Virus genome (UHGV): UHGV-1430452
Source: a virus
Length of the DNA stretch: 64,000 nucleotides
Strand: one strand, 5' to 3'
Shown here: in pieces, positions 1 to 64,000 of the stretch
Layout of the letters: every line of letters starts with the position of its first letter
Position numbering within the stretch: the stretch's first letter is position 1
The notes under the pieces: generated by a model
Told to the model about the DNA's origin: nothing
Database searches by the model: none
What the model saw: only the letters and a program-made list of their open reading frames with translations
Made by a program: the position numbers and the translations under genes

Positions 1-4
1 TGCA

Positions 5-36
5 GGAGGGGGTGCATTTTTGCAGAGCCCCTCCCC
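5..36 (-). terminator. GC-rich inverted repeat GGAGGGG-N17-CCCCTCC downstream of ORF 42..302; possible terminator stem
   Basis: 7-bp G/C arms read directly; any U-tract would lie outside the window. Confidence 0.25.
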
Positions 37-41
37 CGGTC

Positions 42-302
42 TTAGAAAATAAATGGAATATCCTTTTTTACTTTTTTATAAATTCCTAAAGGATTCAACT
101 CAATTATTTCGTCAATCGCTCTTTCAATCTCTTCATCTTCTTCTTTCTGAGACATATCATCTGTAAGAACAGCAATACGTGCCAGATAGCCACATGTGTT
201 ATAACCTTTCTCTTCATCGAATCTTCTCCAAGAAGTGAAGTCATCGATCGGATCGAAAGGATTGTCCATTGTAGTCAACATGACTTTACTTTCTGTCATC
301 AC
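42..302 (-). CDS. hypothetical protein (86 aa)
   Basis: minus-strand ORF 3 nt downstream of the RNAP-like gene. Confidence 0.65.
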   Translation of the reverse strand: MMTESKVMLTTMDNPFDPIDDFTSWRRFDEEKGYNTCGYLARIAVLTDDMSQKEEDEEIERAIDEIIELNPLGIYKKVKKDIPFIF

Positions 303-304
303 TC

Positions 305-3300
305 TTACTTCACTCCTTTCAAATACTTAGATACTGTCGATGTAGAAACTCCCATCTTCTTAGCAATCTGTTCAAGTGTATAGTTAGATGCAGCCATTGC
401 TTTAGCTCTACTAACTTGTGCACTGCTTAGACTGTTGGTTAGTCTAGGAGTTGCTCGTTCTCTAAGGTTATCGATGTCTGTTGTGTTAAGGATTCTCTTA
501 AGCTGATTCTCACTAACAGCACCAGCTTGTATAGCTTCCCATTCTTTGTCACTGATCTCTATGTTACGATCTCTTCTAGAGATAGAGCCAACCTCTTGTC
601 TATACTTATTCAACGCCTGTTGGCTAAGCTTTCTCAACGGTTCTCCTTTAAGCTCTTCACCATGTTCTTCAAGGTAAGCCTTCTTCTTAGCTGCTATCTC
701 GGAATTAGCTTTTCGTTGAGCAGTTCTTTCTTTAATCTTATTGAGATCTGACTTATCGACTCTCTCCATTAAAGACTTAACCTCATCTCTATACGCAGCC
801 TTAGCACTTGCTGTTGTTTCGATCTTTCCTGTGTTAGCCATAGCTAATCTAGCTTTGTTACCAAGAGCTTTCATCTCATTAGCGTAGTCCGCATAGATAA
901 GTTCCATAGGATGTCTAGCTTTAGATACTAATTTATAAGCATCATCAGTCTCAGCCATCTTAGTACTTTGCTGCATACGGGTTTTAGTACGATATGTAAT
1001 ATCACCAGCGGCATTAGTATAGGTTACTTTCCCAGTGACGGGGTCTTTTTTCTCAATAGGGTTATACCTTTCGTAAGCTGCCTTATCTTTGGGATCATAT
1101 TCAATCTTCTTGCCATCAGCTGTTCGCACGGTAATAAGACCGGTCTTCTTATCTCGTTTTCTATCGACATAATATAGATCGTCGGCCTTCTTCCAAAGCT
1201 TGGCTCCATCTGGTTTGGTGGGGTCATAATCTTTACTACCTGGGATGTTTATTTTATATGAGCCTTGTCTTTTCTCAACTGAATATTGTCCCTTTGATCT
1301 TGATAAAATGGTAGAAGCTCCACCTGATCTTTCATTTCCGTCATCGTCAATACGAACCTGATACTTCTTTTTAAGTGCAGCAATATTGTTATCTATCTCA
1401 CTTTGTTTGTAATCAAGATGATGTTTCTCAGCATCAATAACAACCATGCTATGCTTAACTGCTCTTGCCAATTCTTTTTCATCAGCTCCAGCTAAAGTCA
1501 TATCAGTAATAAGATTGGATACAACACCCATCTGAGTTCCAGTGTTTTTCATGATGGGATATGCTTTTCCATTACGATAATAACGAACATTACCATCTGC
1601 ATCCTTCTTAGCAACACCACCATATTCAACCTTAGGATCAAATCCTTCAAGATCTTCAAGAGGTCGCTTATTAAGAATTTTTACCTTTCCACCTGGATCA
1701 TTGGTAGGAATACACATAACAGTATCGCCATCAAAGTCTGCACCTGAAAGCTGATCAGCAATCTTATGATTAATGCCGACTGCATCGATACTTTGTTTGC
1801 CAATTATTTTATCTCCCAGTGGATTCTTATTGTTAACTGTTAAGATAGGAATTTCAAATCGTCCGCCATGAGGATAACGAATAAGAGCGAGCTTAGTTCC
1901 ACTCTCGTAGTTTGGAGCATATACTTCATTGTCTTTTAAAGAGTTTATTGGAATAATAACGTGGTACTTCTGTCCAGGTAACGCTGCTGCTTTTAAATGT
2001 ACAGCCGCTGCATCGCAGCTATCTGCAAATTTCTCAAGCATATGTTTCTTAATAGTAGGATTAGTAATAGACATATACTCATCAAACTCAGCAAACTTAT
2101 CTTTCTTAGCAAGATCTAACTGTTTCTTAGCTAGAGTCTGTGACTGTTTAGCCAGGAACTGAGATGGTAATGCGTCCTGCCAATCATCCCAATCTCCTTC
2201 ATCGGATCTCTTATTAATGAGACCTAATTTCTTCTTACCGGTCTTAGGATCGTCATACCAATACTGTCCACCCTTGTCAGCATCTTTTATAAGAGAGCCA
2301 AATGGATTGTCTGGATCATCTTTCTTAATATTTTTAAGAACCGTACTTGTTTTATCGCCTAAAGCTGGAGTACCTTTTTTCTTATTCGTATTAAATATGA
2401 CATCTACTCCATCAGGCATGTTGTCAGAATATACTGCCATACCTTTAAGATAATGAGTTCCATCTACAAGAATACGAACCTGTGAATATCGTGAATCACC
2501 GAGATCAAGATCTTTACATCCTCTGCGAAGTTCAATGATACCGTCCTTATCAATACCCTTAAATCCATCAGCACCGACATCGTCTGCATATCGAACCATT
2601 AAACGTTTTGAATCAAGACTTGCAGGATATGTAAACTTCTTCTGGAATGTATCTCCTCCGTCTATTGATTCATAATCGTTAATTGTCTTTACTCTATCGT
2701 AGTCGTAGATTTCTTTATGTGCCGTTCCTGGTTTACAAAGAACTTTCTGGATGGTCTGTTGTCCTTTTGTATTTATCTGAGGAATACCACCAGTATACAC
2801 AGGATAACCTTCTGCTTTCTGTAAGTAATCAAGAGCAGTATTCAATCGTTCTTTGGATATGCCAAGAGATTTTTCAACACCAGCTGTTACATCGATCATA
2901 CCTTTTTGATCAACATGCTCTCGCAGAAAATCTACAGTCTCCATTGCCTGATGCATACGGTCTTCAGACTTAGGATTAAGAAGAGACCTTACTGTGGACT
3001 CTGGAATACCCATTTCTCTACCGATGGCAGTTGCTCCAAGTCCATCTTCTTTTAAAGATTTAGCTCTAGCTACCTGTTGTAATCTTTCTTCATAACCAGC
3101 CCAACTAATCTGCCTTCTATATTCTGTAGTTGTTAAGTCCATGGATTTAGCTATCGCATTATCTCCGGTCCAGGTCTTACCATTATCATCAGTGTAAGTA
3201 AAACCGGCTTTCTTAAGCTCTTTAACTCTTGCGAGGAAATCGGAACCATGTTGGTATCTATCTTTTCCACTTCCATAAGGATACCTACCGCTGCGGCGAG

Positions 3301-3475
3301 GCATACCATAATGCATAAGTTCATCTTCATTCGCGCTGTCTAAGCGATCAGACCAACCAAAATAAGAAAGGATCTCGTCAGCAACGGTGAACTCTTCATC
3401 GCTGTGCTCAAGATCCTCTTCTCCAAATATAGATTCTACAAGTTCGTTCAACGGAGGTTTCTCTAAGAACTCCAT
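305..3475 (-). CDS. large RNA polymerase-like protein (1056 aa): beta-prime-type double-psi beta-barrel motif ADFDGD preceded by IRYPHGGRFEIP; C-terminal HTH
   Basis: ADFDGD hexamer identical to multisubunit RNAP beta-prime NADFDGD; upstream R-x-P-H...F-E-P resembles the beta-prime NRxPTLHR...FEP block; HTH TLEQIAKKMGVSTSTVSKYLKG at C-terminus; start overlaps upstream stop with in-frame GAGGAGG. Confidence 0.85.
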   Translation of the reverse strand: MEFLEKPPLNELVESIFGEEDLEHSDEEFTVADEILSYFGWSDRLDSANEDELMHYGMPRRSGRYPYGSGKDRYQHGSDFLARVKELKKAGFTYTDDNGKTWTGDNAIAKSMDLTTTEYRRQISWAGYEERLQQVARAKSLKEDGLGATAIGREMGIPESTVRSLLNPKSEDRMHQAMETVDFLREHVDQKGMIDVTAGVEKSLGISKERLNTALDYLQKAEGYPVYTGGIPQINTKGQQTIQKVLCKPGTAHKEIYDYDRVKTINDYESIDGGDTFQKKFTYPASLDSKRLMVRYADDVGADGFKGIDKDGIIELRRGCKDLDLGDSRYSQVRILVDGTHYLKGMAVYSDNMPDGVDVIFNTNKKKGTPALGDKTSTVLKNIKKDDPDNPFGSLIKDADKGGQYWYDDPKTGKKKLGLINKRSDEGDWDDWQDALPSQFLAKQSQTLAKKQLDLAKKDKFAEFDEYMSITNPTIKKHMLEKFADSCDAAAVHLKAAALPGQKYHVIIPINSLKDNEVYAPNYESGTKLALIRYPHGGRFEIPILTVNNKNPLGDKIIGKQSIDAVGINHKIADQLSGADFDGDTVMCIPTNDPGGKVKILNKRPLEDLEGFDPKVEYGGVAKKDADGNVRYYRNGKAYPIMKNTGTQMGVVSNLITDMTLAGADEKELARAVKHSMVVIDAEKHHLDYKQSEIDNNIAALKKKYQVRIDDDGNERSGGASTILSRSKGQYSVEKRQGSYKINIPGSKDYDPTKPDGAKLWKKADDLYYVDRKRDKKTGLITVRTADGKKIEYDPKDKAAYERYNPIEKKDPVTGKVTYTNAAGDITYRTKTRMQQSTKMAETDDAYKLVSKARHPMELIYADYANEMKALGNKARLAMANTGKIETTASAKAAYRDEVKSLMERVDKSDLNKIKERTAQRKANSEIAAKKKAYLEEHGEELKGEPLRKLSQQALNKYRQEVGSISRRDRNIEISDKEWEAIQAGAVSENQLKRILNTTDIDNLRERATPRLTNSLSSAQVSRAKAMAASNYTLEQIAKKMGVSTSTVSKYLKGVK

Positions 3476-3478
3476 TCA

Positions 3479-4105
3479 TCACACCTCCTCGTTCATTCGC
3501 TCCAATGTTTTGCTATGCTGAATAATCGCATCCATTACAGGAAGGATTTCTTCTGCTGTAGGATTGTGGAATATAACTTCGTCGTTCTGGTAGATTCGCA
3601 ATTCAGTTTCAATCTCTCCAGGTTTGACTTTATACTCCAAACAAAAAAGAGCCGCATACACAAGTAGCTGCTCCATCTTCGCCGGAATTATACCGGACTT
3701 ATAATCATGTATTCTTAAGAAATTATTTCGGAATGAAATGGCATCTGCTGTACCGAAACAGTAATCAGAGTAATATAAGATCTGTTCCGGTGTTAACTTA
3801 AACCCAATTGCGTCATTAACGTAGGTCATAAAGTTACTGTAAATACGATCCATGTCTATAACATTTCTTGGGATACCGTCATTAAGTAGATGGGACAGTA
3901 CAGTTAACTTATCACCTTTCTTGAGTTTTAAGTTGTTGGATATTAATGTTTCAGCCAACTCGTGAAGCGATGTTCCCATGCTCTGCGCATAACCGCTAGC
4001 ATATTTCTGATAAAGCTGCTCTTCGGTATATCGCAACCAGTGAGGTTGGCTAGGAGCCAGGAAAGCATGTTTACCTCGCAGATTCAAATGCTTTTCGAAA
4101 ATCAT
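3479..4105 (-). CDS. PD-(D/E)XK nuclease, RecB/YqaJ/Cas4-like exonuclease fold
   Basis: HDYKSG...QLLVYAAL matches the D-x-K...Q-x-x-x-Y core of RecB-family nucleases; no C-terminal Cys cluster. Confidence 0.7.
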   Translation of the reverse strand: MIFEKHLNLRGKHAFLAPSQPHWLRYTEEQLYQKYASGYAQSMGTSLHELAETLISNNLKLKKGDKLTVLSHLLNDGIPRNVIDMDRIYSNFMTYVNDAIGFKLTPEQILYYSDYCFGTADAISFRNNFLRIHDYKSGIIPAKMEQLLVYAALFCLEYKVKPGEIETELRIYQNDEVIFHNPTAEEILPVMDAIIQHSKTLERMNEEV

Positions 4106-4119
4106 TTAATGGTTCCTCC

Positions 4120-4410
4120 TTATTTGTTAAATGTTTTTCTGAGATCGTCCAGGACTTGGTCCTTGTTCTCAGGAAATATAAATGCTGAGTGTGACATCTC
4201 ATTCATTTTATCTACATAGTAATCCTGATTTGGCTGATGTTTTGCCGTAGCGCTCTTCTTCACTTCTAATGCGCACCATTTATCTTTGTAGAGAACTAAT
4301 AAGTCCGGAACTCCCTGTAAATATGTTGGATCATTTTTCAGGACCATACATCCTGGGAATTCTTTCTTAAGCTCTTTGATAAGTTTTGCTTGAAATTTGT
4401 TCTCTAACAT
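4120..4410 (-). CDS. VRR-NUC domain nuclease
   Basis: GVPDLLVLYKDKWCALEVKK carries the PD...E-V-K VRR-NUC signature. Confidence 0.75.
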   Translation of the reverse strand: MLENKFQAKLIKELKKEFPGCMVLKNDPTYLQGVPDLLVLYKDKWCALEVKKSATAKHQPNQDYYVDKMNEMSHSAFIFPENKDQVLDDLRKTFNK

Positions 4411-4437
4411 ATGTATTGCCTCCTCACGTAAATCACA

Positions 4438-4511
4438 TGGACCCTCTGGGATTCGAACCCAGGACCGTCCGGTTATGAGCCGGATGCTCTAACCAACTGA
4501 ACTAAAGGTCC
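4438..4511 (-). tRNA. tRNA-Met (anticodon CAT), 74 nt, CCA not encoded
   Basis: hand-folded cloverleaf: acceptor GGACCTT/AGGGTCC, D-loop AGTTGGTTA, anticodon stem TCCGG/CCGGA with loop CTCATAA, T-loop TTCGAAT. Confidence 0.85.
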
Positions 4512-4530
4512 GCCTATTATAAAGAAAAGA

Positions 4531-4733
4531 GAAAAATAGACTTTTCTCTCATAAAAGGGCAAGAAAATTTCGTGAATAGGGTGTGTACTTTTATATGTAA
4601 ATTTAGATAAGACCGGGAGCCATGAAGGACATCCCGGTACGTTCCAAAAATATAAATAGAAAGAAAATAGACCATCTCTCTATAAAAGGGTCAGAAATTT
4701 TCGTGAATAGGGTGTGTACTTTTTATATGTAAA
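4531..4733. repeat. two copies of a ~72-bp direct repeat (4531..4603 and 4663..4733), each containing a variant promoter-like motif (ctcataaaaggg...ttcgtgaata) and separated by a 7-bp-arm hairpin
   Basis: near-identical strings read directly; hairpin ACCGGGA-N13-TCCCGGT between copies. Confidence 0.8.
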
Positions 4734-4757
4734 TATCAATAAATGAGATCGTATGTA

Positions 4758-5195
4758 TTAATCTATAGCTTCAAAGTGTAGACCTTTCGTATTGTTGTAG
4801 AAATCGTAGTTACAGCATTTACTTATTGTGGCTTCGTTCATTCCTATAGCTTTACTGCATTCCCTGATAGATTCATAAACTTCTCCAGTTTCCACAATAC
4901 GAATCTTTTTATTGCATCGCCTCCTTTCCAAATTATCAATTCTATTGTTACGTTTGTTACCATCGATATAACCGACACATGGTTTTCCTGGTTCTTCATC
5001 AAGAAATGCGTCAGCCACTAGTCGACCAACGCGCTTTGTTATTCTTCTGCCGTTCTCCTTGACCTTCACTGTTTCGTAACCCTTGTTATCAAGGCATGGA
5101 GTAAGTATTCTTCCAGTCTTTGAGTTCCTAACTCTTCCTTCGCTGCTTACCTCATATCCTTCAGCAATATTACTATCGATCCATTGTTCTTCCAT
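4758..5195 (-). CDS. HNH endonuclease paralog with degenerate HNH motif
   Basis: NUMOD4-like YEVSSEGRVRN N-terminus; HNH region GYIDGNKRNNRIDNLE lacks the His residues seen in the neighbouring paralog. Confidence 0.65.
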   Translation of the reverse strand: MEEQWIDSNIAEGYEVSSEGRVRNSKTGRILTPCLDNKGYETVKVKENGRRITKRVGRLVADAFLDEEPGKPCVGYIDGNKRNNRIDNLERRRCNKKIRIVETGEVYESIRECSKAIGMNEATISKCCNYDFYNNTKGLHFEAID

Positions 5196-5206
5196 CGATA
5201 ACCTCC

Positions 5207-5713
5207 TTATTCTACTTTCTCAAACGTGTAACCTCCGCAAGTTCTCAATCTTCCTCGTAAATACTGTGACAACATACTTTGACTTATCCCAAGCGTTTTA
5301 GCACATTCGTTCAAAGATTCATATACCTCTCCGTTCTCTTTACATCTAACTTTTATTCGATTACTTCTACCACCACCATATGGTTTCATCAATCCATCTC
5401 GTATGGCGTATTGCACATTTTCTTTTCTTGTACACCATTCAAGATTATCTGCGTGGTTATTTGTTTTATCTCCATCTTTGTGATGAACATCTAGACCTGG
5501 ATAAGGTCCGCCTAGAAATGCTTCGGCCACGAGAATATTAACTCTCTTTTGAAACCCATATCCGCATCTAGATAATGTTACAGTTTTATAACCTTTGCTG
5601 TCAGTTCCTTGTTTTAGAATTCTTCTAGTATCGATATTCCTAACCTTGCCAGTATTACTAACTTCATATTGCGAACCAAAATCATGCACCGCCTCCCATT
5701 CTTCAACTTTCAT
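5207..5713 (-). CDS. HNH homing endonuclease (NUMOD4 + HNH_3-type)
   Basis: YEVSNTGKVRN and HHKDGDKTNNHADNLEW motifs. Confidence 0.8.
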   Translation of the reverse strand: MKVEEWEAVHDFGSQYEVSNTGKVRNIDTRRILKQGTDSKGYKTVTLSRCGYGFQKRVNILVAEAFLGGPYPGLDVHHKDGDKTNNHADNLEWCTRKENVQYAIRDGLMKPYGGGRSNRIKVRCKENGEVYESLNECAKTLGISQSMLSQYLRGRLRTCGGYTFEKVE

Positions 5714-5920
5714 ATAGCCGTTCTCTTCTAACCATTGACAATAATCATAAAATCATCCTTCTTTCTTATACTCTTTCCATTGCTCCAATGGACTCTTTTC
5801 TTCGAAATCATCAAACTCGTCGTACTCGTCATACATAAACGCATTCTCCTTTCTAAATTTGTTTTAATATAAGTTCGAAAACAAAAGAAGAGGTTGAAAA
5901 TATCAATCTCATCTTTCTTT

Positions 5921-5948
5921 CTATAATAGGGCGTGTAATTTTCGCGAG
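5921..5948 (-). promoter_or_regulatory. conserved promoter-like motif copy
   Basis: plus-strand ctataatagggcgtgtaattttcgcga; family consensus. Confidence 0.55.
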
Positions 5949-6022
5949 CCGACTTATCTTATATCAAGATTCGTAGACAAAAAGAAGAGGCCGGGAATCA
6001 ATCCCGAAACCTCCTCATTCTG

Positions 6023-6406
6023 TTAAACTTCTTCGTTTACTCCGATAGATACTACTCCTCCGATCAACTGATCTGGCTTCCAATCGTAAGCATCACATAA
6101 TTCTTTTCCAAAGTTACCGAGTTCTGATAATGGAACTCCGTCTGTCCAAATATCAAACCATTTATCTGGATTGTGACTCGATACTTCTGTTACCCCTTTC
6201 TGTAATAAAGTTTCTGGTACTTCCAGTTTCTTTAGTTTTGGATCAGGAATACTCGGAAGTTTATCCCAGTCAAAATCCTCAAATTTAGGTTTCTTTTTGG
6301 TTACAACGAATATAACTCCACCAGCTATCACTAGCCCGGTTCCAATAAGAATTTCCTTCTTGTGTTCCTTTACAAATATTTTTGCTTTCTCAAGTTTTTC
6401 TTTCAT
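6023..6406 (-). CDS. membrane protein (127 aa), N-terminal TM helix
   Basis: ORF with SD AAGGAG; hydrophobic GTGLVIAGGVIFVVT. Confidence 0.7.
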   Translation of the reverse strand: MKEKLEKAKIFVKEHKKEILIGTGLVIAGGVIFVVTKKKPKFEDFDWDKLPSIPDPKLKKLEVPETLLQKGVTEVSSHNPDKWFDIWTDGVPLSELGNFGKELCDAYDWKPDQLIGGVVSIGVNEEV

Positions 6407-6447
6407 AGTTTTGTTCTCCTTTCGACTTAAACAATTTTGTTTATTTG

Positions 6448-6474
6448 CATAATAGGAGTTGTTTATTTAGCGTA
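6448..6474 (-). promoter_or_regulatory. conserved promoter-like motif copy
   Basis: cataataggagttgtttatttagcg about 40 nt upstream of start at 6406. Confidence 0.55.
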
Positions 6475-6508
6475 AAAAAAAGGAAAGCCCAAGTCGTTTT
6501 GACCTGGG
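6474..6508 (-). terminator. rho-independent terminator
   Basis: minus-strand hairpin GACCCAGGUC-loop-GACUUGGG followed by U9 tract. Confidence 0.7.
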
Positions 6509-6529
6509 TCTTTGCCTTTAGATAATAGT

Positions 6530-7027
6530 TTAAATGATATCTTTATGTTCACCTTTAAACCATAAAGAACCATCCTCGAAACCTTCAATCAGTACACAAG
6601 TTCCGACAATATCGGTTTCGTGCTTATTATGTTCCACAACCAAACGATTACCTACTGTTTTCCATGACGATAAAGCTCGTTCGTATTTTACTTTTGTATT
6701 ATACGCAGACACATATCTCTTTTCGTAACCGTCCAATCTCTGTTTTAATTTCTTTACCTCATCACCATCCGGTTTCTCTTTTTCAGTTTGCTCTTTCAAT
6801 CTGTCAAGAGTTTCCGTGATATTGTAAGGTAATTCCTTCAATCTGTTCTTGGAAGTACTCAAGTTTTTTGCTGCTTGCTTATGTAAATAATTCTCAAGCT
6901 TATCGATCTTGTCGATAATGTTCTTTGCGGTATCAATCACGATCCAATTAGAACCAAGTTTTGTACCTAAATAAATAATTTCGTTTTCTTCCTGTTTCTT
7001 TAAAAAGTTGATAAATGTTGTTTTCAT
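6530..7027 (-). CDS. hypothetical protein (165 aa), coiled-coil rich
   Basis: co-directional ORF with motif 34 nt upstream. Confidence 0.7.
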   Translation of the reverse strand: MKTTFINFLKKQEENEIIYLGTKLGSNWIVIDTAKNIIDKIDKLENYLHKQAAKNLSTSKNRLKELPYNITETLDRLKEQTEKEKPDGDEVKKLKQRLDGYEKRYVSAYNTKVKYERALSSWKTVGNRLVVEHNKHETDIVGTCVLIEGFEDGSLWFKGEHKDII

Positions 7028-7060
7028 AAATATACCCCTTTCTTTAAATAAACTATTTTT

Positions 7061-7088
7061 CTATAAAGGGAGATGTTTATTTAGCGAG
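7061..7088 (-). promoter_or_regulatory. conserved promoter-like motif copy
   Basis: ctataaagggagatgtttatttagcgag. Confidence 0.55.
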
Positions 7089-7529
7089 TTAATCCATGTT
7101 CACTAATTCGTGAATTGAACATTTCAATGCTCTCGCCATTTTTATCAGATTACGAGAATTCGGAGTGGCTAGACCGTTTGTGTATTTACTTATCGTAACC
7201 TGAGTGACACCTATCTTTTCAGCTAATCGATCTTGTGTCATAGCTACGTTTCTCATTTTCCGATTTAGATTACGAGCAAATATCTTTCTCCATTCTTCTT
7301 CTGAAATGTCAATTGAATCTTCGTTGCCTGGATCATGAATCAGATAGGCTTGTCTATTAAGAAAATCATAAGCATACTTTTTACCGCCTTTGATCTTTAC
7401 CGTGATCTCTAATTGTGCACTAGGATACCAATCTAACATTTCTTCCGCTAGATTAGGATAATCCTGACAAAATGCTTCATATACGGGTTTCCAATATTTT
7501 TTACCGTCATTCATCTTAAGTCCCTCCAT
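7089..7529 (-). CDS. XRE-family HTH DNA-binding protein (146 aa)
   Basis: C-terminal HTH QDRLAEKIGVTQVTISKYTNG. Confidence 0.75.
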   Translation of the reverse strand: MEGLKMNDGKKYWKPVYEAFCQDYPNLAEEMLDWYPSAQLEITVKIKGGKKYAYDFLNRQAYLIHDPGNEDSIDISEEEWRKIFARNLNRKMRNVAMTQDRLAEKIGVTQVTISKYTNGLATPNSRNLIKMARALKCSIHELVNMD

Positions 7530-7542
7530 TTCTTAAAGATTG

Positions 7543-7971
7543 AATTATGTGCAGACCGAAATTCGTGAAAAATAAAAAAAATACATTTTTAAATTAATAT
7601 ACAACTACTTTATACTTTGGTTATATAACTAAAGTATAAAGTTACCTTACAACAATATATAAAGAAAAAATTATTTTTTACGAATTATGTGCAGACCGAA
7701 ATTCATTTTTACCGTTTTTAGGGCCAAAATGACCGAAAATAGCCAATTTAGCCCCATTTTTGACGAAAAGTGCCGAATTATTAGCAGACCAAAAATAATT
7801 ATTAGCAGACCAAAATTCTATTTTACCATCATTTTCTTATTTATTAGCAGACCAAAAATACCATTTTCCTATTTATTAGCAGACCGAAATTCGGAATTAT
7901 TAGCAGACCAAAAATAGCAAAAACTGAATTATTAGCAGACCAAAAATAATTATTAGCAGACCAAAATTCGG
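7543..7971. repeat. iteron array: 9 copies of a ~20-bp direct repeat (A)ATTATTAGCAGACCAAAA(T), variants ATTATGTGCAGACCGAAATTCG, irregular spacing
   Basis: copies near 7543, 7683, 7776, 7797, 7837, 7871, 7895, 7927, 7949; flanked by HTH and RHH genes. Confidence 0.85.
7607..7642. promoter_or_regulatory. 12-bp-arm perfect palindrome ACTTTATACTTT-N12-AAAGTATAAAGT upstream of the HTH gene; operator-like
   Basis: inverted repeat read directly. Confidence 0.6.
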
Positions 7972-7977
7972 CATATC

Positions 7978-8262
7978 TTACACATAATCGTCCTCATCTA
8001 TGTCGTCTTCATACTCAAATTCATCATTATAATCGTCACTACCAGATCCATATAACTCTTTTAAAGCTTCTTGACGTTTGTTAATACTATCGATAGATGC
8101 TTTATATGTACTGATTCTGATAAACTCCGACATAGACATTCCGCTAAGTCTAGCTGCCCTCTCTATAGACGAATACTCCTCGTCATTGCATTTAGAGAAA
8201 ATAGGTTTTCTTCTCGCTCCAAACTTCAACGGCCTCCCACGTTTCTTTTTAACTTCTTCCAT
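7978..8262 (-). CDS. ribbon-helix-helix (CopG/MobC-like) DNA-binding protein with acidic tail
   Basis: KRGRPLKFGARRKPIFSKCNDEEYSSIERAARLSGMSMSEFIR resembles RHH family; paralogs at 9504 and 12151. Confidence 0.65.
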   Translation of the reverse strand: MEEVKKKRGRPLKFGARRKPIFSKCNDEEYSSIERAARLSGMSMSEFIRISTYKASIDSINKRQEALKELYGSGSDDYNDEFEYEDDIDEDDYV

Positions 8263-8268
8263 AAAATA

Positions 8269-8430
8269 TCAATCCTCCTCGCGAGCACTAGACGAACCAT
8301 AACGATCTAATTCAATATCTACACCCTGCAAATTATCATAATTATGTATGGTAAGATCTGTCGATACCGTACCACCAAGCAATAAATCACCGATATCCTC
8401 AATACTAAGTTTTACAATAATTCTACTCAT
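8269..8430 (-). CDS. small hypothetical protein (53 aa)
   Basis: ORF missed by track; SD AGGAGG upstream; stop TGA embedded in junction GAGGAGGATTGATATTTT-ATG. Confidence 0.5.
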   Translation of the reverse strand: MSRIIVKLSIEDIGDLLLGGTVSTDLTIHNYDNLQGVDIELDRYGSSSAREED

Positions 8431-8445
8431 AAATATCAATCCTCC

Positions 8446-8820
8446 TTACCACTCATCAAACTCATGATAATCTTCGTCCTTGCAGCCACCCTTAGCCCAC
8501 AACAACACCTGTATCAGACGGTCAATATCATACTCTTCAAATATCAAGAATTGTTTGTAACCAAGGTAGTCATTAGTATCGCCATCATAAATCTCAAATG
8601 TCGCCTTAACAGATTCCTCATCGAACACGCTATCCAGATTCCACGGTTCCAACGGCATAACCCCATTAAAAACCCAATCGAAAATATAAAACATAGGATT
8701 TAATTCTCTACCATGATCGACCTTAATCGCTAATCTCTCTTCCAAAACACACGGAGTATACGGAGCAAATATAGTACCAGCTGGCATACGATTAAATGTT
8801 TTAAAATCTACTATCTTCAT
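8446..8820 (-). CDS. hypothetical protein (124 aa)
   Basis: co-directional ORF. Confidence 0.65.
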   Translation of the reverse strand: MKIVDFKTFNRMPAGTIFAPYTPCVLEERLAIKVDHGRELNPMFYIFDWVFNGVMPLEPWNLDSVFDEESVKATFEIYDGDTNDYLGYKQFLIFEEYDIDRLIQVLLWAKGGCKDEDYHEFDEW

Positions 8821-8823
8821 AAT

Positions 8824-9207
8824 TTATTCCTCCTTATCTTTTTCACACCACATTCCAACAAGATCACTATACACTTCTAGCATTTTTACATCTGGTTTAT
8901 CGTGGGTTTTATTATATTCATCAAAATATTCATTGAATGCACAAATACACTTCCAAATATACATTTGTTTAGAATCATTTGTTTCATCCATTTCAGGTCT
9001 TTTTGCTTCCTCCTTGACATTCACTTTAGCCCAAGCGAAATAATGCTCCATATGCTCTCCAGGACCAAAGCCAACACAACGCGTGCTAACTGATAACGTA
9101 ACATCATCGGGTTTTACTTTGTAACCGTTTCGACAACAATAGTCTGCTATAATCTCACAGACATCATCTTCTGATAAATTAATAGTAATGTTCTTATTAA
9201 TATTCAT
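8824..9207 (-). CDS. hypothetical protein (127 aa)
   Basis: co-directional ORF. Confidence 0.65.
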   Translation of the reverse strand: MNINKNITINLSEDDVCEIIADYCCRNGYKVKPDDVTLSVSTRCVGFGPGEHMEHYFAWAKVNVKEEAKRPEMDETNDSKQMYIWKCICAFNEYFDEYNKTHDKPDVKMLEVYSDLVGMWCEKDKEE

Positions 9208-9221
9208 AACTCTAATCCTCC

Positions 9222-9482
9222 TTATCTCACATCAACGTTGCATCCAAAATTAATCAGATAATCGGTAGTACAACCCAACACATGAGACATTCTAGCGATA
9301 ACATCTATTCTAGGGGTACGTTTACATCTCATATAATTAGACATAGCCGACTCAGATATACCGATTAATTTAGCCAATTCTTTTTGATTAATGCCGCATA
9401 AGTCCATACGGTAATTAAGCTTTTCAACGAAGCGTTTTCGCCATTCAATTTCACTAATAGATTTTATAGGAGTCATTTCCAT
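9222..9482 (-). CDS. XRE/Cro-like HTH protein (86 aa)
   Basis: HTH QKELAKLIGISESAMSNYMRCKR. Confidence 0.7.
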   Translation of the reverse strand: MEMTPIKSISEIEWRKRFVEKLNYRMDLCGINQKELAKLIGISESAMSNYMRCKRTPRIDVIARMSHVLGCTTDYLINFGCNVDVR

Positions 9483-9503
9483 AAAAATATCAATCCTCCT
9501 TAC

Positions 9504-9674
9504 TTACTTCTCTTCTTGGTACATTCTCTCTAAAGCAGTTCTAAATACATCAGCAGCACTCATACCTGTTGACTTACGAACCTTCTCTAAAATATCTAAT
9601 TCTTTCCTATTAACACGAACTAGATATCTTGTATCTCTAGGATCTGCTATCGGTTTTCTACCTCTCTTCGCCAT
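9504..9674 (-). CDS. small RHH-type protein (56 aa), paralog of 12151..12354
   Basis: translation MAKRGRKPIADPRD...TGMSAADVFRTALERMY; missed by track (<60 aa). Confidence 0.6.
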   Translation of the reverse strand: MAKRGRKPIADPRDTRYLVRVNRKELDILEKVRKSTGMSAADVFRTALERMYQEEK

Positions 9675-9771
9675 ACATATCGCCTCCCTTCTATGACAGA
9701 TACCATTAATACGAAAAACAAAAGAAGAGCCTCAACTAAATATCAATCTAGTCAAAGCTCTCCCACATCAA

Positions 9772-9843
9772 TTAATCTTTAAGATAACCAACTTTATATA
9801 AGAATCTTCCTACAACTGCCCAAAACTTCTGTCTGAGTGTCAT
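9772..9843 (-). CDS. possible micro-ORF (23 aa, hydrophobic)
   Basis: AGGAGGG SD 6 nt upstream; promoter-like motif 32 nt upstream. Confidence 0.3.
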   Translation of the reverse strand: MTLRQKFWAVVGRFLYKVGYLKD

Positions 9844-9874
9844 ATAGATCCCTCCTTTCTATTTGGTTTCTTTT

Positions 9875-9902
9875 CATAATAGGCGTTGTTAATATCACGA
9901 AA
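9875..9902 (-). promoter_or_regulatory. conserved promoter-like motif copy
   Basis: cataataggcgttgttaatatcacgaa. Confidence 0.5.
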
Positions 9903-9928
9903 GAAAAAGAGAGAAGAAGTATATCTCA

Positions 9929-10052
9929 GCTACACGTTTCTCTGCATCCATTTAAAGACACATTCACTGGTCAGTTCCAGTCCCACTAATATACTTTGAT
10001 GCTACACGTTTCTCCATACATAAGTATGTTCACTGGTCAGTTCCAGTCCCAC
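9929..10052. repeat. tandem direct repeat (2 units, period ~72 bp): GCTACACGTTTCTC ... TTCACTGGTCAGTTCCAGTCCCAC
   Basis: both blocks recur exactly; each has the hairpin ACTGG-N6-CCAGT; lies between two promoter-like motifs. Confidence 0.8.
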
Positions 10053-10072
10053 ATCAACTTTTATTCTTCTCT

Positions 10073-10100
10073 CATAATATAAAATGTATTTTTCGCGAAT
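10073..10100 (-). promoter_or_regulatory. conserved promoter-like motif copy, directly after a terminator-like hairpin
   Basis: cataatataaaatgtatttttcgcgaa. Confidence 0.5.
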
Positions 10101-10134
10101 AAAAAGAAGAGGCTGTAAAAGCCCCTTACTTGTT

Positions 10135-10518
10135 TTACTTAATTTTAATTGAGTCGTATTCCTCCTTAAATTTATTAAGCTTTTCCGTAAGTTCTTTTAA
10201 CTCCTCTTCATATCTTTGTTTTACTATTAATGACACTTCGGAATTGTGTTTGTCACATCCTTCGATTTTAGAGACTCGATAAGCTATCTTTCTGTTCAGT
10301 GTTCCTATAGCTTCTTCAAGAGCACCTTCTTTTACCACATCTCTCACGAACTCTATAGTTTCAGTGTTATTCTTTATCTGTATATGATTCTTACATATAA
10401 AGAACGTTACCAATCCTATAGAAACACATGAGACACCGGCAATTATTTTGCCATTGTTGTCCATAACCACTTCTTTGAAAGACCTCTTTCCTTTCTCTTT
10501 AACATCGTGCTTCTTCAT
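10135..10518 (-). CDS. membrane protein (127 aa)
   Basis: TM segment IIAGVSCVSIGLVTFFIC. Confidence 0.65.
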   Translation of the reverse strand: MKKHDVKEKGKRSFKEVVMDNNGKIIAGVSCVSIGLVTFFICKNHIQIKNNTETIEFVRDVVKEGALEEAIGTLNRKIAYRVSKIEGCDKHNSEVSLIVKQRYEEELKELTEKLNKFKEEYDSIKIK

Positions 10519-10551
10519 ATCAAATACCTCCTTTAGAAATTAATAGTTTTT

Positions 10552-10577
10552 CATAAAGGGGTATGTAATTTACGCGA
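10552..10577 (-). promoter_or_regulatory. conserved promoter-like motif copy
   Basis: cataaaggggtatgtaatttacgcga. Confidence 0.55.
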
Positions 10578-10595
10578 TCACAAAAACCTCAAATA

Positions 10596-10856
10596 TCAAT
10601 CCTCACTCTCTTTTTCTTCAAACATATCTGGTCTAGCGTATAAAGCTGCTTCAACCTCTTCTTCAGTCATTAGTGGTTTAATAGAACATCTGTCAAAATC
10701 CTGGTCATTAAATCTTACAACCATACCTTTTATCCCTTCATTCTGAGCGTGGATTGCTACAAGATCCATACAGGTTCTGAAAGTCCTCTTATCCACCGAC
10801 AATCCAGCTTTTACTTCTACGTTAACTTCTCCGATAATATTCTTTTTACTTTCCAT
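10596..10856 (-). CDS. hypothetical protein (86 aa)
   Basis: co-directional ORF; C-terminal ESED tail encodes downstream SD. Confidence 0.65.
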   Translation of the reverse strand: MESKKNIIGEVNVEVKAGLSVDKRTFRTCMDLVAIHAQNEGIKGMVVRFNDQDFDRCSIKPLMTEEEVEAALYARPDMFEEKESED

Positions 10857-10859
10857 AAT

Positions 10860-11150
10860 TCAATCCTCCTTCGTTTTATCTGCCATATCTCGAATAAGCA
10901 CAATCTCATTGATATCATCCTCAATACGACGATAAATGCTATCAAATTTTTCCTGATAACGATACATGTCTTGCAAATAGAAACTATGTATACGACTGTC
11001 TCGCTTACCGAAATTGACGATAACAGTTATGTATAAACCATCAAATTGGATATTAATTGGTATATCATTCGCGCACCCAAGATCTCGTAACATCATTAAT
11101 GCGGTAGTTACGTTAGTTATCATGTTGGTTTCATCGTTATAAAACTTCAT
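10860..11150 (-). CDS. hypothetical protein (96 aa)
   Basis: co-directional ORF, coupled junction. Confidence 0.65.
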   Translation of the reverse strand: MKFYNDETNMITNVTTALMMLRDLGCANDIPINIQFDGLYITVIVNFGKRDSRIHSFYLQDMYRYQEKFDSIYRRIEDDINEIVLIRDMADKTKED

Positions 11151-11156
11151 AAAATA

Positions 11157-11417
11157 TCAATCCTCCAATGGCTTACCAGAACAATCCACCTCGATCATCT
11201 CTGGATTAGTATGTAACGTTTTCCCAAACTCCATTAATTCGGTAAGTAATTTGTTAAACTTAATAATAAATTCTTTAAGTGCCTCCTCACGAGTTTCGCC
11301 ATACCCTTCGATAGTATAAATAGTATAGTCATCAAAATCTGCGCTTACGGTATGAGACTGCCACCTACCTTTTCCATCGTCATTATGTGTTAACTTCATA
11401 AACTCAATCCTCCTCAC
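11157..11417 (-). CDS. hypothetical protein (86 aa)
   Basis: co-directional ORF, coupled junction. Confidence 0.65.
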   Translation of the reverse strand: MRRIEFMKLTHNDDGKGRWQSHTVSADFDDYTIYTIEGYGETREEALKEFIIKFNKLLTELMEFGKTLHTNPEMIEVDCSGKPLED

Positions 11418-11695
11418 AACATTTCATCAGCTAATTCCAAACAAATCTCTCTGGCCTGATCCCAAATATCAATCTCAAATGACACTCTCTTATATTCTTC
11501 CGAAAGAGATGTGTATCGGTCACTAAGCTCCATGTATTCACGGTAGCTTAATGATTCTTCACCATCTTTTAGTTTTCTATCAATCTCAATCATCTCTCTC
11601 GATACAGCACATTTCTTTTTAATACACTCTACGTACTTATCGCTCATGGCCTGCCTTACTGCGGTGTTGTATTTGGTGATACTTTCTTTACTCAT
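11414..11695 (-). CDS. hypothetical protein (93 aa)
   Basis: co-directional ORF, 4-nt overlap. Confidence 0.65.
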   Translation of the reverse strand: MSKESITKYNTAVRQAMSDKYVECIKKKCAVSREMIEIDRKLKDGEESLSYREYMELSDRYTSLSEEYKRVSFEIDIWDQAREICLELADEML

Positions 11696-11701
11696 AAAAT
11701 A

Positions 11702-11959
11702 TCAATCCTCCTTCTTGATGACGTCTATGCTAGCCTGAGCTAAAACAAAACCATCCATGTAATCAGTATCGATATCAACTGTAATTTGTTGTTTCAACTG
11801 ATCGGTAAATAACCCTGCGATATCTTCTGAAATACTGTCGGCCGGTGTGTCTGATCTGTAAATTTTATTAACACGATACTTTATAATATCTTTTGTTGGT
11901 TCTTTAAGTCTTTTTAACTCTCTTTTTAACTTTTTATTCTTGATTTTAAGATTACTCAT
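11702..11959 (-). CDS. hypothetical protein (85 aa)
   Basis: co-directional ORF. Confidence 0.65.
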   Translation of the reverse strand: MSNLKIKNKKLKRELKRLKEPTKDIIKYRVNKIYRSDTPADSISEDIAGLFTDQLKQQITVDIDTDYMDGFVLAQASIDVIKKED

Positions 11960-11966
11960 AAAAACA

Positions 11967-12167
11967 TCATTCCTCCTTACTTCTTCTAACTTCCATTTCT
12001 AACCCAGATTGTATCCAACATCTTCTACATTTACTCTCATCATAGCCAGTAACACCACAGTTACAGCGCTCAGATGATTGTAAATCATAATCGTATGGAC
12101 AATTAAACTCGACTAATAAATCGAGCATCGTTTCTTTCTGATTTTCATTATCAAATATCATTTTCAT
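11967..12167 (-). CDS. small Cys-containing protein (66 aa)
   Basis: co-directional ORF; start overlaps upstream stop. Confidence 0.6.
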   Translation of the reverse strand: MKMIFDNENQKETMLDLLVEFNCPYDYDLQSSERCNCGVTGYDESKCRRCWIQSGLEMEVRRSKEE

Positions 12168-12354
12168 CGTTTAACACACCTCGCTCCGATTCCTTCTCAT
12201 ATAACTTCTCCAAAGCCACTCTAAAAACATCGGCCTGTCCCATACCAGTCATCTTGCAGCAATCCTCTAGCATTTTATTTTCTTTATCATTTATACGTAT
12301 CATGTAATGTTTCTTCCTCGGGTCTTTACTATAAGGTCTCCCTCGTCTGCCCAT
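12151..12354 (-). CDS. RHH-type DNA-binding protein (67 aa), paralog of 9504..9674
   Basis: GRRGRPYSKDPRK...TGMGQADVFRVALEKLY. Confidence 0.65.
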   Translation of the reverse strand: MGRRGRPYSKDPRKKHYMIRINDKENKMLEDCCKMTGMGQADVFRVALEKLYEKESERGVLNDENDI

Positions 12355-12392
12355 CGGTAATCACCTCCAATCAAATATGCTTAACTTTAAAT

Positions 12393-12425
12393 GCAAAAAG
12401 AGAAGACCCACATCCGAGCCTTCTC
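12393..12425 (-). terminator. rho-independent terminator
   Basis: 8-bp stem GAGAAGGC/GUCUUCUC with G-U pair, followed by U-rich tract. Confidence 0.55.
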
Positions 12426-12433
12426 CCATCAAT

Positions 12434-12643
12434 TTAACTATTATGTATTTTACCAGCGATAGCGTGTAGCAGATCCCTCTCATACTGTGTACGAAGCAGC
12501 ACGATTTTCTCGATAGCTAAATCACGAACTGCCTTTCTAGTACCAGGACTTTCAACCAAAGATTCGATAAATAAATCGTCTAAAATCTCTTCAAGGCCTT
12601 TCTTGAAATTCTCATTTCTTTCGGTAACACTGTAATCACTCAT
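12434..12643 (-). CDS. hypothetical protein (69 aa)
   Basis: co-directional ORF. Confidence 0.6.
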   Translation of the reverse strand: MSDYSVTERNENFKKGLEEILDDLFIESLVESPGTRKAVRDLAIEKIVLLRTQYERDLLHAIAGKIHNS

Positions 12644-12698
12644 TTTATTATACTAACCTCTTTTCTTGTAACCTACATACGGCTTAATATATGATGCA

Positions 12699-13034
12699 TC
12701 AAATATCGCCTTCTTTTCTATGCTGACTCTTCTCACTGTCAAACCCATCAGGATACCTCTCCATAAGTTTGCATAAGTTAGTCTCCATAATAGTCTGAAG
12801 ATCATAACCGATAGCTTTAGCACTGATTGCCAAATACCAAGCAACATCTCCAAGCTCTTTTGCGATATGCTTTCTATCGAGTTCATGACCCTGAAACAAA
12901 TGCTTCTTGAGAATATCGATACACTCTCCGGCCTCTCCATTAAGACCCATAAGACCATTTTGAAGCTGCTCCATGTCTGTTAACTCCTGGTTTGCTGATC
13001 TCCATGCTCCATCCTGATATGCGTTAATTTCCAT
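12699..13034 (-). CDS. MazG-like nucleoside triphosphate pyrophosphohydrolase
   Basis: LNGEAGECIDILKK ... ELGDVAWYL matches the EExxE/ELGD MazG motifs. Confidence 0.75.
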   Translation of the reverse strand: MEINAYQDGAWRSANQELTDMEQLQNGLMGLNGEAGECIDILKKHLFQGHELDRKHIAKELGDVAWYLAISAKAIGYDLQTIMETNLCKLMERYPDGFDSEKSQHRKEGDI

Positions 13035-13133
13035 TTCTTTCTTTCTCCTTTTCTTATGCTATAATTATTTCGGATAAATAGACAAAACCCCTAGAAACGC
13101 CGTATAAAGCGTCACAGGGGCATTCTTAGAGGG

Positions 13134-13625
13134 TTAATCGCACCACAACACAATCTGTCCAAGTTCTCTAGTTCTCTTTACATCTATAACTCTTTGATTT
13201 GAGCTTCCTCTCCATTTCAACTGTACATCTCTGAGTTTCTCGACATACGGTCCGTCTACCAAAACATCAATGTACTCCATAACCGGTAGATCTTTAACCG
13301 CTTCATATGTATATCCGGTGTAAAGCCAGATCGTTTTGTTTGGGAAAGATGCTTTTACTATTTCGCATAGTGTCAAAATATCCCATCGGTTTCCTTCAAA
13401 CAACGGATCTCCACCCGATAAAGTCAAACCGGAAATATAATCTTCATCGAGTAGATCTTCGAGTTCCTCCCAAGCATTTCCATCAAACAACAATCCATCA
13501 TCAGGGTTCCAAGTAACAGGATTCTGACATCCAGGGCATTCATGATCGCAGCCGGCAACCCATAGGACTACACGAAGACCGTCTCCGTTTTTCATATCGT
13601 CTTTCGTAATATCATGGTATCTCAT
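13134..13625 (-). CDS. nrdG: radical-SAM activating enzyme, NrdG-like (anaerobic ribonucleotide reductase activase family)
   Basis: GDGLRVVLWVAGCDHECPGCQNPVTW with CxxxCxxC cluster and downstream LSGGDPLF. Confidence 0.75.
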   Translation of the reverse strand: MRYHDITKDDMKNGDGLRVVLWVAGCDHECPGCQNPVTWNPDDGLLFDGNAWEELEDLLDEDYISGLTLSGGDPLFEGNRWDILTLCEIVKASFPNKTIWLYTGYTYEAVKDLPVMEYIDVLVDGPYVEKLRDVQLKWRGSSNQRVIDVKRTRELGQIVLWCD

Positions 13626-13660
13626 TTACTATCACCTCCATCATTCAGTTTCACATTTGT

Positions 13661-13900
13661 TTATATATTCCATTCGTCAAGATCATCCTCGTTATTATCA
13701 ATAGCTTTCTTTGCCTCAGCAGTTGATGCCTTGATATGACGATAAATAACTTTGCTAATAACCGCAACGACTAAAACTGGCCATATAGCTATGAGAATCA
13801 ATGATTTAGGCTCTTCTGGATCTTTCTTAGCGACCTCATCAATAAGAGAACCCATACAAAAATATAACAATGCAGCACAAAACCATTCAAAACCTGTCAT
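13661..13900 (-). CDS. small membrane protein (79 aa)
   Basis: two hydrophobic segments. Confidence 0.6.
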   Translation of the reverse strand: MTGFEWFCAALLYFCMGSLIDEVAKKDPEEPKSLILIAIWPVLVVAVISKVIYRHIKASTAEAKKAIDNNEDDLDEWNI

Positions 13901-13913
13901 AATATCTCCTTTC

Positions 13914-14237
13914 TTAATCTACACATTTAACTTCGATGCCTGTCTCTTCTTCAAGTTCGCGGAAATAATCTTCCATTGTTTTACTTCCGTCTTCGATAGC
14001 GCCCATAAGCTCGTCAACGTACTCTAATGTCTTAGCGATACGCTTACTTCCGAATTTATGAATCCTATGTTCAGCCAGTGCGAAACAAGACATCAGGGCC
14101 TCCGTACTAAATGTGGAAGCCCTATCTGAAATATCTTTCTTGATCTTAGCAAGTTCATACTTGTCGATCACGACCTGATTTTTCTTGTTCTCAATCCTTT
14201 CTAATCGTTCGCGCATTCTCCTTTCAGCACGTCCCAT
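13914..14237 (-). CDS. hypothetical protein (107 aa)
   Basis: co-directional ORF. Confidence 0.65.
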   Translation of the reverse strand: MGRAERRMRERLERIENKKNQVVIDKYELAKIKKDISDRASTFSTEALMSCFALAEHRIHKFGSKRIAKTLEYVDELMGAIEDGSKTMEDYFRELEEETGIEVKCVD

Positions 14238-14241
14238 ACTT

Positions 14242-14511
14242 TTAATCCTCCTTTAAAAACGTATCTTCAAACTCCAAATCAGGCATAAAATTAGCGCATA
14301 TACTATCGTAGCGATAATCATAAAACTCGATCTCACTAACGAATATGAATATGCGCCCATCTTTTAAATAAATTATTCGTTCGGATACGTGTAACTCAGC
14401 AATGTCTTGTGCAATGTCACTCTTAGTCATAAACCGTTCAAATATATTTTGTGCCATCCGGTTGGTTCTTGATATTATTATGTATAAATTAGTATTTGGT
14501 TTTTCTGACAT
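14242..14511 (-). CDS. hypothetical protein (89 aa)
   Basis: co-directional ORF. Confidence 0.65.
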   Translation of the reverse strand: MSEKPNTNLYIIISRTNRMAQNIFERFMTKSDIAQDIAELHVSERIIYLKDGRIFIFVSEIEFYDYRYDSICANFMPDLEFEDTFLKED

Positions 14512-14674
14512 TATTTGATCCTTTCAATGCGTAGGGAGTACGATCAAACCATTTTCTAGCTTTCGAATAGTTTTCCTTTTCTCGCCCTAAACTTTCACAT
14601 CTAGAATATTCAGCGTGTTTATTGAAACCTATCACTTTCTTAGAATGGCTTTTGTCCACATCCACATATCTCAT
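14489..14674 (-). CDS. hypothetical protein (61 aa)
   Basis: co-directional ORF. Confidence 0.55.
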   Translation of the reverse strand: MRYVDVDKSHSKKVIGFNKHAEYSRCESLGREKENYSKARKWFDRTPYALKGSNNVRKTKY

Positions 14675-14829
14675 TTCTTTTTCTCCTTGTAATATACAGG
14701 TTTATGAGAGTTAAGATTTGTCGGTTCATCGAGACAATCAAAACACGGATCTTCCCATTCTTCTTTATCCTCATGTCGGCACGATTTACAATACTCAAAA
14801 TAAACCTCTTTTTCATCATTTGGCCGCAT
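14671..14829 (-). CDS. small Cys-rich protein (52 aa), zinc-ribbon-like
   Basis: missed by track; CxxC...CxxC; SD GGAGGAAA; ATGA overlap with next gene. Confidence 0.5.
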   Translation of the reverse strand: MRPNDEKEVYFEYCKSCRHEDKEEWEDPCFDCLDEPTNLNSHKPVYYKEKKK

Positions 14830-14861
14830 CTCGGTTTCCTCCTTTCTAAAAAAGAGAAGCC

Positions 14862-15023
14862 CTAATTGGACTCCTTTTGAGTTACTTCATTCTTTTCGGT
14901 GCTATTCTTTTCTTCGTTTTTGTTACGTTTCCCGCTCGCCATATTCAACGCAAATATAACAGTGGAAACAATACCTGCAATGTAGCTCAGTACGATAATC
15001 GCTAAAATCTCTGTGAATGCCAT
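14862..15023 (-). CDS. small membrane protein (53 aa)
   Basis: missed by track; SD AGGAGG; hydrophobic N-terminus. Confidence 0.5.
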   Translation of the reverse strand: MAFTEILAIIVLSYIAGIVSTVIFALNMASGKRNKNEEKNSTEKNEVTQKESN

Positions 15024-15026
15024 AAT

Positions 15027-15707
15027 TTAATCCTCCTTTTTAGATCCGGTGATAAGTTCTGAATATGGAAGAGTTTCGATCCATCTACAGAATTCTCTCC
15101 ACTCATCGAGCTTGTGGTTTTTTCTCTGGTGATACATGGCTGCCAGGACTTCATAATTGAGCATAACAGTACGTTTCTGGTTATAGCTGCTCGGAAGAAG
15201 CTGAATCATCTGCCACCAACAGCCTTTGTCTTTAGATTTTAAATAAGATTCACGGCACCAGTTTAACTGCTCTATTGTGGTATTAAGAACGGATAATGAT
15301 GCTTTGCATAAATGTTCACAACTAAAATCCTCCAGCGTAAATTCCTTCGCATGAATCTTGTGCATAGTTGAGCAAGAGTTAGCAACAGTACCGATTTTAT
15401 AAGTATCGAACTCCTTCCACCAATACAAAGGCGCTGTAATATCCACATACACAGTAATCATCCGCATAAATTTACGATGCTCTGTACCAGCGTTCCGAAG
15501 TCTTTTCATAAGGTCGAGGTCGTTTGGCCCGATTATAAAACGGCATGTATTACCGCACCAATCCGGTTTGAAACCACACGATTTACAAAGACCAGTATCG
15601 CATCCGTTACTACTATCACTCTTCTCCCAACTATTCATCGGATTCCGCATACCTCTAATGGCAGCTTCCCATCCCATAACTTCTACATTCTCAATTTTAA
15701 TACTCAT
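15027..15707 (-). CDS. Cys-rich protein (226 aa); tentative ThyX-like fold lacking the canonical RHR motif
   Basis: N-terminal VEVMGWEAAIRGMRNPMNS and ITVYVDITAPLYWW loosely resemble ThyX blocks; recalled alignment only. Confidence 0.6.
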   Translation of the reverse strand: MSIKIENVEVMGWEAAIRGMRNPMNSWEKSDSSNGCDTGLCKSCGFKPDWCGNTCRFIIGPNDLDLMKRLRNAGTEHRKFMRMITVYVDITAPLYWWKEFDTYKIGTVANSCSTMHKIHAKEFTLEDFSCEHLCKASLSVLNTTIEQLNWCRESYLKSKDKGCWWQMIQLLPSSYNQKRTVMLNYEVLAAMYHQRKNHKLDEWREFCRWIETLPYSELITGSKKED

Positions 15708-15719
15708 AATTTAATCCTC

Positions 15720-16463
15720 CTATTCAAGCCAATTGTTATCTAAATAATAAAATCCAATTACACAAGCGATAATTAACACAATCCATACTACCCAAAAGAA
15801 TATAAGCCACCCGTTTCCGTATTTTAATGTCTCGTACGTTTCATCAATGCTCATATTGTTATAGAAATTAGTGTTATCAGGTATGGTTCCGTCTTTTAAC
15901 CTGGCAAATATAGTTCCTTTGAATTTGGTTGGTGTACCATAATACTTATATCGAACGTCACTAGATTCCTTAAGGGTATCGATATAATCCGGTGATGGAA
16001 TATTGATTTTACTAGACGGAAAAGTAACACCACAAAATATCAATTCTTTGCAGGTCTTATCCTCGCTTCCAACCCTATCCCATGTCCAGTAGTACTCTGT
16101 TCTTGTATGTGTGGTTCTATTTTTGCCAGAACCGGTAGTATAAGTGACAATTCGAGTATGCATTGTATATCGCTCTTTCACTTTTTCGACATACATATAT
16201 TTTCCGTCTATTTCCGGATAAGTAACCGTGTCAACAGCTTTTAGATTTCCATTCACAAAAGCGTTTCCGACATTGGTCCTCATACCATACTCGAATATAT
16301 CGGACTCTTTGATTTTTACTGCTTTGTTGTAGATCTCATTCTTATCCATTTGGTGCTCCGAAATCTTACTAGAAATCAGAACACCAATAAGTAATAGAAT
16401 GGCTATAATAGAAATACTGGCTAACACTTCCCTTTTAGTTATTTCAATATCATAGTCTCCCAT
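15720..16463 (-). CDS. membrane protein (247 aa), TM helices at both ends; partner of LemA
   Basis: hydrophobic ends; immediately downstream of LemA gene. Confidence 0.65.
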   Translation of the reverse strand: MGDYDIEITKREVLASISIIAILLLIGVLISSKISEHQMDKNEIYNKAVKIKESDIFEYGMRTNVGNAFVNGNLKAVDTVTYPEIDGKYMYVEKVKERYTMHTRIVTYTTGSGKNRTTHTRTEYYWTWDRVGSEDKTCKELIFCGVTFPSSKINIPSPDYIDTLKESSDVRYKYYGTPTKFKGTIFARLKDGTIPDNTNFYNNMSIDETYETLKYGNGWLIFFWVVWIVLIIACVIGFYYLDNNWLE

Positions 16464-16468
16464 ATTAT

Positions 16469-17023
16469 TTACTCCTTGAATAAATCCTGCGGTGCGTCAA
16501 CTGGAGCATCATAATCCAAATATGTATAATCTTGTGTCTCGTATCCTAATAAACTTAAAAATGTTCTTGTCGGGAATTTACGTACATAGCGATTGTATTC
16601 TTTTATCTGCTTATTATAGTTACTACGATATTCCGCGATAAGATTCTCTGTAATAGATAATTCATTCATTAGTTCTTTATAGTTTGAATCTGACTTCAAC
16701 TCAGGATATGCTTCAGATACTGCGGTAATAGCTGTCGTCACATTCTCAATGTCTCCTGTTTTACCTCGGCCTTCCACAATTGACTTAAGAGTCTCTGCTT
16801 CGTGTTTATCGTACTGCTTCACACAATCTGCCAGATTCATAACGAGATCTACTCTTCGTTTTTCCTGAACCTTGATATCAGAATCAGCACTGTTTACTTG
16901 TTCTTCTAGAGCAATTGCTTTGTTCTGAGAACTCTGGACTACAAATACACCTAATAAAATAACTGCCAGAATACCAGCAGCTACGATTAACATTACCTTC
17001 CAATTTTTATTATTTCCTTTCAT
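16469..17023 (-). CDS. lemA: LemA family protein
   Basis: N-terminal TM then RRVDLVMNL...EAYPELKSDSNYKELMNELSITENLIAEYRSNYN matches LemA; likely start at internal ATG (17023), not the TTG used by the track. Confidence 0.75.
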   Translation of the reverse strand: MKGNNKNWKVMLIVAAGILAVILLGVFVVQSSQNKAIALEEQVNSADSDIKVQEKRRVDLVMNLADCVKQYDKHEAETLKSIVEGRGKTGDIENVTTAITAVSEAYPELKSDSNYKELMNELSITENLIAEYRSNYNKQIKEYNRYVRKFPTRTFLSLLGYETQDYTYLDYDAPVDAPQDLFKE

Positions 17024-17199
17024 TTTTTGATCTCCTTTTCTAAATATTTTTTGATTTCTTCGCAACGTTCTGCATGTTTACAAGTAATGTCTGTATTAGT
17101 GCAATATCTACCCATATCGCATTCCAATTCAGCTTTACTAACATACGGATCGAAGTCAGGACAATTATGACAATAATCCTCCACGAATAATTTGATCAT
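17020..17199 (-). CDS. small Cys-rich protein (59 aa)
   Basis: missed by track; multiple Cys pairs; TGA/ATG overlap with lemA. Confidence 0.45.
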   Translation of the reverse strand: MIKLFVEDYCHNCPDFDPYVSKAELECDMGRYCTNTDITCKHAERCEEIKKYLEKEIKK

Positions 17200-17268
17200 G
17201 TAATTCCTCCTTTCTTTAGTTTACTTATACAAAAAGAAAAAGAGCCCCACAATTGAGACTTTAATTCT

Positions 17269-17394
17269 CTAAAATATAAGTTCCAAAATTACATTGATGA
17301 TGCTCACACTGGTCCAAGCAATTGCTCCACCCGCATATAATGCTAATGCAAGTTTTCCTGCCTCAACCAAGTCTTTCTTAATATTTCTCAACAT
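17269..17394 (-). CDS. small membrane peptide (41 aa)
   Basis: SD AAGGAGG; promoter-like motif 25 nt upstream. Confidence 0.45.
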   Translation of the reverse strand: MLRNIKKDLVEAGKLALALYAGGAIAWTSVSIINVILELIF

Positions 17395-17418
17395 ACTTTT
17401 ATCCTCCTTAATATCTTT

Positions 17419-17448
17419 CTATAAAGAAGAATGTTTACTTCGCGAATA
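17419..17448 (-). promoter_or_regulatory. conserved promoter-like motif copy
   Basis: ctataaagaagaatgtttacttcgcgaata. Confidence 0.55.
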
Positions 17449-17573
17449 CGGTCTTCTATAGAAACGTTCTTTCACTTTTTCTTCATGATCTTCATTTGCA
17501 AATTTGCTATATCGTATCGATTTGTTTTTAGATATATCTTCTCTCATGAAACGCTTATCTTTATATTCTTTTG

Positions 17574-17843
17574 TCACTGTTGACTATCCCCTTTCATCGC
17601 CGAACATATACGGCAATCATTGTTAGCTGCTCCGAAACAACCCTCACATTTATCGGTGTTTGTGCAGTCGAGTAATCCTAAGAAAATATAAAGTTTCTTC
17701 ATACAATCATTGCATAGATCAAGTTCGTCTATTACACTGCGGTTTTCTCTCAATATAGCCACCTTTGATGGAACTTCTCCATTTTTTATACTCACATTCT
17801 TGTCGTAATAGTTTCCGCATCTATCACATTTCTTAGCTTTCAT
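17574..17843 (-). CDS. zinc-ribbon protein (89 aa)
   Basis: CDRCGN...CNDC...CEGC...CRIC. Confidence 0.6.
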   Translation of the reverse strand: MKAKKCDRCGNYYDKNVSIKNGEVPSKVAILRENRSVIDELDLCNDCMKKLYIFLGLLDCTNTDKCEGCFGAANNDCRICSAMKGDSQQ

Positions 17844-17895
17844 TTAAACCTCCATTTCACTATAAATAATGAAAAACGAAAAGAGTAGCACCCGA

Positions 17896-18171
17896 TTATT
17901 GAGTGCCACCCTTGTCAATAAAGTACCTGTTAAATATAAATTTACGATACTTGGCTAATACTTCATAAGCTTCATAATCTGTAGAATATCCATGCAGTAT
18001 CCTGTCTGAGAAATTCTCAATAACAACTTTGAATGTCAAATCTTCGCTTTTTCTAACGATTAAGATCTCCAATTTATCATCATTAGTACTTCTCACAAAT
18101 ACACCAGCATGAACTTTTTCCTTCAGTTTTTCATGTAAAGCTTTGCTGAAAATATAACCATAATCTGTCAT
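17896..18171 (-). CDS. hypothetical protein (91 aa)
   Basis: SD AAAAGGAG; motif upstream. Confidence 0.65.
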   Translation of the reverse strand: MTDYGYIFSKALHEKLKEKVHAGVFVRSTNDDKLEILIVRKSEDLTFKVVIENFSDRILHGYSTDYEAYEVLAKYRKFIFNRYFIDKGGTQ

Positions 18172-18199
18172 AAATTTGTTCTCCTTTTTACTGTATTTT

Positions 18200-18229
18200 C
18201 TATAAAGGAGTTTGTTTTATCCGCGAATA
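18200..18229 (-). promoter_or_regulatory. conserved promoter-like motif copy
   Basis: ctataaaggagtttgttttatccgcgaata. Confidence 0.55.
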
Positions 18230-18577
18230 TAACGCGAGCCGTGGAGAATGTTTCTTACGCGTACCATCTACTAACAGATTCATACACATCTACAAGTTCC
18301 TCGTAACCTAGTAGTCTAAGAAAATCACAAAGAATATCATCGGCATTCTCATGATCTTCTTCCGGATTCCCGGTAAAACAGTTGCATTTAATTCGCTCAA
18401 TTACTTCTGCTTCGTCAATCACAGTAAGTCCTCCTTTCTATTCATCCAATTCAAAATCGTCACATGCAGACTGATCAGGTGATACGTCAGTATAAGATCT
18501 ACGGCAATAATGTTCGCCAGTAGCCATATTGTATCGACAGTGCTTGCAATCTAAGCATTCATAGTATTTTTCATCAT

Positions 18578-19231
18578 TCATAACTCAACCTCAATAATTC
18601 TTTCTGGTTCAATGTCACTATCATCATCGATAAACACAGGCATAATCATACAAATACCAATACTTGTCTGAATAGTAATTGGTCTGCGTTTACCGTCAGG
18701 ATGATAAACCATAGCTTCTTTACCGTCATCGATAATTCCATAAGTCGCTTCCAACAATCCAATTTTGTAATAAGTACCGTCATAAAGCATTAGGTACTCA
18801 AACCCAGCTCCAACTTCTTTCTTAGTAAGTTTATAACCTCGACTCCTAGCCTCTGCAAATATCTTACTGAAATCTACTTTCCGTTTAATCCCCTCGAAAC
18901 TAATCAATCTAGTAACGTCAGGGTATTTCAAATTCTCCTTATCAAACAATTCGATTTCACCAATATCTTCGGTAGTTAATACCAAAGACCAAGAGTTAGT
19001 GAAAGAAATATAAGGTTTTCCTTCAAACTCAATTTCACAAGGCTTCTGGCAGCATTCTCTGGCATTGTTAGTATATGAGAAATACTTTTTCATAGCTGTG
19101 TAACGTTTCTTAGCATTCGGTTTAGACTTTAATGAATCTGCATAAATCTCGTCTTGTAATTTAGTCTTTAATTCATCAATCTTACCTTCATTAAGCATTT
19201 CCAATACTTTTACGCTTCTCATGGAAGTCAC
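18578..19231 (-). CDS. hypothetical protein (217 aa)
   Basis: co-directional ORF. Confidence 0.7.
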   Translation of the reverse strand: MTSMRSVKVLEMLNEGKIDELKTKLQDEIYADSLKSKPNAKKRYTAMKKYFSYTNNARECCQKPCEIEFEGKPYISFTNSWSLVLTTEDIGEIELFDKENLKYPDVTRLISFEGIKRKVDFSKIFAEARSRGYKLTKKEVGAGFEYLMLYDGTYYKIGLLEATYGIIDDGKEAMVYHPDGKRRPITIQTSIGICMIMPVFIDDDSDIEPERIIEVEL

Positions 19232-19274
19232 GTCCTTTAGTTATTTTGTCTCGGTCGTGCTAATAACTTATCGT

Positions 19275-19493
19275 TTATTGTTCTTTTCCTAATAAAATAC
19301 GCAATTCGCTAATTATCTGATCGCTCGTAACATCTCGATATGACCATGTACCAACCTCTTCTGGTAAAAATATAGTGGCCATAGTTGGACTTTTAATAAC
19401 GCCAAATAAGACGAGGATTTTATGGAGTTTACTGTTCATGCAGTTCTTTCTCCATAGATTCCATCGCCTTATATGCTTTATCAATTTATTCAT
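19275..19493 (-). CDS. hypothetical protein (~72 aa); track start trimmed to the SD-supported ATG
   Basis: SD TAAAGGAGGTGAG before ATG at 19493. Confidence 0.5.
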   Translation of the reverse strand: MNKLIKHIRRWNLWRKNCMNSKLHKILVLFGVIKSPTMATIFLPEEVGTWSYRDVTSDQIISELRILLGKEQ

Positions 19494-19507
19494 TAATCTC
19501 ACCTCCT

Positions 19508-19768
19508 TTATTTCGGAACCACAATCTTGTGTTTGCCTAACGAGTTCCTTAACACTTTCAATCCACAACTTTTAATTTGATCGAGTCCTTTGTTATACTC
19601 GACCAACTGAGCAGGATTTCCTCTCATATAAATAGCCCACATATCATCCAGGTTCTTCTCAAATTCCTGACGTCGAAACATGATTTCCATCATAAGGGTA
19701 TCCTTATATTCAGATGTGTTTTTATAAGCATCAAATACACCTCCAAAAATATCCTCAAACTGTCCCAT
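19508..19768 (-). CDS. hypothetical protein (86 aa)
   Basis: co-directional ORF. Confidence 0.65.
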   Translation of the reverse strand: MGQFEDIFGGVFDAYKNTSEYKDTLMMEIMFRRQEFEKNLDDMWAIYMRGNPAQLVEYNKGLDQIKSCGLKVLRNSLGKHKIVVPK

Positions 19769-19781
19769 TCACAGATCCTCC

Positions 19782-19997
19782 TTACACTCCATTAACAATC
19801 ATCGTATTAGGTCGTAAATACAAATCCCCATCCTCGGTTTCATCGAAGACAGGTTCACAACCGTTTTCAAAATGTGCTAGATTCAAATGTGATGGTAATA
19901 CCCAGTTACCGTTTTTCTCGTATACGATAACTCTGCCAGTCATACCGTCATAAATAACATTGGTGTGATCTTTGTCACTCATTTTTGCTCTCCTCAC
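19782..19997 (-). CDS. hypothetical protein (71 aa)
   Basis: co-directional ORF. Confidence 0.6.
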   Translation of the reverse strand: MRRAKMSDKDHTNVIYDGMTGRVIVYEKNGNWVLPSHLNLAHFENGCEPVFDETEDGDLYLRPNTMIVNGV

Positions 19998-20379
19998 TAA
20001 CGAGTTTGATTTTGTAACCGAGCTTCTTTTCGATTTCTGCTATAGTCATCTCTTGAGGCTTTTCTTTTAGAGTATTAATGACATAAGCTGCTTTTTCGCA
20101 TTTGAGAGTCACACCATTTTTTCTAACAGCTACATCATCTCGCAATAAGTCAAAAGTATCAGAATCACGATTGATATAATAATCTAAAATAGCCATAGGA
20201 CCTACATGAAAGTCATGTTTAATAATCGGTAAATAGTCTGTTCGAATCTCTAAATCTAATTTAGGAATAATAAGCTCATATACACCACGTTCAGTTTCGT
20301 ACTCGTACACCAGTTTTAAATATAAACGATTATCCTCTTCAAACACTTTACGTTCCTTTAAAACTACATTTTTATTCAT
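19975..20379 (-). CDS. hypothetical protein (134 aa)
   Basis: co-directional ORF. Confidence 0.65.
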   Translation of the reverse strand: MNKNVVLKERKVFEEDNRLYLKLVYEYETERGVYELIIPKLDLEIRTDYLPIIKHDFHVGPMAILDYYINRDSDTFDLLRDDVAVRKNGVTLKCEKAAYVINTLKEKPQEMTIAEIEKKLGYKIKLVSEESKNE

Positions 20380-20592
20380 TTATTTCTCCTTTCTAGTCAG
20401 CACCTTTTCAAATATCAATCTGCCTTTAAATTGTTGTTTTGTCATACAACTTCCGTCATCGTTATCTATTGGATTCTCTATAGTTTCTTCACACTCTTTT
20501 CGGAATGCACAATAAAGACATTCTCGAAGTCTATCTTTATCTTCATCACTAAGAGCACGGATTGCTTTAATGACACTTATCACTTCACTCAT
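20380..20592 (-). CDS. hypothetical Cys-containing protein (70 aa)
   Basis: co-directional ORF. Confidence 0.6.
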   Translation of the reverse strand: MSEVISVIKAIRALSDEDKDRLRECLYCAFRKECEETIENPIDNDDGSCMTKQQFKGRLIFEKVLTRKEK

Positions 20593-20594
20593 CT

Positions 20595-20762
20595 CTACCT
20601 CCTATTTTTCATCATCCGTTCGAAGTCGTTAATAACTTCTTGCTGATGATTGATGATTCCGATCAACTCATTTACTTTTTGAACCAGAATCTTATCGGTA
20701 TGTCCGTATTCGTCTGATACATACCAAGGTTTATTAAGTCTGTTGATTTTCTTTTTAGGCAT
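20595..20762 (-). CDS. small hypothetical protein (55 aa)
   Basis: missed by track; SD AAAAGGAGGG; stop within the next gene's SD. Confidence 0.5.
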   Translation of the reverse strand: MPKKKINRLNKPWYVSDEYGHTDKILVQKVNELIGIINHQQEVINDFERMMKNRR

Positions 20763-20802
20763 AATATCAACCCTCCTTTTTAAATCAGTCTCAGTTCCTT
20801 CA

Positions 20803-20845
20803 AACAGAAAACAAAAAGAGTCCTAATCATTTCTGATTAAGACCC
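20803..20845 (-). terminator. strong rho-independent terminator
   Basis: 12-bp stem GGGUCUUAAUCA/UGAUUAGGACUC (with G-U pairs), loop GAAA, then U-rich tract. Confidence 0.7.
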
Positions 20846-20982
20846 TTTCCAAGAATAAGAATAGAGTTGCGCAAATCTAATGCCTTCGCGAGGGGGCGGC
20901 TTTTACACCGAGGACAGTCGCAACATTAGATATCTCTATCCTAAGCATAACTAATCCCTATCCATTTAATTATGCAGTTTCT
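20846..20982 (-). ncRNA. candidate small non-coding RNA: promoter-like motif, ~135-nt GC-rich structured segment, then terminator
   Basis: only micro-ORFs; 8-bp inverted repeat ATCTAATG/CATTAGAT encloses a GC-rich core; bounded by motif 20983..21009 and terminator 20803..20845. Confidence 0.4.
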
Positions 20983-21009
20983 CATAATAGGAATTGTATT
21001 TATCGCGAA
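20983..21009 (-). promoter_or_regulatory. conserved promoter-like motif copy
   Basis: cataataggaattgtatttatcgcgaa. Confidence 0.55.
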
Positions 21010-21010
21010 T

Positions 21011-21036
21011 AAAGAAAAGCCCCGGATAGAGGGCTT
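21011..21036 (-). terminator. terminator hairpin immediately upstream of promoter motif
   Basis: stem AAGCCC/GGGCUU then UUCUUU. Confidence 0.5.
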
Positions 21037-21041
21037 ATCTA

Positions 21042-21398
21042 TTAAATCTTGTTTTTCTCTAAATAGAGTTCTTCAAGTTGTATAGTTAGTTCTTCTATCC
21101 GTGCTTGCCTTTCTGGAATTCTACTAAATTTATTAATGTTTATAGTATCATCCAATCTGCTTATAGATTCCTTTAACTCGTCAATTTCAAATATCACGCG
21201 CTTTATCTCTCTGTCGATACTTCTTTTTGCTACCGATGTAACCTTTCCTAGTCTAATGTCGATACTGTTCAGAATCTTAGTCTTATGATTCAACTTGCAT
21301 CCCATTATAACTAATCCAGTTCCGGCGACAGCTAATGATATCTCGATTTTATGCTCCTTGATATAGTCTTTAGCTTTGTTAAATTTTTCTTTCAGCAT
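21042..21398 (-). CDS. membrane-anchored coiled-coil protein (118 aa)
   Basis: TM LAVAGTGLVIMGC then coiled coil. Confidence 0.65.
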   Translation of the reverse strand: MLKEKFNKAKDYIKEHKIEISLAVAGTGLVIMGCKLNHKTKILNSIDIRLGKVTSVAKRSIDREIKRVIFEIDELKESISRLDDTININKFSRIPERQARIEELTIQLEELYLEKNKI

Positions 21399-21433
21399 AA
21401 TAAATACCTCCTTTAAATAACTTTAATGATTTC

Positions 21434-21460
21434 CATTAAAGGAGATGTTTACGACGCGAG
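21434..21460 (-). promoter_or_regulatory. conserved promoter-like motif copy
   Basis: cattaaaggagatgtttacgacgcgag; near-identical to copy at 22006. Confidence 0.55.
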
Positions 21461-21524
21461 ATTAACACTTTTAGAAAAAGAAACAAAAAGAAAGACCCCA
21501 GCATTTCTGCCAGAGTCTATCTCT

Positions 21525-21998
21525 TTAAATATAGTCCAATATGTTTCCATCCACATTGAAGTCTAATAATGCCGTATTCTTATAACCATTGATAAAATCG
21601 AAATTACATTCATTCATTAAACCAAAATCTACGAAATTGTCTCCAATAGGATTCTCCTCGTCATAAACCCAGCCAACAACTGCTCCTGCTTTTGTTCTCG
21701 GAATGCCTAACGTATCGTAGACATCATTCAGAAATAAATGTCCTCTTGATCTCAGCAAAACATTACAATATTTCTGCTGATCTTTCAAAAAGTTCATATT
21801 ATACTCTGGATCTTTAATCCACCCAATACAGCTATCATCGAAAAACCTAGCATATTGACTAAAGTTTTCGGTTTTGTCAACCCTGTTTCCTGGATACTCT
21901 TCTTCTGATTTCAGATTGAATAATTTCTTTAATTCCTCATCATCAATTTCAATAGTTACATTAATCTTCATAATTATTCTCCTTTCAAATATAAACAT
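21525..21998 (-). CDS. hypothetical protein (157 aa) sharing a ~110-aa domain with the C-terminus of 44029..44967
   Basis: FFDDSCIGWIKDPEYNMNFLKDQQKY...GDNFVDFG...LLDFNVDGNIL aligns by eye with 44029 C-terminus. Confidence 0.7.
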   Translation of the reverse strand: MFIFERRIIMKINVTIEIDDEELKKLFNLKSEEEYPGNRVDKTENFSQYARFFDDSCIGWIKDPEYNMNFLKDQQKYCNVLLRSRGHLFLNDVYDTLGIPRTKAGAVVGWVYDEENPIGDNFVDFGLMNECNFDFINGYKNTALLDFNVDGNILDYI

Positions 21999-22005
21999 AT
22001 TGTTT

Positions 22006-22032
22006 CATTAAAGGAGATGTTTACGACGCGAG
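22006..22032 (-). promoter_or_regulatory. conserved promoter-like motif copy
   Basis: cattaaaggagatgtttacgacgcgag. Confidence 0.55.
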
Positions 22033-22136
22033 TTATTTATGAAAGCCGATATCGCCGGCAATAGCAAATAAACCAGCAGCTATAATTAATGCAGGTTCAC
22101 TTGTCGCAAGATACAAAAATATTAATATTCCAGAAA

Positions 22137-23423
22137 TTACCCATCCCATTTACACCACCGCCTTTCATTAAATTTTCGCTTTTCATGCAGAGCTCTGGAT
22201 ATTGCTAGGTCAATACCACTCCTACTTTTTAGATGATAGTAATATAAATCTATGAATGGAGAATTAAGTCTATCGATCCTACCCTTTGCCTGGAGTAATG
22301 TCTTGTATGAATATGTTTGCGAATAAAATACGATACAGTTTGTTTTAATGCAATTGAAACCCTCGGCTCCTGCTGAATAATTTACCAGATAAATCCACTT
22401 CTCGCTTTCTGGTATAGCATCATGCTGGTGTCCGTTATATTCTGCAATAACCACATCTTCTCCATAATATAGATTCTTCAAGATATCCAGTTCGTAGTCG
22501 AATGAATAGAACACAATCATTCTTGGATGTTGTTCAAATATCTCTAATAGTTTTATCTGGCGTGATTCATCTGAATTAACGATTCTACGTAGAACATAGC
22601 AAAGCCCAGAAGCTTGTTGGATAGGTTCTTGTTTAAAAGGATCAAAACGAGTTCTAATAGCTTGCTTGTATTTATGGATGTCGTAAGTAGCCGAAATATC
22701 AATGTCATGAGGTACCGTATGTCTCTCGAAATCCATATCAATAAGAATCCGATCTCTTAAACGAATCAATCTCGTCTCATTACGATAACCTTCAACACTA
22801 GGATACTTTGTCCAACGAGAATATATAATGTGCTCTTGCCTGAATTCCGTTCTATTACGAAAGAATCCATTAGCCACAAATACCGTTTCGTAATCTGACC
22901 AATTATCACCTGGACTAGCTGATAGTATGATCCATTCGTTAAATTTAGCTATCTTTAAAAAAGCTTTACACCATGCGCCTTTACCAGTTAGCTTATCTTC
23001 GTCAAATATAAATACAGCATCTCGAACATCTGCATATTTCTTTATGCATTGCCAACTATCGATAAATATTTTGTTCCCATATCTAGTCTTTTTAGTATCT
23101 GGATCAGGATATAAAAGAAACGGCATCAATTCTTCTTCCCATTCAAGATCATTTTTTTTCTTTGCTGTGCTGATAATGTATAAATCTGGTGGATTAGGTT
23201 TCATTGGTTTGTACTCTTTATTACCTATGTATCCTCCGTTTTTAGAGAAATACCAATACAAAGCAGTTCTAGATTTCCCAGAACCTGTGCCACCGTTAAG
23301 AATGCAACCGCTGAACATACGATCTATAGCCTGCTGTTGATGTGGATAGAGAAAATCCGTTTTGGTTTGAGTTTTGTTGTAAGAAATAGTATGTCGATCT
23401 TTATAGCTCACTTCCAAAATCAC
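22137..23423 (-). CDS. SF2 helicase (DEAD/DEAH-like NTPase)
   Basis: motif I GTGSGKS, motif II IFDEDK, motif III SAS, motif VI QAKGRIDR. Confidence 0.75.
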   Translation of the reverse strand: MILEVSYKDRHTISYNKTQTKTDFLYPHQQQAIDRMFSGCILNGGTGSGKSRTALYWYFSKNGGYIGNKEYKPMKPNPPDLYIISTAKKKNDLEWEEELMPFLLYPDPDTKKTRYGNKIFIDSWQCIKKYADVRDAVFIFDEDKLTGKGAWCKAFLKIAKFNEWIILSASPGDNWSDYETVFVANGFFRNRTEFRQEHIIYSRWTKYPSVEGYRNETRLIRLRDRILIDMDFERHTVPHDIDISATYDIHKYKQAIRTRFDPFKQEPIQQASGLCYVLRRIVNSDESRQIKLLEIFEQHPRMIVFYSFDYELDILKNLYYGEDVVIAEYNGHQHDAIPESEKWIYLVNYSAGAEGFNCIKTNCIVFYSQTYSYKTLLQAKGRIDRLNSPFIDLYYYHLKSRSGIDLAISRALHEKRKFNERRWCKWDG

Positions 23424-23605
23424 TCATCCTCCTTACCACTACCGGTCAACTTCCTATACAACTCCATGGCCTCTTCTCCCTGAAAAGCATTCAAAATATC
23501 GATAGTCTCGCCTTTCTTTTTCTTACCAACGACTAAAATAGCTGTATCAGGTCCGCCTTTCATATCAAAATCAACTGATACTAAAATAGAATCTGTTATT
23601 CTCAT
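23420..23605 (-). CDS. hypothetical protein (61 aa)
   Basis: co-directional ORF, 4-nt overlap. Confidence 0.6.
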   Translation of the reverse strand: MRITDSILVSVDFDMKGGPDTAILVVGKKKKGETIDILNAFQGEEAMELYRKLTGSGKEDE

Positions 23606-23865
23606 AATTCGTCCTCCAAATTTAATCTCGGAAAATGTTTATCTAATAGCTCCAAAAGTTTTTCTGCACATTCTGGACACATGTCTAGCCGTAAATGTTT
23701 GTGTCTATTATTTCTATCCTTGATAGTGAGCGATAACCAAGATTCATCATAAATAGGATCTAACGCAATTTTTTCGTCAATGACATGGTCAGCCTCAAAC
23801 CGTATCTTACACATATCGCAAGTATGTTTGATTTTTTTAAATTTTCTTCCTAAATCTGTCGCCAT
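23602..23865 (-). CDS. zinc-finger protein (87 aa)
   Basis: CDMC...CPEC pairs. Confidence 0.6.
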   Translation of the reverse strand: MATDLGRKFKKIKHTCDMCKIRFEADHVIDEKIALDPIYDESWLSLTIKDRNNRHKHLRLDMCPECAEKLLELLDKHFPRLNLEDEL

Positions 23866-23937
23866 TTAAGTTACTCCCTTCTAAAATATAAACAAAAAGA
23901 AAGAGAGTCCAAATTAATGAACCCTCTCCTCCTGAAA

Positions 23938-24099
23938 CTATTCTTCAGTTTTGTTCTTCACGTTATGTCTCGTTTTCGTCACAGATCTCACTGTCTTGCA
24001 AACGTATCGTCCGATGCTCTCAACCACTACTCCCATTGCGAACATACCCCACACTGGAATATCAATTGTTTTGTCACCTTTCTTAATATGCATGTTCAT
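23938..24099 (-). CDS. small membrane protein (53 aa)
   Basis: missed by track; SD AAAGGAG; hydrophobic core. Confidence 0.45.
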   Translation of the reverse strand: MNMHIKKGDKTIDIPVWGMFAMGVVVESIGRYVCKTVRSVTKTRHNVKNKTEE

Positions 24100-24147
24100 A
24101 ATCTGTTTCTCCTTTCATTGTTTGAATTTAACTTTTATGTATAGTTT

Positions 24148-24174
24148 CATAATAGCAAGTGCGAATATCGCGAA
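24148..24174 (-). promoter_or_regulatory. conserved promoter-like motif copy
   Basis: cataatagcaagtgcgaatatcgcgaa. Confidence 0.5.
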
Positions 24175-24215
24175 TTTTTATGAGCGTGTATTTGATATGT
24201 ATTTTGCGCGAAATA

Positions 24216-24848
24216 TCAATATGGAATCTTCCACTTGCCTCCTACTTTCACAGCTCCTGGATGCAACCCCTGTCTACACTGTTTCTGAATTGTAGCTTTT
24301 GTACAACCTAATTTTTCAGCGAGTTCTTCTGCGGTAAGCATGATTACTTTTCTTTCTTCTGTATTGTCCTTGTTAACCGCGATCGAAAGTTTTGGTATAG
24401 TTAAATTATTAAGTGCTTGTTTTAATTCATCCAAAGCCGATAATTCTTCCTCCTCTTTTTCTTCCGGTAACCATTTCTTAAATACTTCATAATAGTTACC
24501 CTTATTTCCAAGAGCCTTCTTAGCAATTGCCATAGCCAGACCTTTCTCCGGATCGTAAATATCATCTTCTCCTGATTTTACGATAGTCTTAGTTCCATCT
24601 TCCCACAGAACTACAGTTACCGGATCATTGAAATATACTTTCTTAATTGTCATAGTGTTTTCTCTCCTCTCTGAACTTTCAACTCCAAACATTTTATTCA
24701 GAGCATGTTTAGCTAACATTTTCATTTCTTTATCAATATCCATAGCAAGTACCGGATTTATTAAAGTATTAGACTCGTAATGACTCCATCCGACACACCC
24801 CCTACATGCATAGGTGTTTTTATTTTTACATCCATAACAACTCAACAT
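24216..24848 (-). CDS. DNA-binding protein with N-terminal Cys cluster and C-terminal excisionase/MerR-type HTH
   Basis: LTAEELAEKLGCTKATIQKQCRQGLHPGAVKVGGKWKIP resembles HTH_17. Confidence 0.65.
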   Translation of the reverse strand: MLSCYGCKNKNTYACRGCVGWSHYESNTLINPVLAMDIDKEMKMLAKHALNKMFGVESSERRENTMTIKKVYFNDPVTVVLWEDGTKTIVKSGEDDIYDPEKGLAMAIAKKALGNKGNYYEVFKKWLPEEKEEEELSALDELKQALNNLTIPKLSIAVNKDNTEERKVIMLTAEELAEKLGCTKATIQKQCRQGLHPGAVKVGGKWKIPY

Positions 24849-24988
24849 AATTTTATTTTCCTTTCTTAAATATCAATCTTTTACATAATGAAGACCCTCC
24901 CAAACTACGAGAGAGCCAAGTTACTCAAACGGATTATCTACCTTTGGCATTGTAAATCCCACTACGCATCACCTCACTTTGTTTTTTT

Positions 24989-25171
24989 TTATTCGTAAGC
25001 AGACATTTTTACAAAAGATTCGTCATGTTTGTTAAACTGTATGCTAGCATGACAATATGGTCCGTAAACTTCGATATATACATGTTTCGGATCAATACAT
25101 TCATAATAGCTATTTTCGTATTTGACACCCCATTTATTTAACCATTCTTTCCATTGTTCTAGATCTGTCAT
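24989..25171 (-). CDS. hypothetical protein (60 aa)
   Basis: co-directional ORF. Confidence 0.55.
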   Translation of the reverse strand: MTDLEQWKEWLNKWGVKYENSYYECIDPKHVYIEVYGPYCHASIQFNKHDESFVKMSAYE

Positions 25172-25206
25172 AATATTATTCTCACTTTCTAAATATCAAC
25201 TCTAAC

Positions 25207-25761
25207 TTAAAACTCAAACGGAATTTGTTCTACATCCCCGCCCTGAACAGTAACGCTCTGCATTAGCTGTCCAGTCTCTTCGTCGTAAAATAAATCATCC
25301 AAGAAATGATCAATGTCATCTTGAACGTCCTGGTCTGCCATTCTCATAACTTCATAGCCTTCAAGACCGATATGACGACGGAGTTTCTTCAAAACAGTAG
25401 CAGTCCATCTTCTGAATTTACGAGCTTCAAGTTTCTTACTAGAATATAAAGCTTCATATATACCGATCTCATTTACCGCCAACATCCAACGGTATCTATT
25501 TTCCCCTTTTGATCTATCCACCTTTGAAAGGTGATCAGATGATTCGTTATACCTTAAAGGTATATCAGATACGTCTACTCTAACTCTCATCATCATATCC
25601 GGATCTAATCTCTGAGATACTTTGAATGTTTTAAGTTCCAAAGCATTACAAATATCTTTCAGGATAGCCCACCATTCACCATCCTGCTCGATAAATCTAA
25701 TATCATATCCCATCCAATTCTCTGTTCTCATTTCGCTCATATTATTCTCCTTTCCTACCAA
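25207..25761 (-). CDS. Bro-N domain antirepressor-like protein
   Basis: YDIRFIEQDGEWWAILKDICNALEL resembles Bro-N. Confidence 0.65.
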   Translation of the reverse strand: MVGKENNMSEMRTENWMGYDIRFIEQDGEWWAILKDICNALELKTFKVSQRLDPDMMMRVRVDVSDIPLRYNESSDHLSKVDRSKGENRYRWMLAVNEIGIYEALYSSKKLEARKFRRWTATVLKKLRRHIGLEGYEVMRMADQDVQDDIDHFLDDLFYDEETGQLMQSVTVQGGDVEQIPFEF

Positions 25762-25966
25762 AACTTCACGTTACGAATCTTTCCACAGATCTTACACCGA
25801 CATCTAAATATGCCTACTTTAAAACCGCAGTAGTCGTAATAAATATCATGCGGTTTGTCTTCGAGTTTTTCCCATTCGTGAATATGAAACATACTATACC
25901 TCTCCTTTCTTATCAAAAATCCCACACTGATAAAATTTTAGTTAAAATAAAAAAAAAGAGGCCAGA

Positions 25967-27535
25967 CTATTTAGCCAAGCCCCTTTCGTTTAGTGCATCC
26001 TCAACTGCGGAATATCGATCTGAGTTAAGTTGCTCTAATAAGCACTCTAGCGGATCGGTGTTATTACTAAGCACCATATTGGTAATAATCGGACTAAATC
26101 CACTTACTAAAGCAACTCCTAGATCGTTCTCTTTTACTGGGATGGTTCCTGTTCTGCTACAAATGTTCCAGAATATCAATCTAGGAAGTTTATAGCCGTA
26201 CTGAGAGTAACGATCTGATATCGTATTAAACAGTGTTTTACTCGGTCTGATATTGCTCCATCTTGAACCTCCTTCGCAACTAGCACAGCTATCAAATTCC
26301 ATATCTGATAAGATAAGTATGTTTTTAGGAATGTCGTTCTGTGACATGTTATTGTTGATTGCTGTTTTGAGAATAAGTTCAAATACAGCTTCGATGTTTG
26401 TGTTAGCCACCTCGTTGTATCTCCTGGCAATTTCGATCTTTTCTCTCAAAGATTCTCCGTTACTAAGATCTACTAAACGAGGATTCATGCTGAATGTAAT
26501 ATATTTGTCTCTGAATTCACCAGAACTTCTTTCAGAAAAATATATTGCAAGAGCATTGGCTACCTCTAAAGCTGTTACACTTGTTCCGCCGACAGGACAG
26601 TCCATACTACCCGATCCGTCCGCAACGCAAATTGTGTTACCGTCTCCGTTTACATAATCGGGAAGTGCTTTCCACAATTCTTCAAGTGTAATGTCATCTT
26701 TACCTTTGAGTTTATTCCCGTACCAAAATTCACCCCGATCAAAGTATTTATGTACAATATCATGCGGGAATAGTACACCAGCATTGATTTTCGTCTCGCC
26801 TTTCTGCAAACTCGCTAAGTAACTACTTCTCCTTTCCTCATCGTTCTTCATAAACGCATTACCATATATAATATTGGCTCTTGATGGAACCGCAGAATAA
26901 TCAATCTTTGACCATTCTTTCTTACACATACTAACTTCCACAACTTTTAAATATGCACGAAGATCCGAAAGCATTTTACGATAGGATTTCTCGTTAATAA
27001 ATAACTTCTGAATCATAAGACGTGCTAGTCGTTTTGTCTCTTTAGACGAAGTGTTTGCAGACGGCATCCATTTAGCTAATAAAGAAATAGGCTCTCCTAG
27101 AGATCTCTTCCTTATATCACTTGTCAACTGTGTAGATACAATTGATACAACGTAGTCTGAAACGTCAGTGTCTAATAAACACCATAAATCATCCCATCTA
27201 CCGTATTCCGGAACCAACGGAATGATTGCCTTTGATATATCGGCATGTTTTTCGGATAGATACTTAAGACAATATCTGAATAATCTTCTTTCTCCGAGAC
27301 CTTCTCGTACATCTCTGGCATAGAACAACCACTTGATAGCAAGCTGTTTGTTTTCGTAGAATGTCTTTACAAACTTGTCTACGATTTCTCCCTCGTCCAT
27401 ATTTCGCATGGATGTTACTGAAAAGTTGATGTCAAGAAGTTCTTTACCAGTAGTACGGTAACCAACTGCTCCATTTTCAGTAAGGCTTGTGTTGAATTCA
27501 TCATTGATTGTTTCTTTCAGATTGTTCATAAACAT
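25967..27535 (-). CDS. vWA-domain protein with MIDAS motif (522 aa); possibly TROVE/Ro60-like or DUF2828-type
   Basis: ICVADGSGSM is a DxSxS MIDAS motif; helical N-terminal region; family assignment tentative. Confidence 0.7.
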   Translation of the reverse strand: MFMNNLKETINDEFNTSLTENGAVGYRTTGKELLDINFSVTSMRNMDEGEIVDKFVKTFYENKQLAIKWLFYARDVREGLGERRLFRYCLKYLSEKHADISKAIIPLVPEYGRWDDLWCLLDTDVSDYVVSIVSTQLTSDIRKRSLGEPISLLAKWMPSANTSSKETKRLARLMIQKLFINEKSYRKMLSDLRAYLKVVEVSMCKKEWSKIDYSAVPSRANIIYGNAFMKNDEERRSSYLASLQKGETKINAGVLFPHDIVHKYFDRGEFWYGNKLKGKDDITLEELWKALPDYVNGDGNTICVADGSGSMDCPVGGTSVTALEVANALAIYFSERSSGEFRDKYITFSMNPRLVDLSNGESLREKIEIARRYNEVANTNIEAVFELILKTAINNNMSQNDIPKNILILSDMEFDSCASCEGGSRWSNIRPSKTLFNTISDRYSQYGYKLPRLIFWNICSRTGTIPVKENDLGVALVSGFSPIITNMVLSNNTDPLECLLEQLNSDRYSAVEDALNERGLAK

Positions 27536-27585
27536 AGTTTTTCTCCTTTCTTACAAGACGGTTTTTAATCCCTTTGTTTTAAATT

Positions 27586-27740
27586 TGCTGTTACCGCCTT
27601 AGGTCAAGATGCTTCATTCTTCTTAATTGCCAACATTAAAAATTGCTGTTAGCATCTTAAAAAAGAAAAGAGAGTAGCTGTTACAAGATACTATAATTCG
27701 CTCATCCAATTGTTTTAATTAGTTGCTGTTAGTATCTTTA
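27586..27740. repeat. four copies of TTGCTGTTA(C/G)NATCTT-like repeat in the 5' leader of the vWA gene
   Basis: copies near 27586, 27641, 27673, 27721. Confidence 0.6.
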
Positions 27741-27759
27741 TTTAACTACTACTCTCTCT

Positions 27760-27784
27760 CATAATAGGTGTTGTAAATTTCGCG
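27760..27784 (-). promoter_or_regulatory. conserved promoter-like motif copy, ~225 nt upstream of vWA gene start
   Basis: cataataggtgttgtaaatttcgcg. Confidence 0.55.
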
Positions 27785-27787
27785 TCT

Positions 27788-27967
27788 CTAGACAAGTACA
27801 TACAACTGTCTTCCGTTCACAACACCACAAGCCTCAAGTTTTCCATAAGCCTTCAAAGTGTCTAAACCGTACTTACCAACCAGACTCACAATATAATCCT
27901 CGTAAATTGAATCCAGTCCTTCGCAGTCTTTCTTTATGATCTCGTAAACAGATTCTTCGTATGTCAT
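27788..27967 (-). CDS. small hypothetical protein (59 aa)
   Basis: missed by track; ATG with SD-like AAAGGGG. Confidence 0.45.
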   Translation of the reverse strand: MTYEESVYEIIKKDCEGLDSIYEDYIVSLVGKYGLDTLKAYGKLEACGVVNGRQLYVLV

Positions 27968-27986
27968 TTTAAGCAGCCCCTTTTAG

Positions 27987-28226
27987 TTAATAATCGCCAA
28001 GACCTCTAAATGAAGACGGGGAATACAAAACACTTCCGTCATCTGGGTTATTCCACCAATGTCCTCCGCCCGAAGTCGTGTAATCATCAGTTCCTATCAT
28101 TCCGTATTTATTTTTAATAACATAATTTCCGCTTTTATCCGGCTTCCCCTTTATAAAATCATTGAATAACGTTTTCCACATTTTATCGTTTCTATAATAT
28201 TTTTTCTTTAAGTCATCAATACTCAT
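27987..28226 (-). CDS. hypothetical protein (79 aa)
   Basis: co-directional ORF. Confidence 0.6.
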   Translation of the reverse strand: MSIDDLKKKYYRNDKMWKTLFNDFIKGKPDKSGNYVIKNKYGMIGTDDYTTSGGGHWWNNPDDGSVLYSPSSFRGLGDY

Positions 28227-28227
28227 T

Positions 28228-28419
28228 TCATTCTCCTTTCAACTTCTTTCCACACATAGGACAGTAATTGATTCTACTAATTAAACCGTTACTTCCAGAT
28301 CCATGAATATCATAGCCGTAAGCATTCAATCTATTAGGATAGTGAATGGCAATACCCTGATCATTTGTTTTACCAGTTACTAAAGGTTTTCCTCCTTCGC
28401 AGTATTCACACATATTCAT
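28228..28419 (-). CDS. zinc-ribbon protein (63 aa)
   Basis: CEYC...CPMC. Confidence 0.6.
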   Translation of the reverse strand: MNMCEYCEGGKPLVTGKTNDQGIAIHYPNRLNAYGYDIHGSGSNGLISRINYCPMCGKKLKGE

Positions 28420-28434
28420 TCTCCTTTCTTTTAG

Positions 28435-28746
28435 TTAAAATAAATAGACCAGAGCCACAATATAATGTAGCACCTGGTCGGTAACGTAATTTATTTTGTT
28501 GTATCGGGCTTTCAATGGATCAATAATCATATGAGCTACAAATATCAATCCAAGCTGCCACGTTAACCCGAATGCTATATAGAACGGTAAAACATATAAT
28601 CCACAATGAACAAATAGATGATACCAGTTTGATCCTTTTGATTTGGCGATAAAGTCAGATTGTAAAACGTAGTCGCCTACTAAGTGACAAAATATAATTA
28701 GTAATATTGTTTCAAACATATCATTCTCCTTTCTTATTAAACACAC
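28435..28746 (-). CDS. membrane protein (103 aa)
   Basis: three hydrophobic segments. Confidence 0.65.
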   Translation of the reverse strand: MCLIRKENDMFETILLIIFCHLVGDYVLQSDFIAKSKGSNWYHLFVHCGLYVLPFYIAFGLTWQLGLIFVAHMIIDPLKARYNKINYVTDQVLHYIVALVYLF

Positions 28747-28981
28747 TCAACATCTCATTCTCCTCATCGCAGAATTTGATACATGGTGGTTCTACTCGCT
28801 TAACACCATCCTCAAATTCAACTAGTCCATATACTCCACTTTGCCCAGACGAATTAGTATAATGCTCCCAGGTATGAAAATATCCATAACTTCCTCTAAC
28901 TGTACAGAGTCGTCGTTCTTGTTTAACTACCATTTCCCAAGCCATGTTATTCTCCTTTCTTATTACATTTGCTACTCTCAC
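28721..28981 (-). CDS. hypothetical protein (86 aa)
   Basis: co-directional ORF. Confidence 0.6.
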   Translation of the reverse strand: MRVANVIRKENNMAWEMVVKQERRLCTVRGSYGYFHTWEHYTNSSGQSGVYGLVEFEDGVKRVEPPCIKFCDEENEMLSVFNKKGE

Positions 28982-29372
28982 AATCGAAATAATTTACAAA
29001 GTTATCTTCCTTGCACTCCTCACACGGATAAATATAAGGATCATGGTTTCGAAAACTTGCTCTATGATATACAGGCCTGCCATAACATTCGCAGCGATGA
29101 TCTTTCTTATAAGAGTTTGCTCCATAAGCTTGCTGCTCTTCTTCTGTAAAGTTCAAATATCCACAATCATTACAGTCTGGCACACGGATATTCATACACT
29201 TTGTTAAGAATTCTGGTGGATTCGACTGCTTTATTTTTTCAGTTATATCCCGCAATTCAGACCAAAGATTATCAATAGCATCTTTCTTCCCGTCTCGATA
29301 ACCTTTATCGTATCCTTCCATAGCAGAAGTAGCGATAAGTTCGTTATACTCTTTGTCCGACAAAACGATCAT
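28947..29372 (-). CDS. Cys-rich protein (141 aa)
   Basis: co-directional ORF; multiple Cys pairs. Confidence 0.65.
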   Translation of the reverse strand: MIVLSDKEYNELIATSAMEGYDKGYRDGKKDAIDNLWSELRDITEKIKQSNPPEFLTKCMNIRVPDCNDCGYLNFTEEEQQAYGANSYKKDHRCECYGRPVYHRASFRNHDPYIYPCEECKEDNFVNYFDCESSKCNKKGE

Positions 29373-29386
29373 TGCTACTCTCCTTT

Positions 29387-29731
29387 CTATAATACTTCCG
29401 TAAGAATCCTGAAATCTTTAAATGTGTTGTTTTCCATAGTTACCTCAACTGGTTTATTCAGAAGTTCTGATACATAATTTACTTTTGCATCTTTTAATAT
29501 CCGGTCAACTTCTTCAATAGATTTTGTGACTGTCGCCTCTCGGTTTAAATCTTTCCATTTGCATTCTGGACTAATATTGACGGTATATTTTCCGCCATCC
29601 ATAACACTACTTCCGCCCATACGAAAGCCGAGCTGCAAACCGATTAGAAACGGATAATCTCTAATAGTTCCAAACTCGGCAAAAGTAATTTTCCCTAATT
29701 CTTTAGTTGTCATTTTGTTCTCCTTTCTCAA
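29387..29731 (-). CDS. hypothetical protein (114 aa)
   Basis: co-directional ORF. Confidence 0.65.
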   Translation of the reverse strand: MRKENKMTTKELGKITFAEFGTIRDYPFLIGLQLGFRMGGSSVMDGGKYTVNISPECKWKDLNREATVTKSIEEVDRILKDAKVNYVSELLNKPVEVTMENNTFKDFRILTEVL

Positions 29732-30312
29732 AAATTGTCAAGGAAATGTTTATCATATCTCCATTTATAAGGTCCGTGTTTCATCTGGTATTTCTTCTTA
29801 TCTTCCTTACTCCAAAACACTGGTCTCATCTCGATTCCAGCATCTCGCAGCTTCTCCCAAATATCACGGTATTCGCCTCTAATTATAGCGGATCTATGAG
29901 AAGGTGCTGGCCTAGTAAAATCAATCGGTTCTTCATTTACAGAAAGAAGCTGATGAAGCATCTCGGCGGTAGTCTTTCCTGTTCTACGACCAGCATAAGC
30001 ACAACCACTAAGAATATAATCCTTCTGCCAACCGAACAGTCGGAAACCTAGAGCCTTTTCTACAGCATCGAAATTTACAGTGCAACAGTACTCTTTAGGT
30101 GCATGATATATCCATTCCGGTGGTTCTTCCTCAATCTTAATACTCATAAAATCCTTCTTACTCGCCTCTTTAAGTCCGTCCGCAATATATGGAAATTCAT
30201 GAGTAAATAAAGGTCTTCCCATGATCTCTTCAGCATAAGCCTGGAAATCACTAAACTCTCCAATCAAATATCCCGTGTAAGCACTTATAATAGCAGCCTC
30301 TCTTTTAGTCAT
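29728..30312 (-). CDS. hypothetical protein (194 aa)
   Basis: co-directional ORF. Confidence 0.7.
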   Translation of the reverse strand: MTKREAAIISAYTGYLIGEFSDFQAYAEEIMGRPLFTHEFPYIADGLKEASKKDFMSIKIEEEPPEWIYHAPKEYCCTVNFDAVEKALGFRLFGWQKDYILSGCAYAGRRTGKTTAEMLHQLLSVNEEPIDFTRPAPSHRSAIIRGEYRDIWEKLRDAGIEMRPVFWSKEDKKKYQMKHGPYKWRYDKHFLDNF

Positions 30313-30688
30313 ACTGTTCTCCTTTCTCAGAAACTATCTCAATACTACAGGAAGCAGGGGTCGCGTCCTTATAAATAGAAGAAGCACAGAATACAATACC
30401 GAATATTAGATCCTCGTCTGCGCCAGTTAACCTTCCTATCGTGACACCGTTCTCATCTTTGATAGGTTTGTTTTCTACTTGTTCCGTCGTTAAGTGGTCG
30501 GTATTATTCATAGCGACATTAACAAACTCTTCAGTACACCAAATATCATCGACAATCATTTTATTCTCCTTTCTAGCTGCATCTAGAAATATCTCATACC
30601 TATAGCAATCCTCACATTCACCCGGATATGGCGAATGCTCATCACATTTCTCTTCATTAAAATATCCACAATCAGGGTATATTTTCAT
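30305..30688 (-). CDS. hypothetical protein (127 aa)
   Basis: co-directional ORF. Confidence 0.65.
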   Translation of the reverse strand: MKIYPDCGYFNEEKCDEHSPYPGECEDCYRYEIFLDAARKENKMIVDDIWCTEEFVNVAMNNTDHLTTEQVENKPIKDENGVTIGRLTGADEDLIFGIVFCASSIYKDATPASCSIEIVSEKGEQYD

Positions 30689-30916
30689 TCACTTTCTCCT
30701 TTCATAACTCTCCTTTACATGATCAATCCTCTTACCATTACCATCCAGAATCATCGGACCTTTTCTACCCATTACGATAGTAGATCCTTCCGGTAAATCG
30801 GCAAATATCTCAAGCATTTTCTTTTGATACACAGTAAGTTTTATGCCGGATACTTTTTCGACGAAATCGACAATATTTAATTCCGGCAATTGTTCAATTA
30901 AAGCTTTTTCTTCCAT
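30689..30916 (-). CDS. hypothetical protein (75 aa)
   Basis: co-directional ORF. Confidence 0.6.
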   Translation of the reverse strand: MEEKALIEQLPELNIVDFVEKVSGIKLTVYQKKMLEIFADLPEGSTIVMGRKGPMILDGNGKRIDHVKESYERRK

Positions 30917-30940
30917 TAAATATCACTTGTTTCTCCTTTT

Positions 30941-31276
30941 CTACTTATCAAAATTCCTAACTTCATTAATACTAAAACCGGCAATATCACAGGCTCCAGT
31001 ATCAGTTGGCGTATACCTTGCACCTTCGATTGACGGATACATGAATTCGATCATTGCAAAGTTAGCCACATCAGCTAGGAACTCTGTATTTCCGGTTTCT
31101 TTGTACTTTTGAATGCGCTTCTCAATATTTCCTAACGCATCCATACACTTGAACTTATCGTAGTTTTCTTTCATAGGTCCGTACTTATAATAAGACATAA
31201 CCATCATATCTTTACGAATCTTATCAAACCTTTCAGAATATTCAGTCTTTAAAATATCTTCTATCGCTTTACTCAT
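30941..31276 (-). CDS. hypothetical protein (111 aa)
   Basis: co-directional ORF. Confidence 0.65.
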   Translation of the reverse strand: MSKAIEDILKTEYSERFDKIRKDMMVMSYYKYGPMKENYDKFKCMDALGNIEKRIQKYKETGNTEFLADVANFAMIEFMYPSIEGARYTPTDTGACDIAGFSINEVRNFDK

Positions 31277-31567
31277 TTAATCCTCCTCGCTATAATCCTC
31301 AATTTTAATTCCTAATAAGATTTTCCACATTTTCTTTTGTAACCAGTTAAAGTGTTGGTTCACTTTAATAATAGTAGCAAAACAATTTTTACCTATAGTC
31401 AGTTTCGAACCATTTTTGATTTTAGGAATATAAATAGTCCCGATTCCTTGTTCTAAAGTTGGTTCTTCTTTCTCGTCTTTAATAGGTCGATTCGCAAAAT
31501 AAACCAATAAGACTATACCGACTATAGCGAAACCAAATAAACCCAAAGCTATTAAAATATCAATCAT
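31277..31567 (-). CDS. membrane protein (96 aa)
   Basis: N-terminal TM IDILIALGLFGFAIVGIVLLV. Confidence 0.65.
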   Translation of the reverse strand: MIDILIALGLFGFAIVGIVLLVYFANRPIKDEKEEPTLEQGIGTIYIPKIKNGSKLTIGKNCFATIIKVNQHFNWLQKKMWKILLGIKIEDYSEED

Positions 31568-31806
31568 TTATTACCTCCAAACGGTGTTCTCACAGTAACA
31601 TCTTCTCTGAACTCTTTACATCGAACAGAGGCCTCAAAAATATCACTAATAGTTTCTCCAAGTTTTTCGATTCCTCTTTTTGCATCCAAGAAATCCTGCT
31701 GATAATCCATTTTGCATACGCTTTTATGAATACATTTTTCACAACTTGTTTCTCCTTTAAATATCATAGTTTTCTCCTTTCTAATAAACACCCATCTTCC
31801 TAGCAA
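31564..31806 (-). CDS. hypothetical protein (80 aa)
   Basis: co-directional ORF. Confidence 0.6.
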   Translation of the reverse strand: MLGRWVFIRKEKTMIFKGETSCEKCIHKSVCKMDYQQDFLDAKRGIEKLGETISDIFEASVRCKEFREDVTVRTPFGGNK

Positions 31807-32122
31807 ACTCTAGTATTTCCTCCATAGTTAACCACTCAGGTTTATCATTCTCGTCGAAAGAATTCCAAATATCTTTCATGTTCTGGATATGCTGCTTTTC
31901 ATCTTTAGCCCAGAGAACGTTAGCACTTCCTCCAATCCTCAAGTAATACTCACAATCCTGTCTCATTCTGTCTAACATCATATATCTGAAACGCTTTTCT
32001 GATTTCAAAATATCTTTCATGGTTAACAGCCCCTTCATTTTTTGTAATAAATCTTTCTTTACCGGAAGAGCAGGTTTTTCTTTAGTTAAATAAAAATAAG
32101 TTACCATAGACATTCCTTTCAT
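31781..32122 (-). CDS. hypothetical protein (113 aa)
   Basis: co-directional ORF. Confidence 0.65.
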   Translation of the reverse strand: MKGMSMVTYFYLTKEKPALPVKKDLLQKMKGLLTMKDILKSEKRFRYMMLDRMRQDCEYYLRIGGSANVLWAKDEKQHIQNMKDIWNSFDENDKPEWLTMEEILEFARKMGVY

Positions 32123-32124
32123 TT

Positions 32125-32337
32125 CTAATCCGTATATTCATGAACTGTATTTAGAACTTTACTAGCACCAGAACAACCGCCTATTTCGATAGATAACGTG
32201 GCTAAATGTTCTGTTAAATACGTCGCAGCTTCAATATCGTTAACGTATTTGTTACATATGATCTGACAGGCTGCGATTCGTTTAAGCAATTCGTCCTGTT
32301 TATTTTTAGTTAATAGTTTCATAACCTCTCCTTTCAT
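32125..32337 (-). CDS. hypothetical protein (70 aa)
   Basis: co-directional ORF. Confidence 0.6.
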   Translation of the reverse strand: MKGEVMKLLTKNKQDELLKRIAACQIICNKYVNDIEAATYLTEHLATLSIEIGGCSGASKVLNTVHEYTD

Positions 32338-32705
32338 TTGTATTCAAATAGCACTTGCGTATCTGGACTGCATTCTTTTCGTTCTTCTTTTTCGCAATAT
32401 GGGCAACCAAACTTGTCGTAGTTTAGATGCTTACAAAATTCACAAGTTCTTAAAAACGGAACTGGAAAATTACCAAAATCCCAGAAAGATATCTCCCCGC
32501 ACTTAGAACATTTATACTTAATGATTCCGTCATTATCCTCTATAAATTGTCCATTTTTAATAAGTTCGTTGATGCACTTAGGACAATATATGAAGGTATG
32601 TTGTTTGTTCTTATTTCCATGTTTGATAATGAAGTCTAACATTATAGACCACACCATAATGATTATCACTGCTATTAAAATATCAATCATACTTACTCCT
32701 TTCAT
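32334..32705 (-). CDS. membrane-anchored zinc-ribbon protein (123 aa)
   Basis: N-terminal TM; CPKC...CSKC...CEFC...CPYC. Confidence 0.65.
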   Translation of the reverse strand: MKGVSMIDILIAVIIIMVWSIMLDFIIKHGNKNKQHTFIYCPKCINELIKNGQFIEDNDGIIKYKCSKCGEISFWDFGNFPVPFLRTCEFCKHLNYDKFGCPYCEKEERKECSPDTQVLFEYK

Positions 32706-33205
32706 CTATGCTGATCGCAGCACCCATTATCGTAATCGAATTCTTCTCGATCTAATGCGCAGTAATAGCCAGATATGTTATCGCAAGTCTCTTCATCATA
32801 ATAGTCTTCAAAATCACAATGAACACACTCCCCGCAGCAATGTTTTTCTCTAATATCTTCAACATTCGCATACTCATCATCTCCGGTTAAACGTAATAAT
32901 TCTTTAATCTCATCGTCTGTTAAATCGAGTTCACCAGAGTTAAGTCTACTTCTCAAATATTCTGAAAATACAACATCCGAATTACTTGTATAATCAGAAA
33001 TGATATCACCTAACTTGTCATAAGCATCCGGTCCTTCTCCATATTCCTCAGCACATTTCTTACTATTCGGAATATAGTACATACACTGATCTCCGGAAAC
33101 ATCACAATAGTATCTTCCTTCATCCGGATCAAATTTTGCAGCTTTACAAGACATAGTTTTCTCCTTTCTACAATTAACAAAATTCAAGTCCATACCAAGT
33201 ATCAT
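32702..33205 (-). CDS. acidic Cys-rich protein (167 aa)
   Basis: co-directional ORF. Confidence 0.65.
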   Translation of the reverse strand: MILGMDLNFVNCRKEKTMSCKAAKFDPDEGRYYCDVSGDQCMYYIPNSKKCAEEYGEGPDAYDKLGDIISDYTSNSDVVFSEYLRSRLNSGELDLTDDEIKELLRLTGDDEYANVEDIREKHCCGECVHCDFEDYYDEETCDNISGYYCALDREEFDYDNGCCDQHR

Positions 33206-33458
33206 TGATTTTAGTTACTTTTAATTTGTCTTCATAATACTCGTTTTTATAATTATCAATCAGCTTCTTTTTAGCTTTTGATAAATTTGTAAACCATTCC
33301 TTATCATACATATCGTAATCCCATTCCCAACTGTCTGGTTCAGTCGCTGTACCGAAGCTATCAATAATAAAGCTATCCTTGCCTAAGAACCCGACAGTAT
33401 CGACTAAGATACCATCGTCGTAAATACAATATACTTTTCTACCAAGCTTTGGTTTCAT
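33174..33458 (-). CDS. hypothetical protein (94 aa)
   Basis: co-directional ORF. Confidence 0.6.
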   Translation of the reverse strand: MKPKLGRKVYCIYDDGILVDTVGFLGKDSFIIDSFGTATEPDSWEWDYDMYDKEWFTNLSKAKKKLIDNYKNEYYEDKLKVTKINDTWYGLEFC

Positions 33459-33471
33459 AGTTTCCCCTTTC

Positions 33472-33615
33472 CTATTTATTGCTCTTTAATTCGTTAGATA
33501 ACGATAACACGATAAGTCCAGCAAATATCAACCAAGCATCCGGTGAAATATTTGAAGTCTGTGCGTTAGTTCCAAAGACAAAACATAAAATTAATAGTAT
33601 TAATATAGTAATCAT
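33472..33615 (-). CDS. small membrane peptide (47 aa)
   Basis: missed by track; strongly hydrophobic. Confidence 0.4.
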   Translation of the reverse strand: MITILILLILCFVFGTNAQTSNISPDAWLIFAGLIVLSLSNELKSNK

Positions 33616-33638
33616 ATATTTATTCGAATCCTTTCCGT

Positions 33639-33687
33639 AAAAATAAAACAAAAGAGTCTCAACTAAATATCAATCTAGTTAAGACTC
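33639..33687 (-). terminator. rho-independent terminator
   Basis: stem GAGTCT/AGACTC extended by AACTA/TAGTT, then U-rich tract. Confidence 0.65.
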
Positions 33688-33701
33688 CTTTGTGTGATAA
33701 A

Positions 33702-33917
33702 TCATCTTTTTTTAGTAATCGGAATATTCAAATTCATACCACTCTCTTTCAAATCCTTACGGACATTATCGAATTCCTCTTTCCACTTATCAGTCCAGTC
33801 TCCGGCCTTTGTCTTTTCAGGTCTTGTGAACCTGATTTTAGACAGATCGCATCCCTTTTCTTTAAGTCCGTTTGCTACTTCGATAATTTCCTTAATAATT
33901 TTTCCATCAGTATTCAT
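33702..33917 (-). CDS. hypothetical protein (71 aa)
   Basis: SD AAAGGAGGA; motif upstream. Confidence 0.65.
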   Translation of the reverse strand: MNTDGKIIKEIIEVANGLKEKGCDLSKIRFTRPEKTKAGDWTDKWKEEFDNVRKDLKESGMNLNIPITKKR

Positions 33918-33952
33918 TTCAATTCCTCCTTTAATAAAAAAATGTTTTATTT

Positions 33953-33977
33953 CATTAAAGTAGATGTTTTTTACGCG
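33953..33977 (-). promoter_or_regulatory. conserved promoter-like motif copy
   Basis: cattaaagtagatgttttttacgcg. Confidence 0.5.
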
Positions 33978-34235
33978 TTATTTCCTAATAAACTGTCCAC
34001 ATGATCCGCAATAATGATCATACTCAGCTGTAGGTATTGGTGCCTCGCATGTCGGACATAATTTAAGAGATCCCTGGTCTGGATCGTCCGCCACTCGATA
34101 TTTTAATTCACTAACTACTTCTGTAAAAAGATCGGCGTTAGGTCCACCGTTTTTAATTTCCAAATCTCTAAGTTCTCTCATTCTATTTACAATATTGATT
34201 ACTCTCTGATTTCTTTCTTCTAAATATTTTTTCAT
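33978..34235 (-). CDS. zinc-ribbon protein (85 aa)
   Basis: CPTC...CGSC. Confidence 0.6.
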   Translation of the reverse strand: MKKYLEERNQRVINIVNRMRELRDLEIKNGGPNADLFTEVVSELKYRVADDPDQGSLKLCPTCEAPIPTAEYDHYCGSCGQFIRK

Positions 34236-34236
34236 C

Positions 34237-34851
34237 TTATTTCTCCTTTCTTACTACCCTAGCTCTCTCAAAAATATAATTGTTAATATTATCAGGACCG
34301 TTACCATAGCGTTGTACATATGGCACTCCTAAAACATTTCTACCATTTACAAATCTATGTTCTCCGATCCCGATAACTTCGTGTTTCTCATATCGTCCAC
34401 TACTATTCATAATGAACACAATATCACCGACTTTAATCTCATTTACTGGAGTTTCTACAGCATCTAGGAATTCTCCGAGCTGTTCTTTTAATGGTTGACG
34501 AATATCAATCTCTTTAAGGAATTCGTCTAGATCATAACCTTCATGATAGTCTTCACCACCAACATGTCTAACAATATCCCAGTCTTTTACGACATAAATA
34601 CCATTATCCAACCAGTAATCCTCGACTTCACTTTCCCTTACATCAGTCTCAATTCCGATAGATAAGTTTCCACCAAAGAAATTACCTACGACCTGACAGA
34701 ATCTAGCCATACCGTAGGAATCATCAAATCCTCTATGCTCTTTTAACTCACAGTATTTAAGAAATGCAGTAACGCTATCAATACCTCCATTCCAATGCAA
34801 ATATACTCCGATGTCTTTTCCTTCTGGTTTTACGATAGCTCTGTTACCCAT
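34237..34851 (-). CDS. hypothetical protein (204 aa)
   Basis: co-directional ORF. Confidence 0.7.
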   Translation of the reverse strand: MGNRAIVKPEGKDIGVYLHWNGGIDSVTAFLKYCELKEHRGFDDSYGMARFCQVVGNFFGGNLSIGIETDVRESEVEDYWLDNGIYVVKDWDIVRHVGGEDYHEGYDLDEFLKEIDIRQPLKEQLGEFLDAVETPVNEIKVGDIVFIMNSSGRYEKHEVIGIGEHRFVNGRNVLGVPYVQRYGNGPDNINNYIFERARVVRKEK

Positions 34852-34874
34852 GTTAAGTCAGCTCCTAAGTTGAT

Positions 34875-35075
34875 TTATTTTAAAATGCCTTTATGTCTAC
34901 ATAACTCTAGCAACATTTCATTCTCTTCTTGTAAAGCCTCTAATTTATCGGCAGCATTCTTACAGTAAATATGAATCGCATTAGACATTTTATCCGTTTC
35001 ATCCAACGGAACTTTCGTTAATGGAAACATATTTACAAGCCAACGTAGAGACTTAGCTTCTGGTACTTCTTTCAT
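34875..35075 (-). CDS. hypothetical protein (66 aa)
   Basis: co-directional ORF. Confidence 0.55.
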   Translation of the reverse strand: MKEVPEAKSLRWLVNMFPLTKVPLDETDKMSNAIHIYCKNAADKLEALQEENEMLLELCRHKGILK

Positions 35076-35106
35076 TCGTTTCTCCTTTCAAATATCAGCT
35101 CCTAAT

Positions 35107-35256
35107 TTAGTCTATCTTTACTATTTGTTCTATGCCGCCATCCCTAAGCTCACGATTTACAACTTGTGCTCCGTAAATTTCAAAATAGTCTGATTCTACA
35201 ATTTGCAAATCCTTTGGCAATTGTTCTAAAATATCGATAAGTTCACCTACTGTCAT
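35107..35256 (-). CDS. small hypothetical protein (49 aa)
   Basis: missed by track; SD AAAGGAGAAACT. Confidence 0.45.
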   Translation of the reverse strand: MTVGELIDILEQLPKDLQIVESDYFEIYGAQVVNRELRDGGIEQIVKID

Positions 35257-35281
35257 TTAGTTTCTCCTTTCAAATATCAAC

Positions 35282-35632
35282 TCACAAATCCTCATAGCTA
35301 TGAGCAATCAATGCGTAAATACTTTTATCTAAAACAAACGCATTATCGCCATCATTTCCGAAACCGATTACTCTATGATTCTTCAAGTTGTCACCGTGGA
35401 ATTTCGCATCAATACAACTTTCATCTTTGCTAGTCTGCATAACACAAAAAGTGACATAATTATCGTTAGGAAGTTTTATAGATATAGTGTTCATCCAGTC
35501 TTTAGATTTATGGTCCAAATGAGACATATCAACTGTATAGTGATTACATTTGTTGAATGTCGGATAACCTAATTTCTCAGCTTCCTCGATTGAACATTTA
35601 GTAAATATCAATTCTTTTTGTGTTGCTTCCAT
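35282..35632 (-). CDS. hypothetical protein (116 aa)
   Basis: co-directional ORF. Confidence 0.65.
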   Translation of the reverse strand: MEATQKELIFTKCSIEEAEKLGYPTFNKCNHYTVDMSHLDHKSKDWMNTISIKLPNDNYVTFCVMQTSKDESCIDAKFHGDNLKNHRVIGFGNDGDNAFVLDKSIYALIAHSYEDL

Positions 35633-35721
35633 TGTTGGTCAGCTCCCTAAGTTAGTTTTAATGCTTAACATTAAATATAAAAAGAAGAAGCCCCAGCTAA
35701 ATATAGCCAGAGCTTCATACT

Positions 35722-35976
35722 TTACTTGCAATGAAATCCCATTACTACTTTTTCTTCAGATTCATTTTCCTTATTTTCTTCCGGTTCAACTTTGATTTTC
35801 GCTTTCTCGCATACCTCCTGTGCGATTTCGTTACCTTCTTTAGCAGCAAACTTCAATGTACCAAGGCCGATACCTGTAATAACTGCCTGAGCCATTTCCG
35901 CTGCAAACTTACCCATAGCAACTCCAAATGACACTGCAAATGCTGCTTTGCGTAAATCTTTAAATTGTCCATTCAT
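35722..35976 (-). CDS. small glycine-zipper membrane protein (84 aa)
   Basis: AFAVSFGVAMGKFAAEMAQAVITGIGLG; motif upstream. Confidence 0.65.
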   Translation of the reverse strand: MNGQFKDLRKAAFAVSFGVAMGKFAAEMAQAVITGIGLGTLKFAAKEGNEIAQEVCEKAKIKVEPEENKENESEEKVVMGFHCK

Positions 35977-36012
35977 TTTAAGTTCCTCCTTTAAGAAATA
36001 TAGACTTCATTC

Positions 36013-36037
36013 CATTAAAGGCGATGTTTATGTCGCG
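36013..36037 (-). promoter_or_regulatory. conserved promoter-like motif copy
   Basis: cattaaaggcgatgtttatgtcgcg. Confidence 0.55.
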
Positions 36038-36039
36038 TA

Positions 36040-36369
36040 TTATCTATTTTTCTTACCGTAAGCGGAATAATCCCTACGCTTTGGAGTTACTGGTGCTTCT
36101 GGTTTTTCCGGACTTTCTTCCACCACCTCAACAGCATCGACGGGAGTGTCTGGCTTCTCTTCTTTTTTGACTTCTCCGTATGCGCTGCTAGTCTCGACTT
36201 TCTTACCGTTAACTCTTTTCTTCCATTCACAATCAAACTCTTCATCGATGCCAGACTTGTAAGAAAACGTGCAAATATACTCCTGTCCTGTTTTTGAATC
36301 TGTGTAAATATCACCGATAGCTCCTTCTGTTCTTCTTGTTGGTGCTCCTACTCCTGTTAATTTAGCCAT
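36040..36369 (-). CDS. hypothetical protein (109 aa)
   Basis: co-directional ORF. Confidence 0.65.
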   Translation of the reverse strand: MAKLTGVGAPTRRTEGAIGDIYTDSKTGQEYICTFSYKSGIDEEFDCEWKKRVNGKKVETSSAYGEVKKEEKPDTPVDAVEVVEESPEKPEAPVTPKRRDYSAYGKKNR

Positions 36370-36388
36370 TGATATTATCCTCCATAAT

Positions 36389-36607
36389 TTAAACTTTTTC
36401 TATTTTGCATTCATCACTGAGTAACCAGTTAAGACTTACTCCAGATAAACAAGGGTGTGGTGCAAAACCAGGTAATTTGATTAATGAACCCTGCTTACTA
36501 TCGAAATAATAAATATCGTTACTCTTCTGATTTGTAAATCTGAAGTATTCAGACGGCCCAATACCGAGCCGCCTTCTGATTAAAAATATAATTAATCTAT
36601 TTAACAT
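36389..36607 (-). CDS. hypothetical protein (72 aa)
   Basis: co-directional ORF. Confidence 0.55.
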   Translation of the reverse strand: MLNRLIIFLIRRRLGIGPSEYFRFTNQKSNDIYYFDSKQGSLIKLPGFAPHPCLSGVSLNWLLSDECKIEKV

Positions 36608-36622
36608 ATCGCTCCTTTCTGA

Positions 36623-37120
36623 TTACTCTTCCGGATGTTCCTCCGCTGCAAATCTGGATGAGAATCTGTCAATATCCTGAGTTACACACATTGACTGCAA
36701 ATATGCTGCACGGAATGGTTTACCGTTAATCTCAGAATCATACGGTCTGATATCAAGATCGACACTTGCAATATCAATTTCGTCGAGCATGGATACTGTT
36801 TCTTCATCAAGTTTGACTCTATTTCTACCAGACTGAAGATATACAATAGGGCCTCTGTCGTTAAATTTGACTTTAACTGGAAGATAGATAAATGGTTCAT
36901 CTCCATCTTCTCTTGGCGGTTTGATCTTTACATTCCATCCTGCTCCAAACTTATTTACATCATTCTGCAAAGCTTCTGCCATTTCTTCGTTAGGGATAAT
37001 CAAAGCGAAGTTACGGTCTCCTTCTTTGTTGAATTTACCGCCTTCTCCTCTGAAGTTTCTGAAAATGATTCTTGCGTCATCGATCTGTAATACTCCTCTT
37101 GGTGCGAATGTTAATTCCAT
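36623..37120 (-). CDS. hypothetical protein (165 aa); possibly ssDNA-binding by position next to the replicase
   Basis: location in replication module; no motif confirmed. Confidence 0.6.
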   Translation of the reverse strand: MELTFAPRGVLQIDDARIIFRNFRGEGGKFNKEGDRNFALIIPNEEMAEALQNDVNKFGAGWNVKIKPPREDGDEPFIYLPVKVKFNDRGPIVYLQSGRNRVKLDEETVSMLDEIDIASVDLDIRPYDSEINGKPFRAAYLQSMCVTQDIDRFSSRFAAEEHPEE

Positions 37121-37228
37121 AATGTTAATCTCCTTTTAAATAAATATAGTTTTTAATGGATTTGATTTAATTGCTGCGTTGGACTTTTGTTTAACTTCCT
37201 CGCATATGATTGCTCCTTTCTTGTGATA

Positions 37229-37268
37229 GAAAAACAAAAAGAGTCTCAACCATAATCGGTCAAGACTC
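37229..37268 (-). terminator. terminator-like hairpin with U-tract, immediately downstream of a promoter-like motif
   Basis: 9-bp stem GAGUCUUGA/UUGAGACUC then UUUUUGUUUUUC. Confidence 0.55.
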
Positions 37269-37278
37269 CTTATCTCTT

Positions 37279-37304
37279 CATTAAAGCCGTTGTATTTTTC
37301 GCGA
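37279..37304 (-). promoter_or_regulatory. conserved promoter-like motif copy followed by a hairpin (attenuator-like)
   Basis: cattaaagccgttgtatttttcgcga. Confidence 0.45.
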
Positions 37305-37310
37305 TTCGTA

Positions 37311-37601
37311 CTATCGTAAAGATTTTGGGACAAGGCTTTTGATAATCTTTTTCTGATGCTCGTCCAGATCGTGATATAGAGTGAAACCCGTTGCCCCATT
37401 ATACTCATCGCCAAACTGTTTGTAGTACATAGATTGTTTCCATAACTCCGGATACTCTTTTTTGTACTTTGCGAGTTCTTTTGCTTTCTTGTCATACTGT
37501 TTATCCGAAATTATATTATTATCTAACTCGTAATAAATATATGAATGAAGTATGATATATCTTTGCAAGTAATCTATGTATTCGAGGGTTGTTAGTTCCA
37601 T
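37311..37601 (-). CDS. hypothetical protein (96 aa)
   Basis: start overlaps replicase stop; preferred over overlapping ORF 37136..37495. Confidence 0.6.
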   Translation of the reverse strand: MELTTLEYIDYLQRYIILHSYIYYELDNNIISDKQYDKKAKELAKYKKEYPELWKQSMYYKQFGDEYNGATGFTLYHDLDEHQKKIIKSLVPKSLR

Positions 37602-40600
37602 GGCAGCTCTACATCTTCATCATCGAATGGAATTTCCTCAGGAGATCCTTCCGGTATGTTCATGAAGTCTGGTAAATGAGAATCTCTAAAAGGAGGTTCA
37701 TGCCGATCTGAAGCATCCCAAGGCGGAGTACCAACATATGGATCGTCTGATATGAACCACTCAGCGTCTCCGTATTGACCAATAGTTTCAAGAGCATCAT
37801 CCACAAGCTTTCGATAATATGAACGATCAATATTTTCTTCATTTCCCGGAGACATCATTAACTCGGATTCAAGCCAACGGAAACCAGTTGTTCCTGTAGC
37901 TGCATAATATTTACCGTTCTGTTCTCGCATCAATAGTCCTCCACCCTTTCCAGGCTTAACCGGACAAAATTGCCCAACTTTACCTACGAAATGATAGTCA
38001 TGACCTTCAGCTATTAAATCGTTTAATCTTCGACACTCACTTTCGAAAGTTGTGTCCGATAACTTACCTTTCCTGTACTTATCTTCAAGTTTGGATAGTT
38101 CTTTTTCATACTCGGATACATCTGGAAGTTTTTCGTTCATATCCAAATATAAAGCAGATTTTACTGAGAATGCTTCGCACATATCTTTCAACTCAATTGG
38201 TTCTTTACTGAACAGTGTTTTAAATACATACGGAACTGCAAACTGTTTTCCAGTAGCTGTCCATTCTCCGGCATTCTTTCCATCTTTAAACCTAGCCACG
38301 TACACAGCATCATTTACTAAACAGAATTTTTCAAAGTTAGCCTCTGTTTCAAATGTATATCCGTATTCTTTACCGAATTTGGTTACGAAATCAATAATAT
38401 CAGGAGTAGCATCGGGTATCTTTATGGAATCTGTCTTGATATGACAAACAGTAAATCCTCGTTTCTGAACTTCTCTTTTCAATAATGTCATGAAGAGAGC
38501 TCCTCTTTTGGCAACAATGTTATCCTTATTTCTAGGATCTCTAAATTCATTTACGAAGCCAGCTGATGTCAAACCATAAATGGAATTGATAACAATCTTA
38601 AGTGCCTGCGCTAAATCAGCAGCCTGTTCTTCATTTAAGTATGGTTTCAACGCTCCACCTAATAATTGTCCAGCTGTTTCAAAGTCTTTATGCTTAATTG
38701 CAACACGAGCTTTTACAATATCCTCAAACCGTTTTGTATATTCTGGTCCAAATAGACATTCGAATATAATACTGTGAGGATGCTGAGAAGCAATGTCTCC
38801 ATCCCATACATTACCGTAATGCCCAGGTTCAGAGTAAACCCGACCGCCTTCTCCAATGGCTTCGCCTAAATATGTTGATTTACCAAACTCAAAAGTATAG
38901 CCTTTAAAGAATGGAAGAATGCTATAACCTTCTGGAAGCTTTTCGCCAGGAACGTAAGATCGATATAATGGAAGACCCTCAGAATCAAATACTCTGAAAT
39001 CATAATCATCTCCGAATTTAATTCTATATTCATCATAACGATCTGAGCTAACCGGTTCCGCCAAGTATCTATAGTTGAATACATTCTGCGGTTTTTTATT
39101 ATTTCCAAATATAATTCTTTTAGAAAGAGTATTTGTCGTATCATTAACTGTAACGTTTGTAATATCATGTAAGAGTTTTACAAGATCAACCTGAATCTGT
39201 CTAGCAACAAAGTCTGCTTTTCTTGCATTGAATACAGCTTCCGTCGCAATGACATCATTATCGCAATACTCAGCAACCTTTGCCCATAATTCTTCTGGAA
39301 CTGGTTGATCCCAAGGAAGACCAAGCTCTTGATGATGAATACCCAGTTCAATCTCCCATTTCTTTAAACTCTGTTTCACAGTTGACATATCATATACATC
39401 AATGTAACCAAGATTATATGCCTCACCAAACATGCCATTATCACGGCTTCCCTTTGGAGCATTAATAATTCTTTGAGATAACTTATATATTTCCTCATTT
39501 GTGTATCCCATAAGTCTAGCATAAATGATATGTCTGTCGTATTTACGTCCATTAAAATCAACAAGTTTAAACTTTAGAAGATTTTCTATTTCTGCTGGTG
39601 TAGGATTAATTAATCTAACTACTGTTTTTCCTTCTCCAGCAAACTTATAGTTTACCAAAAATAAATTTGGGAATACCTCACAATCATAGAATACAAGATC
39701 GTCAGTATCACCCTCATTACTTGTCTCTGAAGCCTCTTCACTCTTAAACGCCATCTGATTAACTAACTTCAAACACTCATCAGCCTGGTTACTACTACTC
39801 GCCGCCAAAGCAAATACAGCATTTTTCATATCAGACACATCATATCCAATACCACTCTCATAAGCCTCATCCAAAAGTTTCTTAATCATTTGAATACTTG
39901 GAGCTGTGTTACCCATAATTTCTTTATTCAGATGTTTCTTAAGAACGGATCTCAAATATTTCTCATTCTTAATACCATCAAAGTTAATCACATTTTTCAC
40001 CTCTTTCAACGGAAGACCTGAGCTAATTGTACGAATAACAAGATTGACACACTTAGTAAGTTTTCTTCTAAGAGATGTTTTACCGGTAAATACCTTAATC
40101 TCGATATCCTCATCAAATATACGACTTAATTCACTCACATCACCGTTATAAATATAATGAAGATGAATACCTCCACCACTTTTGCTTAACTCAGCATATG
40201 TTGGAGGCCATTTACTAGCTGCTTCAAGATTCTTCTCGAAACATTTATTACCATTCTCGTCCTTAATATCAAAGTCAATAACTACATGATTTTCAGGGAC
40301 CTTGACGTAATGAAGTTTTGATGTGTCAAGTTCTGATAGGGTAGTTGAAACTTCATCCCATGGCTTCGTCGGAGTTTCTTTTGAAGTAGCATATTGAGCT
40401 GGACAATCAGAACATTCTTTATCAAAAATAGACTCCTGTTCTTCAAATATAAGCCAGCTCTCAGTTTTCTCATCTCCAATAGGTTTCTCTGCTTTAACCT
40501 TTTTCTTCCCACCAATAGAGTCTTCGAAAATATCAGTCTTAAAACCGTCGTAATAACTCAGCAGCTTACTTCCATCTTCTTTCTCCACCTTCTCATCAAA

Positions 40601-41818
40601 TTCCAAAAAATAGTTTCTCAACTCGTCTTTGAATTTTGTCTTAGAAAATGGATACGGCACTTTTGCTTCCTCACAGTAGTTTTTATACATCTCCCATGCT
40701 GCTTTTAGCGTAGTACCATCTTCTTTCTTGAAGACACTGAATGAATCACATACGAAGTTATAAAAGTCATTAGAAGCCATAAGCATGTCCTTCGGAGCGT
40801 AAGTATCGTAATACTCTGGATCTTCTTTAAAGACTTGTAAACAATGATATGCGATTGCTCCCAACTCAAAATCAACCTGTTTGGTCAATCTACGATATTC
40901 TCGAATCGGTATCTTGTTTCCAGTAGGACGAACGTCAATCAAACGCCTTAGTAAACCAGACTTAGCATCAGTGATCTTAACAGGTGTGTTTGTACCCATA
41001 AATAAAAAACATTTGAATCTTGTTTCATATTGTCCTTTAAATTTTTCATTCATGGTCATTATCTCGTGTGAAATCACCGAGTTTAAGCGCGTATTATCTT
41101 CGATTTTTGATAAATCACCATCATGTTGTATCGCTACAAGAGGGTTATTCTTAAACGGTTCCAGAGCGAAAACATTATTCGGATTACCCAAAGCTTTTGC
41201 GTCAAAAGAACAACAATATCCTTCAAATAATTTCTCGATAATATTTATGATAGTTGATTTACCAGTACCACCAGCTCCGTAAAGCACCAGGAACTTTTGA
41301 AGTATTTTTGATTCCCCAGATACAACGGAGCCGATAGCCCATTCTATTTTACGTCGTTCTTCTTCGGAATATAGAGTACCGATGAGTTTATCCCATGCAG
41401 AAATATCGCCAGGTTCGAGAGGATACGGGAGTCTCTTGCTTGCGAAATTCTCTCTGCTTAATTCTGTGTTTGAAAATATAAGTTCATCATCGAGTACAGC
41501 AAAGTTATCACGCATCTGTTTCTGACAATATTTATGGAACTTATCGATTGAGCCACTGTCAGCATCCCACATATACTTAATTACAGGAGTACCTTCAAGA
41601 CGTCCTTCATTTTCAGCGACATATCTATCAAGTTCTCTATCTACAAGACGGGTTACATCGTCTTCATCTGTACTCCACATCTTTCGATCTTCATCCCAGA
41701 TAGCGTAAAAGTCCCTACCTCGAATCATGAGATCTTTAGATTTCAACATTTTGAACTTAGGAGAAACATCAACACTGCTTTTATTCGTCTTCGTTGATAC
41801 TGTCATGAAGTCCAACAT
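37592..41818 (-). CDS. multidomain replicase (1408 aa): SF3 helicase-type NTPase + primase-polymerase (AEP) domain + family B DNA polymerase with 3'-5' exonuclease
   Basis: Walker A VLYGAGGTGKST and motif C FMGTNTP; AEP motifs VVIDFDIKD and GGGIHLHY; exonuclease FYDCEVF and YCDNDVIATEAVF; PolB motif A DIASQHPHS, motif B KIVINSIYG, motif C HIKTDS. Confidence 0.9.
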   Translation of the reverse strand: MLDFMTVSTKTNKSSVDVSPKFKMLKSKDLMIRGRDFYAIWDEDRKMWSTDEDDVTRLVDRELDRYVAENEGRLEGTPVIKYMWDADSGSIDKFHKYCQKQMRDNFAVLDDELIFSNTELSRENFASKRLPYPLEPGDISAWDKLIGTLYSEEERRKIEWAIGSVVSGESKILQKFLVLYGAGGTGKSTIINIIEKLFEGYCCSFDAKALGNPNNVFALEPFKNNPLVAIQHDGDLSKIEDNTRLNSVISHEIMTMNEKFKGQYETRFKCFLFMGTNTPVKITDAKSGLLRRLIDVRPTGNKIPIREYRRLTKQVDFELGAIAYHCLQVFKEDPEYYDTYAPKDMLMASNDFYNFVCDSFSVFKKEDGTTLKAAWEMYKNYCEEAKVPYPFSKTKFKDELRNYFLEFDEKVEKEDGSKLLSYYDGFKTDIFEDSIGGKKKVKAEKPIGDEKTESWLIFEEQESIFDKECSDCPAQYATSKETPTKPWDEVSTTLSELDTSKLHYVKVPENHVVIDFDIKDENGNKCFEKNLEAASKWPPTYAELSKSGGGIHLHYIYNGDVSELSRIFDEDIEIKVFTGKTSLRRKLTKCVNLVIRTISSGLPLKEVKNVINFDGIKNEKYLRSVLKKHLNKEIMGNTAPSIQMIKKLLDEAYESGIGYDVSDMKNAVFALAASSSNQADECLKLVNQMAFKSEEASETSNEGDTDDLVFYDCEVFPNLFLVNYKFAGEGKTVVRLINPTPAEIENLLKFKLVDFNGRKYDRHIIYARLMGYTNEEIYKLSQRIINAPKGSRDNGMFGEAYNLGYIDVYDMSTVKQSLKKWEIELGIHHQELGLPWDQPVPEELWAKVAEYCDNDVIATEAVFNARKADFVARQIQVDLVKLLHDITNVTVNDTTNTLSKRIIFGNNKKPQNVFNYRYLAEPVSSDRYDEYRIKFGDDYDFRVFDSEGLPLYRSYVPGEKLPEGYSILPFFKGYTFEFGKSTYLGEAIGEGGRVYSEPGHYGNVWDGDIASQHPHSIIFECLFGPEYTKRFEDIVKARVAIKHKDFETAGQLLGGALKPYLNEEQAADLAQALKIVINSIYGLTSAGFVNEFRDPRNKDNIVAKRGALFMTLLKREVQKRGFTVCHIKTDSIKIPDATPDIIDFVTKFGKEYGYTFETEANFEKFCLVNDAVYVARFKDGKNAGEWTATGKQFAVPYVFKTLFSKEPIELKDMCEAFSVKSALYLDMNEKLPDVSEYEKELSKLEDKYRKGKLSDTTFESECRRLNDLIAEGHDYHFVGKVGQFCPVKPGKGGGLLMREQNGKYYAATGTTGFRWLESELMMSPGNEENIDRSYYRKLVDDALETIGQYGDAEWFISDDPYVGTPPWDASDRHEPPFRDSHLPDFMNIPEGSPEEIPFDDEDVELPWN

Positions 41819-42029
41819 TCATCTTATGGCCTCCTTTCATTTTTTTAATATATGATTCTAATGTTTCATAGCACCAGTCATAAAAATTATGGTAAGTAAA
41901 AACAAAATCCGAGCCGCTTTTTATGCGAACTCGGACACTATCTTTACCGTTGGGGAACCAGTCTTCTACATGAATTGCAATTTCCGGAAATTGTTTGCTA
42001 AATTGTTTATATACATCTTCGTGCTTCAT
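41781..42029 (-). CDS. hypothetical protein (82 aa)
   Basis: co-directional ORF. Confidence 0.6.
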   Translation of the reverse strand: MKHEDVYKQFSKQFPEIAIHVEDWFPNGKDSVRVRIKSGSDFVFTYHNFYDWCYETLESYIKKMKGGHKMNVGLHDSINEDE

Positions 42030-42038
42030 ATCTTACCT

Positions 42039-42593
42039 CTAAACAAAAGTATCTAAATACCATAACATTTGAATCCAGATTTCAAATTTACGTAAGTCAT
42101 GATCGCAATTCTTAACTCTGAATAATCCACCGCGGCCGTCGGGTTCATATTCACGTTTGAGAAATGTGTTGATCACTTCTCTAACATACTTTTTATCAAA
42201 CCTGGAATCATACATACCGCCCAAACCGAGATTTACGATCATCTTCCAGAACCATTGTCCTGTTCTATCGCCGACACTCGGATCGTCCATAATATCTTCG
42301 CAACGAATTGCAAGAGCTATTATCATTTCTAGGATACTACATGGACGAGATAACATATCGACGATAACTTCTCGGCTTTCAGGGCTGTATATTTCATAAG
42401 CAAACCGACTTCTCAGATTTTCTCCGTCAGTTTCTCTGTTCTCATCTTTTGGGATGCTGTATCTGAATTCAATCTCATGTAAATATTCCAAAAGCTTTTT
42501 ATATGAATTTGCTTTGGCATATCTACCACTGCATACCAGATTATACATCCACTCGAAATATTCTATCTCAATTTCAGTCCTCGTCACCGCCAA
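42039..42593 (-). CDS. hypothetical protein (184 aa)
   Basis: co-directional ORF. Confidence 0.7.
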   Translation of the reverse strand: MAVTRTEIEIEYFEWMYNLVCSGRYAKANSYKKLLEYLHEIEFRYSIPKDENRETDGENLRSRFAYEIYSPESREVIVDMLSRPCSILEMIIALAIRCEDIMDDPSVGDRTGQWFWKMIVNLGLGGMYDSRFDKKYVREVINTFLKREYEPDGRGGLFRVKNCDHDLRKFEIWIQMLWYLDTFV

Positions 42594-43167
42594 CTACCTC
42601 GCTGTAACTTCCGTAATCTCTAAGGATTTCGTAATATGACTTAAAATTAGGATTTTTGATATACACAGTATCGTCTTCATACTCTCCGAAATGGGAAGCG
42701 AAATCCTCTCCTACCATCTCGTCAATATTACCAATTATTCTGTCACGTTCATCCGCGAGCACTCCATCACCTTCATAATATGTCAGAGTGATCATCGGAT
42801 AATCCTGCTCCCATGTCTCTTCTGGAGCAATTACTTCAGGTCCGCCCATGTCATCTGCTTCCTCCTTTTCTTTCTCTTTCATAGCCTGCTCGTTAATATA
42901 ACCGAGCTCCTGTACTTTATCTCTGATTTCCTGAACAGTAAGTTTATCCGGATTTTCAATACCATCTTTTAAACCTTCCGTTAAAGCCTCTCCAACTTTT
43001 TTACAAGCTTTGCTCTCAGAATAGCGATCCCTAAGGAATTCATTCTCTTCGGTTTTGTCAGCAATGATCTGCTCGTACTTGGTTTTAACTAACTTCCATG
43101 TTACTACCGAACCGATTGCACCTCCAGCTAAGAATATCATTCCTTTAATTAATAAATTCTTGTTCAT
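42574..43167 (-). CDS. membrane-anchored acidic protein (197 aa)
   Basis: N-terminal TM then acidic domain. Confidence 0.65.
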   Translation of the reverse strand: MNKNLLIKGMIFLAGGAIGSVVTWKLVKTKYEQIIADKTEENEFLRDRYSESKACKKVGEALTEGLKDGIENPDKLTVQEIRDKVQELGYINEQAMKEKEKEEADDMGGPEVIAPEETWEQDYPMITLTYYEGDGVLADERDRIIGNIDEMVGEDFASHFGEYEDDTVYIKNPNFKSYYEILRDYGSYSEVVGGDED

Positions 43168-43179
43168 TTGTTTCTCCTT

Positions 43180-43377
43180 TCACTCAGAGTATATAAGTTC
43201 GTACTCACCGCTATCATTTTGTTCCTCGTTTGGATCAGTCTTTACCGATAACACCGTCACTGCTAGTCCACCGAATAACAGTGAAATACTCATAAGAATC
43301 CCTCCTGCGATATGACGTCTTTTCTTTGTATTTAACGAATGGTCTATCATTGATAGAATTCTTCCGAGCTTCTCCAC
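43180..43377 (-). CDS. small membrane protein (65 aa)
   Basis: TM HIAGGILMSISLLFGGLAVTVL. Confidence 0.6.
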   Translation of the reverse strand: MEKLGRILSMIDHSLNTKKRRHIAGGILMSISLLFGGLAVTVLSVKTDPNEEQNDSGEYELIYSE

Positions 43378-43521
43378 TTATATCTCTCCCTTTGTTTTAT
43401 TTAGTTGCTGTTGTAGTTTTTAAAATATGCGAATTCCCCTCAATAGGATGAGTAAGAATCATAAGTCCACTGACAAAACAAATCCCAGCAATAGTGGCAA
43501 ACGTAATTGATAACTTTTCTT

Positions 43522-43773
43522 TCACGTTAAGTCAGTCCTTTCATTCTTTTCGAACGGATTTGGTTGCAACGCTAAAACAAAGTAGTCATCGACGATTTTA
43601 GCACCTTTTACTTTGCCGATTTCAATCATTGCTTTAACTGTTGCAGTTCCACAATTCCATCTCACAGCTGCTTTTTCTGCTGAGATAAATAACGGCGTAA
43701 GATTCTGACTGAATAACTCTTTGTCTTCCAAACCGTTCTCCAAAATATAAATGATTAACTCTCTACCGGTCAT
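43522..43773 (-). CDS. hypothetical protein (83 aa)
   Basis: co-directional ORF. Confidence 0.6.
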   Translation of the reverse strand: MTGRELIIYILENGLEDKELFSQNLTPLFISAEKAAVRWNCGTATVKAMIEIGKVKGAKIVDDYFVLALQPNPFEKNERTDLT

Positions 43774-43925
43774 AAATCTCTCTCCATTTTTGATATATAC
43801 TCTTCAGGAAATATGGAATCGATAGACTTCAAGATGTCATTTAGATCATCTTCATCCATCGGTTCACTTAGAGTACAGGCTACTGCAATTTTTAAGTTAT
43901 TGAGTCTTTCTCGTAAATCGGTCAT
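43770..43925 (-). CDS. small acidic protein (51 aa)
   Basis: missed by track; SD AAGGAGAA; ATGA overlap with next gene. Confidence 0.45.
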   Translation of the reverse strand: MTDLRERLNNLKIAVACTLSEPMDEDDLNDILKSIDSIFPEEYISKMERDL

Positions 43926-44028
43926 TCAATTCTCCTTATACTTACCCTCAGCCTCATGCACGAAGCCAAGGGTAGTCAAACATATCTCTGTAGGGATTCC
44001 CAGACCCGAGATTATCGAGTCCTGACAT

Positions 44029-44967
44029 TCAAATCATGTTGAGAATATCCCCATCCACATTGAAATCAAGAAGAATAGTTCTCTCATAACCGTTCACGAA
44101 GTTACGATTTGCCTCGTTGTAAGTGTTATAGATTCCGAAATCTACGAAATTATCACCTACTGGATGTTTCTCGTCATAAATCCATCCAACAATCTGACCT
44201 GCCTGTGTACGCGGGATTCCGAGCATATCATATACTTCATTCAGGAACAGATGACCTTTCGTTTTCAACATGTCATTTGCATAACGCTGCTGATCTTTAA
44301 GGAACATTAGATTGAATTCAGGATCTTTAGTCCATCCTGTACATCCATCATCGAAGAATTTAGCATAATCGCTGTAACTGTCGAGAGTTGCTACATTTGC
44401 TGTTTTCTTAACAGTAGTTTCTGTACCATCTTCATTTACAACAGTCTCTTCGATTTCTTTTGCTTTGATGTTGTACTTCAGTTCTTTATCAAGCTCTTCA
44501 CCAAATCTCTCAATAACACGACCACGATATTCCTTGAAGCCTTTGTCAATAGTTGCATAAGCGGCTGCAAGTGCTAAGTTACGTTTACGAAGAATATGAT
44601 GACCACTAAGAATAGCAGCGATAGAAACTGTTCCAAGGATTACTGCTGGAGCATAAAGTTTTGCTACCTTTACGGCTGTTTGAGTATACATGATAGTTAA
44701 ATCTTTCTTACCATCTTCTTCTGTGTACTCTTTACCTTCTGGAACCATATCTGGATTTTCCATAAATTCATGAATTTTCTCGATTTTTTCTTTTGGCTCA
44801 GCGAGCACCTCATCGAGTTTAGTAGTTGCTTTACATGCCATTACAGCAGAGCCAACTACACCAACAATACCTGCGCCAACCAAGATTTCAGGGCTATGCT
44901 TTTTAAATTTAAAACCTACACGATGGAGGCTTCTAGTTACTGTGTTCATAATTTCTAATTTTGCCAT
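44029..44967 (-). CDS. two-TM-anchored modular protein (312 aa), paralog family A (N-terminal domain shared with 47042 and 49330; C-terminal domain shared with 21525)
   Basis: N-terminal ...PEILVGAGIVGVVGSAVMACKAT... and C-terminal FFDDGCTGWTKDPEFNLMFLKDQQRY blocks. Confidence 0.75.
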   Translation of the reverse strand: MAKLEIMNTVTRSLHRVGFKFKKHSPEILVGAGIVGVVGSAVMACKATTKLDEVLAEPKEKIEKIHEFMENPDMVPEGKEYTEEDGKKDLTIMYTQTAVKVAKLYAPAVILGTVSIAAILSGHHILRKRNLALAAAYATIDKGFKEYRGRVIERFGEELDKELKYNIKAKEIEETVVNEDGTETTVKKTANVATLDSYSDYAKFFDDGCTGWTKDPEFNLMFLKDQQRYANDMLKTKGHLFLNEVYDMLGIPRTQAGQIVGWIYDEKHPVGDNFVDFGIYNTYNEANRNFVNGYERTILLDFNVDGDILNMI

Positions 44968-44969
44968 GA

Positions 44970-45416
44970 TTATTTACTCTCCTTTTCTAATTCTTTACAA
45001 AATTCCATTAAACTTTTACCGCGAATAAGAATATCGTTTGGTGTTAAAACAATATCAGGTTCCTTGCTCTTATTCGGATTCTCAACATATTCAATAAGCC
45101 TATTGAGATACCACTGAGCTTTCTTTAAGTCCTCAATGCCGTTTTTCTTTTTCCAGCGACATAAATACTTCATTGCATTACCTGTACAAAATGCTTCTAA
45201 TCCGTTAAGACCATCACAAAAGGCCTCGATAACGTCGATAGTTTCGAGACCTGATTTTGACTGATAATGATCCGGATGATTCACCATATCGTTTTTGGCA
45301 ACCCATTGTGTCGGAATACAAAAAGGATCATCGCTCGTTATACAGTGTTTACAAGCTTCCGATCCCATTGTACGACCACAATTGTCACAATCATATTTGC
45401 TTTTTGTTATACTCAT
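44970..45416 (-). CDS. DUF3310-like phage protein
   Basis: NHPDHY...GLETIDVIEAF...GNAMKYLCRWKKK resembles the DUF3310 HPxHY signature. Confidence 0.6.
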   Translation of the reverse strand: MSITKSKYDCDNCGRTMGSEACKHCITSDDPFCIPTQWVAKNDMVNHPDHYQSKSGLETIDVIEAFCDGLNGLEAFCTGNAMKYLCRWKKKNGIEDLKKAQWYLNRLIEYVENPNKSKEPDIVLTPNDILIRGKSLMEFCKELEKESK

Positions 45417-45426
45417 AGTTTTCCTT

Positions 45427-45735
45427 TCAAATATAATCTTTTACCTTCTTGCCAGTGTTATAAATCTCTCGTTCGATTCCTAGACCAAAAGGTAATCTAA
45501 CACTCTCTAATTCAGACAGCATTACATAACCCCATTCCCATTCAAAAAGATGACAATAACCGTATAATAACCAGTCACCGTCATCTTGTTTTTCACCTTC
45601 TGTAATTAACCAGGTACCTGTTCCAGTTGGATTAAAATACTTAACTACTACATCAGCTTCTTCCATCTTTCCTTCCTGAGAACCAATCGGATAATTTTCA
45701 AAAGTTTTCTCCAATTCATCGGTCATTAGTAGCAT
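45427..45735 (-). CDS. conserved phage protein (102 aa)
   Basis: co-directional ORF; motifs YFNPTGTGTWLITE, WEWGYV. Confidence 0.65.
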   Translation of the reverse strand: MLLMTDELEKTFENYPIGSQEGKMEEADVVVKYFNPTGTGTWLITEGEKQDDGDWLLYGYCHLFEWEWGYVMLSELESVRLPFGLGIEREIYNTGKKVKDYI

Positions 45736-45767
45736 CGTAACGACACATCCTTATTGTGTATTTTTAT

Positions 45768-46376
45768 TTAGTCAATTGGCATAGCTTTTGGCAACTTAAG
45801 AACATATCCATCTTTAATTCTCACAGTCTCGGCAGTACGAATGTTTGTCCATCCGTATTTGTTACTTGTATACGGTGCTGGAAGAGCAGCCATATCATAC
45901 ATATCAGCTACAGTAACAAAGCCATATGTGTCTATAAGATCTACCATCTGTTCTCTTACAGCCTCACATTCACCGCGAGAATCAAACACAAGATCATCAT
46001 AATCAAACCGGCCTTTTGCACGTAGACCACCATCACGTCGATCGTCTTTCTTATCGTCATAATAACTTCGGTAAGATATCTTGTTCCCAGTCTTACGCTT
46101 ATTACTTCCAGAACCGCCGTAAAGAATCATGTCGGCACCATCAGTAACAATATCCAAGATTGCTTTCTTAATTGCTGGAATCAAAACATCCAAGACAATA
46201 TATGATTTAACATTAGCTGCATCTTCGGAAATGAACATGCTTGCTAATTTACGTCCTTCGTTTTTCTTCGTTTTCACTTTACCATTAACAACTTTCTGCA
46301 CCCTCTTTTCTTTCGTAGGCGCTTCAGTTGCTTTTTCTTCTTTGCTCTTATGAGAATTCGGTTGATATTCTCTCAT
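45768..46376 (-). CDS. hypothetical basic protein (202 aa)
   Basis: co-directional ORF. Confidence 0.7.
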   Translation of the reverse strand: MREYQPNSHKSKEEKATEAPTKEKRVQKVVNGKVKTKKNEGRKLASMFISEDAANVKSYIVLDVLIPAIKKAILDIVTDGADMILYGGSGSNKRKTGNKISYRSYYDDKKDDRRDGGLRAKGRFDYDDLVFDSRGECEAVREQMVDLIDTYGFVTVADMYDMAALPAPYTSNKYGWTNIRTAETVRIKDGYVLKLPKAMPID

Positions 46377-46390
46377 TTTCTTATCACCTC

Positions 46391-46594
46391 TTAATTAACC
46401 ATTTTGATTTCACCAGGCAATGTTATCCTCACACCTGGCAATAAATTTAATTGTTTCTTAGCCTGATAAGTTAAGTTACTCCTGGCTTTTTGTTTTGATG
46501 AAGCACTTGTTTCACCCTTCCAACGATCGATCATGCATTTATCAAACGACATTACAGGACCTTCGTATGTGTATTTGTCATACTCTTCGTTCAT
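46391..46594 (-). CDS. hypothetical protein (67 aa)
   Basis: co-directional ORF. Confidence 0.55.
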   Translation of the reverse strand: MNEEYDKYTYEGPVMSFDKCMIDRWKGETSASSKQKARSNLTYQAKKQLNLLPGVRITLPGEIKMVN

Positions 46595-46666
46595 TGTTAC
46601 CTCCTAGAAACAAAAAGAGAAGAGTCCCATAATTGAGACCCGTCTCTTTTTCGAATACTTTAAATG

Positions 46667-46972
46667 TTATTTCTCGGCTGCTTCCTCGTCGATTTCTTCC
46701 TCGATAACGGATTCATCTTCAGGTTCATCAACCTCTTCAACCTCGACCCATTTCAGTCTTTTCTTGGCTTTCTTCTTTTTAGGCTGCTCGTCTTTCTTTT
46801 TGGATTTGATTTTCTTGTAAGCTGCTGCTCCTAATGCAACTGCTCCAGCAATCAATCCTACTGTCAGACCGATAGCCTTTCCAGATCCACCTTCTTCTAC
46901 TGAATAGTCTTCCGGCTCCAGGTCAATAACCTCAACCTCGTTATCCATTACTTCGTCTTTGATTTCGCTCAT
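46667..46972 (-). CDS. membrane protein with Lys-rich tail (~101 aa); start trimmed to SD-supported ATG
   Basis: SD AAAGGAGGA before ATG at 46972; TM LTVGLIAGAVALGAAAY. Confidence 0.6.
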   Translation of the reverse strand: MSEIKDEVMDNEVEVIDLEPEDYSVEEGGSGKAIGLTVGLIAGAVALGAAAYKKIKSKKKDEQPKKKKAKKRLKWVEVEEVDEPEDESVIEEEIDEEAAEK

Positions 46973-47011
46973 AGCAAGATCCTCCTTTAAAATAATTTTA
47001 AGTATTTTCTT

Positions 47012-47036
47012 CATAAAGCACTGTGTATTTTTCGCG
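47012..47036 (-). promoter_or_regulatory. conserved promoter-like motif copy
   Basis: cataaagcactgtgtatttttcgcg. Confidence 0.5.
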
Positions 47037-47041
47037 TATGA

Positions 47042-47869
47042 TTAATAGTAGCTATCGAAACCATATTCCGGAGGCATCAGATGATCAATAACAATACACG
47101 GTTCATTATCTTCCGTAATTTGAGCACTATATCTCACATCGATTTTGCCTTTATCGATTCTCCAACCGATGCTATTACCAACTTCGGTATGCTTAAGACC
47201 AATTTCGTCATAGAAATCATTCAGAGAAATATACATCTCGTTACCGTTGATCATTCTCTCATTAAGAGTAAGAACAGCATTTTTAATCTTGTCGATATCC
47301 GATCTGAAATATCTGTCGGAATGACTGTCATAACACAACGTGTTACCTTTACCTGTCATGATAATCTGAGTGTCTGCAACCGGATGTTCTTCAACTTGCT
47401 TCTTAGCGACTTTATCTCTGATGTTATTTTCCTTCTTCTCTCCGATAGTCTCTACCACTTTCTCTCTGTAGTCAGACAGTGCTGTTGTAGATAACTGATA
47501 TGCTGTTGCCAATGCTGCGTTACGTCTTACATGTACGGAATTAGCACCGATAAGACAAGCGACTGACGCAATGCCAGTGATAGCTGCTGGAATATAAGGT
47601 TTCCAAGCTGCTTTTACTGTTTCGACAGGTGTGAGATTTAAAGCGTTTCTTTCGTCTTCTTCTGTGAAAATACCGCCTTCATGAGCTTCTTTCTCTTTAA
47701 ACTTCTTCTCTTCCTCGATTAACTCCATAGCTTTTGGTGTTGCTTTTACTGCAAGCACAACAGTAGATATCATACCTGCGATACCAATGCCAGTAAGAAT
47801 TTCCGGACTGCGTTTTTTCATTACATATTTTGCAGTGTTTAAAAATTTTGTTACATTTGGTTTGTTCAT
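47042..47869 (-). CDS. two-TM-anchored modular protein, paralog family A (275 aa)
   Basis: N-terminal domain aligns with 44029 and 49330. Confidence 0.75.
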   Translation of the reverse strand: MNKPNVTKFLNTAKYVMKKRSPEILTGIGIAGMISTVVLAVKATPKAMELIEEEKKFKEKEAHEGGIFTEEDERNALNLTPVETVKAAWKPYIPAAITGIASVACLIGANSVHVRRNAALATAYQLSTTALSDYREKVVETIGEKKENNIRDKVAKKQVEEHPVADTQIIMTGKGNTLCYDSHSDRYFRSDIDKIKNAVLTLNERMINGNEMYISLNDFYDEIGLKHTEVGNSIGWRIDKGKIDVRYSAQITEDNEPCIVIDHLMPPEYGFDSYY

Positions 47870-47957
47870 TTTTTATCTCCTTTCATGAACAGTTAAATTG
47901 TTTTTACCAAAAATCCCACTCGGGAAAATTTTGATCTTGAAAAAATAGAAATCGAAA

Positions 47958-48029
47958 AGAAACAGTGTAGGACTCGAACCCACAACCTACAGATATAAGT
48001 CTGTTGCTCTACCAATTGAGCTAACTGTT
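47958..48029 (-). tRNA. tRNA with atypical anticodon loop, probable anticodon TAT (Ile)
   Basis: acceptor AAACAGT/ACTGTTT, D-arm GCTC-AATTGGTA-GAGC, T-loop TTCGAGT; anticodon stem ACAG/CTGT with loop containing CTTATAT (6 or 8 nt by hand). Confidence 0.6.
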
Positions 48030-48034
48030 TCTTC

Positions 48035-48061
48035 TCATAATAGCGCTTGTAAATTTCGCGA
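48035..48061 (-). promoter_or_regulatory. conserved promoter-like motif copy directly upstream of the tRNA
   Basis: cataatagcgcttgtaaatttcgcgaa. Confidence 0.55.
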
Positions 48062-48106
48062 ATATAGATCTTCAGAAACAAAAAAGAAGAACCCCGAAGG
48101 ATTCTC

Positions 48107-48277
48107 CTAGACTTTCTTCTGAAGCTCAGAAACTGCTTTCTTCAACTCTTCAAACTCCTTTTCTTTTTTCTGATCTGATAATGCACCTGCTATAGCCATA
48201 ATACCTGTTACTACAACACCTGCATATTTTCCGACAGACTTCAGAAGCGGATTATTGATAATACCTTTGAATTTCAT
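48107..48277 (-). CDS. small glycine-zipper membrane protein (56 aa)
   Basis: missed by track; SD AAGGAGACGAG; KYAGVVVTGIMAIAGALS. Confidence 0.5.
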   Translation of the reverse strand: MKFKGIINNPLLKSVGKYAGVVVTGIMAIAGALSDQKKEKEFEELKKAVSELQKKV

Positions 48278-48301
48278 TTTTCTCGTCTCCTTTCTTCATT
48301 C

Positions 48302-48327
48302 CATTAAAGGAAATGTTTTTGTCGCGA
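48302..48327 (-). promoter_or_regulatory. conserved promoter-like motif copy
   Basis: cattaaaggaaatgtttttgtcgcga. Confidence 0.55.
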
Positions 48328-48364
48328 TACCGGTTTCGCTATATCAAAATATCATCGTTTATCG

Positions 48365-48853
48365 TCACCCGTGTATGGGTAAATCCATTTTGATTTTGTC
48401 AGGATTCATAATGAGGATACTATCGCAGTCCCAGCCATACAGATCCCAATATAACTGATGATCAGCTGATAAATTTAACTCGATGGCATCATAGCCAAGT
48501 TCAATGCATTTCTCGAAATCTATCAGTGTACTTATTGATTTCCATACCGGGTCAGCAATTGTTGGAAGTTCCTTTAATTTTTCTACGGAATCTATAACGA
48601 ATATATTGGCTTCCGGAAGAGTGAATATGAAACTATTTTCTTCAATACATTCACGAAAATTTTCTCTTTCACACCAGTCTTTCCAACCTAATTTGGCATC
48701 TATCGGACTAGCCCAAAGACCTCCTCTAGGTTTAACCCAGCATTGCTCATTTTGAATAGGTTTAAATAAGTTTGGATTAAAAGTTGCATGTCCGTAATGA
48801 ATATAAATCTTGTCTTGCATATTACTATCCTTTCGTTCAAAAACATATGTCAC
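48365..48853 (-). CDS. hypothetical protein (162 aa)
   Basis: co-directional ORF. Confidence 0.7.
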   Translation of the reverse strand: MTYVFERKDSNMQDKIYIHYGHATFNPNLFKPIQNEQCWVKPRGGLWASPIDAKLGWKDWCERENFRECIEENSFIFTLPEANIFVIDSVEKLKELPTIADPVWKSISTLIDFEKCIELGYDAIELNLSADHQLYWDLYGWDCDSILIMNPDKIKMDLPIHG

Positions 48854-48860
48854 TTAGTAA

Positions 48861-48893
48861 CAAAAAGAAAAGAGGCCCCTATTTCAGGACCTC
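48861..48893 (-). terminator. rho-independent terminator overlapping the stop of 48879..49082
   Basis: stem GAGGUCC/GGGCCUC then UUUUCUUUUUG. Confidence 0.6.
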
Positions 48894-49082
48894 AAATTTC
48901 TCTTTTTTATTTTTCTTGATTTTATTCTCAACGGATTCTTTCCATTGATTCGCTTTAGTTGCCACTGCCTGTCTGACTTCTGGAATAGCAAGTGCCGAAC
49001 CGACAACCGTTACTGCCGGCACAACAATCTGTCCAATCCAAAGTCTTACTTCTCTCATAGCATCAATATTTTTGCGTTTCAT
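48879..49082 (-). CDS. small membrane protein (67 aa)
   Basis: TM IVVPAVTVVGSALAI; own motif and terminator. Confidence 0.65.
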   Translation of the reverse strand: MKRKNIDAMREVRLWIGQIVVPAVTVVGSALAIPEVRQAVATKANQWKESVENKIKKNKKEKFEVLK

Positions 49083-49114
49083 AGTTTTATCCTCCTTTAA
49101 AAATATAATCTTTT

Positions 49115-49140
49115 CATTAAAGGCGTTGTTTATTTAGCGA
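49115..49140 (-). promoter_or_regulatory. conserved promoter-like motif copy
   Basis: cattaaaggcgttgtttatttagcga. Confidence 0.55.
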
Positions 49141-49349
49141 GTGTAATGGATATGCTCATTGTTTAATTCGTCGAGATGTTTAATAAAATCTAAATATCTT
49201 TTATTTCGTCTATTCTCCACAAAGTTTATAACTAACCAAGCAATCCCTACGATAGGCAAGCCAACGAATACTAATAGAAATAGTAAGCATGTAATCATAG
49301 AAACAAGCGTATTCATAAATCTTCTCCTTTCAATACTCTTCGTAATCAA
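49134..49349 (-). CDS. small membrane protein (71 aa)
   Basis: two hydrophobic segments; track start may overextend into the motif. Confidence 0.55.
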   Translation of the reverse strand: MITKSIERRRFMNTLVSMITCLLFLLVFVGLPIVGIAWLVINFVENRRNKRYLDFIKHLDELNNEHIHYTR

Positions 49350-50106
49350 TGAACGGCTCTGTGAAATCTACAATATAACATTCAATACCGTCGTCCATTT
49401 CTACTTTTGTATGGTGGAAATATAGCCAACCATCCCAGTACATTTCATACATCTGAGCTGCGGACCAACCCATAAATTCACCGTAATCCTGTCGATCAAT
49501 CTCTAGTAAATCGTAATAATCGTTTAAAGATGCACCACCGGATTGAGATAGCATTTTATTAATCTCATACTCTGCTCTCAATTGAGTTTCTTTCGTCACA
49601 CGGTAATAACGTTTGGAATATTCATCGTAGAATAGTGTTTTGCCATCCTCGTATTCGTCGTCATATTCTTCTTTGTCTTCTTCCTCGTAATGGTCTTTTG
49701 CTACAGCAGCACGAATGAGTTTGTCTCCGTCTTCACCATATAACTTTTTAACTTTGTTTTTGTACTCTTTGTGAGTTTGGTCTAGTAAGGCATAAGCAGA
49801 TGCGATGGCTGCTTGGGAATGTTTGTTTAATAGATTCGCGCCAAATATGCAAGCTAGGGTTCCTGTTCCAATCAATAAGGAAGGAATATATGTTGGTCCT
49901 GCTACTCGAATAGTCTCCCATTTTGTTAATTCATCTCCTTTCTCTTCTTCAGCTAGTTCAATAAGTTCCATTGCTTTCGGAGTAGCTTTAACCGCCATTA
50001 CAGCTGTACCTACCACTCCGGCAGCTCCTAATACTGTTAATATAGTAGAGCTGTTTTTCTTTACGAATCTTTTCGAAACTGTTAGTAAGTCATTCATTTC
50101 CAGCAC
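49330..50106 (-). CDS. two-TM-anchored modular protein, paralog family A (258 aa)
   Basis: N-terminal domain aligns with 44029 and 47042. Confidence 0.75.
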   Translation of the reverse strand: MLEMNDLLTVSKRFVKKNSSTILTVLGAAGVVGTAVMAVKATPKAMELIELAEEEKGDELTKWETIRVAGPTYIPSLLIGTGTLACIFGANLLNKHSQAAIASAYALLDQTHKEYKNKVKKLYGEDGDKLIRAAVAKDHYEEEDKEEYDDEYEDGKTLFYDEYSKRYYRVTKETQLRAEYEINKMLSQSGGASLNDYYDLLEIDRQDYGEFMGWSAAQMYEMYWDGWLYFHHTKVEMDDGIECYIVDFTEPFIDYEEY

Positions 50107-50218
50107 GCTCCTTGGCGATAAATTTGGTAAAAATAAAAAGAGAAAGAAAAGAGTCAGCTTGTTGTGTAAACCAAGTCTAACTCAATTCTTTTTGTCATTA
50201 TCCGAAATAACAATATCC

Positions 50219-50245
50219 CATAACAGGTGATGTAATTTTCGCGAA
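50219..50245 (-). promoter_or_regulatory. conserved promoter-like motif copy
   Basis: cataacaggtgatgtaattttcgcgaa. Confidence 0.55.
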
Positions 50246-50248
50246 TCC

Positions 50249-50479
50249 CTACTGCTCAAAAAATAAAACTACATCTACCGGATCTTTGAAGTGCTGCTCC
50301 TCCACTACTTCTTTAAATTCTTCAAATGATTCCGGTTCGTATTCTTGTAAATATAAAATCTGTTCAAGCAATCTTCCGTAAAATCCTTGAGAATTAGATA
50401 GCATTTTTACCACACCAATGACTTGTTCAACATCATAACCGTCTGCTTTCTTTTCCATAGCGTTTGCCATTTTGAACAC
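50249..50479 (-). CDS. hypothetical acidic protein (76 aa)
   Basis: SD AAAGGAG; preceded by long structured leader. Confidence 0.65.
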   Translation of the reverse strand: MFKMANAMEKKADGYDVEQVIGVVKMLSNSQGFYGRLLEQILYLQEYEPESFEEFKEVVEEQHFKDPVDVVLFFEQ

Positions 50480-50648
50480 TCCTTTAATTGGTTTTTGATA
50501 AAAATAAAAAGAGAATACAATGACTTCAGGGTCGGCCCAACGAAAACCGTTGCCCGGTGGGTAGCATGTTTTATTACGTTATTACGTGCCGCTACGCCTT
50601 CGTGTCTCACCACTGGATTTCCACCAGTATCTATCCATTGCTTTCTCT
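50480..50648 (-). ncRNA. candidate structured 5' leader / cis-regulatory RNA (~165 nt, GC-rich) between promoter motif and start of 50249..50479
   Basis: hairpins ACTGG-N7-CCAGT and CAACG-N5-CGTTG, followed by U-rich tract just upstream of the SD. Confidence 0.35.
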
Positions 50649-50675
50649 CATAATAGGTGATGTAATTTTCGCGAA
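50649..50675 (-). promoter_or_regulatory. conserved promoter-like motif copy (consensus match)
   Basis: cataataggtgatgtaattttcgcgaa. Confidence 0.55.
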
Positions 50676-50702
50676 TAGAAAAAGAAAATGCCTAGTTTTT
50701 AA

Positions 50703-50966
50703 CTAGACAAATTCTTTAATAATTATTGTTCCACCAACTACATCGATTTTTATTTTATTCATCGCTTTCAACATACTAGCCACTTTTTGCACTGGTAACT
50801 TACTTGTGAAACCATAGAACACCAAGTCGCCCATGGTATATACATGCCCTACTGAATACTTAACTTCAATATCGGCTGTATATTTGCCAAGGCAATCCAT
50901 TGCTCCTAAATTTTTCACAACTTCGTTTTTATTCGCGCATAAAGTAATTTCATATTTAGTAAACAT
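50703..50966 (-). CDS. hypothetical protein (87 aa)
   Basis: SD AAGGAGGA; motif upstream. Confidence 0.65.
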   Translation of the reverse strand: MFTKYEITLCANKNEVVKNLGAMDCLGKYTADIEVKYSVGHVYTMGDLVFYGFTSKLPVQKVASMLKAMNKIKIDVVGGTIIIKEFV

Positions 50967-51001
50967 ATAAATTCCTCCTTATTCGATTTCATTGTTTTTC
51001 T

Positions 51002-51028
51002 CATAATAGGTGATGTAATTTTCGCGAA
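51002..51028 (-). promoter_or_regulatory. conserved promoter-like motif copy
   Basis: cataataggtgatgtaattttcgcgaa, identical to 50649 copy. Confidence 0.55.
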
Positions 51029-51050
51029 AACAAAAGAGAAAGGGCCCATG

Positions 51051-51191
51051 TTACTGAGCCACTTTCGCTTTCTTATGATTTTTAACTGCTTTCTTAGAAA
51101 CCTCTACTGCTTTATTCACTGCATCACTTGCCAAACTACCGACTACCAATCCGCCAGCAATCTCAATAATGTGTCTAACTAAAACATTCAT
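51051..51191 (-). CDS. small glycine-zipper membrane protein (46 aa)
   Basis: missed by track; SD AGGAGGAA; IIEIAGGLVVGSLAS. Confidence 0.5.
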   Translation of the reverse strand: MNVLVRHIIEIAGGLVVGSLASDAVNKAVEVSKKAVKNHKKAKVAQ

Positions 51192-51227
51192 TTTAGATTC
51201 CTCCTGTTAAGCAATTTATTATCTTTC

Positions 51228-51254
51228 CATAATAGGACTTGTAATTTTCGCGAA
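51228..51254 (-). promoter_or_regulatory. conserved promoter-like motif copy
   Basis: cataataggacttgtaattttcgcgaa. Confidence 0.55.
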
Positions 51255-51256
51255 TT

Positions 51257-51285
51257 AAAAGAAAAGACACCGTGTTTCAGGTGCC
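51257..51285 (-). terminator. rho-independent terminator directly followed by promoter motif
   Basis: stem GGCACC/GGUGUC (G-U) then UUUUCUUUU. Confidence 0.6.
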
Positions 51286-51512
51286 TAATCCTCTGAATCA
51301 ACCATTTGTTCAATTTTCAGTAATACTTTCTGATCAATTTCTCCATCCGCATTGATATGAAATCGTATTTTACCATCCTTCATCTCAGCTTCTATCTCAC
51401 TAATACGGATGTCTGGTTTGACTCCAATATTTTTGTATATAGCTCTAGATATAAGTTTGGCTACCATACCTCTCATAAATCTAGTAGATAATTTAATTTT
51501 CATTTCGTCCAT
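51285..51512 (-). CDS. hypothetical protein (75 aa)
   Basis: co-directional ORF. Confidence 0.65.
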   Translation of the reverse strand: MDEMKIKLSTRFMRGMVAKLISRAIYKNIGVKPDIRISEIEAEMKDGKIRFHINADGEIDQKVLLKIEQMVDSED

Positions 51513-51539
51513 AATTACCTCCTCCTTCTAGGTTGTTTC

Positions 51540-51567
51540 CTATAATAGGGGAAGTTTAAGTCGCGAA
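51540..51567 (-). promoter_or_regulatory. conserved promoter-like motif copy
   Basis: ctataataggggaagtttaagtcgcgaa. Confidence 0.55.
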
Positions 51568-51598
51568 AACAAAAGAAAGAGCAGTGGGTGACACCGCT

Positions 51599-51706
51599 CT
51601 AACTGTTTCTCAAAAATCGAATGAGAATCCATACAAGCCATAATCCTCCGGTTGCAAATACTAATACAAAGTCGATAAGCAATCCGAATAATCCACGCTT
51701 TTTCAT
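51599..51706 (-). CDS. small membrane peptide (35 aa)
   Basis: missed by track; SD AAAGGAGAAG; terminator hairpin overlaps its 3' end. Confidence 0.45.
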   Translation of the reverse strand: MKKRGLFGLLIDFVLVFATGGLWLVWILIRFLRNS

Positions 51707-51733
51707 GATTATCTTCTCCTTTCATTTTCTTTT

Positions 51734-51758
51734 CACAATAGGAGAAGTTTTTATCGCG
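51734..51758 (-). promoter_or_regulatory. conserved promoter-like motif copy
   Basis: cacaataggagaagtttttatcgcg. Confidence 0.5.
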
Positions 51759-51809
51759 TGCATTATCAGTTCCTTCAAATACAAAATAAAAGAGACCAAT
51801 CGGCCTCTC

Positions 51810-51959
51810 TTACATGTTTCGTTTAGAAAGTTCTTCTGCTACCTTCTTTGCAATCTTTTCATCCAATAACTTATCTGTACTTTGTTTCCCTGCGAATGTT
51901 AATCCCGCACTAACAATAGCTGTTATAAGCTTTGCAATTCTAATTACTTTTGGTGACAT
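51810..51959 (-). CDS. small glycine-zipper membrane protein (49 aa)
   Basis: missed by track; SD AAGGAGGT; KLITAIVSAGLTFAG. Confidence 0.5.
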   Translation of the reverse strand: MSPKVIRIAKLITAIVSAGLTFAGKQSTDKLLDEKIAKKVAEELSKRNM

Positions 51960-51974
51960 AAATATACCTCCTTT

Positions 51975-52000
51975 CTATAATAGAAGAGGTTTAAATCGCG
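51975..52000 (-). promoter_or_regulatory. conserved promoter-like motif copy
   Basis: ctataatagaagaggtttaaatcgcg. Confidence 0.5.
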
Positions 52001-52350
52001 CGTCTATCGAAGCAAGTTTCCCATCGTTCTCGCTTAACTGGCTTCATTTTCATAGTCCACATCATTTGTCGGACCGTTACGGTGGGATATAAACCGTTCT
52101 CAGGTTCTCCCGATCTATCCTCGAAGAACTCCAGGAATCTTTCATGTAAATATAAAGTGTCTGTCAGCCACGGATCAATCTCGCCCCACCAGGTATTTTT
52201 CGTCGCTGGATCATATCGCTGCTGAATAACAGCTAGTCCTTTTCGTCCCATTTTGAATAAAGTACATTTACTGTAAACTGGATGATCACATTCATAAGTT
52301 TCTCCGTACATCGATACATAAACTTTTGGCTTTTCGTAGTGATAACGCAT
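51991..52350 (-). CDS. hypothetical protein (119 aa)
   Basis: co-directional ORF. Confidence 0.65.
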   Translation of the reverse strand: MRYHYEKPKVYVSMYGETYECDHPVYSKCTLFKMGRKGLAVIQQRYDPATKNTWWGEIDPWLTDTLYLHERFLEFFEDRSGEPENGLYPTVTVRQMMWTMKMKPVKRERWETCFDRRAI

Positions 52351-52445
52351 ATTACTATTATCCTTTCTTTAACTTTAGTTATATAACTTTTGTTTAAACT
52401 CTCGCGTTAGGAAATATAAAAGAAGAAAAAAAAAGAAAAGACTAT

Positions 52446-52525
52446 GGGAATAGCGCGGGATTCGAACCCACGACGTTGAGTTTCCTCTTATTCTTCCATT
52501 AGAACTAACCGTCTTAACTATTCCA
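52446..52525 (-). other. tRNA-like element: canonical acceptor stem and T-arm (GGGTTCGAATCCC) but no resolvable anticodon arm; pseudo-tRNA or tRNA-derived structured RNA
   Basis: acceptor GGAATAG/CTATTCC and T-loop TTCGAAT found; every 5-bp/7-nt anticodon-arm register checked by hand fails; promoter motif directly upstream. Confidence 0.4.
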
Positions 52526-52572
52526 GAGACTTCTTCCGATATATTGCTATACGGGAATTGTTCTCTTCTTTT

Positions 52573-52600
52573 CTATAATAGGAAATGTTTATTTAGCGAA
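52573..52600 (-). promoter_or_regulatory. conserved promoter-like motif copy upstream of the tRNA-like element
   Basis: ctataataggaaatgtttatttagcgaa. Confidence 0.55.
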
Positions 52601-52643
52601 AGAAAATAGCCCAGGCGTTTAACCCGAGCTAATTCTCTTAAAC

Positions 52644-53012
52644 TTATTCGTTACCATTGAGTTTCTCAATAGCTTCAACCTTCCTGCTGTCAAACATCGT
52701 AGAATTTACAATACTCATCACAGCTTTGTAATATGTTTTCGGCTGATCCTTCTTGAGCAACTCTATCGCCTGAACTTTACGACTATCAAACATGCTGCTG
52801 TTCATTATCGAAGCTACCGCACTGTCATAATCTGCTGTGCTAAATATATCCGCTAATAAATCAACTTCATATGTGTCCTGTTTTCGTTTCTTTTCACGCA
52901 ATACAACTGCCACAATTGGAATCGCAATACCAATCCCATTTGCTACATATTCTGTGATTTTCCATAAACTCTCTTTTGTTTTCTCGCTAGTTAAAACTTC
53001 TTTGATTTTCAT
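52644..53012 (-). CDS. membrane-anchored protein with internal sequence repeat (122 aa)
   Basis: duplicated block MNSSMFDSRKVQAIELL / VNSTMFDSRKVEAIEKL. Confidence 0.65.
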   Translation of the reverse strand: MKIKEVLTSEKTKESLWKITEYVANGIGIAIPIVAVVLREKKRKQDTYEVDLLADIFSTADYDSAVASIMNSSMFDSRKVQAIELLKKDQPKTYYKAVMSIVNSTMFDSRKVEAIEKLNGNE

Positions 53013-53039
53013 ATCAATAACCTCCTATAAGTTTATTCT

Positions 53040-53066
53040 CATAACAGGCGTTGTAATAATAGCGAA
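53040..53066 (-). promoter_or_regulatory. conserved promoter-like motif copy
   Basis: cataacaggcgttgtaataatagcgaa. Confidence 0.5.
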
Positions 53067-53112
53067 AAAGAAGAGCCTAAGTCATTTCGACTCAAGCCCT
53101 TCCATTTTGAAA

Positions 53113-53496
53113 TTACTTTTTTGGGAGTAACTTCTGAATGAATCCTCGACCCATTATTGTTGTGATGGTTCCAGTCTCTTCGAATTTGATAGACTTGATT
53201 GTGCCCCAGATAGTAACCGCTGTCGGTATAACAATACCCGCTCCTGTTAAGCAATTCTTAACAACTCGATCTTTTCGTTCATCTTTAAGCTGCTCTGCTC
53301 TTAATTCAGCATCAACATTTTGCTGATCCTTTTTAAGTTCTTGTTCAGCCTTAATTTTCTCAAGTTCGATTGCTCGATCACATAACTTTGTCAGGCCGTC
53401 TACCGTATTTTTGTACTTATCTGTACCTACTTCAAGTTTTCCTAACTCTTCGAATTCGTCCTGAATCTCATCTTTTAATAATGTTTCAATACTCAT
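53113..53496 (-). CDS. coiled-coil membrane protein (~127 aa); start at SD-supported second ATG
   Basis: SD AAGGAGGAG before ATG at 53496; C-terminal TM. Confidence 0.65.
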   Translation of the reverse strand: MSIETLLKDEIQDEFEELGKLEVGTDKYKNTVDGLTKLCDRAIELEKIKAEQELKKDQQNVDAELRAEQLKDERKDRVVKNCLTGAGIVIPTAVTIWGTIKSIKFEETGTITTIMGRGFIQKLLPKK

Positions 53497-53523
53497 TTTG
53501 AACTCCTCCTTATATTCGTATTT

Positions 53524-53549
53524 CATAATAGGGAATGTTATTTTTGCGA
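53524..53549 (-). promoter_or_regulatory. conserved promoter-like motif copy
   Basis: cataatagggaatgttatttttgcga. Confidence 0.5.
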
Positions 53550-53747
53550 CAGATCTACTCTAAGCATTACGTGTTTATCTTTTCGTAGCTTATATGCCTT
53601 ACCACTATCTATTTCTAAAAATAAATACGGTGCTGAGTCTGGATCTGAGCTGTCTACTTTCAGTGTGCCGATTGGCTTTTTTACTAAGAGTGTCGTTGCC
53701 ACAACTGCACCTATCAGCATACCTACTAATAAAAATAAAAGTTCCAC
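53538..53747 (-). CDS. small membrane protein (~70 aa); probable GTG start after SD AAGGAGGAAG
   Basis: track start lacks SD and overlaps motif; TM LLFLLVGMLIGAVVATTLLV. Confidence 0.5.
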   Translation of the reverse strand: MELLFLLVGMLIGAVVATTLLVKKPIGTLKVDSSDPDSAPYLFLEIDSGKAYKLRKDKHVMLRVDLSQK

Positions 53748-53861
53748 TACGCTACTTCCTCCTTTCTTCAATAGAATTGTTTTATCGAAAACTCCCTCCC
53801 GGGAAATTTTCACTTTAGAATTTTAATATTGTTTCCTGTCACCTATGTACGGAATATCTAT

Positions 53862-53890
53862 TCTAGATTAGAGTTTGTTTTAATCTAGGT
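53862..53890. promoter_or_regulatory. 8-bp-arm palindrome CTAGATTA-N10-TAATCTAG; operator-like
   Basis: perfect inverted repeat read directly. Confidence 0.45.
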
Positions 53891-53891
53891 T

Positions 53892-53918
53892 AAAGAAAAA
53901 AGAGAGCCTAAGCCCTCT
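53892..53918 (-). terminator. rho-independent terminator
   Basis: stem GAGGGC/GCUCUC loop UUAG then U6. Confidence 0.55.
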
Positions 53919-54144
53919 TATCTGTCATAAAACTTGGTAACTGAAGTTCTGGTTTATAAGTCATTAACTCTGCTTCATATAGCCTCATGATAATAGCTAT
54001 CTCATCTTCATGAATACTTTTTATCAACTTAAAGACTTTATCATAATCAACATCTGATTTATTCTTCATTTGACAAATATAATCCACGAGTCTGGTATAC
54101 TTATCATCCGCAGTTCCTATCATTGCCGCAAATTTAACTTCCAT
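53908..54144 (-). CDS. hypothetical protein (78 aa)
   Basis: co-directional ORF. Confidence 0.65.
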   Translation of the reverse strand: MEVKFAAMIGTADDKYTRLVDYICQMKNKSDVDYDKVFKLIKSIHEDEIAIIMRLYEAELMTYKPELQLPSFMTDKRA

Positions 54145-54178
54145 AATTTATCCTCCTTAAATTTAAAGTTTTATGTTT

Positions 54179-54206
54179 CTATAAAGTAGTATGTATTTTT
54201 GGCGAA
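54179..54206 (-). promoter_or_regulatory. conserved promoter-like motif copy
   Basis: ctataaagtagtatgtatttttggcgaa. Confidence 0.5.
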
Positions 54207-54225
54207 AAAGAAAAGAAGAGACCGA

Positions 54226-54426
54226 TTAGGCCTCCTCTTTAAATAACTCAGGGTATTTCTCCATCAGTTCTTTTCTGTCTCGTTCAATGTCTTTTTCTAT
54301 ATGCTCGATTTCTGCTTCCAATTTACCTGTGCTTTTACCTAAACGGTAACCCAGATAAGATCCTACAGCATAAACCAATCCGGCATATAAACCAAAACCT
54401 AAACCAGCTTTTAAATTAGCTTTCAT
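54226..54426 (-). CDS. small glycine-zipper membrane protein, YtxH-like (66 aa)
   Basis: GLGFGLYAGLVYAVGSYLGYRLG then coiled coil. Confidence 0.65.
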   Translation of the reverse strand: MKANLKAGLGFGLYAGLVYAVGSYLGYRLGKSTGKLEAEIEHIEKDIERDRKELMEKYPELFKEEA

Positions 54427-54452
54427 GATAGATCACTCCTATAATTTATTCT

Positions 54453-54478
54453 CATAATAGGCGTTGTTTTAGTCGCGA
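54453..54478 (-). promoter_or_regulatory. conserved promoter-like motif copy
   Basis: cataataggcgttgttttagtcgcga. Confidence 0.55.
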
Positions 54479-54657
54479 TCATCAAACGGTACTTCTATGT
54501 TTTCAATCTCGTCAGAAATAATCTCCCCGTCACCGATAAGTAGTTCTCTTTTGTTTATTTGATTAACGCTAGTTCGATATATACCCTCAGCTACTGCTAG
54601 TCCGATAAATGTACTTACTCCCCAAAGAATTCCTTTGATTAATTTATTAGTATCCAT
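54469..54657 (-). CDS. small membrane protein (~62 aa); start trimmed to internal ATG
   Basis: SD-like GAGGAAAA before ATG at 54657; TM ILWGVSTFIGLAVAEGIY. Confidence 0.5.
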   Translation of the reverse strand: MDTNKLIKGILWGVSTFIGLAVAEGIYRTSVNQINKRELLIGDGEIISDEIENIEVPFDDRD

Positions 54658-54737
54658 TTTGAATTTTCCTCTCATGATATATTCTCTATTGGAAATCAAA
54701 AGGAAGAGTATCTGCATAGATACCCGCCTTTTTGTTT

Positions 54738-54953
54738 TTAATTATTGCTTGTGGTCCAACCCATGTTGTTCTGTGTGAATGAGTTGTTAATGCCGTTGAT
54801 AGTTCTTACTCTATCCTCGTACAATGAATTGTCGCTAATGATGCTAACTCCGAATTTCCATTTGAAGTCTGGAATTTCGTTAGCTGCTTTCATAGCTTCA
54901 TCCCATTTCTCAAGGAAGACTTCTATCGCATATCCTCTCTCTACACTATCCAT
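54738..54953 (-). CDS. hypothetical protein (71 aa)
   Basis: co-directional ORF; motif upstream. Confidence 0.6.
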   Translation of the reverse strand: MDSVERGYAIEVFLEKWDEAMKAANEIPDFKWKFGVSIISDNSLYEDRVRTINGINNSFTQNNMGWTTSNN

Positions 54954-54980
54954 GTCGTTACCCTCCTTTATAATAATTTT

Positions 54981-55008
54981 CTATAAAGGAGCGTGTAATT
55001 TTCGCGAA
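54981..55008 (-). promoter_or_regulatory. conserved promoter-like motif copy
   Basis: ctataaaggagcgtgtaattttcgcgaa. Confidence 0.55.
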
Positions 55009-55056
55009 TATCTAATCCCGTGCATTAATCAACTTCAGATTCTCACTTCGTTCTAA

Positions 55057-55476
55057 TCAATCCCTAGCATTCGATAGCAGCCAAAAGAACCTTCTGTACC
55101 TGTCGTAATACATGTCTCTACCGCACGGAATATCTAACTTTGACCGCAGGTAAGTATACGATAAACCCTCTGTAACCGCTTTTAAAATGTAATCGTACAA
55201 ATAACGGTCTGCATCCAAAGCTATCCTCTCGATTAGATCGATTTTCTCTTTATAATAAGCTCTCAAGATTGCTCTCTTACCTGTTGGATCACCAGGCATA
55301 TTGCTCGTTGGGATTTTCTCGATCATGGATAACGGTACAGAATGATCGTTAAAAGCAGCATAAGCACTCTTCCATATCGGATACTGTAAACAAAAATGTT
55401 TTAGTTCGTAATATCGATGTTTGCTAATCCAGTATTTGTTGTTCTCAGACAGCTCTGGACGTATTCTTGTTGCCAT
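55057..55476 (-). CDS. hypothetical protein (139 aa)
   Basis: SD GAAGGAGAAAAA. Confidence 0.7.
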   Translation of the reverse strand: MATRIRPELSENNKYWISKHRYYELKHFCLQYPIWKSAYAAFNDHSVPLSMIEKIPTSNMPGDPTGKRAILRAYYKEKIDLIERIALDADRYLYDYILKAVTEGLSYTYLRSKLDIPCGRDMYYDRYRRFFWLLSNARD

Positions 55477-55617
55477 TTTGATTTTTCTCCTTCAATTTAT
55501 TCTTCCTGCATTTATCTGCTTTCTTCATAAATTTAACAGTGGCTTTTTCCAACTTCTCTCTATCAACTTCTCCATAAACATTAACGATAGCATTCTTATA
55601 ACGGTATGTTTCCATCA

Positions 55618-55836
55618 CTATTTACTCCGTGATAAGAATATGTCCAATGCTTCTAGGTTAGTTAATCCAAGAACCTCTTTTAACTTAGCCGCTTCATTTA
55701 CCGTAAATGCATCAAATCCATTTAGCTTACGATAAAAAGAAGATCTGTTGATGTCGATCAGATCAGCGGTCTTAGCCACGTTCAATCCCTTTTCGACTAT
55801 CTTGCCTTTTAATTTATTCGCATTCATGCACATCAC
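55618..55836 (-). CDS. Cro/XRE-type HTH regulator (72 aa), divergent from plus-strand regulator
   Basis: HTH VAKTADLIDINRSSFYRKLNG. Confidence 0.7.
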   Translation of the reverse strand: MMCMNANKLKGKIVEKGLNVAKTADLIDINRSSFYRKLNGFDAFTVNEAAKLKEVLGLTNLEALDIFLSRSK

Positions 55837-56052
55837 CTCTCGCTGTATTTGTCGCTTATCTGCAACAACACGAGAATATCACCAGCTTACTTTTTCTGTC
55901 AATAACTTTTTCGCATAAAACGAAAACGATTTATTCTAGAATACAATTTATTTGCATATATGCGATTTTGTGTGTATCATATGGATTGATAAGAGAAGAA
56001 TAAGAAAGAGTCCTAAGACTCATCTTCGCGATAGTATAAAGGAGTTAACCGA
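55837..56052. promoter_or_regulatory. divergent-promoter/operator region of the lysogeny switch; contains palindromes GCATATATGC, ATTCTAGAAT and GAGTC-CTAA-GACTC
   Basis: intergenic between divergently oriented HTH genes; palindromes read directly. Confidence 0.55.
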
Positions 56053-56649
56053 ATGACAATAGGACAAAAAATAAAAGAATTACGCAATCAACTTAATATG
56101 TCGGTGGATGATCTTGCTGTGAAACTGGGTAAGAACCGTGCGACTATCTACCGCTATGAACGAGGAGATATCGAGAACCTCCCTCTCGATGTACTAGAAC
56201 CATTAGCAAATGCTCTTGAGACCACACCTGGTTATTTAATGGGATGGGAAGAAACTACGAAAAAGAAAGAGCCTTCAATTATCGATGAAGTTACCATGGG
56301 TGACGTTTTTAAAGCGTTACGTCTAGGAAGTAATTTATCGATAGAGGAATTTTCGCATGAGATTGGATTATCTGCCCAAGACATAAGCAATTATGAAGCA
56401 GGAAAGACTCCTATACCTGTAAATATAATTAATCTTGTTGCTGATTTCTTTGGCATATCAATAGCGGAAATAGTTAAGGCACACAAAAACAGCGAAAATA
56501 GAACGCCTTCTGGTTTCGAAATGAAAAAGGAACGATTTGAACGTTTTAAAGTTTGGAATAAAGAGTTTGGACGAATACATTTTACTGATGAAGAAATCAA
56601 TAAAATAATGGAATATACAAGGTTCTTACTTAGCCAAAGAAGACAGTAA
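56053..56649 (+). CDS. XRE-family transcriptional regulator with two HTH domains (198 aa), CI-like
   Basis: HTHs LNMSVDDLAVKLGKNRATIYRYERG and LSIEEFSHEIGLSAQDISNYEAG; SD AAAGGAG. Confidence 0.8.
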   Translation: MTIGQKIKELRNQLNMSVDDLAVKLGKNRATIYRYERGDIENLPLDVLEPLANALETTPGYLMGWEETTKKKEPSIIDEVTMGDVFKALRLGSNLSIEEFSHEIGLSAQDISNYEAGKTPIPVNIINLVADFFGISIAEIVKAHKNSENRTPSGFEMKKERFERFKVWNKEFGRIHFTDEEINKIMEYTRFLLSQRRQ

Positions 56650-56734
56650 GTCTACATAGGTTTACTCTATTTAAAGGAGGTGATGCCTGAATTCAGTTCA
56701 TCGTAGAATTTACATCAAAGGAAAGGTGGAACCA

Positions 56735-58312
56735 ATGACAACGTTTGATATGAACAACGCTGTAGACAATGCGTTCGGTATGGACGTATATGCTATCTAT
56801 CTTCGGAAAAGTCGAGCCGATGTAGAAGCAGAAAAACTTGGAGAAGGAGAAACACTAGCAAGGCATAGAAAGATACTAACAGAACTTGCTGCTAGAAAAG
56901 GATTGTATATCGGTAAGATTTACGAGGAAATTGTATCTGGTGAAACAATCGAAGCTAGACCTGAAATACAAAAACTGATAGAAGATTGTTATAAAGGGAA
57001 ATATAGAGGAATCCTAATAGTAGAAGTTACTCGTCTATCTCGTGGTAATCAAGGAGACGCTCAAAAAATACTCGACTGTCTCAAATATTCGAATAGAAAC
57101 AATGGTGTATTAGTTATCACTCCTACTAAGACTTATGACGTTGCACACAGCCAAGAAGACGAAGAATATATGGAGTTTGAATTGTTTATGTCTCGTCGAG
57201 AATATAAGATGATTCAAAAGCGTATGGATCGTGGCCGTAAACAAGCAGTCGTAGAAGGAAACTTCATGGGTAGTTACCGTCCCTATGGATATGACATCTT
57301 AAAAACCAAGACCGGACGAACACTTATACCGAATGAAGATGAAGCTCCTATCGTGAAAATGATTTACGAATGGACAGTTAACGATAATTTATCTCCTTTC
57401 AAGATAGCTGAGCGTTTAACTAATATGGGTGTTCCTACTTATTATGGTGAGAAGGATTGGTCTAAAGAAACAGTTAAAACCATTTTGACGAATCAGACAT
57501 ACATGGGTAAAGTTCGTTGGAATGATCGAATGACTGTTAAGACTATGGTCGACGGAGAACTTAAAGCTACACGACCTCGTTCAAATCATTCCGATCACTT
57601 CATGCTATATGATGGAAAACATATGAAACACGCACTCGTCGACGAAGAAACATTCAAAGCAGCCTCCTCTCGCTTTCATAACGATAGGACAAGATCAAAT
57701 CTAAAACTTGTTAATCCTCTTGCAGGACTTCTATTTTGTAAGAAATGTGGTAAATCTATGGGTTATCAATCATATAGACATAAGAAAAACGGACCAATGG
57801 ATCGATACAATCATAGACAGTCTGCTAATGGATGCAAGGTTAAGTCAGCAGTTGCTGAGGATGTTATAAAAGCTGTTATACATGCTTTGAAACTTTATAT
57901 AGAAGATTTCGAATTTAAGTTAGACAACACTCCAGATGTTGACGAAAATTCAATCAATACGCAGCTCGAAGCTTTACAAAAAGAAATACGAAAATCCGAA
58001 CGAAAACTTGCTAAGCTATTCGATTCTTGGGAAGATGAGAAGATAACAGATAATGAATTTGTTCAAAGGAAAGCCGTCCATAATCAGAAGATAGAAAATA
58101 TAAAGAGGCAAATGGAAGAACTCGAATATTCGATACCAGAAAGAGAAGAATATGAGGATAAAATAATATTGCTGTCTGAAGCACTTGTCGCTATCACAGA
58201 CGAATCGCTTGACGCAGATATTAAGAACGAGTATCTTAAAAGAATCATTGATAGAATAGAGTTTAGTAGAGAGAATAACTCAGAGTTTATACTAGATATA
58301 GACTTATGCTAA
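56735..58312 (+). CDS. large serine recombinase (phage integrase)
   Basis: N-terminal YAIYLRKSRAD catalytic-Ser motif, zinc ribbon CKKCGKS...C, C-terminal coiled coil; start moved to ATG with SD AAAGGTGGA. Confidence 0.85.
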   Translation: MTTFDMNNAVDNAFGMDVYAIYLRKSRADVEAEKLGEGETLARHRKILTELAARKGLYIGKIYEEIVSGETIEARPEIQKLIEDCYKGKYRGILIVEVTRLSRGNQGDAQKILDCLKYSNRNNGVLVITPTKTYDVAHSQEDEEYMEFELFMSRREYKMIQKRMDRGRKQAVVEGNFMGSYRPYGYDILKTKTGRTLIPNEDEAPIVKMIYEWTVNDNLSPFKIAERLTNMGVPTYYGEKDWSKETVKTILTNQTYMGKVRWNDRMTVKTMVDGELKATRPRSNHSDHFMLYDGKHMKHALVDEETFKAASSRFHNDRTRSNLKLVNPLAGLLFCKKCGKSMGYQSYRHKKNGPMDRYNHRQSANGCKVKSAVAEDVIKAVIHALKLYIEDFEFKLDNTPDVDENSINTQLEALQKEIRKSERKLAKLFDSWEDEKITDNEFVQRKAVHNQKIENIKRQMEELEYSIPEREEYEDKIILLSEALVAITDESLDADIKNEYLKRIIDRIEFSRENNSEFILDIDLC

Positions 58313-58373
58313 ATGGTGGCTTTGCTGCCTGTAAGACCTGCACTAAAATGGTGTAGGTAACTTTTTCCCCGAC

Positions 58374-58421
58374 ATATATATCATGGTTGTGTTTCTTTTA
58401 TATCGCCACCATGATATATAT
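58374..58421. other. candidate attP: perfect 14-bp inverted arms ATATATATCATGGT / ACCATGATATATAT flanking a 20-bp asymmetric core
   Basis: read directly, 62 bp downstream of the integrase stop; no U-tract so unlikely a terminator. Confidence 0.4.
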
Positions 58422-58468
58422 CACAGGGAAACTATTCTAAACGTTGATATATCAAGGAGGAGATATAC

Positions 58469-58720
58469 ATGAGAATAGTATGGAAAGACAGTGCGCCTAA
58501 AACAAAACCTTGGTTGACGTTCAAATATAGAGAACATATCGTTAGCCAATATGGAGATGGATGGATTACCGATATACCTGGTGATAACAATATCTATTTT
58601 CCGAGAGAGTGTGCTTATAATGCAATCGATAAGTCTCTAGGTGGAAAGACACGAAAAGCTAATCCTCAAAGACATAAATTAGGAATAAAAGTTATTGGTA
58701 GAAAGGACGATGTATCATGA
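58469..58720 (+). CDS. small protein (83 aa), tandem paralog 1 (MRIVWKDS family)
   Basis: SD AAGGAGGAG; shares MRIVWKDS...GDNN.Y...NAID...G.K.IG.K.D with the next ORF. Confidence 0.7.
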   Translation: MRIVWKDSAPKTKPWLTFKYREHIVSQYGDGWITDIPGDNNIYFPRECAYNAIDKSLGGKTRKANPQRHKLGIKVIGRKDDVS

Positions 58721-58968
58721 GAATCGTATGGAAAGATAGTCATAAGCCAAAAGAATATGAACCTATGAAATATCGAAATATTTACATCTTCGGTACTCCT
58801 GAAGGATGGGAAGTAAATATAAAAGGAGATAATAATCTATACAAGACTCATTACTGTGCTATGAATGCGATTGATGATTACTTTGGAGATTTTGGAGAAC
58901 GTGGTACAGAAAAACGTAAACGATATGGAATACAAATAATAGGTAAGAAAAATGATGAGACTGCATGA
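58717..58968 (+). CDS. small protein (83 aa), tandem paralog 2
   Basis: ATGA overlap with paralog 1. Confidence 0.7.
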   Translation: MRIVWKDSHKPKEYEPMKYRNIYIFGTPEGWEVNIKGDNNLYKTHYCAMNAIDDYFGDFGERGTEKRKRYGIQIIGKKNDETA

Positions 58969-59016
58969 ATCTCAAAAGCCACTTCCTTTTCTGGAGGTGG
59001 CATATTTTTATCTAGG

Positions 59017-59568
59017 TTAGACATTTCTATTTTCGTATGACGTAAATTTTACATTTGTGTACTCGTTAACCAAAAAGCTACATGCTTCATTAACTGTTTT
59101 AACGACGGATTCCCCTTCTATATAACTCTGATAATTCCTTCTTTGATTTTCAAATTTAAGATCAGGTTCAACCATGGTATCTACACTTAACCATATTAGT
59201 TCCGTAGTATAGTCTTCGGTAAAATATCCTTTTATAAAAACCTCTTTCTTTCCAACCGTTCCGATTAGTTTTATAAACGACATATCATGCTTCGTCAGAT
59301 TAAACGCATATCTTATTCCTTTTACATATTGCCCGCCAAGTTTCCTCGACTTAATTGTTTCATAGTAATTATCTTTATTGTTGTTCTTTTTATGCCACTC
59401 ATCCGATATACAAATCCACATTAAAAGTTCGCTTAAAGTTGCAACCATGGATATGCTATTTTGTTTGTCGCTTGTGCTTAAATATTCATGAAATCTTTTA
59501 TGAGATTCTCTTAATCCATGGTTTATATACATTAGCCTAAATTCTTCGACACTATTCATTATCTGCAT
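59017..59568 (-). CDS. hypothetical protein (183 aa), stand-alone unit between integrase region and lysis genes
   Basis: isolated minus-strand ORF. Confidence 0.65.
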   Translation of the reverse strand: MQIMNSVEEFRLMYINHGLRESHKRFHEYLSTSDKQNSISMVATLSELLMWICISDEWHKKNNNKDNYYETIKSRKLGGQYVKGIRYAFNLTKHDMSFIKLIGTVGKKEVFIKGYFTEDYTTELIWLSVDTMVEPDLKFENQRRNYQSYIEGESVVKTVNEACSFLVNEYTNVKFTSYENRNV

Positions 59569-59625
59569 TCCTCCTTTTATCGTAATATTCGACCATATAG
59601 GAGAAATTTCCTTTTAACCATATGA

Positions 59626-59657
59626 AGAAAAATAAAAGGGGCTGTTTTATTCGCCCC
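59626..59657 (-). terminator. rho-independent terminator
   Basis: stem GGGGC/GCCCC loop 10 nt then UUUUAUUUUUC. Confidence 0.65.
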
Positions 59658-59664
59658 AATTATT

Positions 59665-59973
59665 TTACATCTTGTGTGAAATCTCCTCGCAATGCTTTTC
59701 CAATGATTTGATTCGTTCTTCGTGACCCTGATTTTGAATTTTCAGCTCGTCTATTTCAGATCCATGATTCGTAACCCGAGTCTTCAAGTTATTAATCATC
59801 TCGGTCAAGAAGTTTATAGTCGCGTTGAGTTTGATTATGTTTTCGTTTAGCTTTTCGATAGGCTCATTTTTAGAATGTTCTTCCTGAGTAATATCCTTCC
59901 TCAGTTTCATATAGAAAGCGAACACTGAGCCTATGACTGTTAAGACAATGATTATAACTTGATTCTCTGCCAT
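59665..59973 (-). CDS. membrane-anchored coiled-coil protein (102 aa), lysis-associated by position
   Basis: N-terminal TM IIIVLTVIGSVFAFY then coiled coil. Confidence 0.6.
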   Translation of the reverse strand: MAENQVIIIVLTVIGSVFAFYMKLRKDITQEEHSKNEPIEKLNENIIKLNATINFLTEMINNLKTRVTNHGSEIDELKIQNQGHEERIKSLEKHCEEISHKM

Positions 59974-59975
59974 AG

Positions 59976-60269
59976 TTATTTTTCCTTCGCTGTATTATTA
60001 TCGTCTTTCTTACCTTCTACAAATCTACTAAATCCCTGATGTAGACCTGTAGATGCCAGACCCATAACTGCACCATATACGATGGAATCGACAGAGATGC
60101 CGCTTACTGCCGTATTCAATGCTGCGCCGACAACAGCCAGGATGACTGGAATATCGTCGTTAGGGATACGTTTTAAAAAAGTCGCATGTTTGATGATATA
60201 TCCAACCACCAGACAAGCGACCATTACTACAAGTACGAAATGTTCAGTTAAAATTTTTGCGAAATCCAT
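59976..60269 (-). CDS. putative phage holin (97 aa)
   Basis: two TM helices, charged C-terminal tail; sits just downstream of tail fibre genes. Confidence 0.65.
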   Translation of the reverse strand: MDFAKILTEHFVLVVMVACLVVGYIIKHATFLKRIPNDDIPVILAVVGAALNTAVSGISVDSIVYGAVMGLASTGLHQGFSRFVEGKKDDNNTAKEK

Positions 60270-60293
60270 TTTGAATTACCTTCCTTTCTTTTA

Positions 60294-60929
60294 CTAATTA
60301 ACTTTTTCCCATCCAGCAGGATATGCCTCAGGGGAGTACACGTTGTTATCGATAAGTGAAACGTACTTCTCGTTATTGAATGTTATCTTATCTCCCTTTT
60401 TATATGCCGTCTCAGCGTTGATCGGCTGTTTAAATTCTGGATACTCAACGTTAGGATCTGAGATTTCAACATACAAGGACGGAGAAACATCCGGCTTCCA
60501 TTCTTCAGTAGATGTGAACGGATCTGACGCGACAACCTTATAGAATTTATCCTGATAGATAAAGCGATCTCCTTTGCTATATGTAACTCCCACAACATAT
60601 TCCGGATACATATATCTCATAATATAAGCATCTTTGTCAGAAGCTTGTTTAAGTGTAAGATCGAACTGCAACTCTTCAAGTTTCTTAGTTCCTTCTTCGA
60701 TAGCTGCTTCTTTTTCTTTTTCTTTCAGGATATTATTGTAATGCTCTTCGTCATAAACTAGATGGTATTTCTTATCCTCTTCGTTAAGTTTCAAAGCATA
60801 ACAATGTAATTTGGAAAGATCCACAACAGTATCATCGAGAATCGCACAAATATAATTATTGCGTAATTGACGAAGAGAAATGTTAGTTATCTCTCCATTG
60901 ACGTTTTCCGCTTCAACATAAACATTCAT
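60294..60929 (-). CDS. hypothetical protein (211 aa), possibly tail-fibre associated
   Basis: co-directional ORF downstream of tail fibre gene. Confidence 0.65.
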   Translation of the reverse strand: MNVYVEAENVNGEITNISLRQLRNNYICAILDDTVVDLSKLHCYALKLNEEDKKYHLVYDEEHYNNILKEKEKEAAIEEGTKKLEELQFDLTLKQASDKDAYIMRYMYPEYVVGVTYSKGDRFIYQDKFYKVVASDPFTSTEEWKPDVSPSLYVEISDPNVEYPEFKQPINAETAYKKGDKITFNNEKYVSLIDNNVYSPEAYPAGWEKVN

Positions 60930-60945
60930 TGCTCATCACCTCCCC

Positions 60946-61281
60946 TTAAACATCAACAGCCCCCGTATAGGAAGGCTGAGTTTTTAACCAATCGTATGCA
61001 TTTTGAATTAGATCGCCTATAAGTAGTTTCTGAGCCTCATCCCATTCAATGCTAAGATAATCCATGTTGGTGTATGGAAAAGATGGCTCTCCTATGATTC
61101 TACCAGCCATATAATCCTTATCGTATTGACGACCTTCTTTATCAATGTACGATTCTACAATAATAGTAGCTCGCTGATTAATTTCTACGTTAATGGCGGC
61201 AATATGATGATAGCTTACTACTACACCATTAGCGGTTTTAATGTTTACTTCTATAGCCAAAATATCACTCCTAAACTCCAA
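60946..61281 (-). CDS. hypothetical protein (111 aa), possible tail-fibre assembly factor
   Basis: overlaps tail fibre gene end by 11 nt. Confidence 0.6.
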   Translation of the reverse strand: MEFRSDILAIEVNIKTANGVVVSYHHIAAINVEINQRATIIVESYIDKEGRQYDKDYMAGRIIGEPSFPYTNMDYLSIEWDEAQKLLIGDLIQNAYDWLKTQPSYTGAVDV

Positions 61282-63703
61282 TTACTTGTCTAAGAACAAA
61301 CCTGTTATTGGTATAAGCAACTCCATTGTTTCCCTGTCCGGTATAGTTATTTTCAACCCCACCGGTGAGTTTGCCATCAGATATGTTCAATACTTTAACA
61401 CTCGCATATCCGCAAACTTCAGACATAAGCGTGAAACACCACGGTTTTCCTGAGTATGTAGAAACAGCGCTTTTAGGCACGAAGAAGCTATGTAATCTTG
61501 TATTAGTAGCAGACCCATTATAATAGTCAGAGAATATCAATACGATTCCATGAGGTTGATTTGATACAGGGCTACTAAAAGTTATGGTATGAGTATTACT
61601 CGGCCATAAACTTCCGGTCCATAGTGTATTATTTGTAAACCTTTCGGTAACTGAACCTCTTACAAAGCCATTATCAGCAGTAAACGTCATAGCAGTTCTG
61701 ATACTGTGAGGGGAATATGAATCTGTTGGGGTCATGAGAAAATAATTTTCGCTACTCCCATCAACTTTTCTAGCAAACATTTTTACTGTAGGACTGACTC
61801 CTCCTCTATCCCCTTTAACGCTAACATAAGAAGCCACACCATCGTGTGACTCAAAATTTGCTAACATATCAGCAATATCTGCTCTTAATACCACGCGATA
61901 CTCTCCATCATAGCGGCTAGTGTAAATTGTTTCAGTAGTTGAGGCAGCATTAGCTTCGTATGTAATGATTGGATCATCATCATCTTCGAAATAAACGAGA
62001 ACATCGTCTGTAAATGCTTCATCGTTTTCGATGACTAAAGTACCTTTTACAGTAGATATCTTACCTCTACCGTTATTCATGGATATTACTGTATTATCTG
62101 AATTTTTCCCGAGATCTATTAACGATTCACCAAAAGTAGCCAACTCAGTAATTCCGTTTCTCATTTCGATGTCTGTACTACTAATAAGAATATTTCTGCC
62201 AAGAGTTGATGTTCTCTTATCAGCAACCATAAGTCCATTAGCATCGAAACCGAGGAAGTTTGTAGCGGTTTTAGCAGCTTCTACAGCCTGACCATAAGGA
62301 TCAATCCAGCTACTCCATGTTGAAGTTGAAGTTCCAACACGCCAATATTCTTTTCCAGTACCTTCGACTTTGGCTGTCTGTCTCGGATATCCTCCGCTAG
62401 TATCTTTGTACGGCATATCAGTTCGTAAATGACAGTAAGTCCCTACTCCAGACAATCCTATAGTAGAACAATACTTGAATTCGGCAACTGATGTACTAGG
62501 ATAATTATTTATGTAATATAGCGGCGGGTAATTCGAATTTTTGGTATCTTTTACGTCAAGTCCGTCGCCTTTTGGTCCTTGTGGTCCAGTAGGTCCTTGT
62601 GGTCCTGTTGCGCCTGTACTACCAGTTTCTCCTCGTGGTCCAGTAGGTCCTTGTGGTCCAGTGGCTCCTGTGGCTCCGGTGTTACCAGTAATACATACAC
62701 CATTAGATGATGGAGTATATGATGTAGTGTTGTCTGTGTACGTTACCAGTGTTCTTCTCCAAATATACTTTCCATCAGCCCACGTAGGTTGACTCGTACT
62801 CCATGATCCACCTGTTAATGTTGTCGGGGAATTGGATGAATAGAACTGTTCTTGTGTACTTTTTATGGTAGAACCCAGTGTTACGCTCAATCCATTAGCA
62901 GTCTGTTCTAGAGTAGAGACCTCGCCTTCCAAATCTGTTACTTTCGAACTTAAACCACTGGCAGTCTGTTCTACCGTACTAACCCTGTTTCCAAGAGAAG
63001 TAGTTTCCTGTACATTTGCTTCTATTCTGTCAGCATTTTGATCGATACTGGATTTAGCGTTTGTTAGATCTGTAGTGAGCTTCGATACATCCGAAGTTAA
63101 GCCATCAGCAGTCTGTTCAAGCGTGCTTGTCCTGACACCTAATTCATTTGTGGCGTTCACATTTGCTGTAATACGTTCTCTTTCTATGTTCAGATCAGCT
63201 TCGTACTCCGTTCTGAGGTCATTCACGGCTTCCCATGAACTATCACAAACTGGGCTTGTGTATGCATTTGACGTTGGGTTCTTATACGTAATGAGATATC
63301 TCGTCCATAAATACATACCAGTAGACCAGGTAGGCATGGAAGTTACCCATGACCCGCCTGTCTGTGTTGTTTTGGAAGTGCTTAAATAATATTGCTGAGT
63401 GATGCTATCAATGCCAGTACCAGTAGGACCCTGAGATCCTGTTGCCCCGTCGGTTCCATTCTTAGGTATGTAAGATACTGAATATGTTGTAGATGTATCA
63501 CCCTCTGTATATGTAATGACGGTTCTGCTCCACAAATACTGTCCAGGTGATACAGAGGGGATTGTCGTACTCCATGTACCGTTTGGAGGATTTGTGCCTG
63601 ACGTACCAGCCTGATAAGTTATGACTGTGGATGTAATTCCCTTGCCGTCTATTCCGTCTATAATGTCCGAGATAGTAACCTCGGCTTTAGCTATCACAGC
63701 CAA
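61271..63703 (-). CDS. tail fibre protein with collagen-like Gly-X-Y repeats (810 aa)
   Basis: GNTGATGATGPQGPTGPRGETGSTGATGPQGPTGPQGPKGDG plus shorter GxY runs; coiled-coil/Thr-rich segments. Confidence 0.85.
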   Translation of the reverse strand: MAVIAKAEVTISDIIDGIDGKGITSTVITYQAGTSGTNPPNGTWSTTIPSVSPGQYLWSRTVITYTEGDTSTTYSVSYIPKNGTDGATGSQGPTGTGIDSITQQYYLSTSKTTQTGGSWVTSMPTWSTGMYLWTRYLITYKNPTSNAYTSPVCDSSWEAVNDLRTEYEADLNIERERITANVNATNELGVRTSTLEQTADGLTSDVSKLTTDLTNAKSSIDQNADRIEANVQETTSLGNRVSTVEQTASGLSSKVTDLEGEVSTLEQTANGLSVTLGSTIKSTQEQFYSSNSPTTLTGGSWSTSQPTWADGKYIWRRTLVTYTDNTTSYTPSSNGVCITGNTGATGATGPQGPTGPRGETGSTGATGPQGPTGPQGPKGDGLDVKDTKNSNYPPLYYINNYPSTSVAEFKYCSTIGLSGVGTYCHLRTDMPYKDTSGGYPRQTAKVEGTGKEYWRVGTSTSTWSSWIDPYGQAVEAAKTATNFLGFDANGLMVADKRTSTLGRNILISSTDIEMRNGITELATFGESLIDLGKNSDNTVISMNNGRGKISTVKGTLVIENDEAFTDDVLVYFEDDDDPIITYEANAASTTETIYTSRYDGEYRVVLRADIADMLANFESHDGVASYVSVKGDRGGVSPTVKMFARKVDGSSENYFLMTPTDSYSPHSIRTAMTFTADNGFVRGSVTERFTNNTLWTGSLWPSNTHTITFSSPVSNQPHGIVLIFSDYYNGSATNTRLHSFFVPKSAVSTYSGKPWCFTLMSEVCGYASVKVLNISDGKLTGGVENNYTGQGNNGVAYTNNRFVLRQVIGV
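62570..62705 (-). repeat. collagen-like Gly-X-Y triplet repeat region within the tail fibre gene
   Basis: GPxGPxG periodicity; produces a mirror ORF on the plus strand. Confidence 0.8.
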
Positions 63704-63723
63704 ATAACATCACTGTCCTTTCT

Positions 63724-64000
63724 CTAAATATCTGTAGCTCCCTCGAATTCAGGAAGTGTTTTAAGATACTCATATGCAAGTTCAATTGTCATATTAGGAC
63801 TATAATCTGTCTCATAAGTCTTGCTCTTTTTATAAGCAACAGAATCGAATGTGTCTTTTTCGTCATTCCTTGCATGTTCATCAATGTATGAGAGAACCGC
63901 TATGGAATTCTGCCGATTGATTGTCGACTGAATAAATAAGATTCTATGATAGTTTGTAGTAACGCCGTCCAGTTGTTTAATAGCTTTACATAATGCCATA
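63724..64000 (-). CDS. hypothetical protein, 5'-truncated by window edge
   Basis: minus-strand ORF running off the window end. Confidence 0.55.
   Translation of the reverse strand, partial: MALCKAIKQLDGVTTNYHRILFIQSTINRQNSIAVLSYIDEHARNDEKDTFDSVAYKKSKTYETDYSPNMTIELAYEYLKTLPEFEGATDI

Follow-up and report, generated by a model that had tools for sequence, protein, structure and literature searches.

The minus-strand gene at 305..3475 of the window (the whole stretch of viral DNA analysed, UHGV-1430452, 64,000 nucleotides) encodes a protein of 1056 residues, very probably a single-chain phage RNA polymerase built on the cellular "two-barrel" plan. Judged by fold and conserved residues, a β-like barrel (invariant R334, K344) and a β'-like barrel (R533-x-P535, D580-x-D582-G-D584) probably make up the active site. 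The protein belongs to the phrog_4291 family, whose phages, from hosts in two bacterial phyla, also carry a conserved 30-bp promoter-like motif. Recognition of the motif by the polymerase itself, with transcription of early and middle genes and tRNAs, is the best explanation and a probable one.

Gene and family

The 1056-aa open reading frame reported in the initial annotation is present with an ATG start, and its reading as a candidate phage-encoded single-chain RNA polymerase is supported by fold and residue conservation. The phrog_4291 profile matches over its full length (E = 0, 1140 bits; residues 46–1054 on profile positions 5–907 of 909). This family is found in ~250 phage genomes (in 249 phage records the match spans 80% or more of the 1056-aa query) and is large and diverse, with 2,258 clusters. 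It was predicted as an RNA polymerase by Koert et al. (2021; bioRxiv 10.1101/842583), and the window protein is a further member of this already predicted, uncharacterised family. Literature searches on phrog_4291 biochemistry, the motif and virion proteomics found nothing beyond that work.

The nearest GenBank phage record is 79% identical to the window protein, and megablast against GenBank phages returned no close DNA relative of the window. Lactococcus phage 1706 ORF75, the 'putative RNA polymerase' of Faecalibacterium phage FP_oengus and the actinophage 'RdRP / HTH DNA-binding' proteins belong to the same family and are 36–47% identical to the window protein end to end. The 1706 and actinophage proteins share with it the HTH modules at both ends, the catalytic residues and the synteny. 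A lineage-specific, β-rich insertion of ~85 residues is present at about residues 745–830 of the window protein.

Both PHROG and RefSeq name the phrog_4291 protein 'RNA-dependent RNA polymerase', whereas many GenBank records label it 'helix-turn-helix DNA-binding protein'. The former name is a misnomer. It derives from remote similarity to the Pfam RdRP family PF05183, for which Koert et al. obtained an HHpred probability of 95.7% from a family alignment. The matches listed by a Pfam scan with the single 1056-aa protein were all to HTH families, and none was to an RNAP or RdRP domain; PF05183 was absent at E ≤ 10 from the best 25 of 26 matches. Searching the PDB with the single sequence gave nothing, and the family profile gave HTH matches only, plus a non-significant one to AR9 β' (E about 1).

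Catalytic core

Both barrels are located on one chain with the β-like barrel first, which is the order of QDE-1 and YonO. The β'-like barrel comprises residues about 500–592 (1700..1978, minus strand), as delineated by conservation and by the model strands 503–509, 517–519, 528–532, 544–547, 565–568 and 585–590. Both motifs named in the initial annotation are found here, ADFDGD at residues 579–584 and the upstream block IRYPHGGRFEIP at residues 532–543. Their starts are 47 residues apart, close to the predicted spacing of about 40. In the two-barrel superfamily an invariant R-x-P precedes the Asp triad by ~45 residues (R446/P448 in Rpb1, R962/P964 in QDE-1; PMC2919709). In the window protein R533-Y-P535 is invariant and lies 47 residues upstream of the triad. 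The R533/P535/H536 region aligns with R492/P494/H495 of YonO.

The catalytic metal-binding loop S577-G-A-D-F-D-G-D584 (1724..1747, minus strand) aligns with D535-N-D-G-D539 of YonO. Every loop residue except F581 is invariant in 135 relatives, and D580-F-D582-G-D584 represents the DxDGD metal loop of the superfamily. In this region R533, P535, S577, G578, A579, D580, D582, G583 and D584 are invariant. Since the 135 relatives are just 44–60% identical to the query, these motifs are not chance strings. Nor do these residues vary among six orthologues encoded by Firmicutes and Actinobacteria phages.

A β-rich domain at residues about 290–425 (2201..2608, minus strand) is the probable β-like barrel, with model strands 313–317, 330–337, 341–350, 359–362 and 404–425. 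Q332, R334, K344, G345 and D358 are invariant and D311, G312 and D322 nearly so. The reference barrels have two invariant basic residues and one Asp (K979, K987 and D837 in Rpb2; R738, K743 and D709 in QDE-1). A weak sub-profile alignment with hhalign pairs R334 with YonO R266 and K344-G345 with YonO K271-G272 (E = 0.058, compared with about 0.8 for mismatched controls).

The structure was predicted with 70 sequences and ranked against solved structures. The overall fold is similar to that of solved two-barrel polymerases. The top matches are the RNAi RdRPs QDE-1 and RDR2, and multisubunit RNAPs are structurally less close than the QDE-1/RDR enzymes and the single-chain RNAPs of phages.

Terminal DNA-binding modules

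The additional C-terminal HTH recognized in the initial annotation is sigma-70 region-4-like and comprises residues 1016–1054 (314..430, minus strand), with TLEQIAKKMGVSTSTVSKYLKG at residues 1033–1054. It scores above the Pfam curated cut-offs for HTH_23 (E = 1.2e-7), HTH_38 (E = 7.6e-7) and Sigma70_r4 (E = 8.1e-7), and the model has helices at residues 1018–1029, 1034–1041 and 1045–1052. An N-terminal helical DNA-binding module with two HTH-like units is predicted at residues about 77–191 (2903..3247, minus strand). HTH modules are present at both termini, as in the phrog_4291 family.

The peptide L53-x-HYG-x-x-R-x-SGRYP(W/Y)GSG70...Q75 (3251..3319, minus strand) is located in a predicted-disordered region (pLDDT below 50 at residues 40–70 of the model). 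It is identical in orthologues of both phyla, with S62, G63, R64, G68 and G70 invariant in the 135 relatives.

Comparison with known polymerases

The window protein probably belongs to the clade of QDE-1, YonO and P23-45 gp64, in an HTH-flanked family typified by 1706 ORF75 with members in Arthrobacter, Gordonia, Streptomyces and Rhodococcus siphoviruses. Like the window protein, YonO is a single phage-encoded polypeptide with the β-like barrel N-terminal to the β'-like barrel, and the RxPH, DxDGD, GxxSNxIT and IDxxK blocks are co-linear in both. The family profile gave no hhalign signal with the single YonO sequence and a weak one with a 35-member YonO profile (E = 0.022, probability 2.2%). 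The comparison is therefore based on structure and on alignments of sub-profiles, with mismatched barrels as controls; the β'-like barrel aligns with E = 0.0016 compared with about 0.8 for these controls. YonO has a C-terminal CxxC...CxxC zinc ribbon (C799, C802, C816 and C819, invariant in its family) and no HTH, whereas the window family ends in an HTH. Several YonO relatives carry PF05183, for which the window protein has no direct match.

The closest phage structural relative is P23-45 gp64 / P74-26 gp62, a non-virion RNAP and bona fide transcriptase (Chaban et al. 2024, PMC10770324). With about 590 residues it is shorter, it has no HTH modules and no sequence similarity between gp64 and the window protein is detectable. 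Expression of gp64 needs a second, tape-measure-fused virion RNAP (PMC10770324). QDE-1 and plant RDR2 are eukaryotic enzymes with RNA-templated or dual activity and a role in silencing, and have no HTH modules. The crAss-like phi14:2 gp66, compared beside N4 vRNAP and P23-45 gp96, has about 2,200 residues and a DFDID motif.

Gene neighbourhood

The polymerase gene ends an operon that is opened by tRNA-Met(CAT) (4438..4511, minus strand; ARAGORN; Rfam tRNA, 69 bits) with a motif copy directly upstream. The tRNA is followed by a small endonuclease gene (4120..4410, minus strand; phrog_93, E = 2.6e-18) and an exonuclease gene (3479..4105, minus strand; phrog_3953 / DUF2800, E = 4.1e-67). A conserved ORF of 86 aa lies at 42..302 (minus strand; phrog_4303, E = 1.6e-32). 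In P092, Mudcat, Scap1, Pepy6, 1706 and L007 this small ORF is invariably the next gene after the polymerase at the end of the genome, and the synteny of the exonuclease is kept in the same genomes; that of the endonuclease is kept in Mudcat, Scap1, Pepy6 and 1706. The arrangement of endonuclease, exonuclease, polymerase and small ORF at the right genome end is common to the window, P092, Mudcat, Scap1, Pepy6 and 1706. In L007 the polymerase gene is 256 bp from the contig end, and in 1706 and P092 it adjoins the endolysin gene.

The polymerase gene closes the replication/recombination module beside exonuclease, endonuclease and SSAP genes, and the phage also encodes a primase-polymerase fusion. 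A scan of ~50 window ORFs of at least 90 aa found no sigma factor or further RNAP subunits. A CI-like repressor (56053-56649) and a serine integrase (56726-58312) are encoded on the plus strand; thus the window phage is temperate. It is a gut phage and larger (about 99 kb) than 1706 and the actinophages.

Promoter-like motif

The pervasive promoter motif unlike that of sigma-70 that had been noted initially is real. Refinement of a position weight matrix yielded TCGCGAAAwwACA-N4-CTATTATGA with 35 copies in the window, all on the coding strand; none is on the opposite strand and about none is expected in shuffled sequence. The copies precede early or middle genes and tRNAs and are placed like promoters, ahead of an RBS and ATG or a tRNA, unlike origins.

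All copies are on the minus strand (PWM score in brackets, bits). The copy at 4539..4583 (33.9), a variant TTCACG...TTTCT...CTTTTATGAGAG, lies upstream of the tRNA-Met/endonuclease/exonuclease/polymerase operon, and the same variant is found at 4670..4714 (27.2). Further copies are located at 5911..5955 (39.4), 6437..6481 (41.4; followed by an RBS and ATG), 7051..7095 (39.9), 9864..9908 (41.9), 10062..10106 (37.6), 10541..10585 (40.6), 17409..17453 (33.4), 18190..18234 (29.7), 20972..21016 (44.8), 21423..21467 (34.9), 21995..22039 (33.8), 24137..24181 (27.3), 27749..27793 (34.3), 33942..33986 (27.7), 36002..36046 (37.4), 37268..37312 (32.1) and 47001..47045 (27.0). The copy at 48025..48069 (42.9) abuts a tRNA gene. 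It is followed by copies at 48291..48335 (36.4), 49104..49148 (39.9), 50208..50252 (35.9), 50638..50682 (47.2, joint best match), 50991..51035 (45.8), 51217..51261 (47.2, joint best match), 51530..51574 (43.0), 51723..51767 (34.3), 51965..52009 (29.1), 52563..52607 (38.6), 53029..53073 (39.8), 53513..53557 (31.8), 54169..54213 (31.9) and 54442..54486 (39.4). The copy at 54971..55015 (37.1) is the first of the early arm and lies next to the lysogeny module. At 48025..48069 the tRNA 5' end is about 6 nt past TATTATG, a distance that restricts the start of transcription to the motif's 3' edge.

The motif can be generalised to TCGC(G/A)-N6-(T)TACA-N4-CTATWATGAGA (roughly 30 bp). Its blocks CGC(G/A), ACA and CTATWAT are spaced by about 10 bp; the distance between CGCG and TATTAT is 14 nt. 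The AT-rich block alone resembles TATAAT, a near-perfect sigma-A -10 hexamer. A sigma-70 promoter is ruled out by the block spacing, as its -35 and -10 elements are separated by 16–18 bp. Sigma70-type pairs are not enriched in the window (15 found, 18.6 expected).

The same three-block motif is present in Lactococcus, Arthrobacter, Rhodococcus and Streptomyces phages that carry the polymerase gene, with equivalent copies upstream of the polymerase operon in Mudcat, Pepy6, P092, 1706 and L007. In every genome examined the copies start at the first early-arm genes. The window-trained pattern finds only two convincing copies in MT835495, the 79%-identical relative. The control, an SPβ stretch containing yonO, was scanned and does not contain the motif.

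Proposed transcription system and alternatives

Motif and polymerase together suggest a self-contained phage transcription system, the link between them being drawn from their co-occurrence. The polymerase would recognise the roughly 30-bp promoter, with the N- and C-terminal HTH modules reading the two upstream blocks. After melting the AT-rich block, it would begin RNA synthesis inside ...TATWATGA or directly past it. Transcripts would comprise the early and middle (replication) genes and the tRNAs, including the operon with the polymerase gene. The structural genes, which have no motif, would be reached by another route, either host RNAP or transcription that runs on from the polymerase operon over the joined genome ends. 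The motif resembles T7-type promoters (~23 bp) in being long, conserved, strand-specific and repeated, and in having a purine-rich start behind an AT-rich melting block (…TATAG/TATAATGAGA). This is a functional analogy; the T7-type fold is right-hand and Pol I-like, unrelated to the two-barrel fold, and homology is not implied.

As a lead rather than a finding, virions may contain the polymerase and inject it along with the DNA. The 1706 orthologue ORF75 was deposited as "structural protein", a label quoted in the Pepy6 record, which hints at virion delivery. The early motif copies are compatible with host-independent earliest promoters and do not prove them. The polymerase operon sits behind the same motif, an objection because without virion delivery the first transcripts would need another maker. 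Further objections are that induction of the prophage of this temperate phage would find no virion protein on hand, and that the TATAAT-like block could allow host RNAP with a phage factor to use the motif sites. A self-sufficient, promoter-specific two-barrel RNAP that reads the 30-bp promoter through its HTH modules, is packaged in virions and launches host-independent early transcription is conceivable but doubtful.

Among the alternatives, a YonO-style late, non-virion RNAP survives best, though it is unlikely. It would serve only structural and lysis genes, for example by reading processively out of its own operon and over the joined genome ends, and the motif would be a host sigma-A promoter with an activator or repressor site. 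YonO itself transcribes the SPβ late operon from one start site, with no defined promoter (Forrest et al. 2017, PMC5467207). In the window phage, by contrast, dozens of early and middle genes have the motif ahead of them. The gene's location at the genome end, directly upstream of the structural genes in the circular form, and, in 1706 and P092, its proximity to the endolysin gene fit a late role; the structural modules of motif-bearing phages do not, as they lack the motif and no further conserved promoter was detected in them. The AT block equals TATAAT in several genomes, but the CGC(G/A) and TTACA blocks at 14 and 5 nt from it are incompatible with a -35 element. Furthermore, the full 30-bp architecture is kept between phages of Actinobacteria and Firmicutes, and the polymerase is the sole conserved regulatory-type protein common to these phages (Koert et al., bioRxiv 10.1101/842583).

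Less probable still is a mainly DNA-binding regulator or replication-associated enzyme, in which the HTH modules bind the motif as a transcription factor and the core makes short RNAs, either primers or regulatory RNAs, instead of mRNAs. The GenBank name 'helix-turn-helix DNA-binding protein' agrees with this, as does the place of the gene at the end of the replication/recombination module, but the phage already has the primase-polymerase fusion and the motif copies are not placed like origins. RNA synthesis from ssDNA by QDE-1 (PMC9508822) also speaks for this reading; against it, the closest phage structural relative, gp64/gp62, is a true transcriptase.

A genuine RNA-dependent RNA polymerase is very improbable. 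QDE-1 and RDR2 are the top structural matches and the PHROG and RefSeq names agree, but these names go back to the remote PF05183 similarity, the tested bacterial and phage members (YonO, crAss gp66, P23-45 gp64) are DNA-dependent and QDE-1 is dual. Moreover, this is a dsDNA phage with promoter-like DNA motifs and without an evident RNA template. The initially considered placement of ADFDGD in a Toprim/primase or other unrelated acidic-loop fold has a negligible probability, as nothing found speaks for it and the fold-search matches refute it.

Significance

Research on single-chain two-barrel RNAPs (YonO, P23-45 gp64, crAss gp66) uses them as minimal models for the transcription enzyme of cells. 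The YonO promoter and the need for extra factors were left open by Forrest et al. For the question of promoter finding, the present family supplies 2,258 clusters, many motif copies per genome and, on the same polypeptide, HTH modules as candidates for promoter recognition. The labels 'RNA-dependent RNA polymerase' and 'HTH DNA-binding protein' on ~250 phage genomes would need correction. If the pairing of enzyme and motif is false, the gene remains a well-supported but ordinary representative of a family already catalogued. If the pairing is real, it would provide a natural dataset of enzyme–promoter co-variation and a compact transcription system that could be used in Gram-positive bacteria without dependence on the host. 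The self-sufficient, virion-packaged form, if true, would be the cellular-type equivalent of the T7 RNAP/promoter pair. It would also bring the kinds of virion RNAP to four, this one having evolved independently and being present in ordinary siphoviruses including temperate gut phages.

Catalytic signatures of the predicted polymerase

The polymerase gene occupies positions 305–3475 of the minus strand, begins with ATG and encodes 1056 residues, exactly as proposed in the initial annotation. The RNA polymerase signature named there is located at IRYPHGGRFEIP (residues 532–543) and ADFDGD (residues 579–584). The C-terminal helix-turn-helix (HTH), TLEQIAKKMGVSTSTVSKYLKG (residues 1033–1054), is likewise borne out, as HTH_23 (E = 1.2e-7), HTH_38 (E = 7.6e-7) and Sigma70_r4 (E = 8.1e-7) all pass the curated Pfam thresholds. 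The core is not detected by Pfam, with only HTH domains among the matches listed, and searches of PDB sequences gave nothing relevant.

The polymerase was aligned with 134 representatives, each from a separate 50%-identity cluster and 44–60% identical to the query. R533, P535, D564 and the loop S577-G-A-D-(F)-D-G-D584 are invariant in these 135 sequences and stay so across the orthologues of Lactococcus, Arthrobacter, Streptomyces and Rhodococcus phages. Thus, the RxP and DxDGD-loop strings are not chance occurrences.

The peptide L-x-HYG-x-x-R-x-SGRYP(W/Y)GSG...Q (residues 53–75; 3251–3319, minus strand) is also invariant. It is identical in phages of Firmicutes and in actinophages, and the surrounding region is predicted to be disordered (pLDDT <50). 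This N-terminal peptide could be a packaging, processing, ejection or docking signal. A lineage-specific, β-rich insertion of ~85 residues (aa ~745–830, window ~1000–1240; KINIPGSKDYDPTKPDG...VTGKVTYTN) is missing from the Lactococcus phage and actinophage orthologues and is modelled confidently as short strands.

Fold and probable second barrel

An AlphaFold2 model built from a 70-sequence alignment has a mean pLDDT of 85.5 and a pTM of 0.77, with disorder only in the first ~70 residues. The best Foldseek match in the PDB is QDE-1 (E ~1e-8, probability 1.0), followed by maize and Arabidopsis RDR2 and, weakly, by Pol IV NRPD1, Pol II Rpb1 and the vaccinia and archaeal largest subunits. Matches in BFVD are phage 'RdRP' proteins, putative RNA polymerases (RNAPs) of crAss-like phages and baculovirus LEF-9. 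A Toprim or primase fold for ADFDGD is found in neither match list, and the fold check proposed in the initial annotation thus has a clear outcome. In this model-based comparison the polymerase belongs to the QDE-1/phage clade of single-chain two-barrel polymerases described by Chaban et al. (PMC10770324).

A second barrel had been suggested as a further check, and a β-like barrel is counted as probably present. The model has a β-rich domain upstream of the catalytic loop (residues 290–425), which contains invariant Q332, R334, K344, G345 and D358 and near-invariant D311, G312 and D322. A 35-member alignment of YonO from SPbeta and its relatives shows the invariant residues D249-G250, R266, K271-G272, R492-x-P494-H495, D535-x-D537-G-D539, G593..S596-N597 and D625..K628, and the invariant residues of the two families follow a matching pattern. 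The whole-profile hhalign comparison is statistically weak (E = 0.022, probability 2.2%) but co-linear, with RxPH, DxDGD, GxxSNxIT and IDxxK in order. Sub-profiles of the β'-like barrels align with E = 0.0016 and those of the β-like barrels with E = 0.058, R334 pairing with R266 and K344-G345 with K271-G272; control pairs of non-corresponding barrels gave 0.75 and 0.89. The exact equivalences of catalytic residues in the β-like barrel are probable at the level of sequence. The polymerase is not a close relative of YonO. The similarity is marginal, a zinc ribbon is lacking and there is no direct Pfam RdRP match. By analogy of function it would nevertheless be grouped with the single-chain two-barrel phage RNAPs.

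Family membership and distribution

The polymerase matches the PHROGs family phrog_4291, 'RNA-dependent RNA polymerase', over its full length (E = 0, 1140 bits). With this profile match, HTHs at both termini and conserved synteny, it is a member of the catalogued family typified by ORF75 of Lactococcus phage 1706, and its kind is already known. Full-length tblastn matches occur in 249 phage records of GenBank, of which 95 are from Arthrobacter, 55 from Gordonia, 54 from Streptomyces, 13 from Lactococcus and the rest from Rhodococcus, Faecalibacterium and others. They are named 'RNA-dependent RNA polymerase', 'helix-turn-helix DNA-binding protein' or 'hypothetical protein'. Most likely, the first label is a misnomer inherited from remote similarity to PF05183. 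In an exhaustive search the matches formed 2,258 clusters when grouped at 50% identity, and 857 of these clusters reached E ≤ 1e-30. Near-identical relatives are also carried by Mb-scale Blautia contigs, which indicates prophages.

Genome organization

The window covers the greater part of the genome of a temperate, siphovirus-like phage. A CI-like repressor associated with lysogeny (56053–56649) and a serine integrase (56726–58312) lie on the plus strand, and tail-fibre genes follow at 61–64 kb. One of these (61271–63703) contains 9-nt periodic repeats (GGTCCTTGTGGTCCAGTA...; 62567–62689, minus strand), which translate into a collagen-like run of Gly-X-Y triplets within the fibre protein of 810 aa.

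The minus-strand arm of 55 kb contains small early genes, a primase-polymerase fusion, an SSAP, a helicase, an anti-repressor, an anaerobic RNR activase and HNH endonucleases. Its final genes are, in this order, tRNA-Met, a small endonuclease, an exonuclease, the polymerase and an ORF of 86 aa. The same five genes stand in synteny at the right end of the genomes of Lactococcus phages P092 and 1706, Arthrobacter phage Mudcat, Streptomyces phage Scap1 and Rhodococcus phage ReqiPepy6 (Pepy6). In a 98.9-kb metagenomic contig with an 85%-identical relative (L007), the polymerase gene stops 256 bp from the contig end, so position 1 of the window is probably near a physical terminus. Among the window ORFs scanned, all of 90 aa or longer, neither a sigma factor nor a further RNAP subunit was detected.

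Further features of the arm were recorded. The 1408-aa primase-DNA polymerase fusion (37592–41818, minus strand; phrog_4210, E = 0) is kept in all related phages (P092 gp50, 1706 orf55, Mudcat gp58, Scap1 gp42, Pepy6 gp072). Two tandem HNH/NUMOD homing-endonuclease genes (4758–5195 and 5207–5713, minus strand) lie just upstream of the polymerase operon, and such genes recur at the equivalent place in Mudcat (gp80–81), Pepy6 (gp103), Scap1 (gp52) and L007. Four paralogues of phrog_2152, a family without an assigned function, are scattered over the minus strand of the arm (21525–21998, 44029–44967, 47042–47869 and 49330–50106); two of them are joined by a 233-nt DNA repeat of 72% identity (21622–21854 and 44135–44367). 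About eight direct repeats, GAATTAT(T/G)(A/T)GCAGACC(A/G)AAA, lie in the non-coding region 7526–7969 between an HTH repressor-like ORF (7089–7529) and the ORF 7978–8262. These repeats (families D10 and D20) have spacings of 11, 21 and ~100–190 bp and resemble iterons or operators. The region may thus serve as an origin of replication or as an array of regulator sites.

A promoter-like motif in the window

Repeat finding, followed by iterative refinement of a position weight matrix, exposed 35 copies of a motif in the window. All are on the coding (minus) strand; there are none on the opposite strand and ~0 in shuffled sequences. The coding-strand consensus is tTCGCGAAAAwwACA-N4-CTATTATGAGAA, with three conserved blocks (CGC, ACA and CTnTnAT) ~10 bp apart. 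Every copy is followed either by an AGGAGG-type ribosome-binding site (RBS) and ATG, at a distance of 10–40 nt, or immediately by a tRNA. At the copy 48025–48069 the tRNA 5' end begins ~6 nt past TATTATG, so that a transcription start, if there is one, would have to lie at the motif's 3' edge.

The AT block resembles a -10 hexamer. The CGCG and ACA blocks are 14 and 5 nt from TATTAT, respectively, and this spacing rules out a sigma-70 -35/-10 pair. The pervasive non-sigma70-like promoter motif of the initial annotation is therefore upheld. Around the polymerase gene there is no excess of sigma-70-type pairs, with 15 counted and 18.6 expected.

The tRNA downstream of the copy 48025–48069 is the second one of the window (47958–48031, minus strand; Rfam 62 bits). 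ARAGORN reports it as 'tRNA-???' with anticodon 'ta'. Its anticodon arm, ACAGA-CTTATA-TCTGT, can be folded with a loop of 6 nt, or with one of 8 nt on a stem of 4 bp. The gene might resemble tRNA-Ile(UAU), or its product might decode unusually or be of the suppressor type.

The motif in other genomes

The motif was refined separately, from a minimal shared seed, in six further genomes or genome segments with a phrog_4291 polymerase. In all six it is forward-only and has the same architecture: L007 (10 copies, TCGCgAAAatTACAtnttCTTTTATgaaA), Mudcat (~7, tCGCGtaAATTACAnGGGCTATAATg), ReqiPepy6 (16, TCGCAnAaAAAACACaCccTATAATGAGACCCCT), Scap1 (6, TCGCAAGtTtTnCnnGCntTaTAGTGAGACCCCT), 1706 (12, CACAtGTTTTACAtanaCTATAGTAGAAAGAAG) and P092 (10, TTTAaGTTTTACATACCCTATAATGAAAgGA). 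Reverse-strand matches are 0 in every genome and shuffles give ≤0.1. A 49-kb control stretch of SPbeta with yonO has 0 copies. In each genome the copies start right past the tail and lysis genes, at the start of the early arm. The structural modules are without the motif, and in the complete Scap1 genome none is found in 1–22648. One copy precedes the polymerase-containing operon in Mudcat (45992), Pepy6 (45792), P092 (40824) and 1706 (40453); the window has variant copies at 4539 and 4670.

The motif-bearing genomes span 33–61% GC and hosts from two phyla. Mudcat has 45% GC and its host 63% (Arthrobacter phage survey). Only two conserved gene blocks are common to these phages, one of them ending in the polymerase (Koert et al., bioRxiv 10.1101/842583). 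The simplest reading of this co-occurrence is that a conserved phage protein recognizes the motif; the polymerase, which brings HTH modules of its own, would be the obvious candidate.

Within GenBank, the polymerase is most similar (79% aa identity) to the one encoded by MT835495.1, a 69.8-kb human faecal phage scaffold with 45% GC (window, 37%). A scan with a degenerate core pattern taken from the window motif found only two convincing copies, at 617 and 1205, upstream of its polymerase gene (2432–5497). This would reflect either divergence of the motif or a transfer of the polymerase gene from one backbone to another. In ReqiPepy6 (12097–21990) and Scap1 (22648–26872), both GC-rich actinophages, the motif runs into a near-invariant leader containing the RBS, GAGACCCCTACGAAAGGA; the whole 5' UTR is thus conserved between a Rhodococcus and a Streptomyces phage. 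Motif copies in P092 (19976–20060 and 20364–20450) are followed by GACTTTAGCTCAGAGGTAGAGCG..., which resembles a tRNA 5' half. No tRNA is predicted by ARAGORN in the whole P092 sequence, and these sites may be degenerate or non-canonical tRNA-like genes.

Possible delivery with the virion

In the original 1706 deposit (EU081845) ORF75 is a 'structural protein' and its neighbours are 'unknown'; RefSeq later changed the name to RdRP. The ReqiPepy6 orthologue is recorded as 'similar to Lactococcus phage 1706_gp75, structural protein'. The structural proteins of 1706 were reportedly identified by mass spectrometry of virions. No other large gene lies between the polymerase gene and cos. In 1706 and P092 the endolysin gene immediately precedes it, and in the circular form the packaging and structural genes lie immediately downstream of it. 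This position fits late expression. Furthermore, an enzyme that reads the earliest promoters, with its own operon behind one of them, needs another source for its first molecules. Delivery with the virion is a tentative explanation, somewhat less probable than its absence.

Proposed transcription system

The two-barrel fold, the invariant catalytic residues and the HTH modules occur together in the polymerase, and a strand-specific motif before genes and tRNAs accompanies its gene across phyla. These observations support the earlier interpretation as a phage single-chain RNAP. By analogy with YonO, P23-45 gp64 and crAss gp66, the polymerase is likely an active DNA-dependent RNAP. That it initiates at the motif is favoured with less assurance. 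The HTH modules would contact the CGC(G/A) and TTACA blocks, the AT block would melt and transcription would start at or just past ...TATWATGA. The polymerase would transcribe the early and middle genes and its own operon, resulting in positive feedback, and would possibly arrive with the virion. Transcripts of the structural genes would come from host RNAP or from read-through over the junction of the genome ends.

The main rival, a possible one, is a late polymerase in the manner of YonO, with the motif read by host sigma-A and a phage factor. The TATAAT-like block fits such use of sigma-A, whereas the block spacing and the cross-phylum conservation of the motif argue against it.

The motif is not mentioned by Koert et al. 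(bioRxiv 10.1101/842583), in the Arthrobacter phage survey or in a 2026 Rhodococcus phage survey, and this family-wide, cross-phylum promoter-like element appears to be undescribed in the literature searched. Together with the hint of a virion protein, it raises the family from a curiosity of annotation to an enzyme-promoter system that can be tested directly.

Follow-up and report, generated by a model that had tools for sequence, protein, structure and literature searches.

A repeated, strictly oriented 30-nt motif in a gut phage genome: a probable phage-specific promoter, likely read by a single-chain RNA polymerase candidate

Results

The Polymerase Operon and the Early Units

We analysed a window of 64,000 nucleotides from the virus genome UHGV-1430452. 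Its first kilobases hold a minus-strand operon that encodes a large protein with RNA polymerase signatures and two nucleases. This operon, the leader ahead of it and the promoter of the immediate-early operon comprise the following features.

42..302, minus strand: 86-aa protein (phrog_4303), always right after the polymerase gene, including in actinobacteriophages
305..3475, minus strand: candidate RNA polymerase of the single-chain two-barrel type, 1056 aa, proposed to read the motif
3479-4105, minus strand: exonuclease, DUF2800/Cas4-like, polymerase operon, kept in all relatives
4120-4410, minus strand: 96-aa endonuclease, polymerase operon, kept in all relatives
4515..4550, minus strand: leader hairpin with T-tract, starting at position 27 of motif copy 35
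55873..55902, minus strand: sigma-A-like promoter, TTGACA-N16/18, serving an immediate-early operon with a Cro-like product (55836-55057)

In the 1056-aa protein, R533-x-P535 and D580-F-D-G-D584 were invariant across 21 homologues of 42-67% identity, and these RxP and DFDGD signatures cover 5 of the 8 residues that define two-barrel RNA polymerases (PMC2919709). Two HTH modules were found, an N-terminal one at ~aa 144-167 and a C-terminal one resembling sigma-70 region 4 at ~aa 1016-1054. The family is large and annotated as "HTH regulator", the AlphaFold model had a pLDDT of 38, and homology to YonO of SPbeta, the only characterised prophage single-chain RNA polymerase of the superfamily, had no statistical support. 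Judged by its sequence signatures, the protein is a candidate RNA polymerase, with the 86-aa protein as a possible cofactor. The operon sits behind a motif copy, between terminator-like hairpins. Among the early ORFs of the window, no protein with sigma-70 region 2, 3 or 4 was detected; the only sigma-region-4-like HTH was that on the polymerase candidate. Several Cro/CI-type HTH proteins are encoded in the window, and the Cro-like operon is the only early unit that lacks the motif.

The Motif and Its Copies

The consensus of the motif is TTCGCGAAAWWWACA-N3-CCTWTTAT-GRRA (30 nt). When both strands of the window were scanned with the 30-nt PWM, exactly 35 matches of 21-40 bits were obtained, all on the minus strand and none on the plus strand, with no matches in the gap between 7 and 21 bits; shuffled sequence yielded 0.16-1.26 chance matches. 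This repetition in a single orientation is genuine and lies far above chance. The invariant orientation reported in the initial annotation thus held for every copy, but its count of more than 35 was slightly too high, and its pattern with an N4 spacer had no match even when 3 mismatches were allowed, the true spacer being N3. Two copies, at 4547-4576 and 4678-4707, fall outside the range given there, 5921-55008, and the true span is 4547-55008. The label "genome-wide" has to be dropped, as the motif is restricted to the early/middle region and the polymerase operon and none was found in late structural genes.

Each of the 35 copies lies between genes or overlaps no more than the final codons of the ORF before it. 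Motif positions 27-30 were R in 97%, R in 95%, R in 98% and A in 89%, respectively. In the "-10"-like hexamer, A occupies position 2 in 48% of the window copies; most gut relatives have TTTTAT, with T at that position, and TGTTAT and TCTTAT also occur. In 8 copies of the window, TTCGCGAA is perfectly palindromic; this palindrome is not kept in relatives, where motif positions 1-2 vary. No Rfam family matched the motif, and no internal structure was found in it. The copies were as follows.

Copy 1, 54979..55008, minus, 33.8 bits; first after the lysogeny switch; ahead of gene 54738-54953
Copy 2, 54450..54479, minus, 35.6 bits; ahead of gene 54226-54426
Copy 3, 54177..54206, minus, 25.8 bits; right after terminator 54240-54212; ahead of gene 53908-54144
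Copy 4, 53521..53550, minus, 32.6 bits; ahead of gene 53113-53496
Copy 5, 53037..53066, minus, 31.1 bits; right after terminator 53103-53069; ahead of gene 52644-53012
Copy 6, 52571..52600, minus, 34.7 bits; after terminator 52631-52607; heads a non-coding unit with a tRNA-like T-arm (52440-52574)
Copy 7, 51973..52002, minus, 25.5 bits; SD (AGGAGG) from motif position 30-31, ATG at position 44
Copy 8, 51731..51760, minus, 30.8 bits
Copy 9, 51538..51567, minus, 34.2 bits; after terminator 51600-51578; ahead of gene 51285-51512
Copy 10, 51225..51254, minus, 39.6 bits; after terminator 51286-51265
Copy 11, 50999..51028, minus, 39.8 bits; after terminator 51060-51043; ahead of gene 50703-50966
Copy 12, 50646..50675, minus, 39.8 bits; after terminator 50709-50689; heads a predicted ~140-nt non-coding RNA (50510-50649)
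Copy 13, 50216..50245, minus, 38.3 bits; then a ~120-nt structured leader or small RNA with a terminator at its end
Copy 14, 49112..49141, minus, 34.9 bits; ahead of gene 48879-49082
Copy 15, 48299..48328, minus, 35.4 bits; ahead of gene 48107-48277
Copy 16, 48033..48062, minus, 36.2 bits; tRNA 5' end (48031) 5 nt downstream of position 27 (48036)
Copy 17, 47009..47038, minus, 25.3 bits; at the head of the ~10-kb replication operon (46972 to 37311, with primase/polymerase)
Copy 18, 37276..37305, minus, 32.0 bits
Copy 19, 36010..36039, minus, 36.9 bits; ahead of gene 35722-35976
Copy 20, 33950..33979, minus, 28.2 bits; ahead of gene 33702-33917
Copy 21, 27757..27786, minus, 34.1 bits; heads a predicted ~95-nt small RNA (27665-27760), terminal helix from motif position 27
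Copy 22, 24145..24174, minus, 26.6 bits
Copy 23, 22003..22032, minus, 32.9 bits; ahead of gene 21525-21971
Copy 24, 21431..21460, minus, 33.4 bits; ahead of gene 21042-21398
Copy 25, 20980..21009, minus, 37.0 bits; after a terminator; then a ~130-nt non-coding stretch
Copy 26, 18198..18227, minus, 28.0 bits; ahead of gene 17896-18171
Copy 27, 17417..17446, minus, 27.3 bits
Copy 28, 10549..10578, minus, 33.7 bits; ahead of gene 10135-10518
Copy 29, 10070..10099, minus, 32.6 bits; after a terminator; then a tandem-repeat non-coding stretch (9930-10073)
Copy 30, 9872..9901, minus, 33.1 bits
Copy 31, 7059..7088, minus, 34.9 bits; ahead of gene 6530-7027
Copy 32, 6445..6474, minus, 32.6 bits; after a terminator; ahead of gene 6023-6406
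Copy 33, 5919..5948, minus, 36.9 bits
Copy 34, 4678..4707, minus, 21.4 bits, upstream half degenerate; belongs to the first of two modules of motif plus hairpin, in tandem before the polymerase operon
Copy 35, 4547..4576, minus, 28.6 bits; at the head of tRNA-Met and of the operon with the endonuclease, exonuclease, RNA polymerase and 86-aa genes

Early and replication genes carry the motif in front of them, and ~190 kb of late-region sequence had no copy; a search for a second class of repeated promoter-like motif found none. A start codon lies 25-42 nt past motif position 27 in 24 of the 35 copies, in line with the 25-40 nt proposed initially. Copies were also correctly placed ahead of tRNA-Met (4438-4511), a second tRNA (47958-48031) and the tRNA-like element at 52440-52574, and often right after terminators: a strong hairpin with a T-tract directly precedes 10 of the 35, as against 1.1% of control positions. 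Between cassettes, 21 intrinsic terminators were found where 6.3 were expected.

Promoter Geometry and Predicted Start Site

The spacer between TTCGCG and the "-10"-like hexamer is 14 bp, and none of the motif copies has a -35 element at 16-18 bp from the hexamer, bearing out the earlier remark that the CGCG and TATTAT blocks stand too near each other to be a sigma-70 -35/-10 pair. Of 233 non-redundant sites, 198 had an identifiable SD and start codon, and the SD core began at motif positions 27-30 in 48 of these (~24%), indicating that the RNA must start at or before ~position 27. The distance from motif to SD ranges from 0 to >70 nt.

After their polymerase-operon copy, 19 of 22 relatives carry a leader hairpin like that at 4515..4550; it begins ≤5 nt from position 27 in these 19 and exactly there in 12. 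In addition, two small RNAs each have a terminal helix that begins at position 27 and ends right ahead of the U-tract, with z = -5.6 in one case. These leader and small-RNA helices suggest that transcription probably starts at the conserved purine at position 27, right after TTAT. With this purine as +1, the conserved stretch would extend from ~-26 to +4, placing TCGCG at ~-25 to -21, ACA at -14 to -12, CC at -8/-7, TWTTAT at -6 to -1 and GRRA at +1 to +4. Conservation of the start region has a precedent in the AR9 promoter, which is conserved up to +1.

Conservation in Relatives and in Actinobacteriophages

Among loci selected solely for the presence of the polymerase, the motif was found on the polymerase strand in 28 of 31 bacterial prophage loci and in all 27 tabulated viral loci. 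About 27 of 30 loci retain a copy at a distance of 0.8-1.3 kb upstream of the polymerase, and copy 35 is its counterpart in the window.

The same consensus occurs on the gene strand in cultured phages, namely Arthrobacter phage Heisenberger (8 copies), Streptomyces phage Kardashian (10 copies) and Gordonia phage Kenosha (8-9 copies), at the start of early genes and on one strand; their polymerases are 39-42% identical to that of the window. These soil phages infect a different bacterial phylum from the gut phage, and the motif is almost unchanged between them. Their hexamer is a perfect TATAAT with a G at the -14 equivalent, so host sigma-A could use those copies. The 5'-UTR past the motif is also kept in the Gordonia and Streptomyces phages. 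No integrase or repressor was seen in the examined regions of the motif-bearing actinobacteriophages.

Replication proteins, nucleases, DUF6353, a few small domainless proteins, the polymerase and its 86-aa neighbour are common to all these phages; of these proteins, only the polymerase showed signatures of DNA binding or transcription. The immediate-early proteins of the window are not conserved in the actinobacteriophages compared. Host-specific factors were rejected as the reader, given the same 30-nt motif across phyla together with a ~40%-identical polymerase; the reader must therefore be phage-encoded.

Discussion

The evidence strongly supports the motif as a phage-specific promoter that is not of the sigma-70 type. 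A phage-specific reader, as suggested in the initial annotation, agrees with the geometry, with the lack of sigma domains in the early proteins and with the shared motif in actinobacteriophages. Each copy would launch a short minus-strand transcription unit; these units comprise gene cassettes, tRNAs and small RNAs. From sequence comparison, the most probable reader is the 1056-aa polymerase (305-3475), to which we assign a probability of roughly 0.6. The earlier naming of this protein is moderately supported by its being the sole shared protein with DNA-binding or transcription signatures, whereas its own operon lying behind the motif speaks against it. Its two HTH modules, one sigma-region-4-like, would touch the upstream boxes, and the catalytic core would melt TTAT. 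A precedent is P23-45, in which 14 copies of one motif serve a virion-delivered two-barrel RNA polymerase. The last copy heads the polymerase's own operon, which may create a feedback loop; with no terminator in between, this unit probably reads on into the late genes after genome circularisation and would then form an autocatalytic unit.

The main difficulty for the polymerase as reader is bootstrapping, as its operon lies behind a motif copy. The first molecules must come from another source; the host enzyme could make them, or they could arise through leaky read-through or enter with the virion. The intrinsic terminators between cassettes also point against the proposal and suggest a host-type enzyme. 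A further point against it is that YonO serves the late genes of SPbeta from a single promoter, in contrast to the window, where the motif lies before early and replication genes.

These difficulties are what a second explanation, which we consider unlikely, would resolve. Host RNA polymerase with sigma-A would use TWTTAT/TATAAT as -10, and a conserved phage adaptor on TCGCG...ACA would replace -35 recognition, modelled on MotA/AsiA at T4 middle promoters; the polymerase, made from the last such promoter, would serve late genes from a single-copy promoter of its own that has so far escaped detection, in the manner of YonO. The cascade would run from the sigma-A promoter at 55902 (Cro-like operon) to the motif units, the polymerase and the late genes. 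It fits SPbeta, whose yonP-yonO operon is under a host promoter and whose YonO transcribes only late genes. The perfect TATAAT of the actinobacteriophages, the terminator-bounded cassettes and the motif-free late regions agree with it as well. However, about half of the window copies and the majority of gut relatives lack the essential A at hexamer position 2, and a start 6-8 nt past the hexamer would cut the SD in ~24% of sites. Sigma, MotA-like and AsiA-like proteins were looked for and none was detected; the immediate-early proteins, a possible source of the adaptor, are not conserved in the motif-bearing actinobacteriophages, and the search for a second promoter class for the polymerase found none.

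It is improbable that the upstream half is mainly an operator on weak host promoters, bound by a phage regulator or by the polymerase-like protein, which would then act as a regulator through its HTH modules. The model here is SPBRE, bound by the master repressor MrpR and likewise repeated at ~ten SPbeta early promoters including yonP-yonO, and both the palindromic TTCGCGAA of 8 window copies and the Cro/CI-type proteins would suit such a role. SPBRE, however, lies inside canonical TAGACA-N17-TATAAT promoters and has no sequence similarity to the motif; no MrpR/YopR homologue was found, the palindrome is unconserved in relatives, and the motif occurs equally in actinobacteriophages with neither integrase nor repressor in the regions examined. 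The fixed orientation, the +1 to +4 purines and the missing -35 would be left unexplained. An RNA-level role, as a processing site or translational operator within polycistronic transcripts, is very improbable: the motif's 3' end adjoins or overlaps the SD in ~1/4 of sites and the 5'-UTR is conserved in Gordonia and Streptomyces phages, but 10 of the 35 copies directly follow strong intrinsic terminators, so that upstream RNA would have ended already, not only ORFs but also tRNAs and small RNAs have copies ahead of them, the SD distance is variable, and the motif has neither an Rfam match nor internal structure.

The motif is most likely the promoter of a widespread phage RNA polymerase that is now labelled a DNA-binding regulator in databases.

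Organization of the Early Region and of a Repeated Intergenic Element

The window, bases 1-64000 of a metagenomic phage contig of 96.6 kb, contains about 130 mostly small minus-strand genes, including those for a 1408-aa primase/polymerase and a helicase, and its extreme end is occupied by an operon of an endonuclease, an exonuclease, a 1056-aa polymerase-like protein (305-3475, minus strand; hereafter the polymerase) and an 86-aa protein. The lysogeny switch comprises the following features.

Features of the lysogeny switch
56053-56649, plus strand: CI-like two-HTH repressor
Within the switch: large serine integrase
55836, minus strand: Cro-like gene with a sigma-A-like TTGACA promoter ahead of it

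A 30-nt weight matrix refined on the window recovered exactly 35 sites of the repeated element (the motif), all on the minus strand and scoring 21-40 bits; the 7-21-bit range was empty, and the plus strand of the window had no site; shuffled sequence gave 0.16-1.26 sites, depending on the threshold. The consensus is T-T-C-G-C-G-A-A-A-W-W-W-A-C-A-n-n-n-C-C-T-W-T-T-A-T-G-R-R-A, in which C3, C5, C14, T23, A25 and T26 are near-invariant. The first block alone had 22 minus-strand matches (3.6 expected), and the palindrome TTCGCGAA had 8 (0.9 expected). The initial annotation had described a promoter-like repeat of invariant orientation, present in more than 35 copies between 5921 and 55008, with four nucleotides between its two blocks. 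The observation itself holds, with corrections to spacer, copy number and range: TTCGCGAAAATTACA-N4-CCTATTATGAG had no match with three mismatches allowed, the real gap between the blocks being 3 nt, and most sites lie inside that range, with those at 4707 and 4576 outside it, giving a real span of 55008 to 4547.

All 35 sites are intergenic or trim only the end of an ORF, and all are on the gene strand. The next start codon lies 25-42 nt past motif position 27 in 24 sites, and a strong hairpin with a T-tract directly precedes the motif in 10 sites, as compared with 1.1% of control positions. Intrinsic terminators are enriched on the minus strand (21 found, 6.3 expected). The motif sites are intergenic, many with a start codon near and some with a terminator directly before them, and the region is therefore a series of cassettes, each running from a motif through one or more genes or an RNA to a terminator; some of these carry a tRNA, a tRNA-like element or a small RNA. 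The late genes at 59.0-69.6 kb, among them those for tail and holin, have the motif on neither strand.

Some of the RNA units deserve separate description. The second tRNA (47958-48031, minus strand), with motif position 27 only 5 nt upstream, scores 62 bits in Rfam; ARAGORN assigns it no anticodon and reports a 2-nt 'ta', and it may have an unusual anticodon loop, perhaps that of a suppressor or frameshift tRNA. The motif-driven non-coding unit at 52440-52574 (minus strand) contains a tRNA-like T-arm (GGGUUCGAAUCCC) and folds well (z = -3.6), with no tRNA call by ARAGORN or Rfam. Two motif-driven small RNAs (27665-27760 and 50510-50649, minus strand) are each closed by a helix that pairs the 5' end with the bases immediately preceding the terminator U-tract. 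Within the RNA at 50649, GAGACACGAAGGCGUAG resembles a block, GUGACACGAAUGUAGUAG, that follows motif copies in three distant prophages (loci listed with small RNAs: L043, ~19400; L050, ~17400; L067, ~9650), and such RNAs may constitute a conserved phage small-RNA family. Two tandem units of ~70 nt (GGGACUGGAACUGACCAGUGAA...GAGAAACGUGUAG) occupy 9930-10073 (minus strand), between motif copies 29 and 30 as numbered from 55008 downward.

Promoter Class and Start Site

We compared the motif with sigma-70-type promoters, whose -10 element almost always has A at position 2. The distance from the TTCGCG block to the -10-like hexamer (TWTTAT) is 14 bp, and the positions where a -35 would lie, 17 bp upstream of the hexamer, hold little information. 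T at hexamer position 6 is present in 97% of the window copies and A at position 2 in only 48%; in most gut relatives position 2 is T (TTTTAT). The hexamer of actinobacteriophage copies is TATAAT, which fits the sigma-70 -10 feature. The window copies thus have neither a -35 at 16-18 bp nor a near-invariant A at position 2, and a sigma-70 scan gave 43 matches where 42 were expected, that is, no excess. Judged by this geometry, the motif does not appear to be a sigma-70-type promoter.

Transcription is predicted to start at G/A27, directly after TTAT, on three grounds: overlap with Shine-Dalgarno (SD) sequences, purines at positions 27-30, and helices of leaders and small RNAs that begin at position 27. 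The window and related loci together supplied 233 non-redundant sites, of which 198 have an identifiable SD and start codon. The SD core begins at motif positions 27-30 in 48 of these 198 (for example ...TTTATGAAAggagttgatatttATG), so that a start 6-8 nt past the hexamer would cost such sites their ribosome-binding site. Positions 27-30 are nearly always purines. In the leaders of polymerase operons, a hairpin starts no more than 5 nt from position 27 in 19 of 22 cases and exactly at position 27 in 12; an alignment-based consensus fold of these leaders is weak, as the loops vary, and it is each leader folded alone that is informative. In the small RNAs at 27760 and 50649, the terminal helix runs from position 27 and closes just before the U-tract. 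T7-type promoters have the same start geometry. The same is true of the promoters of the AR9 non-virion RNA polymerase (PMC9209446).

The Motif Accompanies the Polymerase in Gut Prophages and Cultured Phages

The polymerase family counts at least 8000 proteins in databases (E <= 1e-10), and members are encoded in 31 prophage loci of gut Clostridia (Eubacterium ramulus, Hungatella hathewayi, Lachnospira hominis and others), on 595 viral contigs and in 250 cultured phages; one Blautia variant alone is found on 572 contigs. Among prophage and viral loci picked solely for carrying the polymerase, the motif was present in 28 of 31 and 27 of 27 tabulated loci, respectively, always on the polymerase strand, and at the thresholds applied, scans of related loci and cultured-phage genomes gave no opposite-strand hit. 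The upstream half of the motif has drifted where the polymerase is most divergent. Nearly family-wide, one copy, of sequence CGCGAAAAAAACAtgCCCTTTTATGAAGagagagg, lies 0.8-1.3 kb upstream of the polymerase gene, and the hairpin after it has a 5' arm that would be the start of the transcript; in Hungatella this copy is the sole motif in 22.7 kb. Downstream of the polymerase gene, 20 loci of about 10 kb each yielded 1 copy in total, and in a close relative, packaging and structural genes fill the corresponding region as an array free of terminators.

Dozens of independent viral contigs, that of the window among them, stop 250-400 bp past the polymerase gene, inside a conserved G/C-rich element (GCACCCCCTCCC ... 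ATCGCGGCGGTCTT ... AAAATTCTCCGG; window 1-41 and beyond, 9803-10361 of the related locus L072, and gap 1 of about 20 related loci), after which come an HNH endonuclease gene and then the terminase genes. The element is probably a cos site or genome terminus, a reading that agrees with the 9-base cohesive ends of Mudcat-type phages (PMC5513430).

In the 250 cultured phages, whose hosts include Arthrobacter, Gordonia, Streptomyces, Lactococcus, Faecalibacterium and others, the polymerase is 36-42% identical over 95% of the protein and always lies at the right genome end. The genomes of Arthrobacter phage Heisenberger and the window phage are syntenic. Scanning with the window-trained matrix gave the following results.

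Motif copies in cultured phages
Arthrobacter phage Heisenberger: 8 copies, seven at the early-gene start and one directly upstream of the endonuclease-exonuclease-polymerase operon
Streptomyces phage Kardashian (60% GC): 10 copies at the early-region start
Gordonia phage Kenosha: 8-9 copies at the early-region start
Lactococcus phage P162: 2 weak copies, with only the 3' two-thirds of the motif kept

Of the 4 cultured phages examined, 3 thus have the motif, and these represent three actinobacterial genera. Every copy lies on the gene strand, the best opposite-strand score being below 8 bits, and the consensus in these phages, sTCGC(G/A)nnnWTTACAnGsCCTATAATGAGA, is essentially the window motif. 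As the two host phyla, spanning about 40-72% GC, have no common specific reader of such a long element, the reader would have to be phage-encoded. The phage-specific reading put forward by the initial annotation is strongly supported by this cross-phylum conservation, by the non-sigma-70 geometry and by the lack of a sigma factor, no Sigma70 domain being found in any early ORF of at least 60 aa in the window.

Conserved in all four phages are the window's polymerase with its 86-aa neighbour, the primase/polymerase, the helicase and a ssDNA-binding protein, together with nucleases, DUF6353 paralogues and a handful of small proteins that have no known domain. The immediate-early proteins that lie downstream of the Cro-like promoter fall outside this set. 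Within this common set, only the polymerase has DNA-binding or transcription signatures. Its role as the reader of the motif, also proposed initially, is on these grounds moderately supported, and we put its probability at about 0.6.

Several other features emerged from the comparison. In Kardashian and Kenosha (L154 and L155), conservation extends past the motif through the whole 5'-UTR (GAGAcccctacgaaagga-N6-8-ATG), which suggests that each promoter of these phages carries a standardised leader and ribosome-binding module. DUF6353, with four paralogues in the window (44029-44967, 47042-47869, 49330-50106 and 21525-21971, minus strand), is conserved in all the distant actinobacteriophages and the Lactococcus phage, some copies being annotated as 'membrane protein', and appears from this distribution to be a core gene of the phage supergroup. 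The window phage has the genome plan of Heisenberger, Kardashian and Kenosha, with a plus-strand module (56053-58968) that carries the CI-like repressor, the large serine integrase and two small genes inserted where the lysis genes meet the early region. No integrase is annotated in the examined regions of the actinobacteriophages, and the architecture, otherwise conserved, appears in the window phage in a temperate, derived form. Note that the genomics paper on Arthrobacter phages mentions no promoter, motif or RNA polymerase (PMC5513430), and that characteristic motif strings had no match in the relevant papers searched.

Properties of the Polymerase

The 1056-aa protein matches phrog_4291 ('RNA-dependent RNA polymerase') end to end. 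Two-barrel RNA polymerases are defined by eight universally invariant residues (PMC2919709), and the catalytic signature read here, IRYPHGG...SGADFDGDTV, contains the R-x-P and D-x-D-x-D signatures of the beta'-type barrel, that is, 5 of the 8. These residues (R533, P535, D580, D582 and D584) are invariant among 21 homologues of 42-67% identity. D338, K344, K365 and K381 are likewise invariant and are putative candidates for the Asp and two Lys of the beta-type barrel. The AlphaFold single-sequence model had a pLDDT of 38, and profile searches of the PDB gave matches in the HTH regions only. The N-terminal HTH is accompanied by a C-terminal HTH that scores above the Pfam cut-off for Sigma70_r4 (28.9 as against 24.1 bits). 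Conservation of the HTH modules (0.56) is no higher than that of the rest of the protein (mean 0.51) and therefore adds no support to the reader model.

The family consists of single chains of 0.9-1.06 kaa with two fused HTH modules, and no separate specificity subunit was found. Where the homologues (P0001-P0120) are named at all, they are called ArsR or CsgD family regulators, and phage records usually read 'HTH DNA-binding domain protein'; the family looks systematically misannotated.

Comparison with SPbeta

SPbeta resembles the window phage in being a temperate Firmicute phage with a single-chain two-barrel RNA polymerase gene just upstream of its late genes, and in having a repeated element at early promoters, including one before the polymerase operon. 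Orthology of the polymerase with the SPbeta enzyme YonO was rejected: BLASTP gave E = 0.14 and hhalign a probability of 0.7%, and YonO belongs to phrog_8308 rather than phrog_4291, although the sole hhalign alignment pairs the catalytic motifs despite that probability. When every window protein was compared with SPbeta by tblastn, the matches were limited to the serine integrase, one HTH protein and an HNH fragment. The repeated element of SPbeta (SPBRE), defined from ten target promoters of MrpR as AAATACAAAWAATATGTATA inside TAGACA-N17-TATAAT, was rejected as an analogue of the motif: it is an unrelated sequence of different architecture, a repressor operator inside canonical sigma-A promoters, and no homologue of MrpR (YopR) was found in the window.

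SPbeta has no motif copy, the best match scoring 10 bits. Forrest et al. (2017) left the promoter of YonO-type enzymes undetermined. A weak match, GAAATTACATACCCT at about 60150, was rejected as the YonO promoter, as it lies downstream of the primer-extension primer. The 13-mer TCATTTATGARGG, on the other hand, occurs exactly twice in the 134-kb SPbeta genome (0.009 expected per strand), at 60603 and 60446 on the minus strand of NC_001884 (loci L001-L003). The two lie on the strand of the late genes within the yonN-yonK gap, to which the YonO start site has been mapped, one of them between the published primer-extension primers. Both have TCG-N2-TAAT upstream, and the 13-mer has C-TTTATG-A-R-G in common with the 3' half of the motif. 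We regard TCATTTATGARGG as a candidate core of the YonO promoter and as a lead only. If the YonO start (B. subtilis 168, NC_000964.3, 2225998) is the G of TCATTTATG/AGGG (about 60438 in the SPbeta record), YonO shares the initiator of the motif, and the two systems would possibly have this element in common. They differ in that YonO has one promoter and the window 35 motif copies.

Comparison with Other Phage Promoters

The motif co-occurs with a polymerase gene and is single in orientation, co-directional with genes and intergenic, as are promoters of phage-encoded polymerases, and we consider that it would work like those of the T7 class, AR9/phiKZ and P23-45. The late promoters of the AR9/phiKZ non-virion enzymes and the motifs of P23-45 are likewise phage-specific, multi-copy, of one orientation and unrelated to the host -35/-10. 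In P23-45, the virion RNA polymerase has an AT-rich motif in 14 copies and the non-virion enzyme a GC-rich motif in 7, so that one strongly conserved motif before many early genes is read by a single-chain two-barrel enzyme. The non-template consensus of AR9 is AACA(-11..-8)-N6-TA(+1); in both AR9 and the motif, conservation runs up to the start site (predicted for the motif), and the ACA box and TTAT-G of the motif stand in the AR9 order. However, the motif is about 30 nt long as against 6 specified bases in AR9, the distance from ACA to the start is 12 nt, taking the predicted start, as against 8, and the window enzyme belongs to a separate, uncharacterised family.

T7-type promoters extend from about -17 to +6, with TATA right before a purine-rich +1. 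Like the motif, they are contiguous blocks of similar size, present in dozens of copies per genome and co-varying with the phage polymerase gene, and the A/T tetranucleotide, G start and following purines of TTAT-GAGA (with the predicted start) parallel TATA-GGGAGA of T7. The window polymerase, unlike that of T7, has no Pol-A fold signature and carries the DFDGD and RxP signatures of two-barrel enzymes, and its gene is itself behind the motif. T7-group promoters diverge quickly, whereas the motif is nearly unchanged at about 40% polymerase identity and across phyla.

T4 middle promoters, some tens of which precede delayed-early and middle genes, work by sigma appropriation, combine a MotA box at -30 with a sigma-70 -10 and have no -35. 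Both they and the motif place a phage-specific box some 14 bp ahead of a -10-like hexamer, but the sigma-70 -11 A is absent in many motif copies and the predicted start is directly after the hexamer; no MotA or AsiA homologue was detected in the window. Taken by its sequence, the motif would fall outside every described promoter family and represent a new class tied to an uncharacterised, misannotated polymerase family.

Search for a Second Promoter Class

No second promoter class was found in the window and the gaps of related loci, although a lone late promoter could escape detection. The conserved gap-1 element was rejected on account of its G/C-richness and its position at contig termini, and CACTATGGAGATGA in gap 2 is coding sequence of an HNH endonuclease (H-N-A-I-H-Y-G-D-E). 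A third candidate, GATTGATATTT, occurs 27 times on the gene strand with one mismatch allowed and never on the other strand (e.g., 11707, 11162, 9495, 8441 and 8274, minus strand). It was rejected as a translational-coupling junction (GGAGGATTGATATTTTATG) and terminator loop: most copies read GGAGGAT-TGA-TATTTT-ATG, that is, SD, upstream stop, spacer and next start, and two lie in the loops of near-identical terminators at 33675 and 9748. In most copies, GATTGATATTT is thus part of a recurrent translational-coupling cassette.

Proposed Model and Its Significance

In the proposed model, the polymerase would recognise the promoter through its own HTH modules, without need of a sigma factor or separate specificity subunit, and would initiate at the G after TTAT. 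One ~30-nt promoter, almost unchanged between phages of Actinobacteria and Firmicutes, would drive the early genes, tRNAs, small RNAs and the polymerase's own operon, forming an autocatalytic loop. The location of this operon at the cohesive genome end would allow either expression at first entry or packaging of the enzyme in the virion. That all of this holds jointly, a widespread unrecognised family of two-barrel RNA polymerases with built-in HTH promoter recognition, a near-unchanged promoter and an autocatalytic loop, is a tentative proposal, somewhat less probable than its converse.

Given that the polymerase operon depends on a motif copy and has insulating hairpins, the first polymerase molecules need another source. 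Weak recognition by the host RNA polymerase where the hexamer is TATAAT is plausible, and terminator read-through from the Cro-like promoter is a candidate. So, by analogy with N4, crAss-like phages and P23-45, is an enzyme brought in by the virion. A tandem duplication of a ~130-nt module (4547-4745, minus strand) immediately precedes tRNA-Met and the polymerase operon, each unit consisting of TTTACATATAAAA(A)GTACACACCCTA, a degenerate motif and a hairpin; the TTTACA in it could be the -35 element through which a weak host promoter supplies the operon. A further difficulty is the precedent of SPbeta, where the phage polymerase transcribes late genes from a single promoter; in the window phage the late genes lack the motif. 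They may be served by read-through from the copy at the polymerase operon after the genome circularises.

The prediction is sharp, extends across phyla and is directly testable in cultured systems, as hosts and phages are available for Arthrobacter, Gordonia and Streptomyces (SEA-PHAGES collection). If true, prophage-type single-chain two-barrel RNA polymerases would gain their first candidate promoter, and the compact polymerase-promoter pair, seemingly active in hosts of about 40% to 72% GC, could offer an orthogonal expression system for Gram-positive bacteria. Thousands of HTH, ArsR and CsgD labels in gut Lachnospiraceae prophages and actinobacteriophages would need changing, and transcription units, tRNAs and small RNAs would become predictable from sequence. 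It would also explain the early programme of these phages, including abundant prophages of the human gut.
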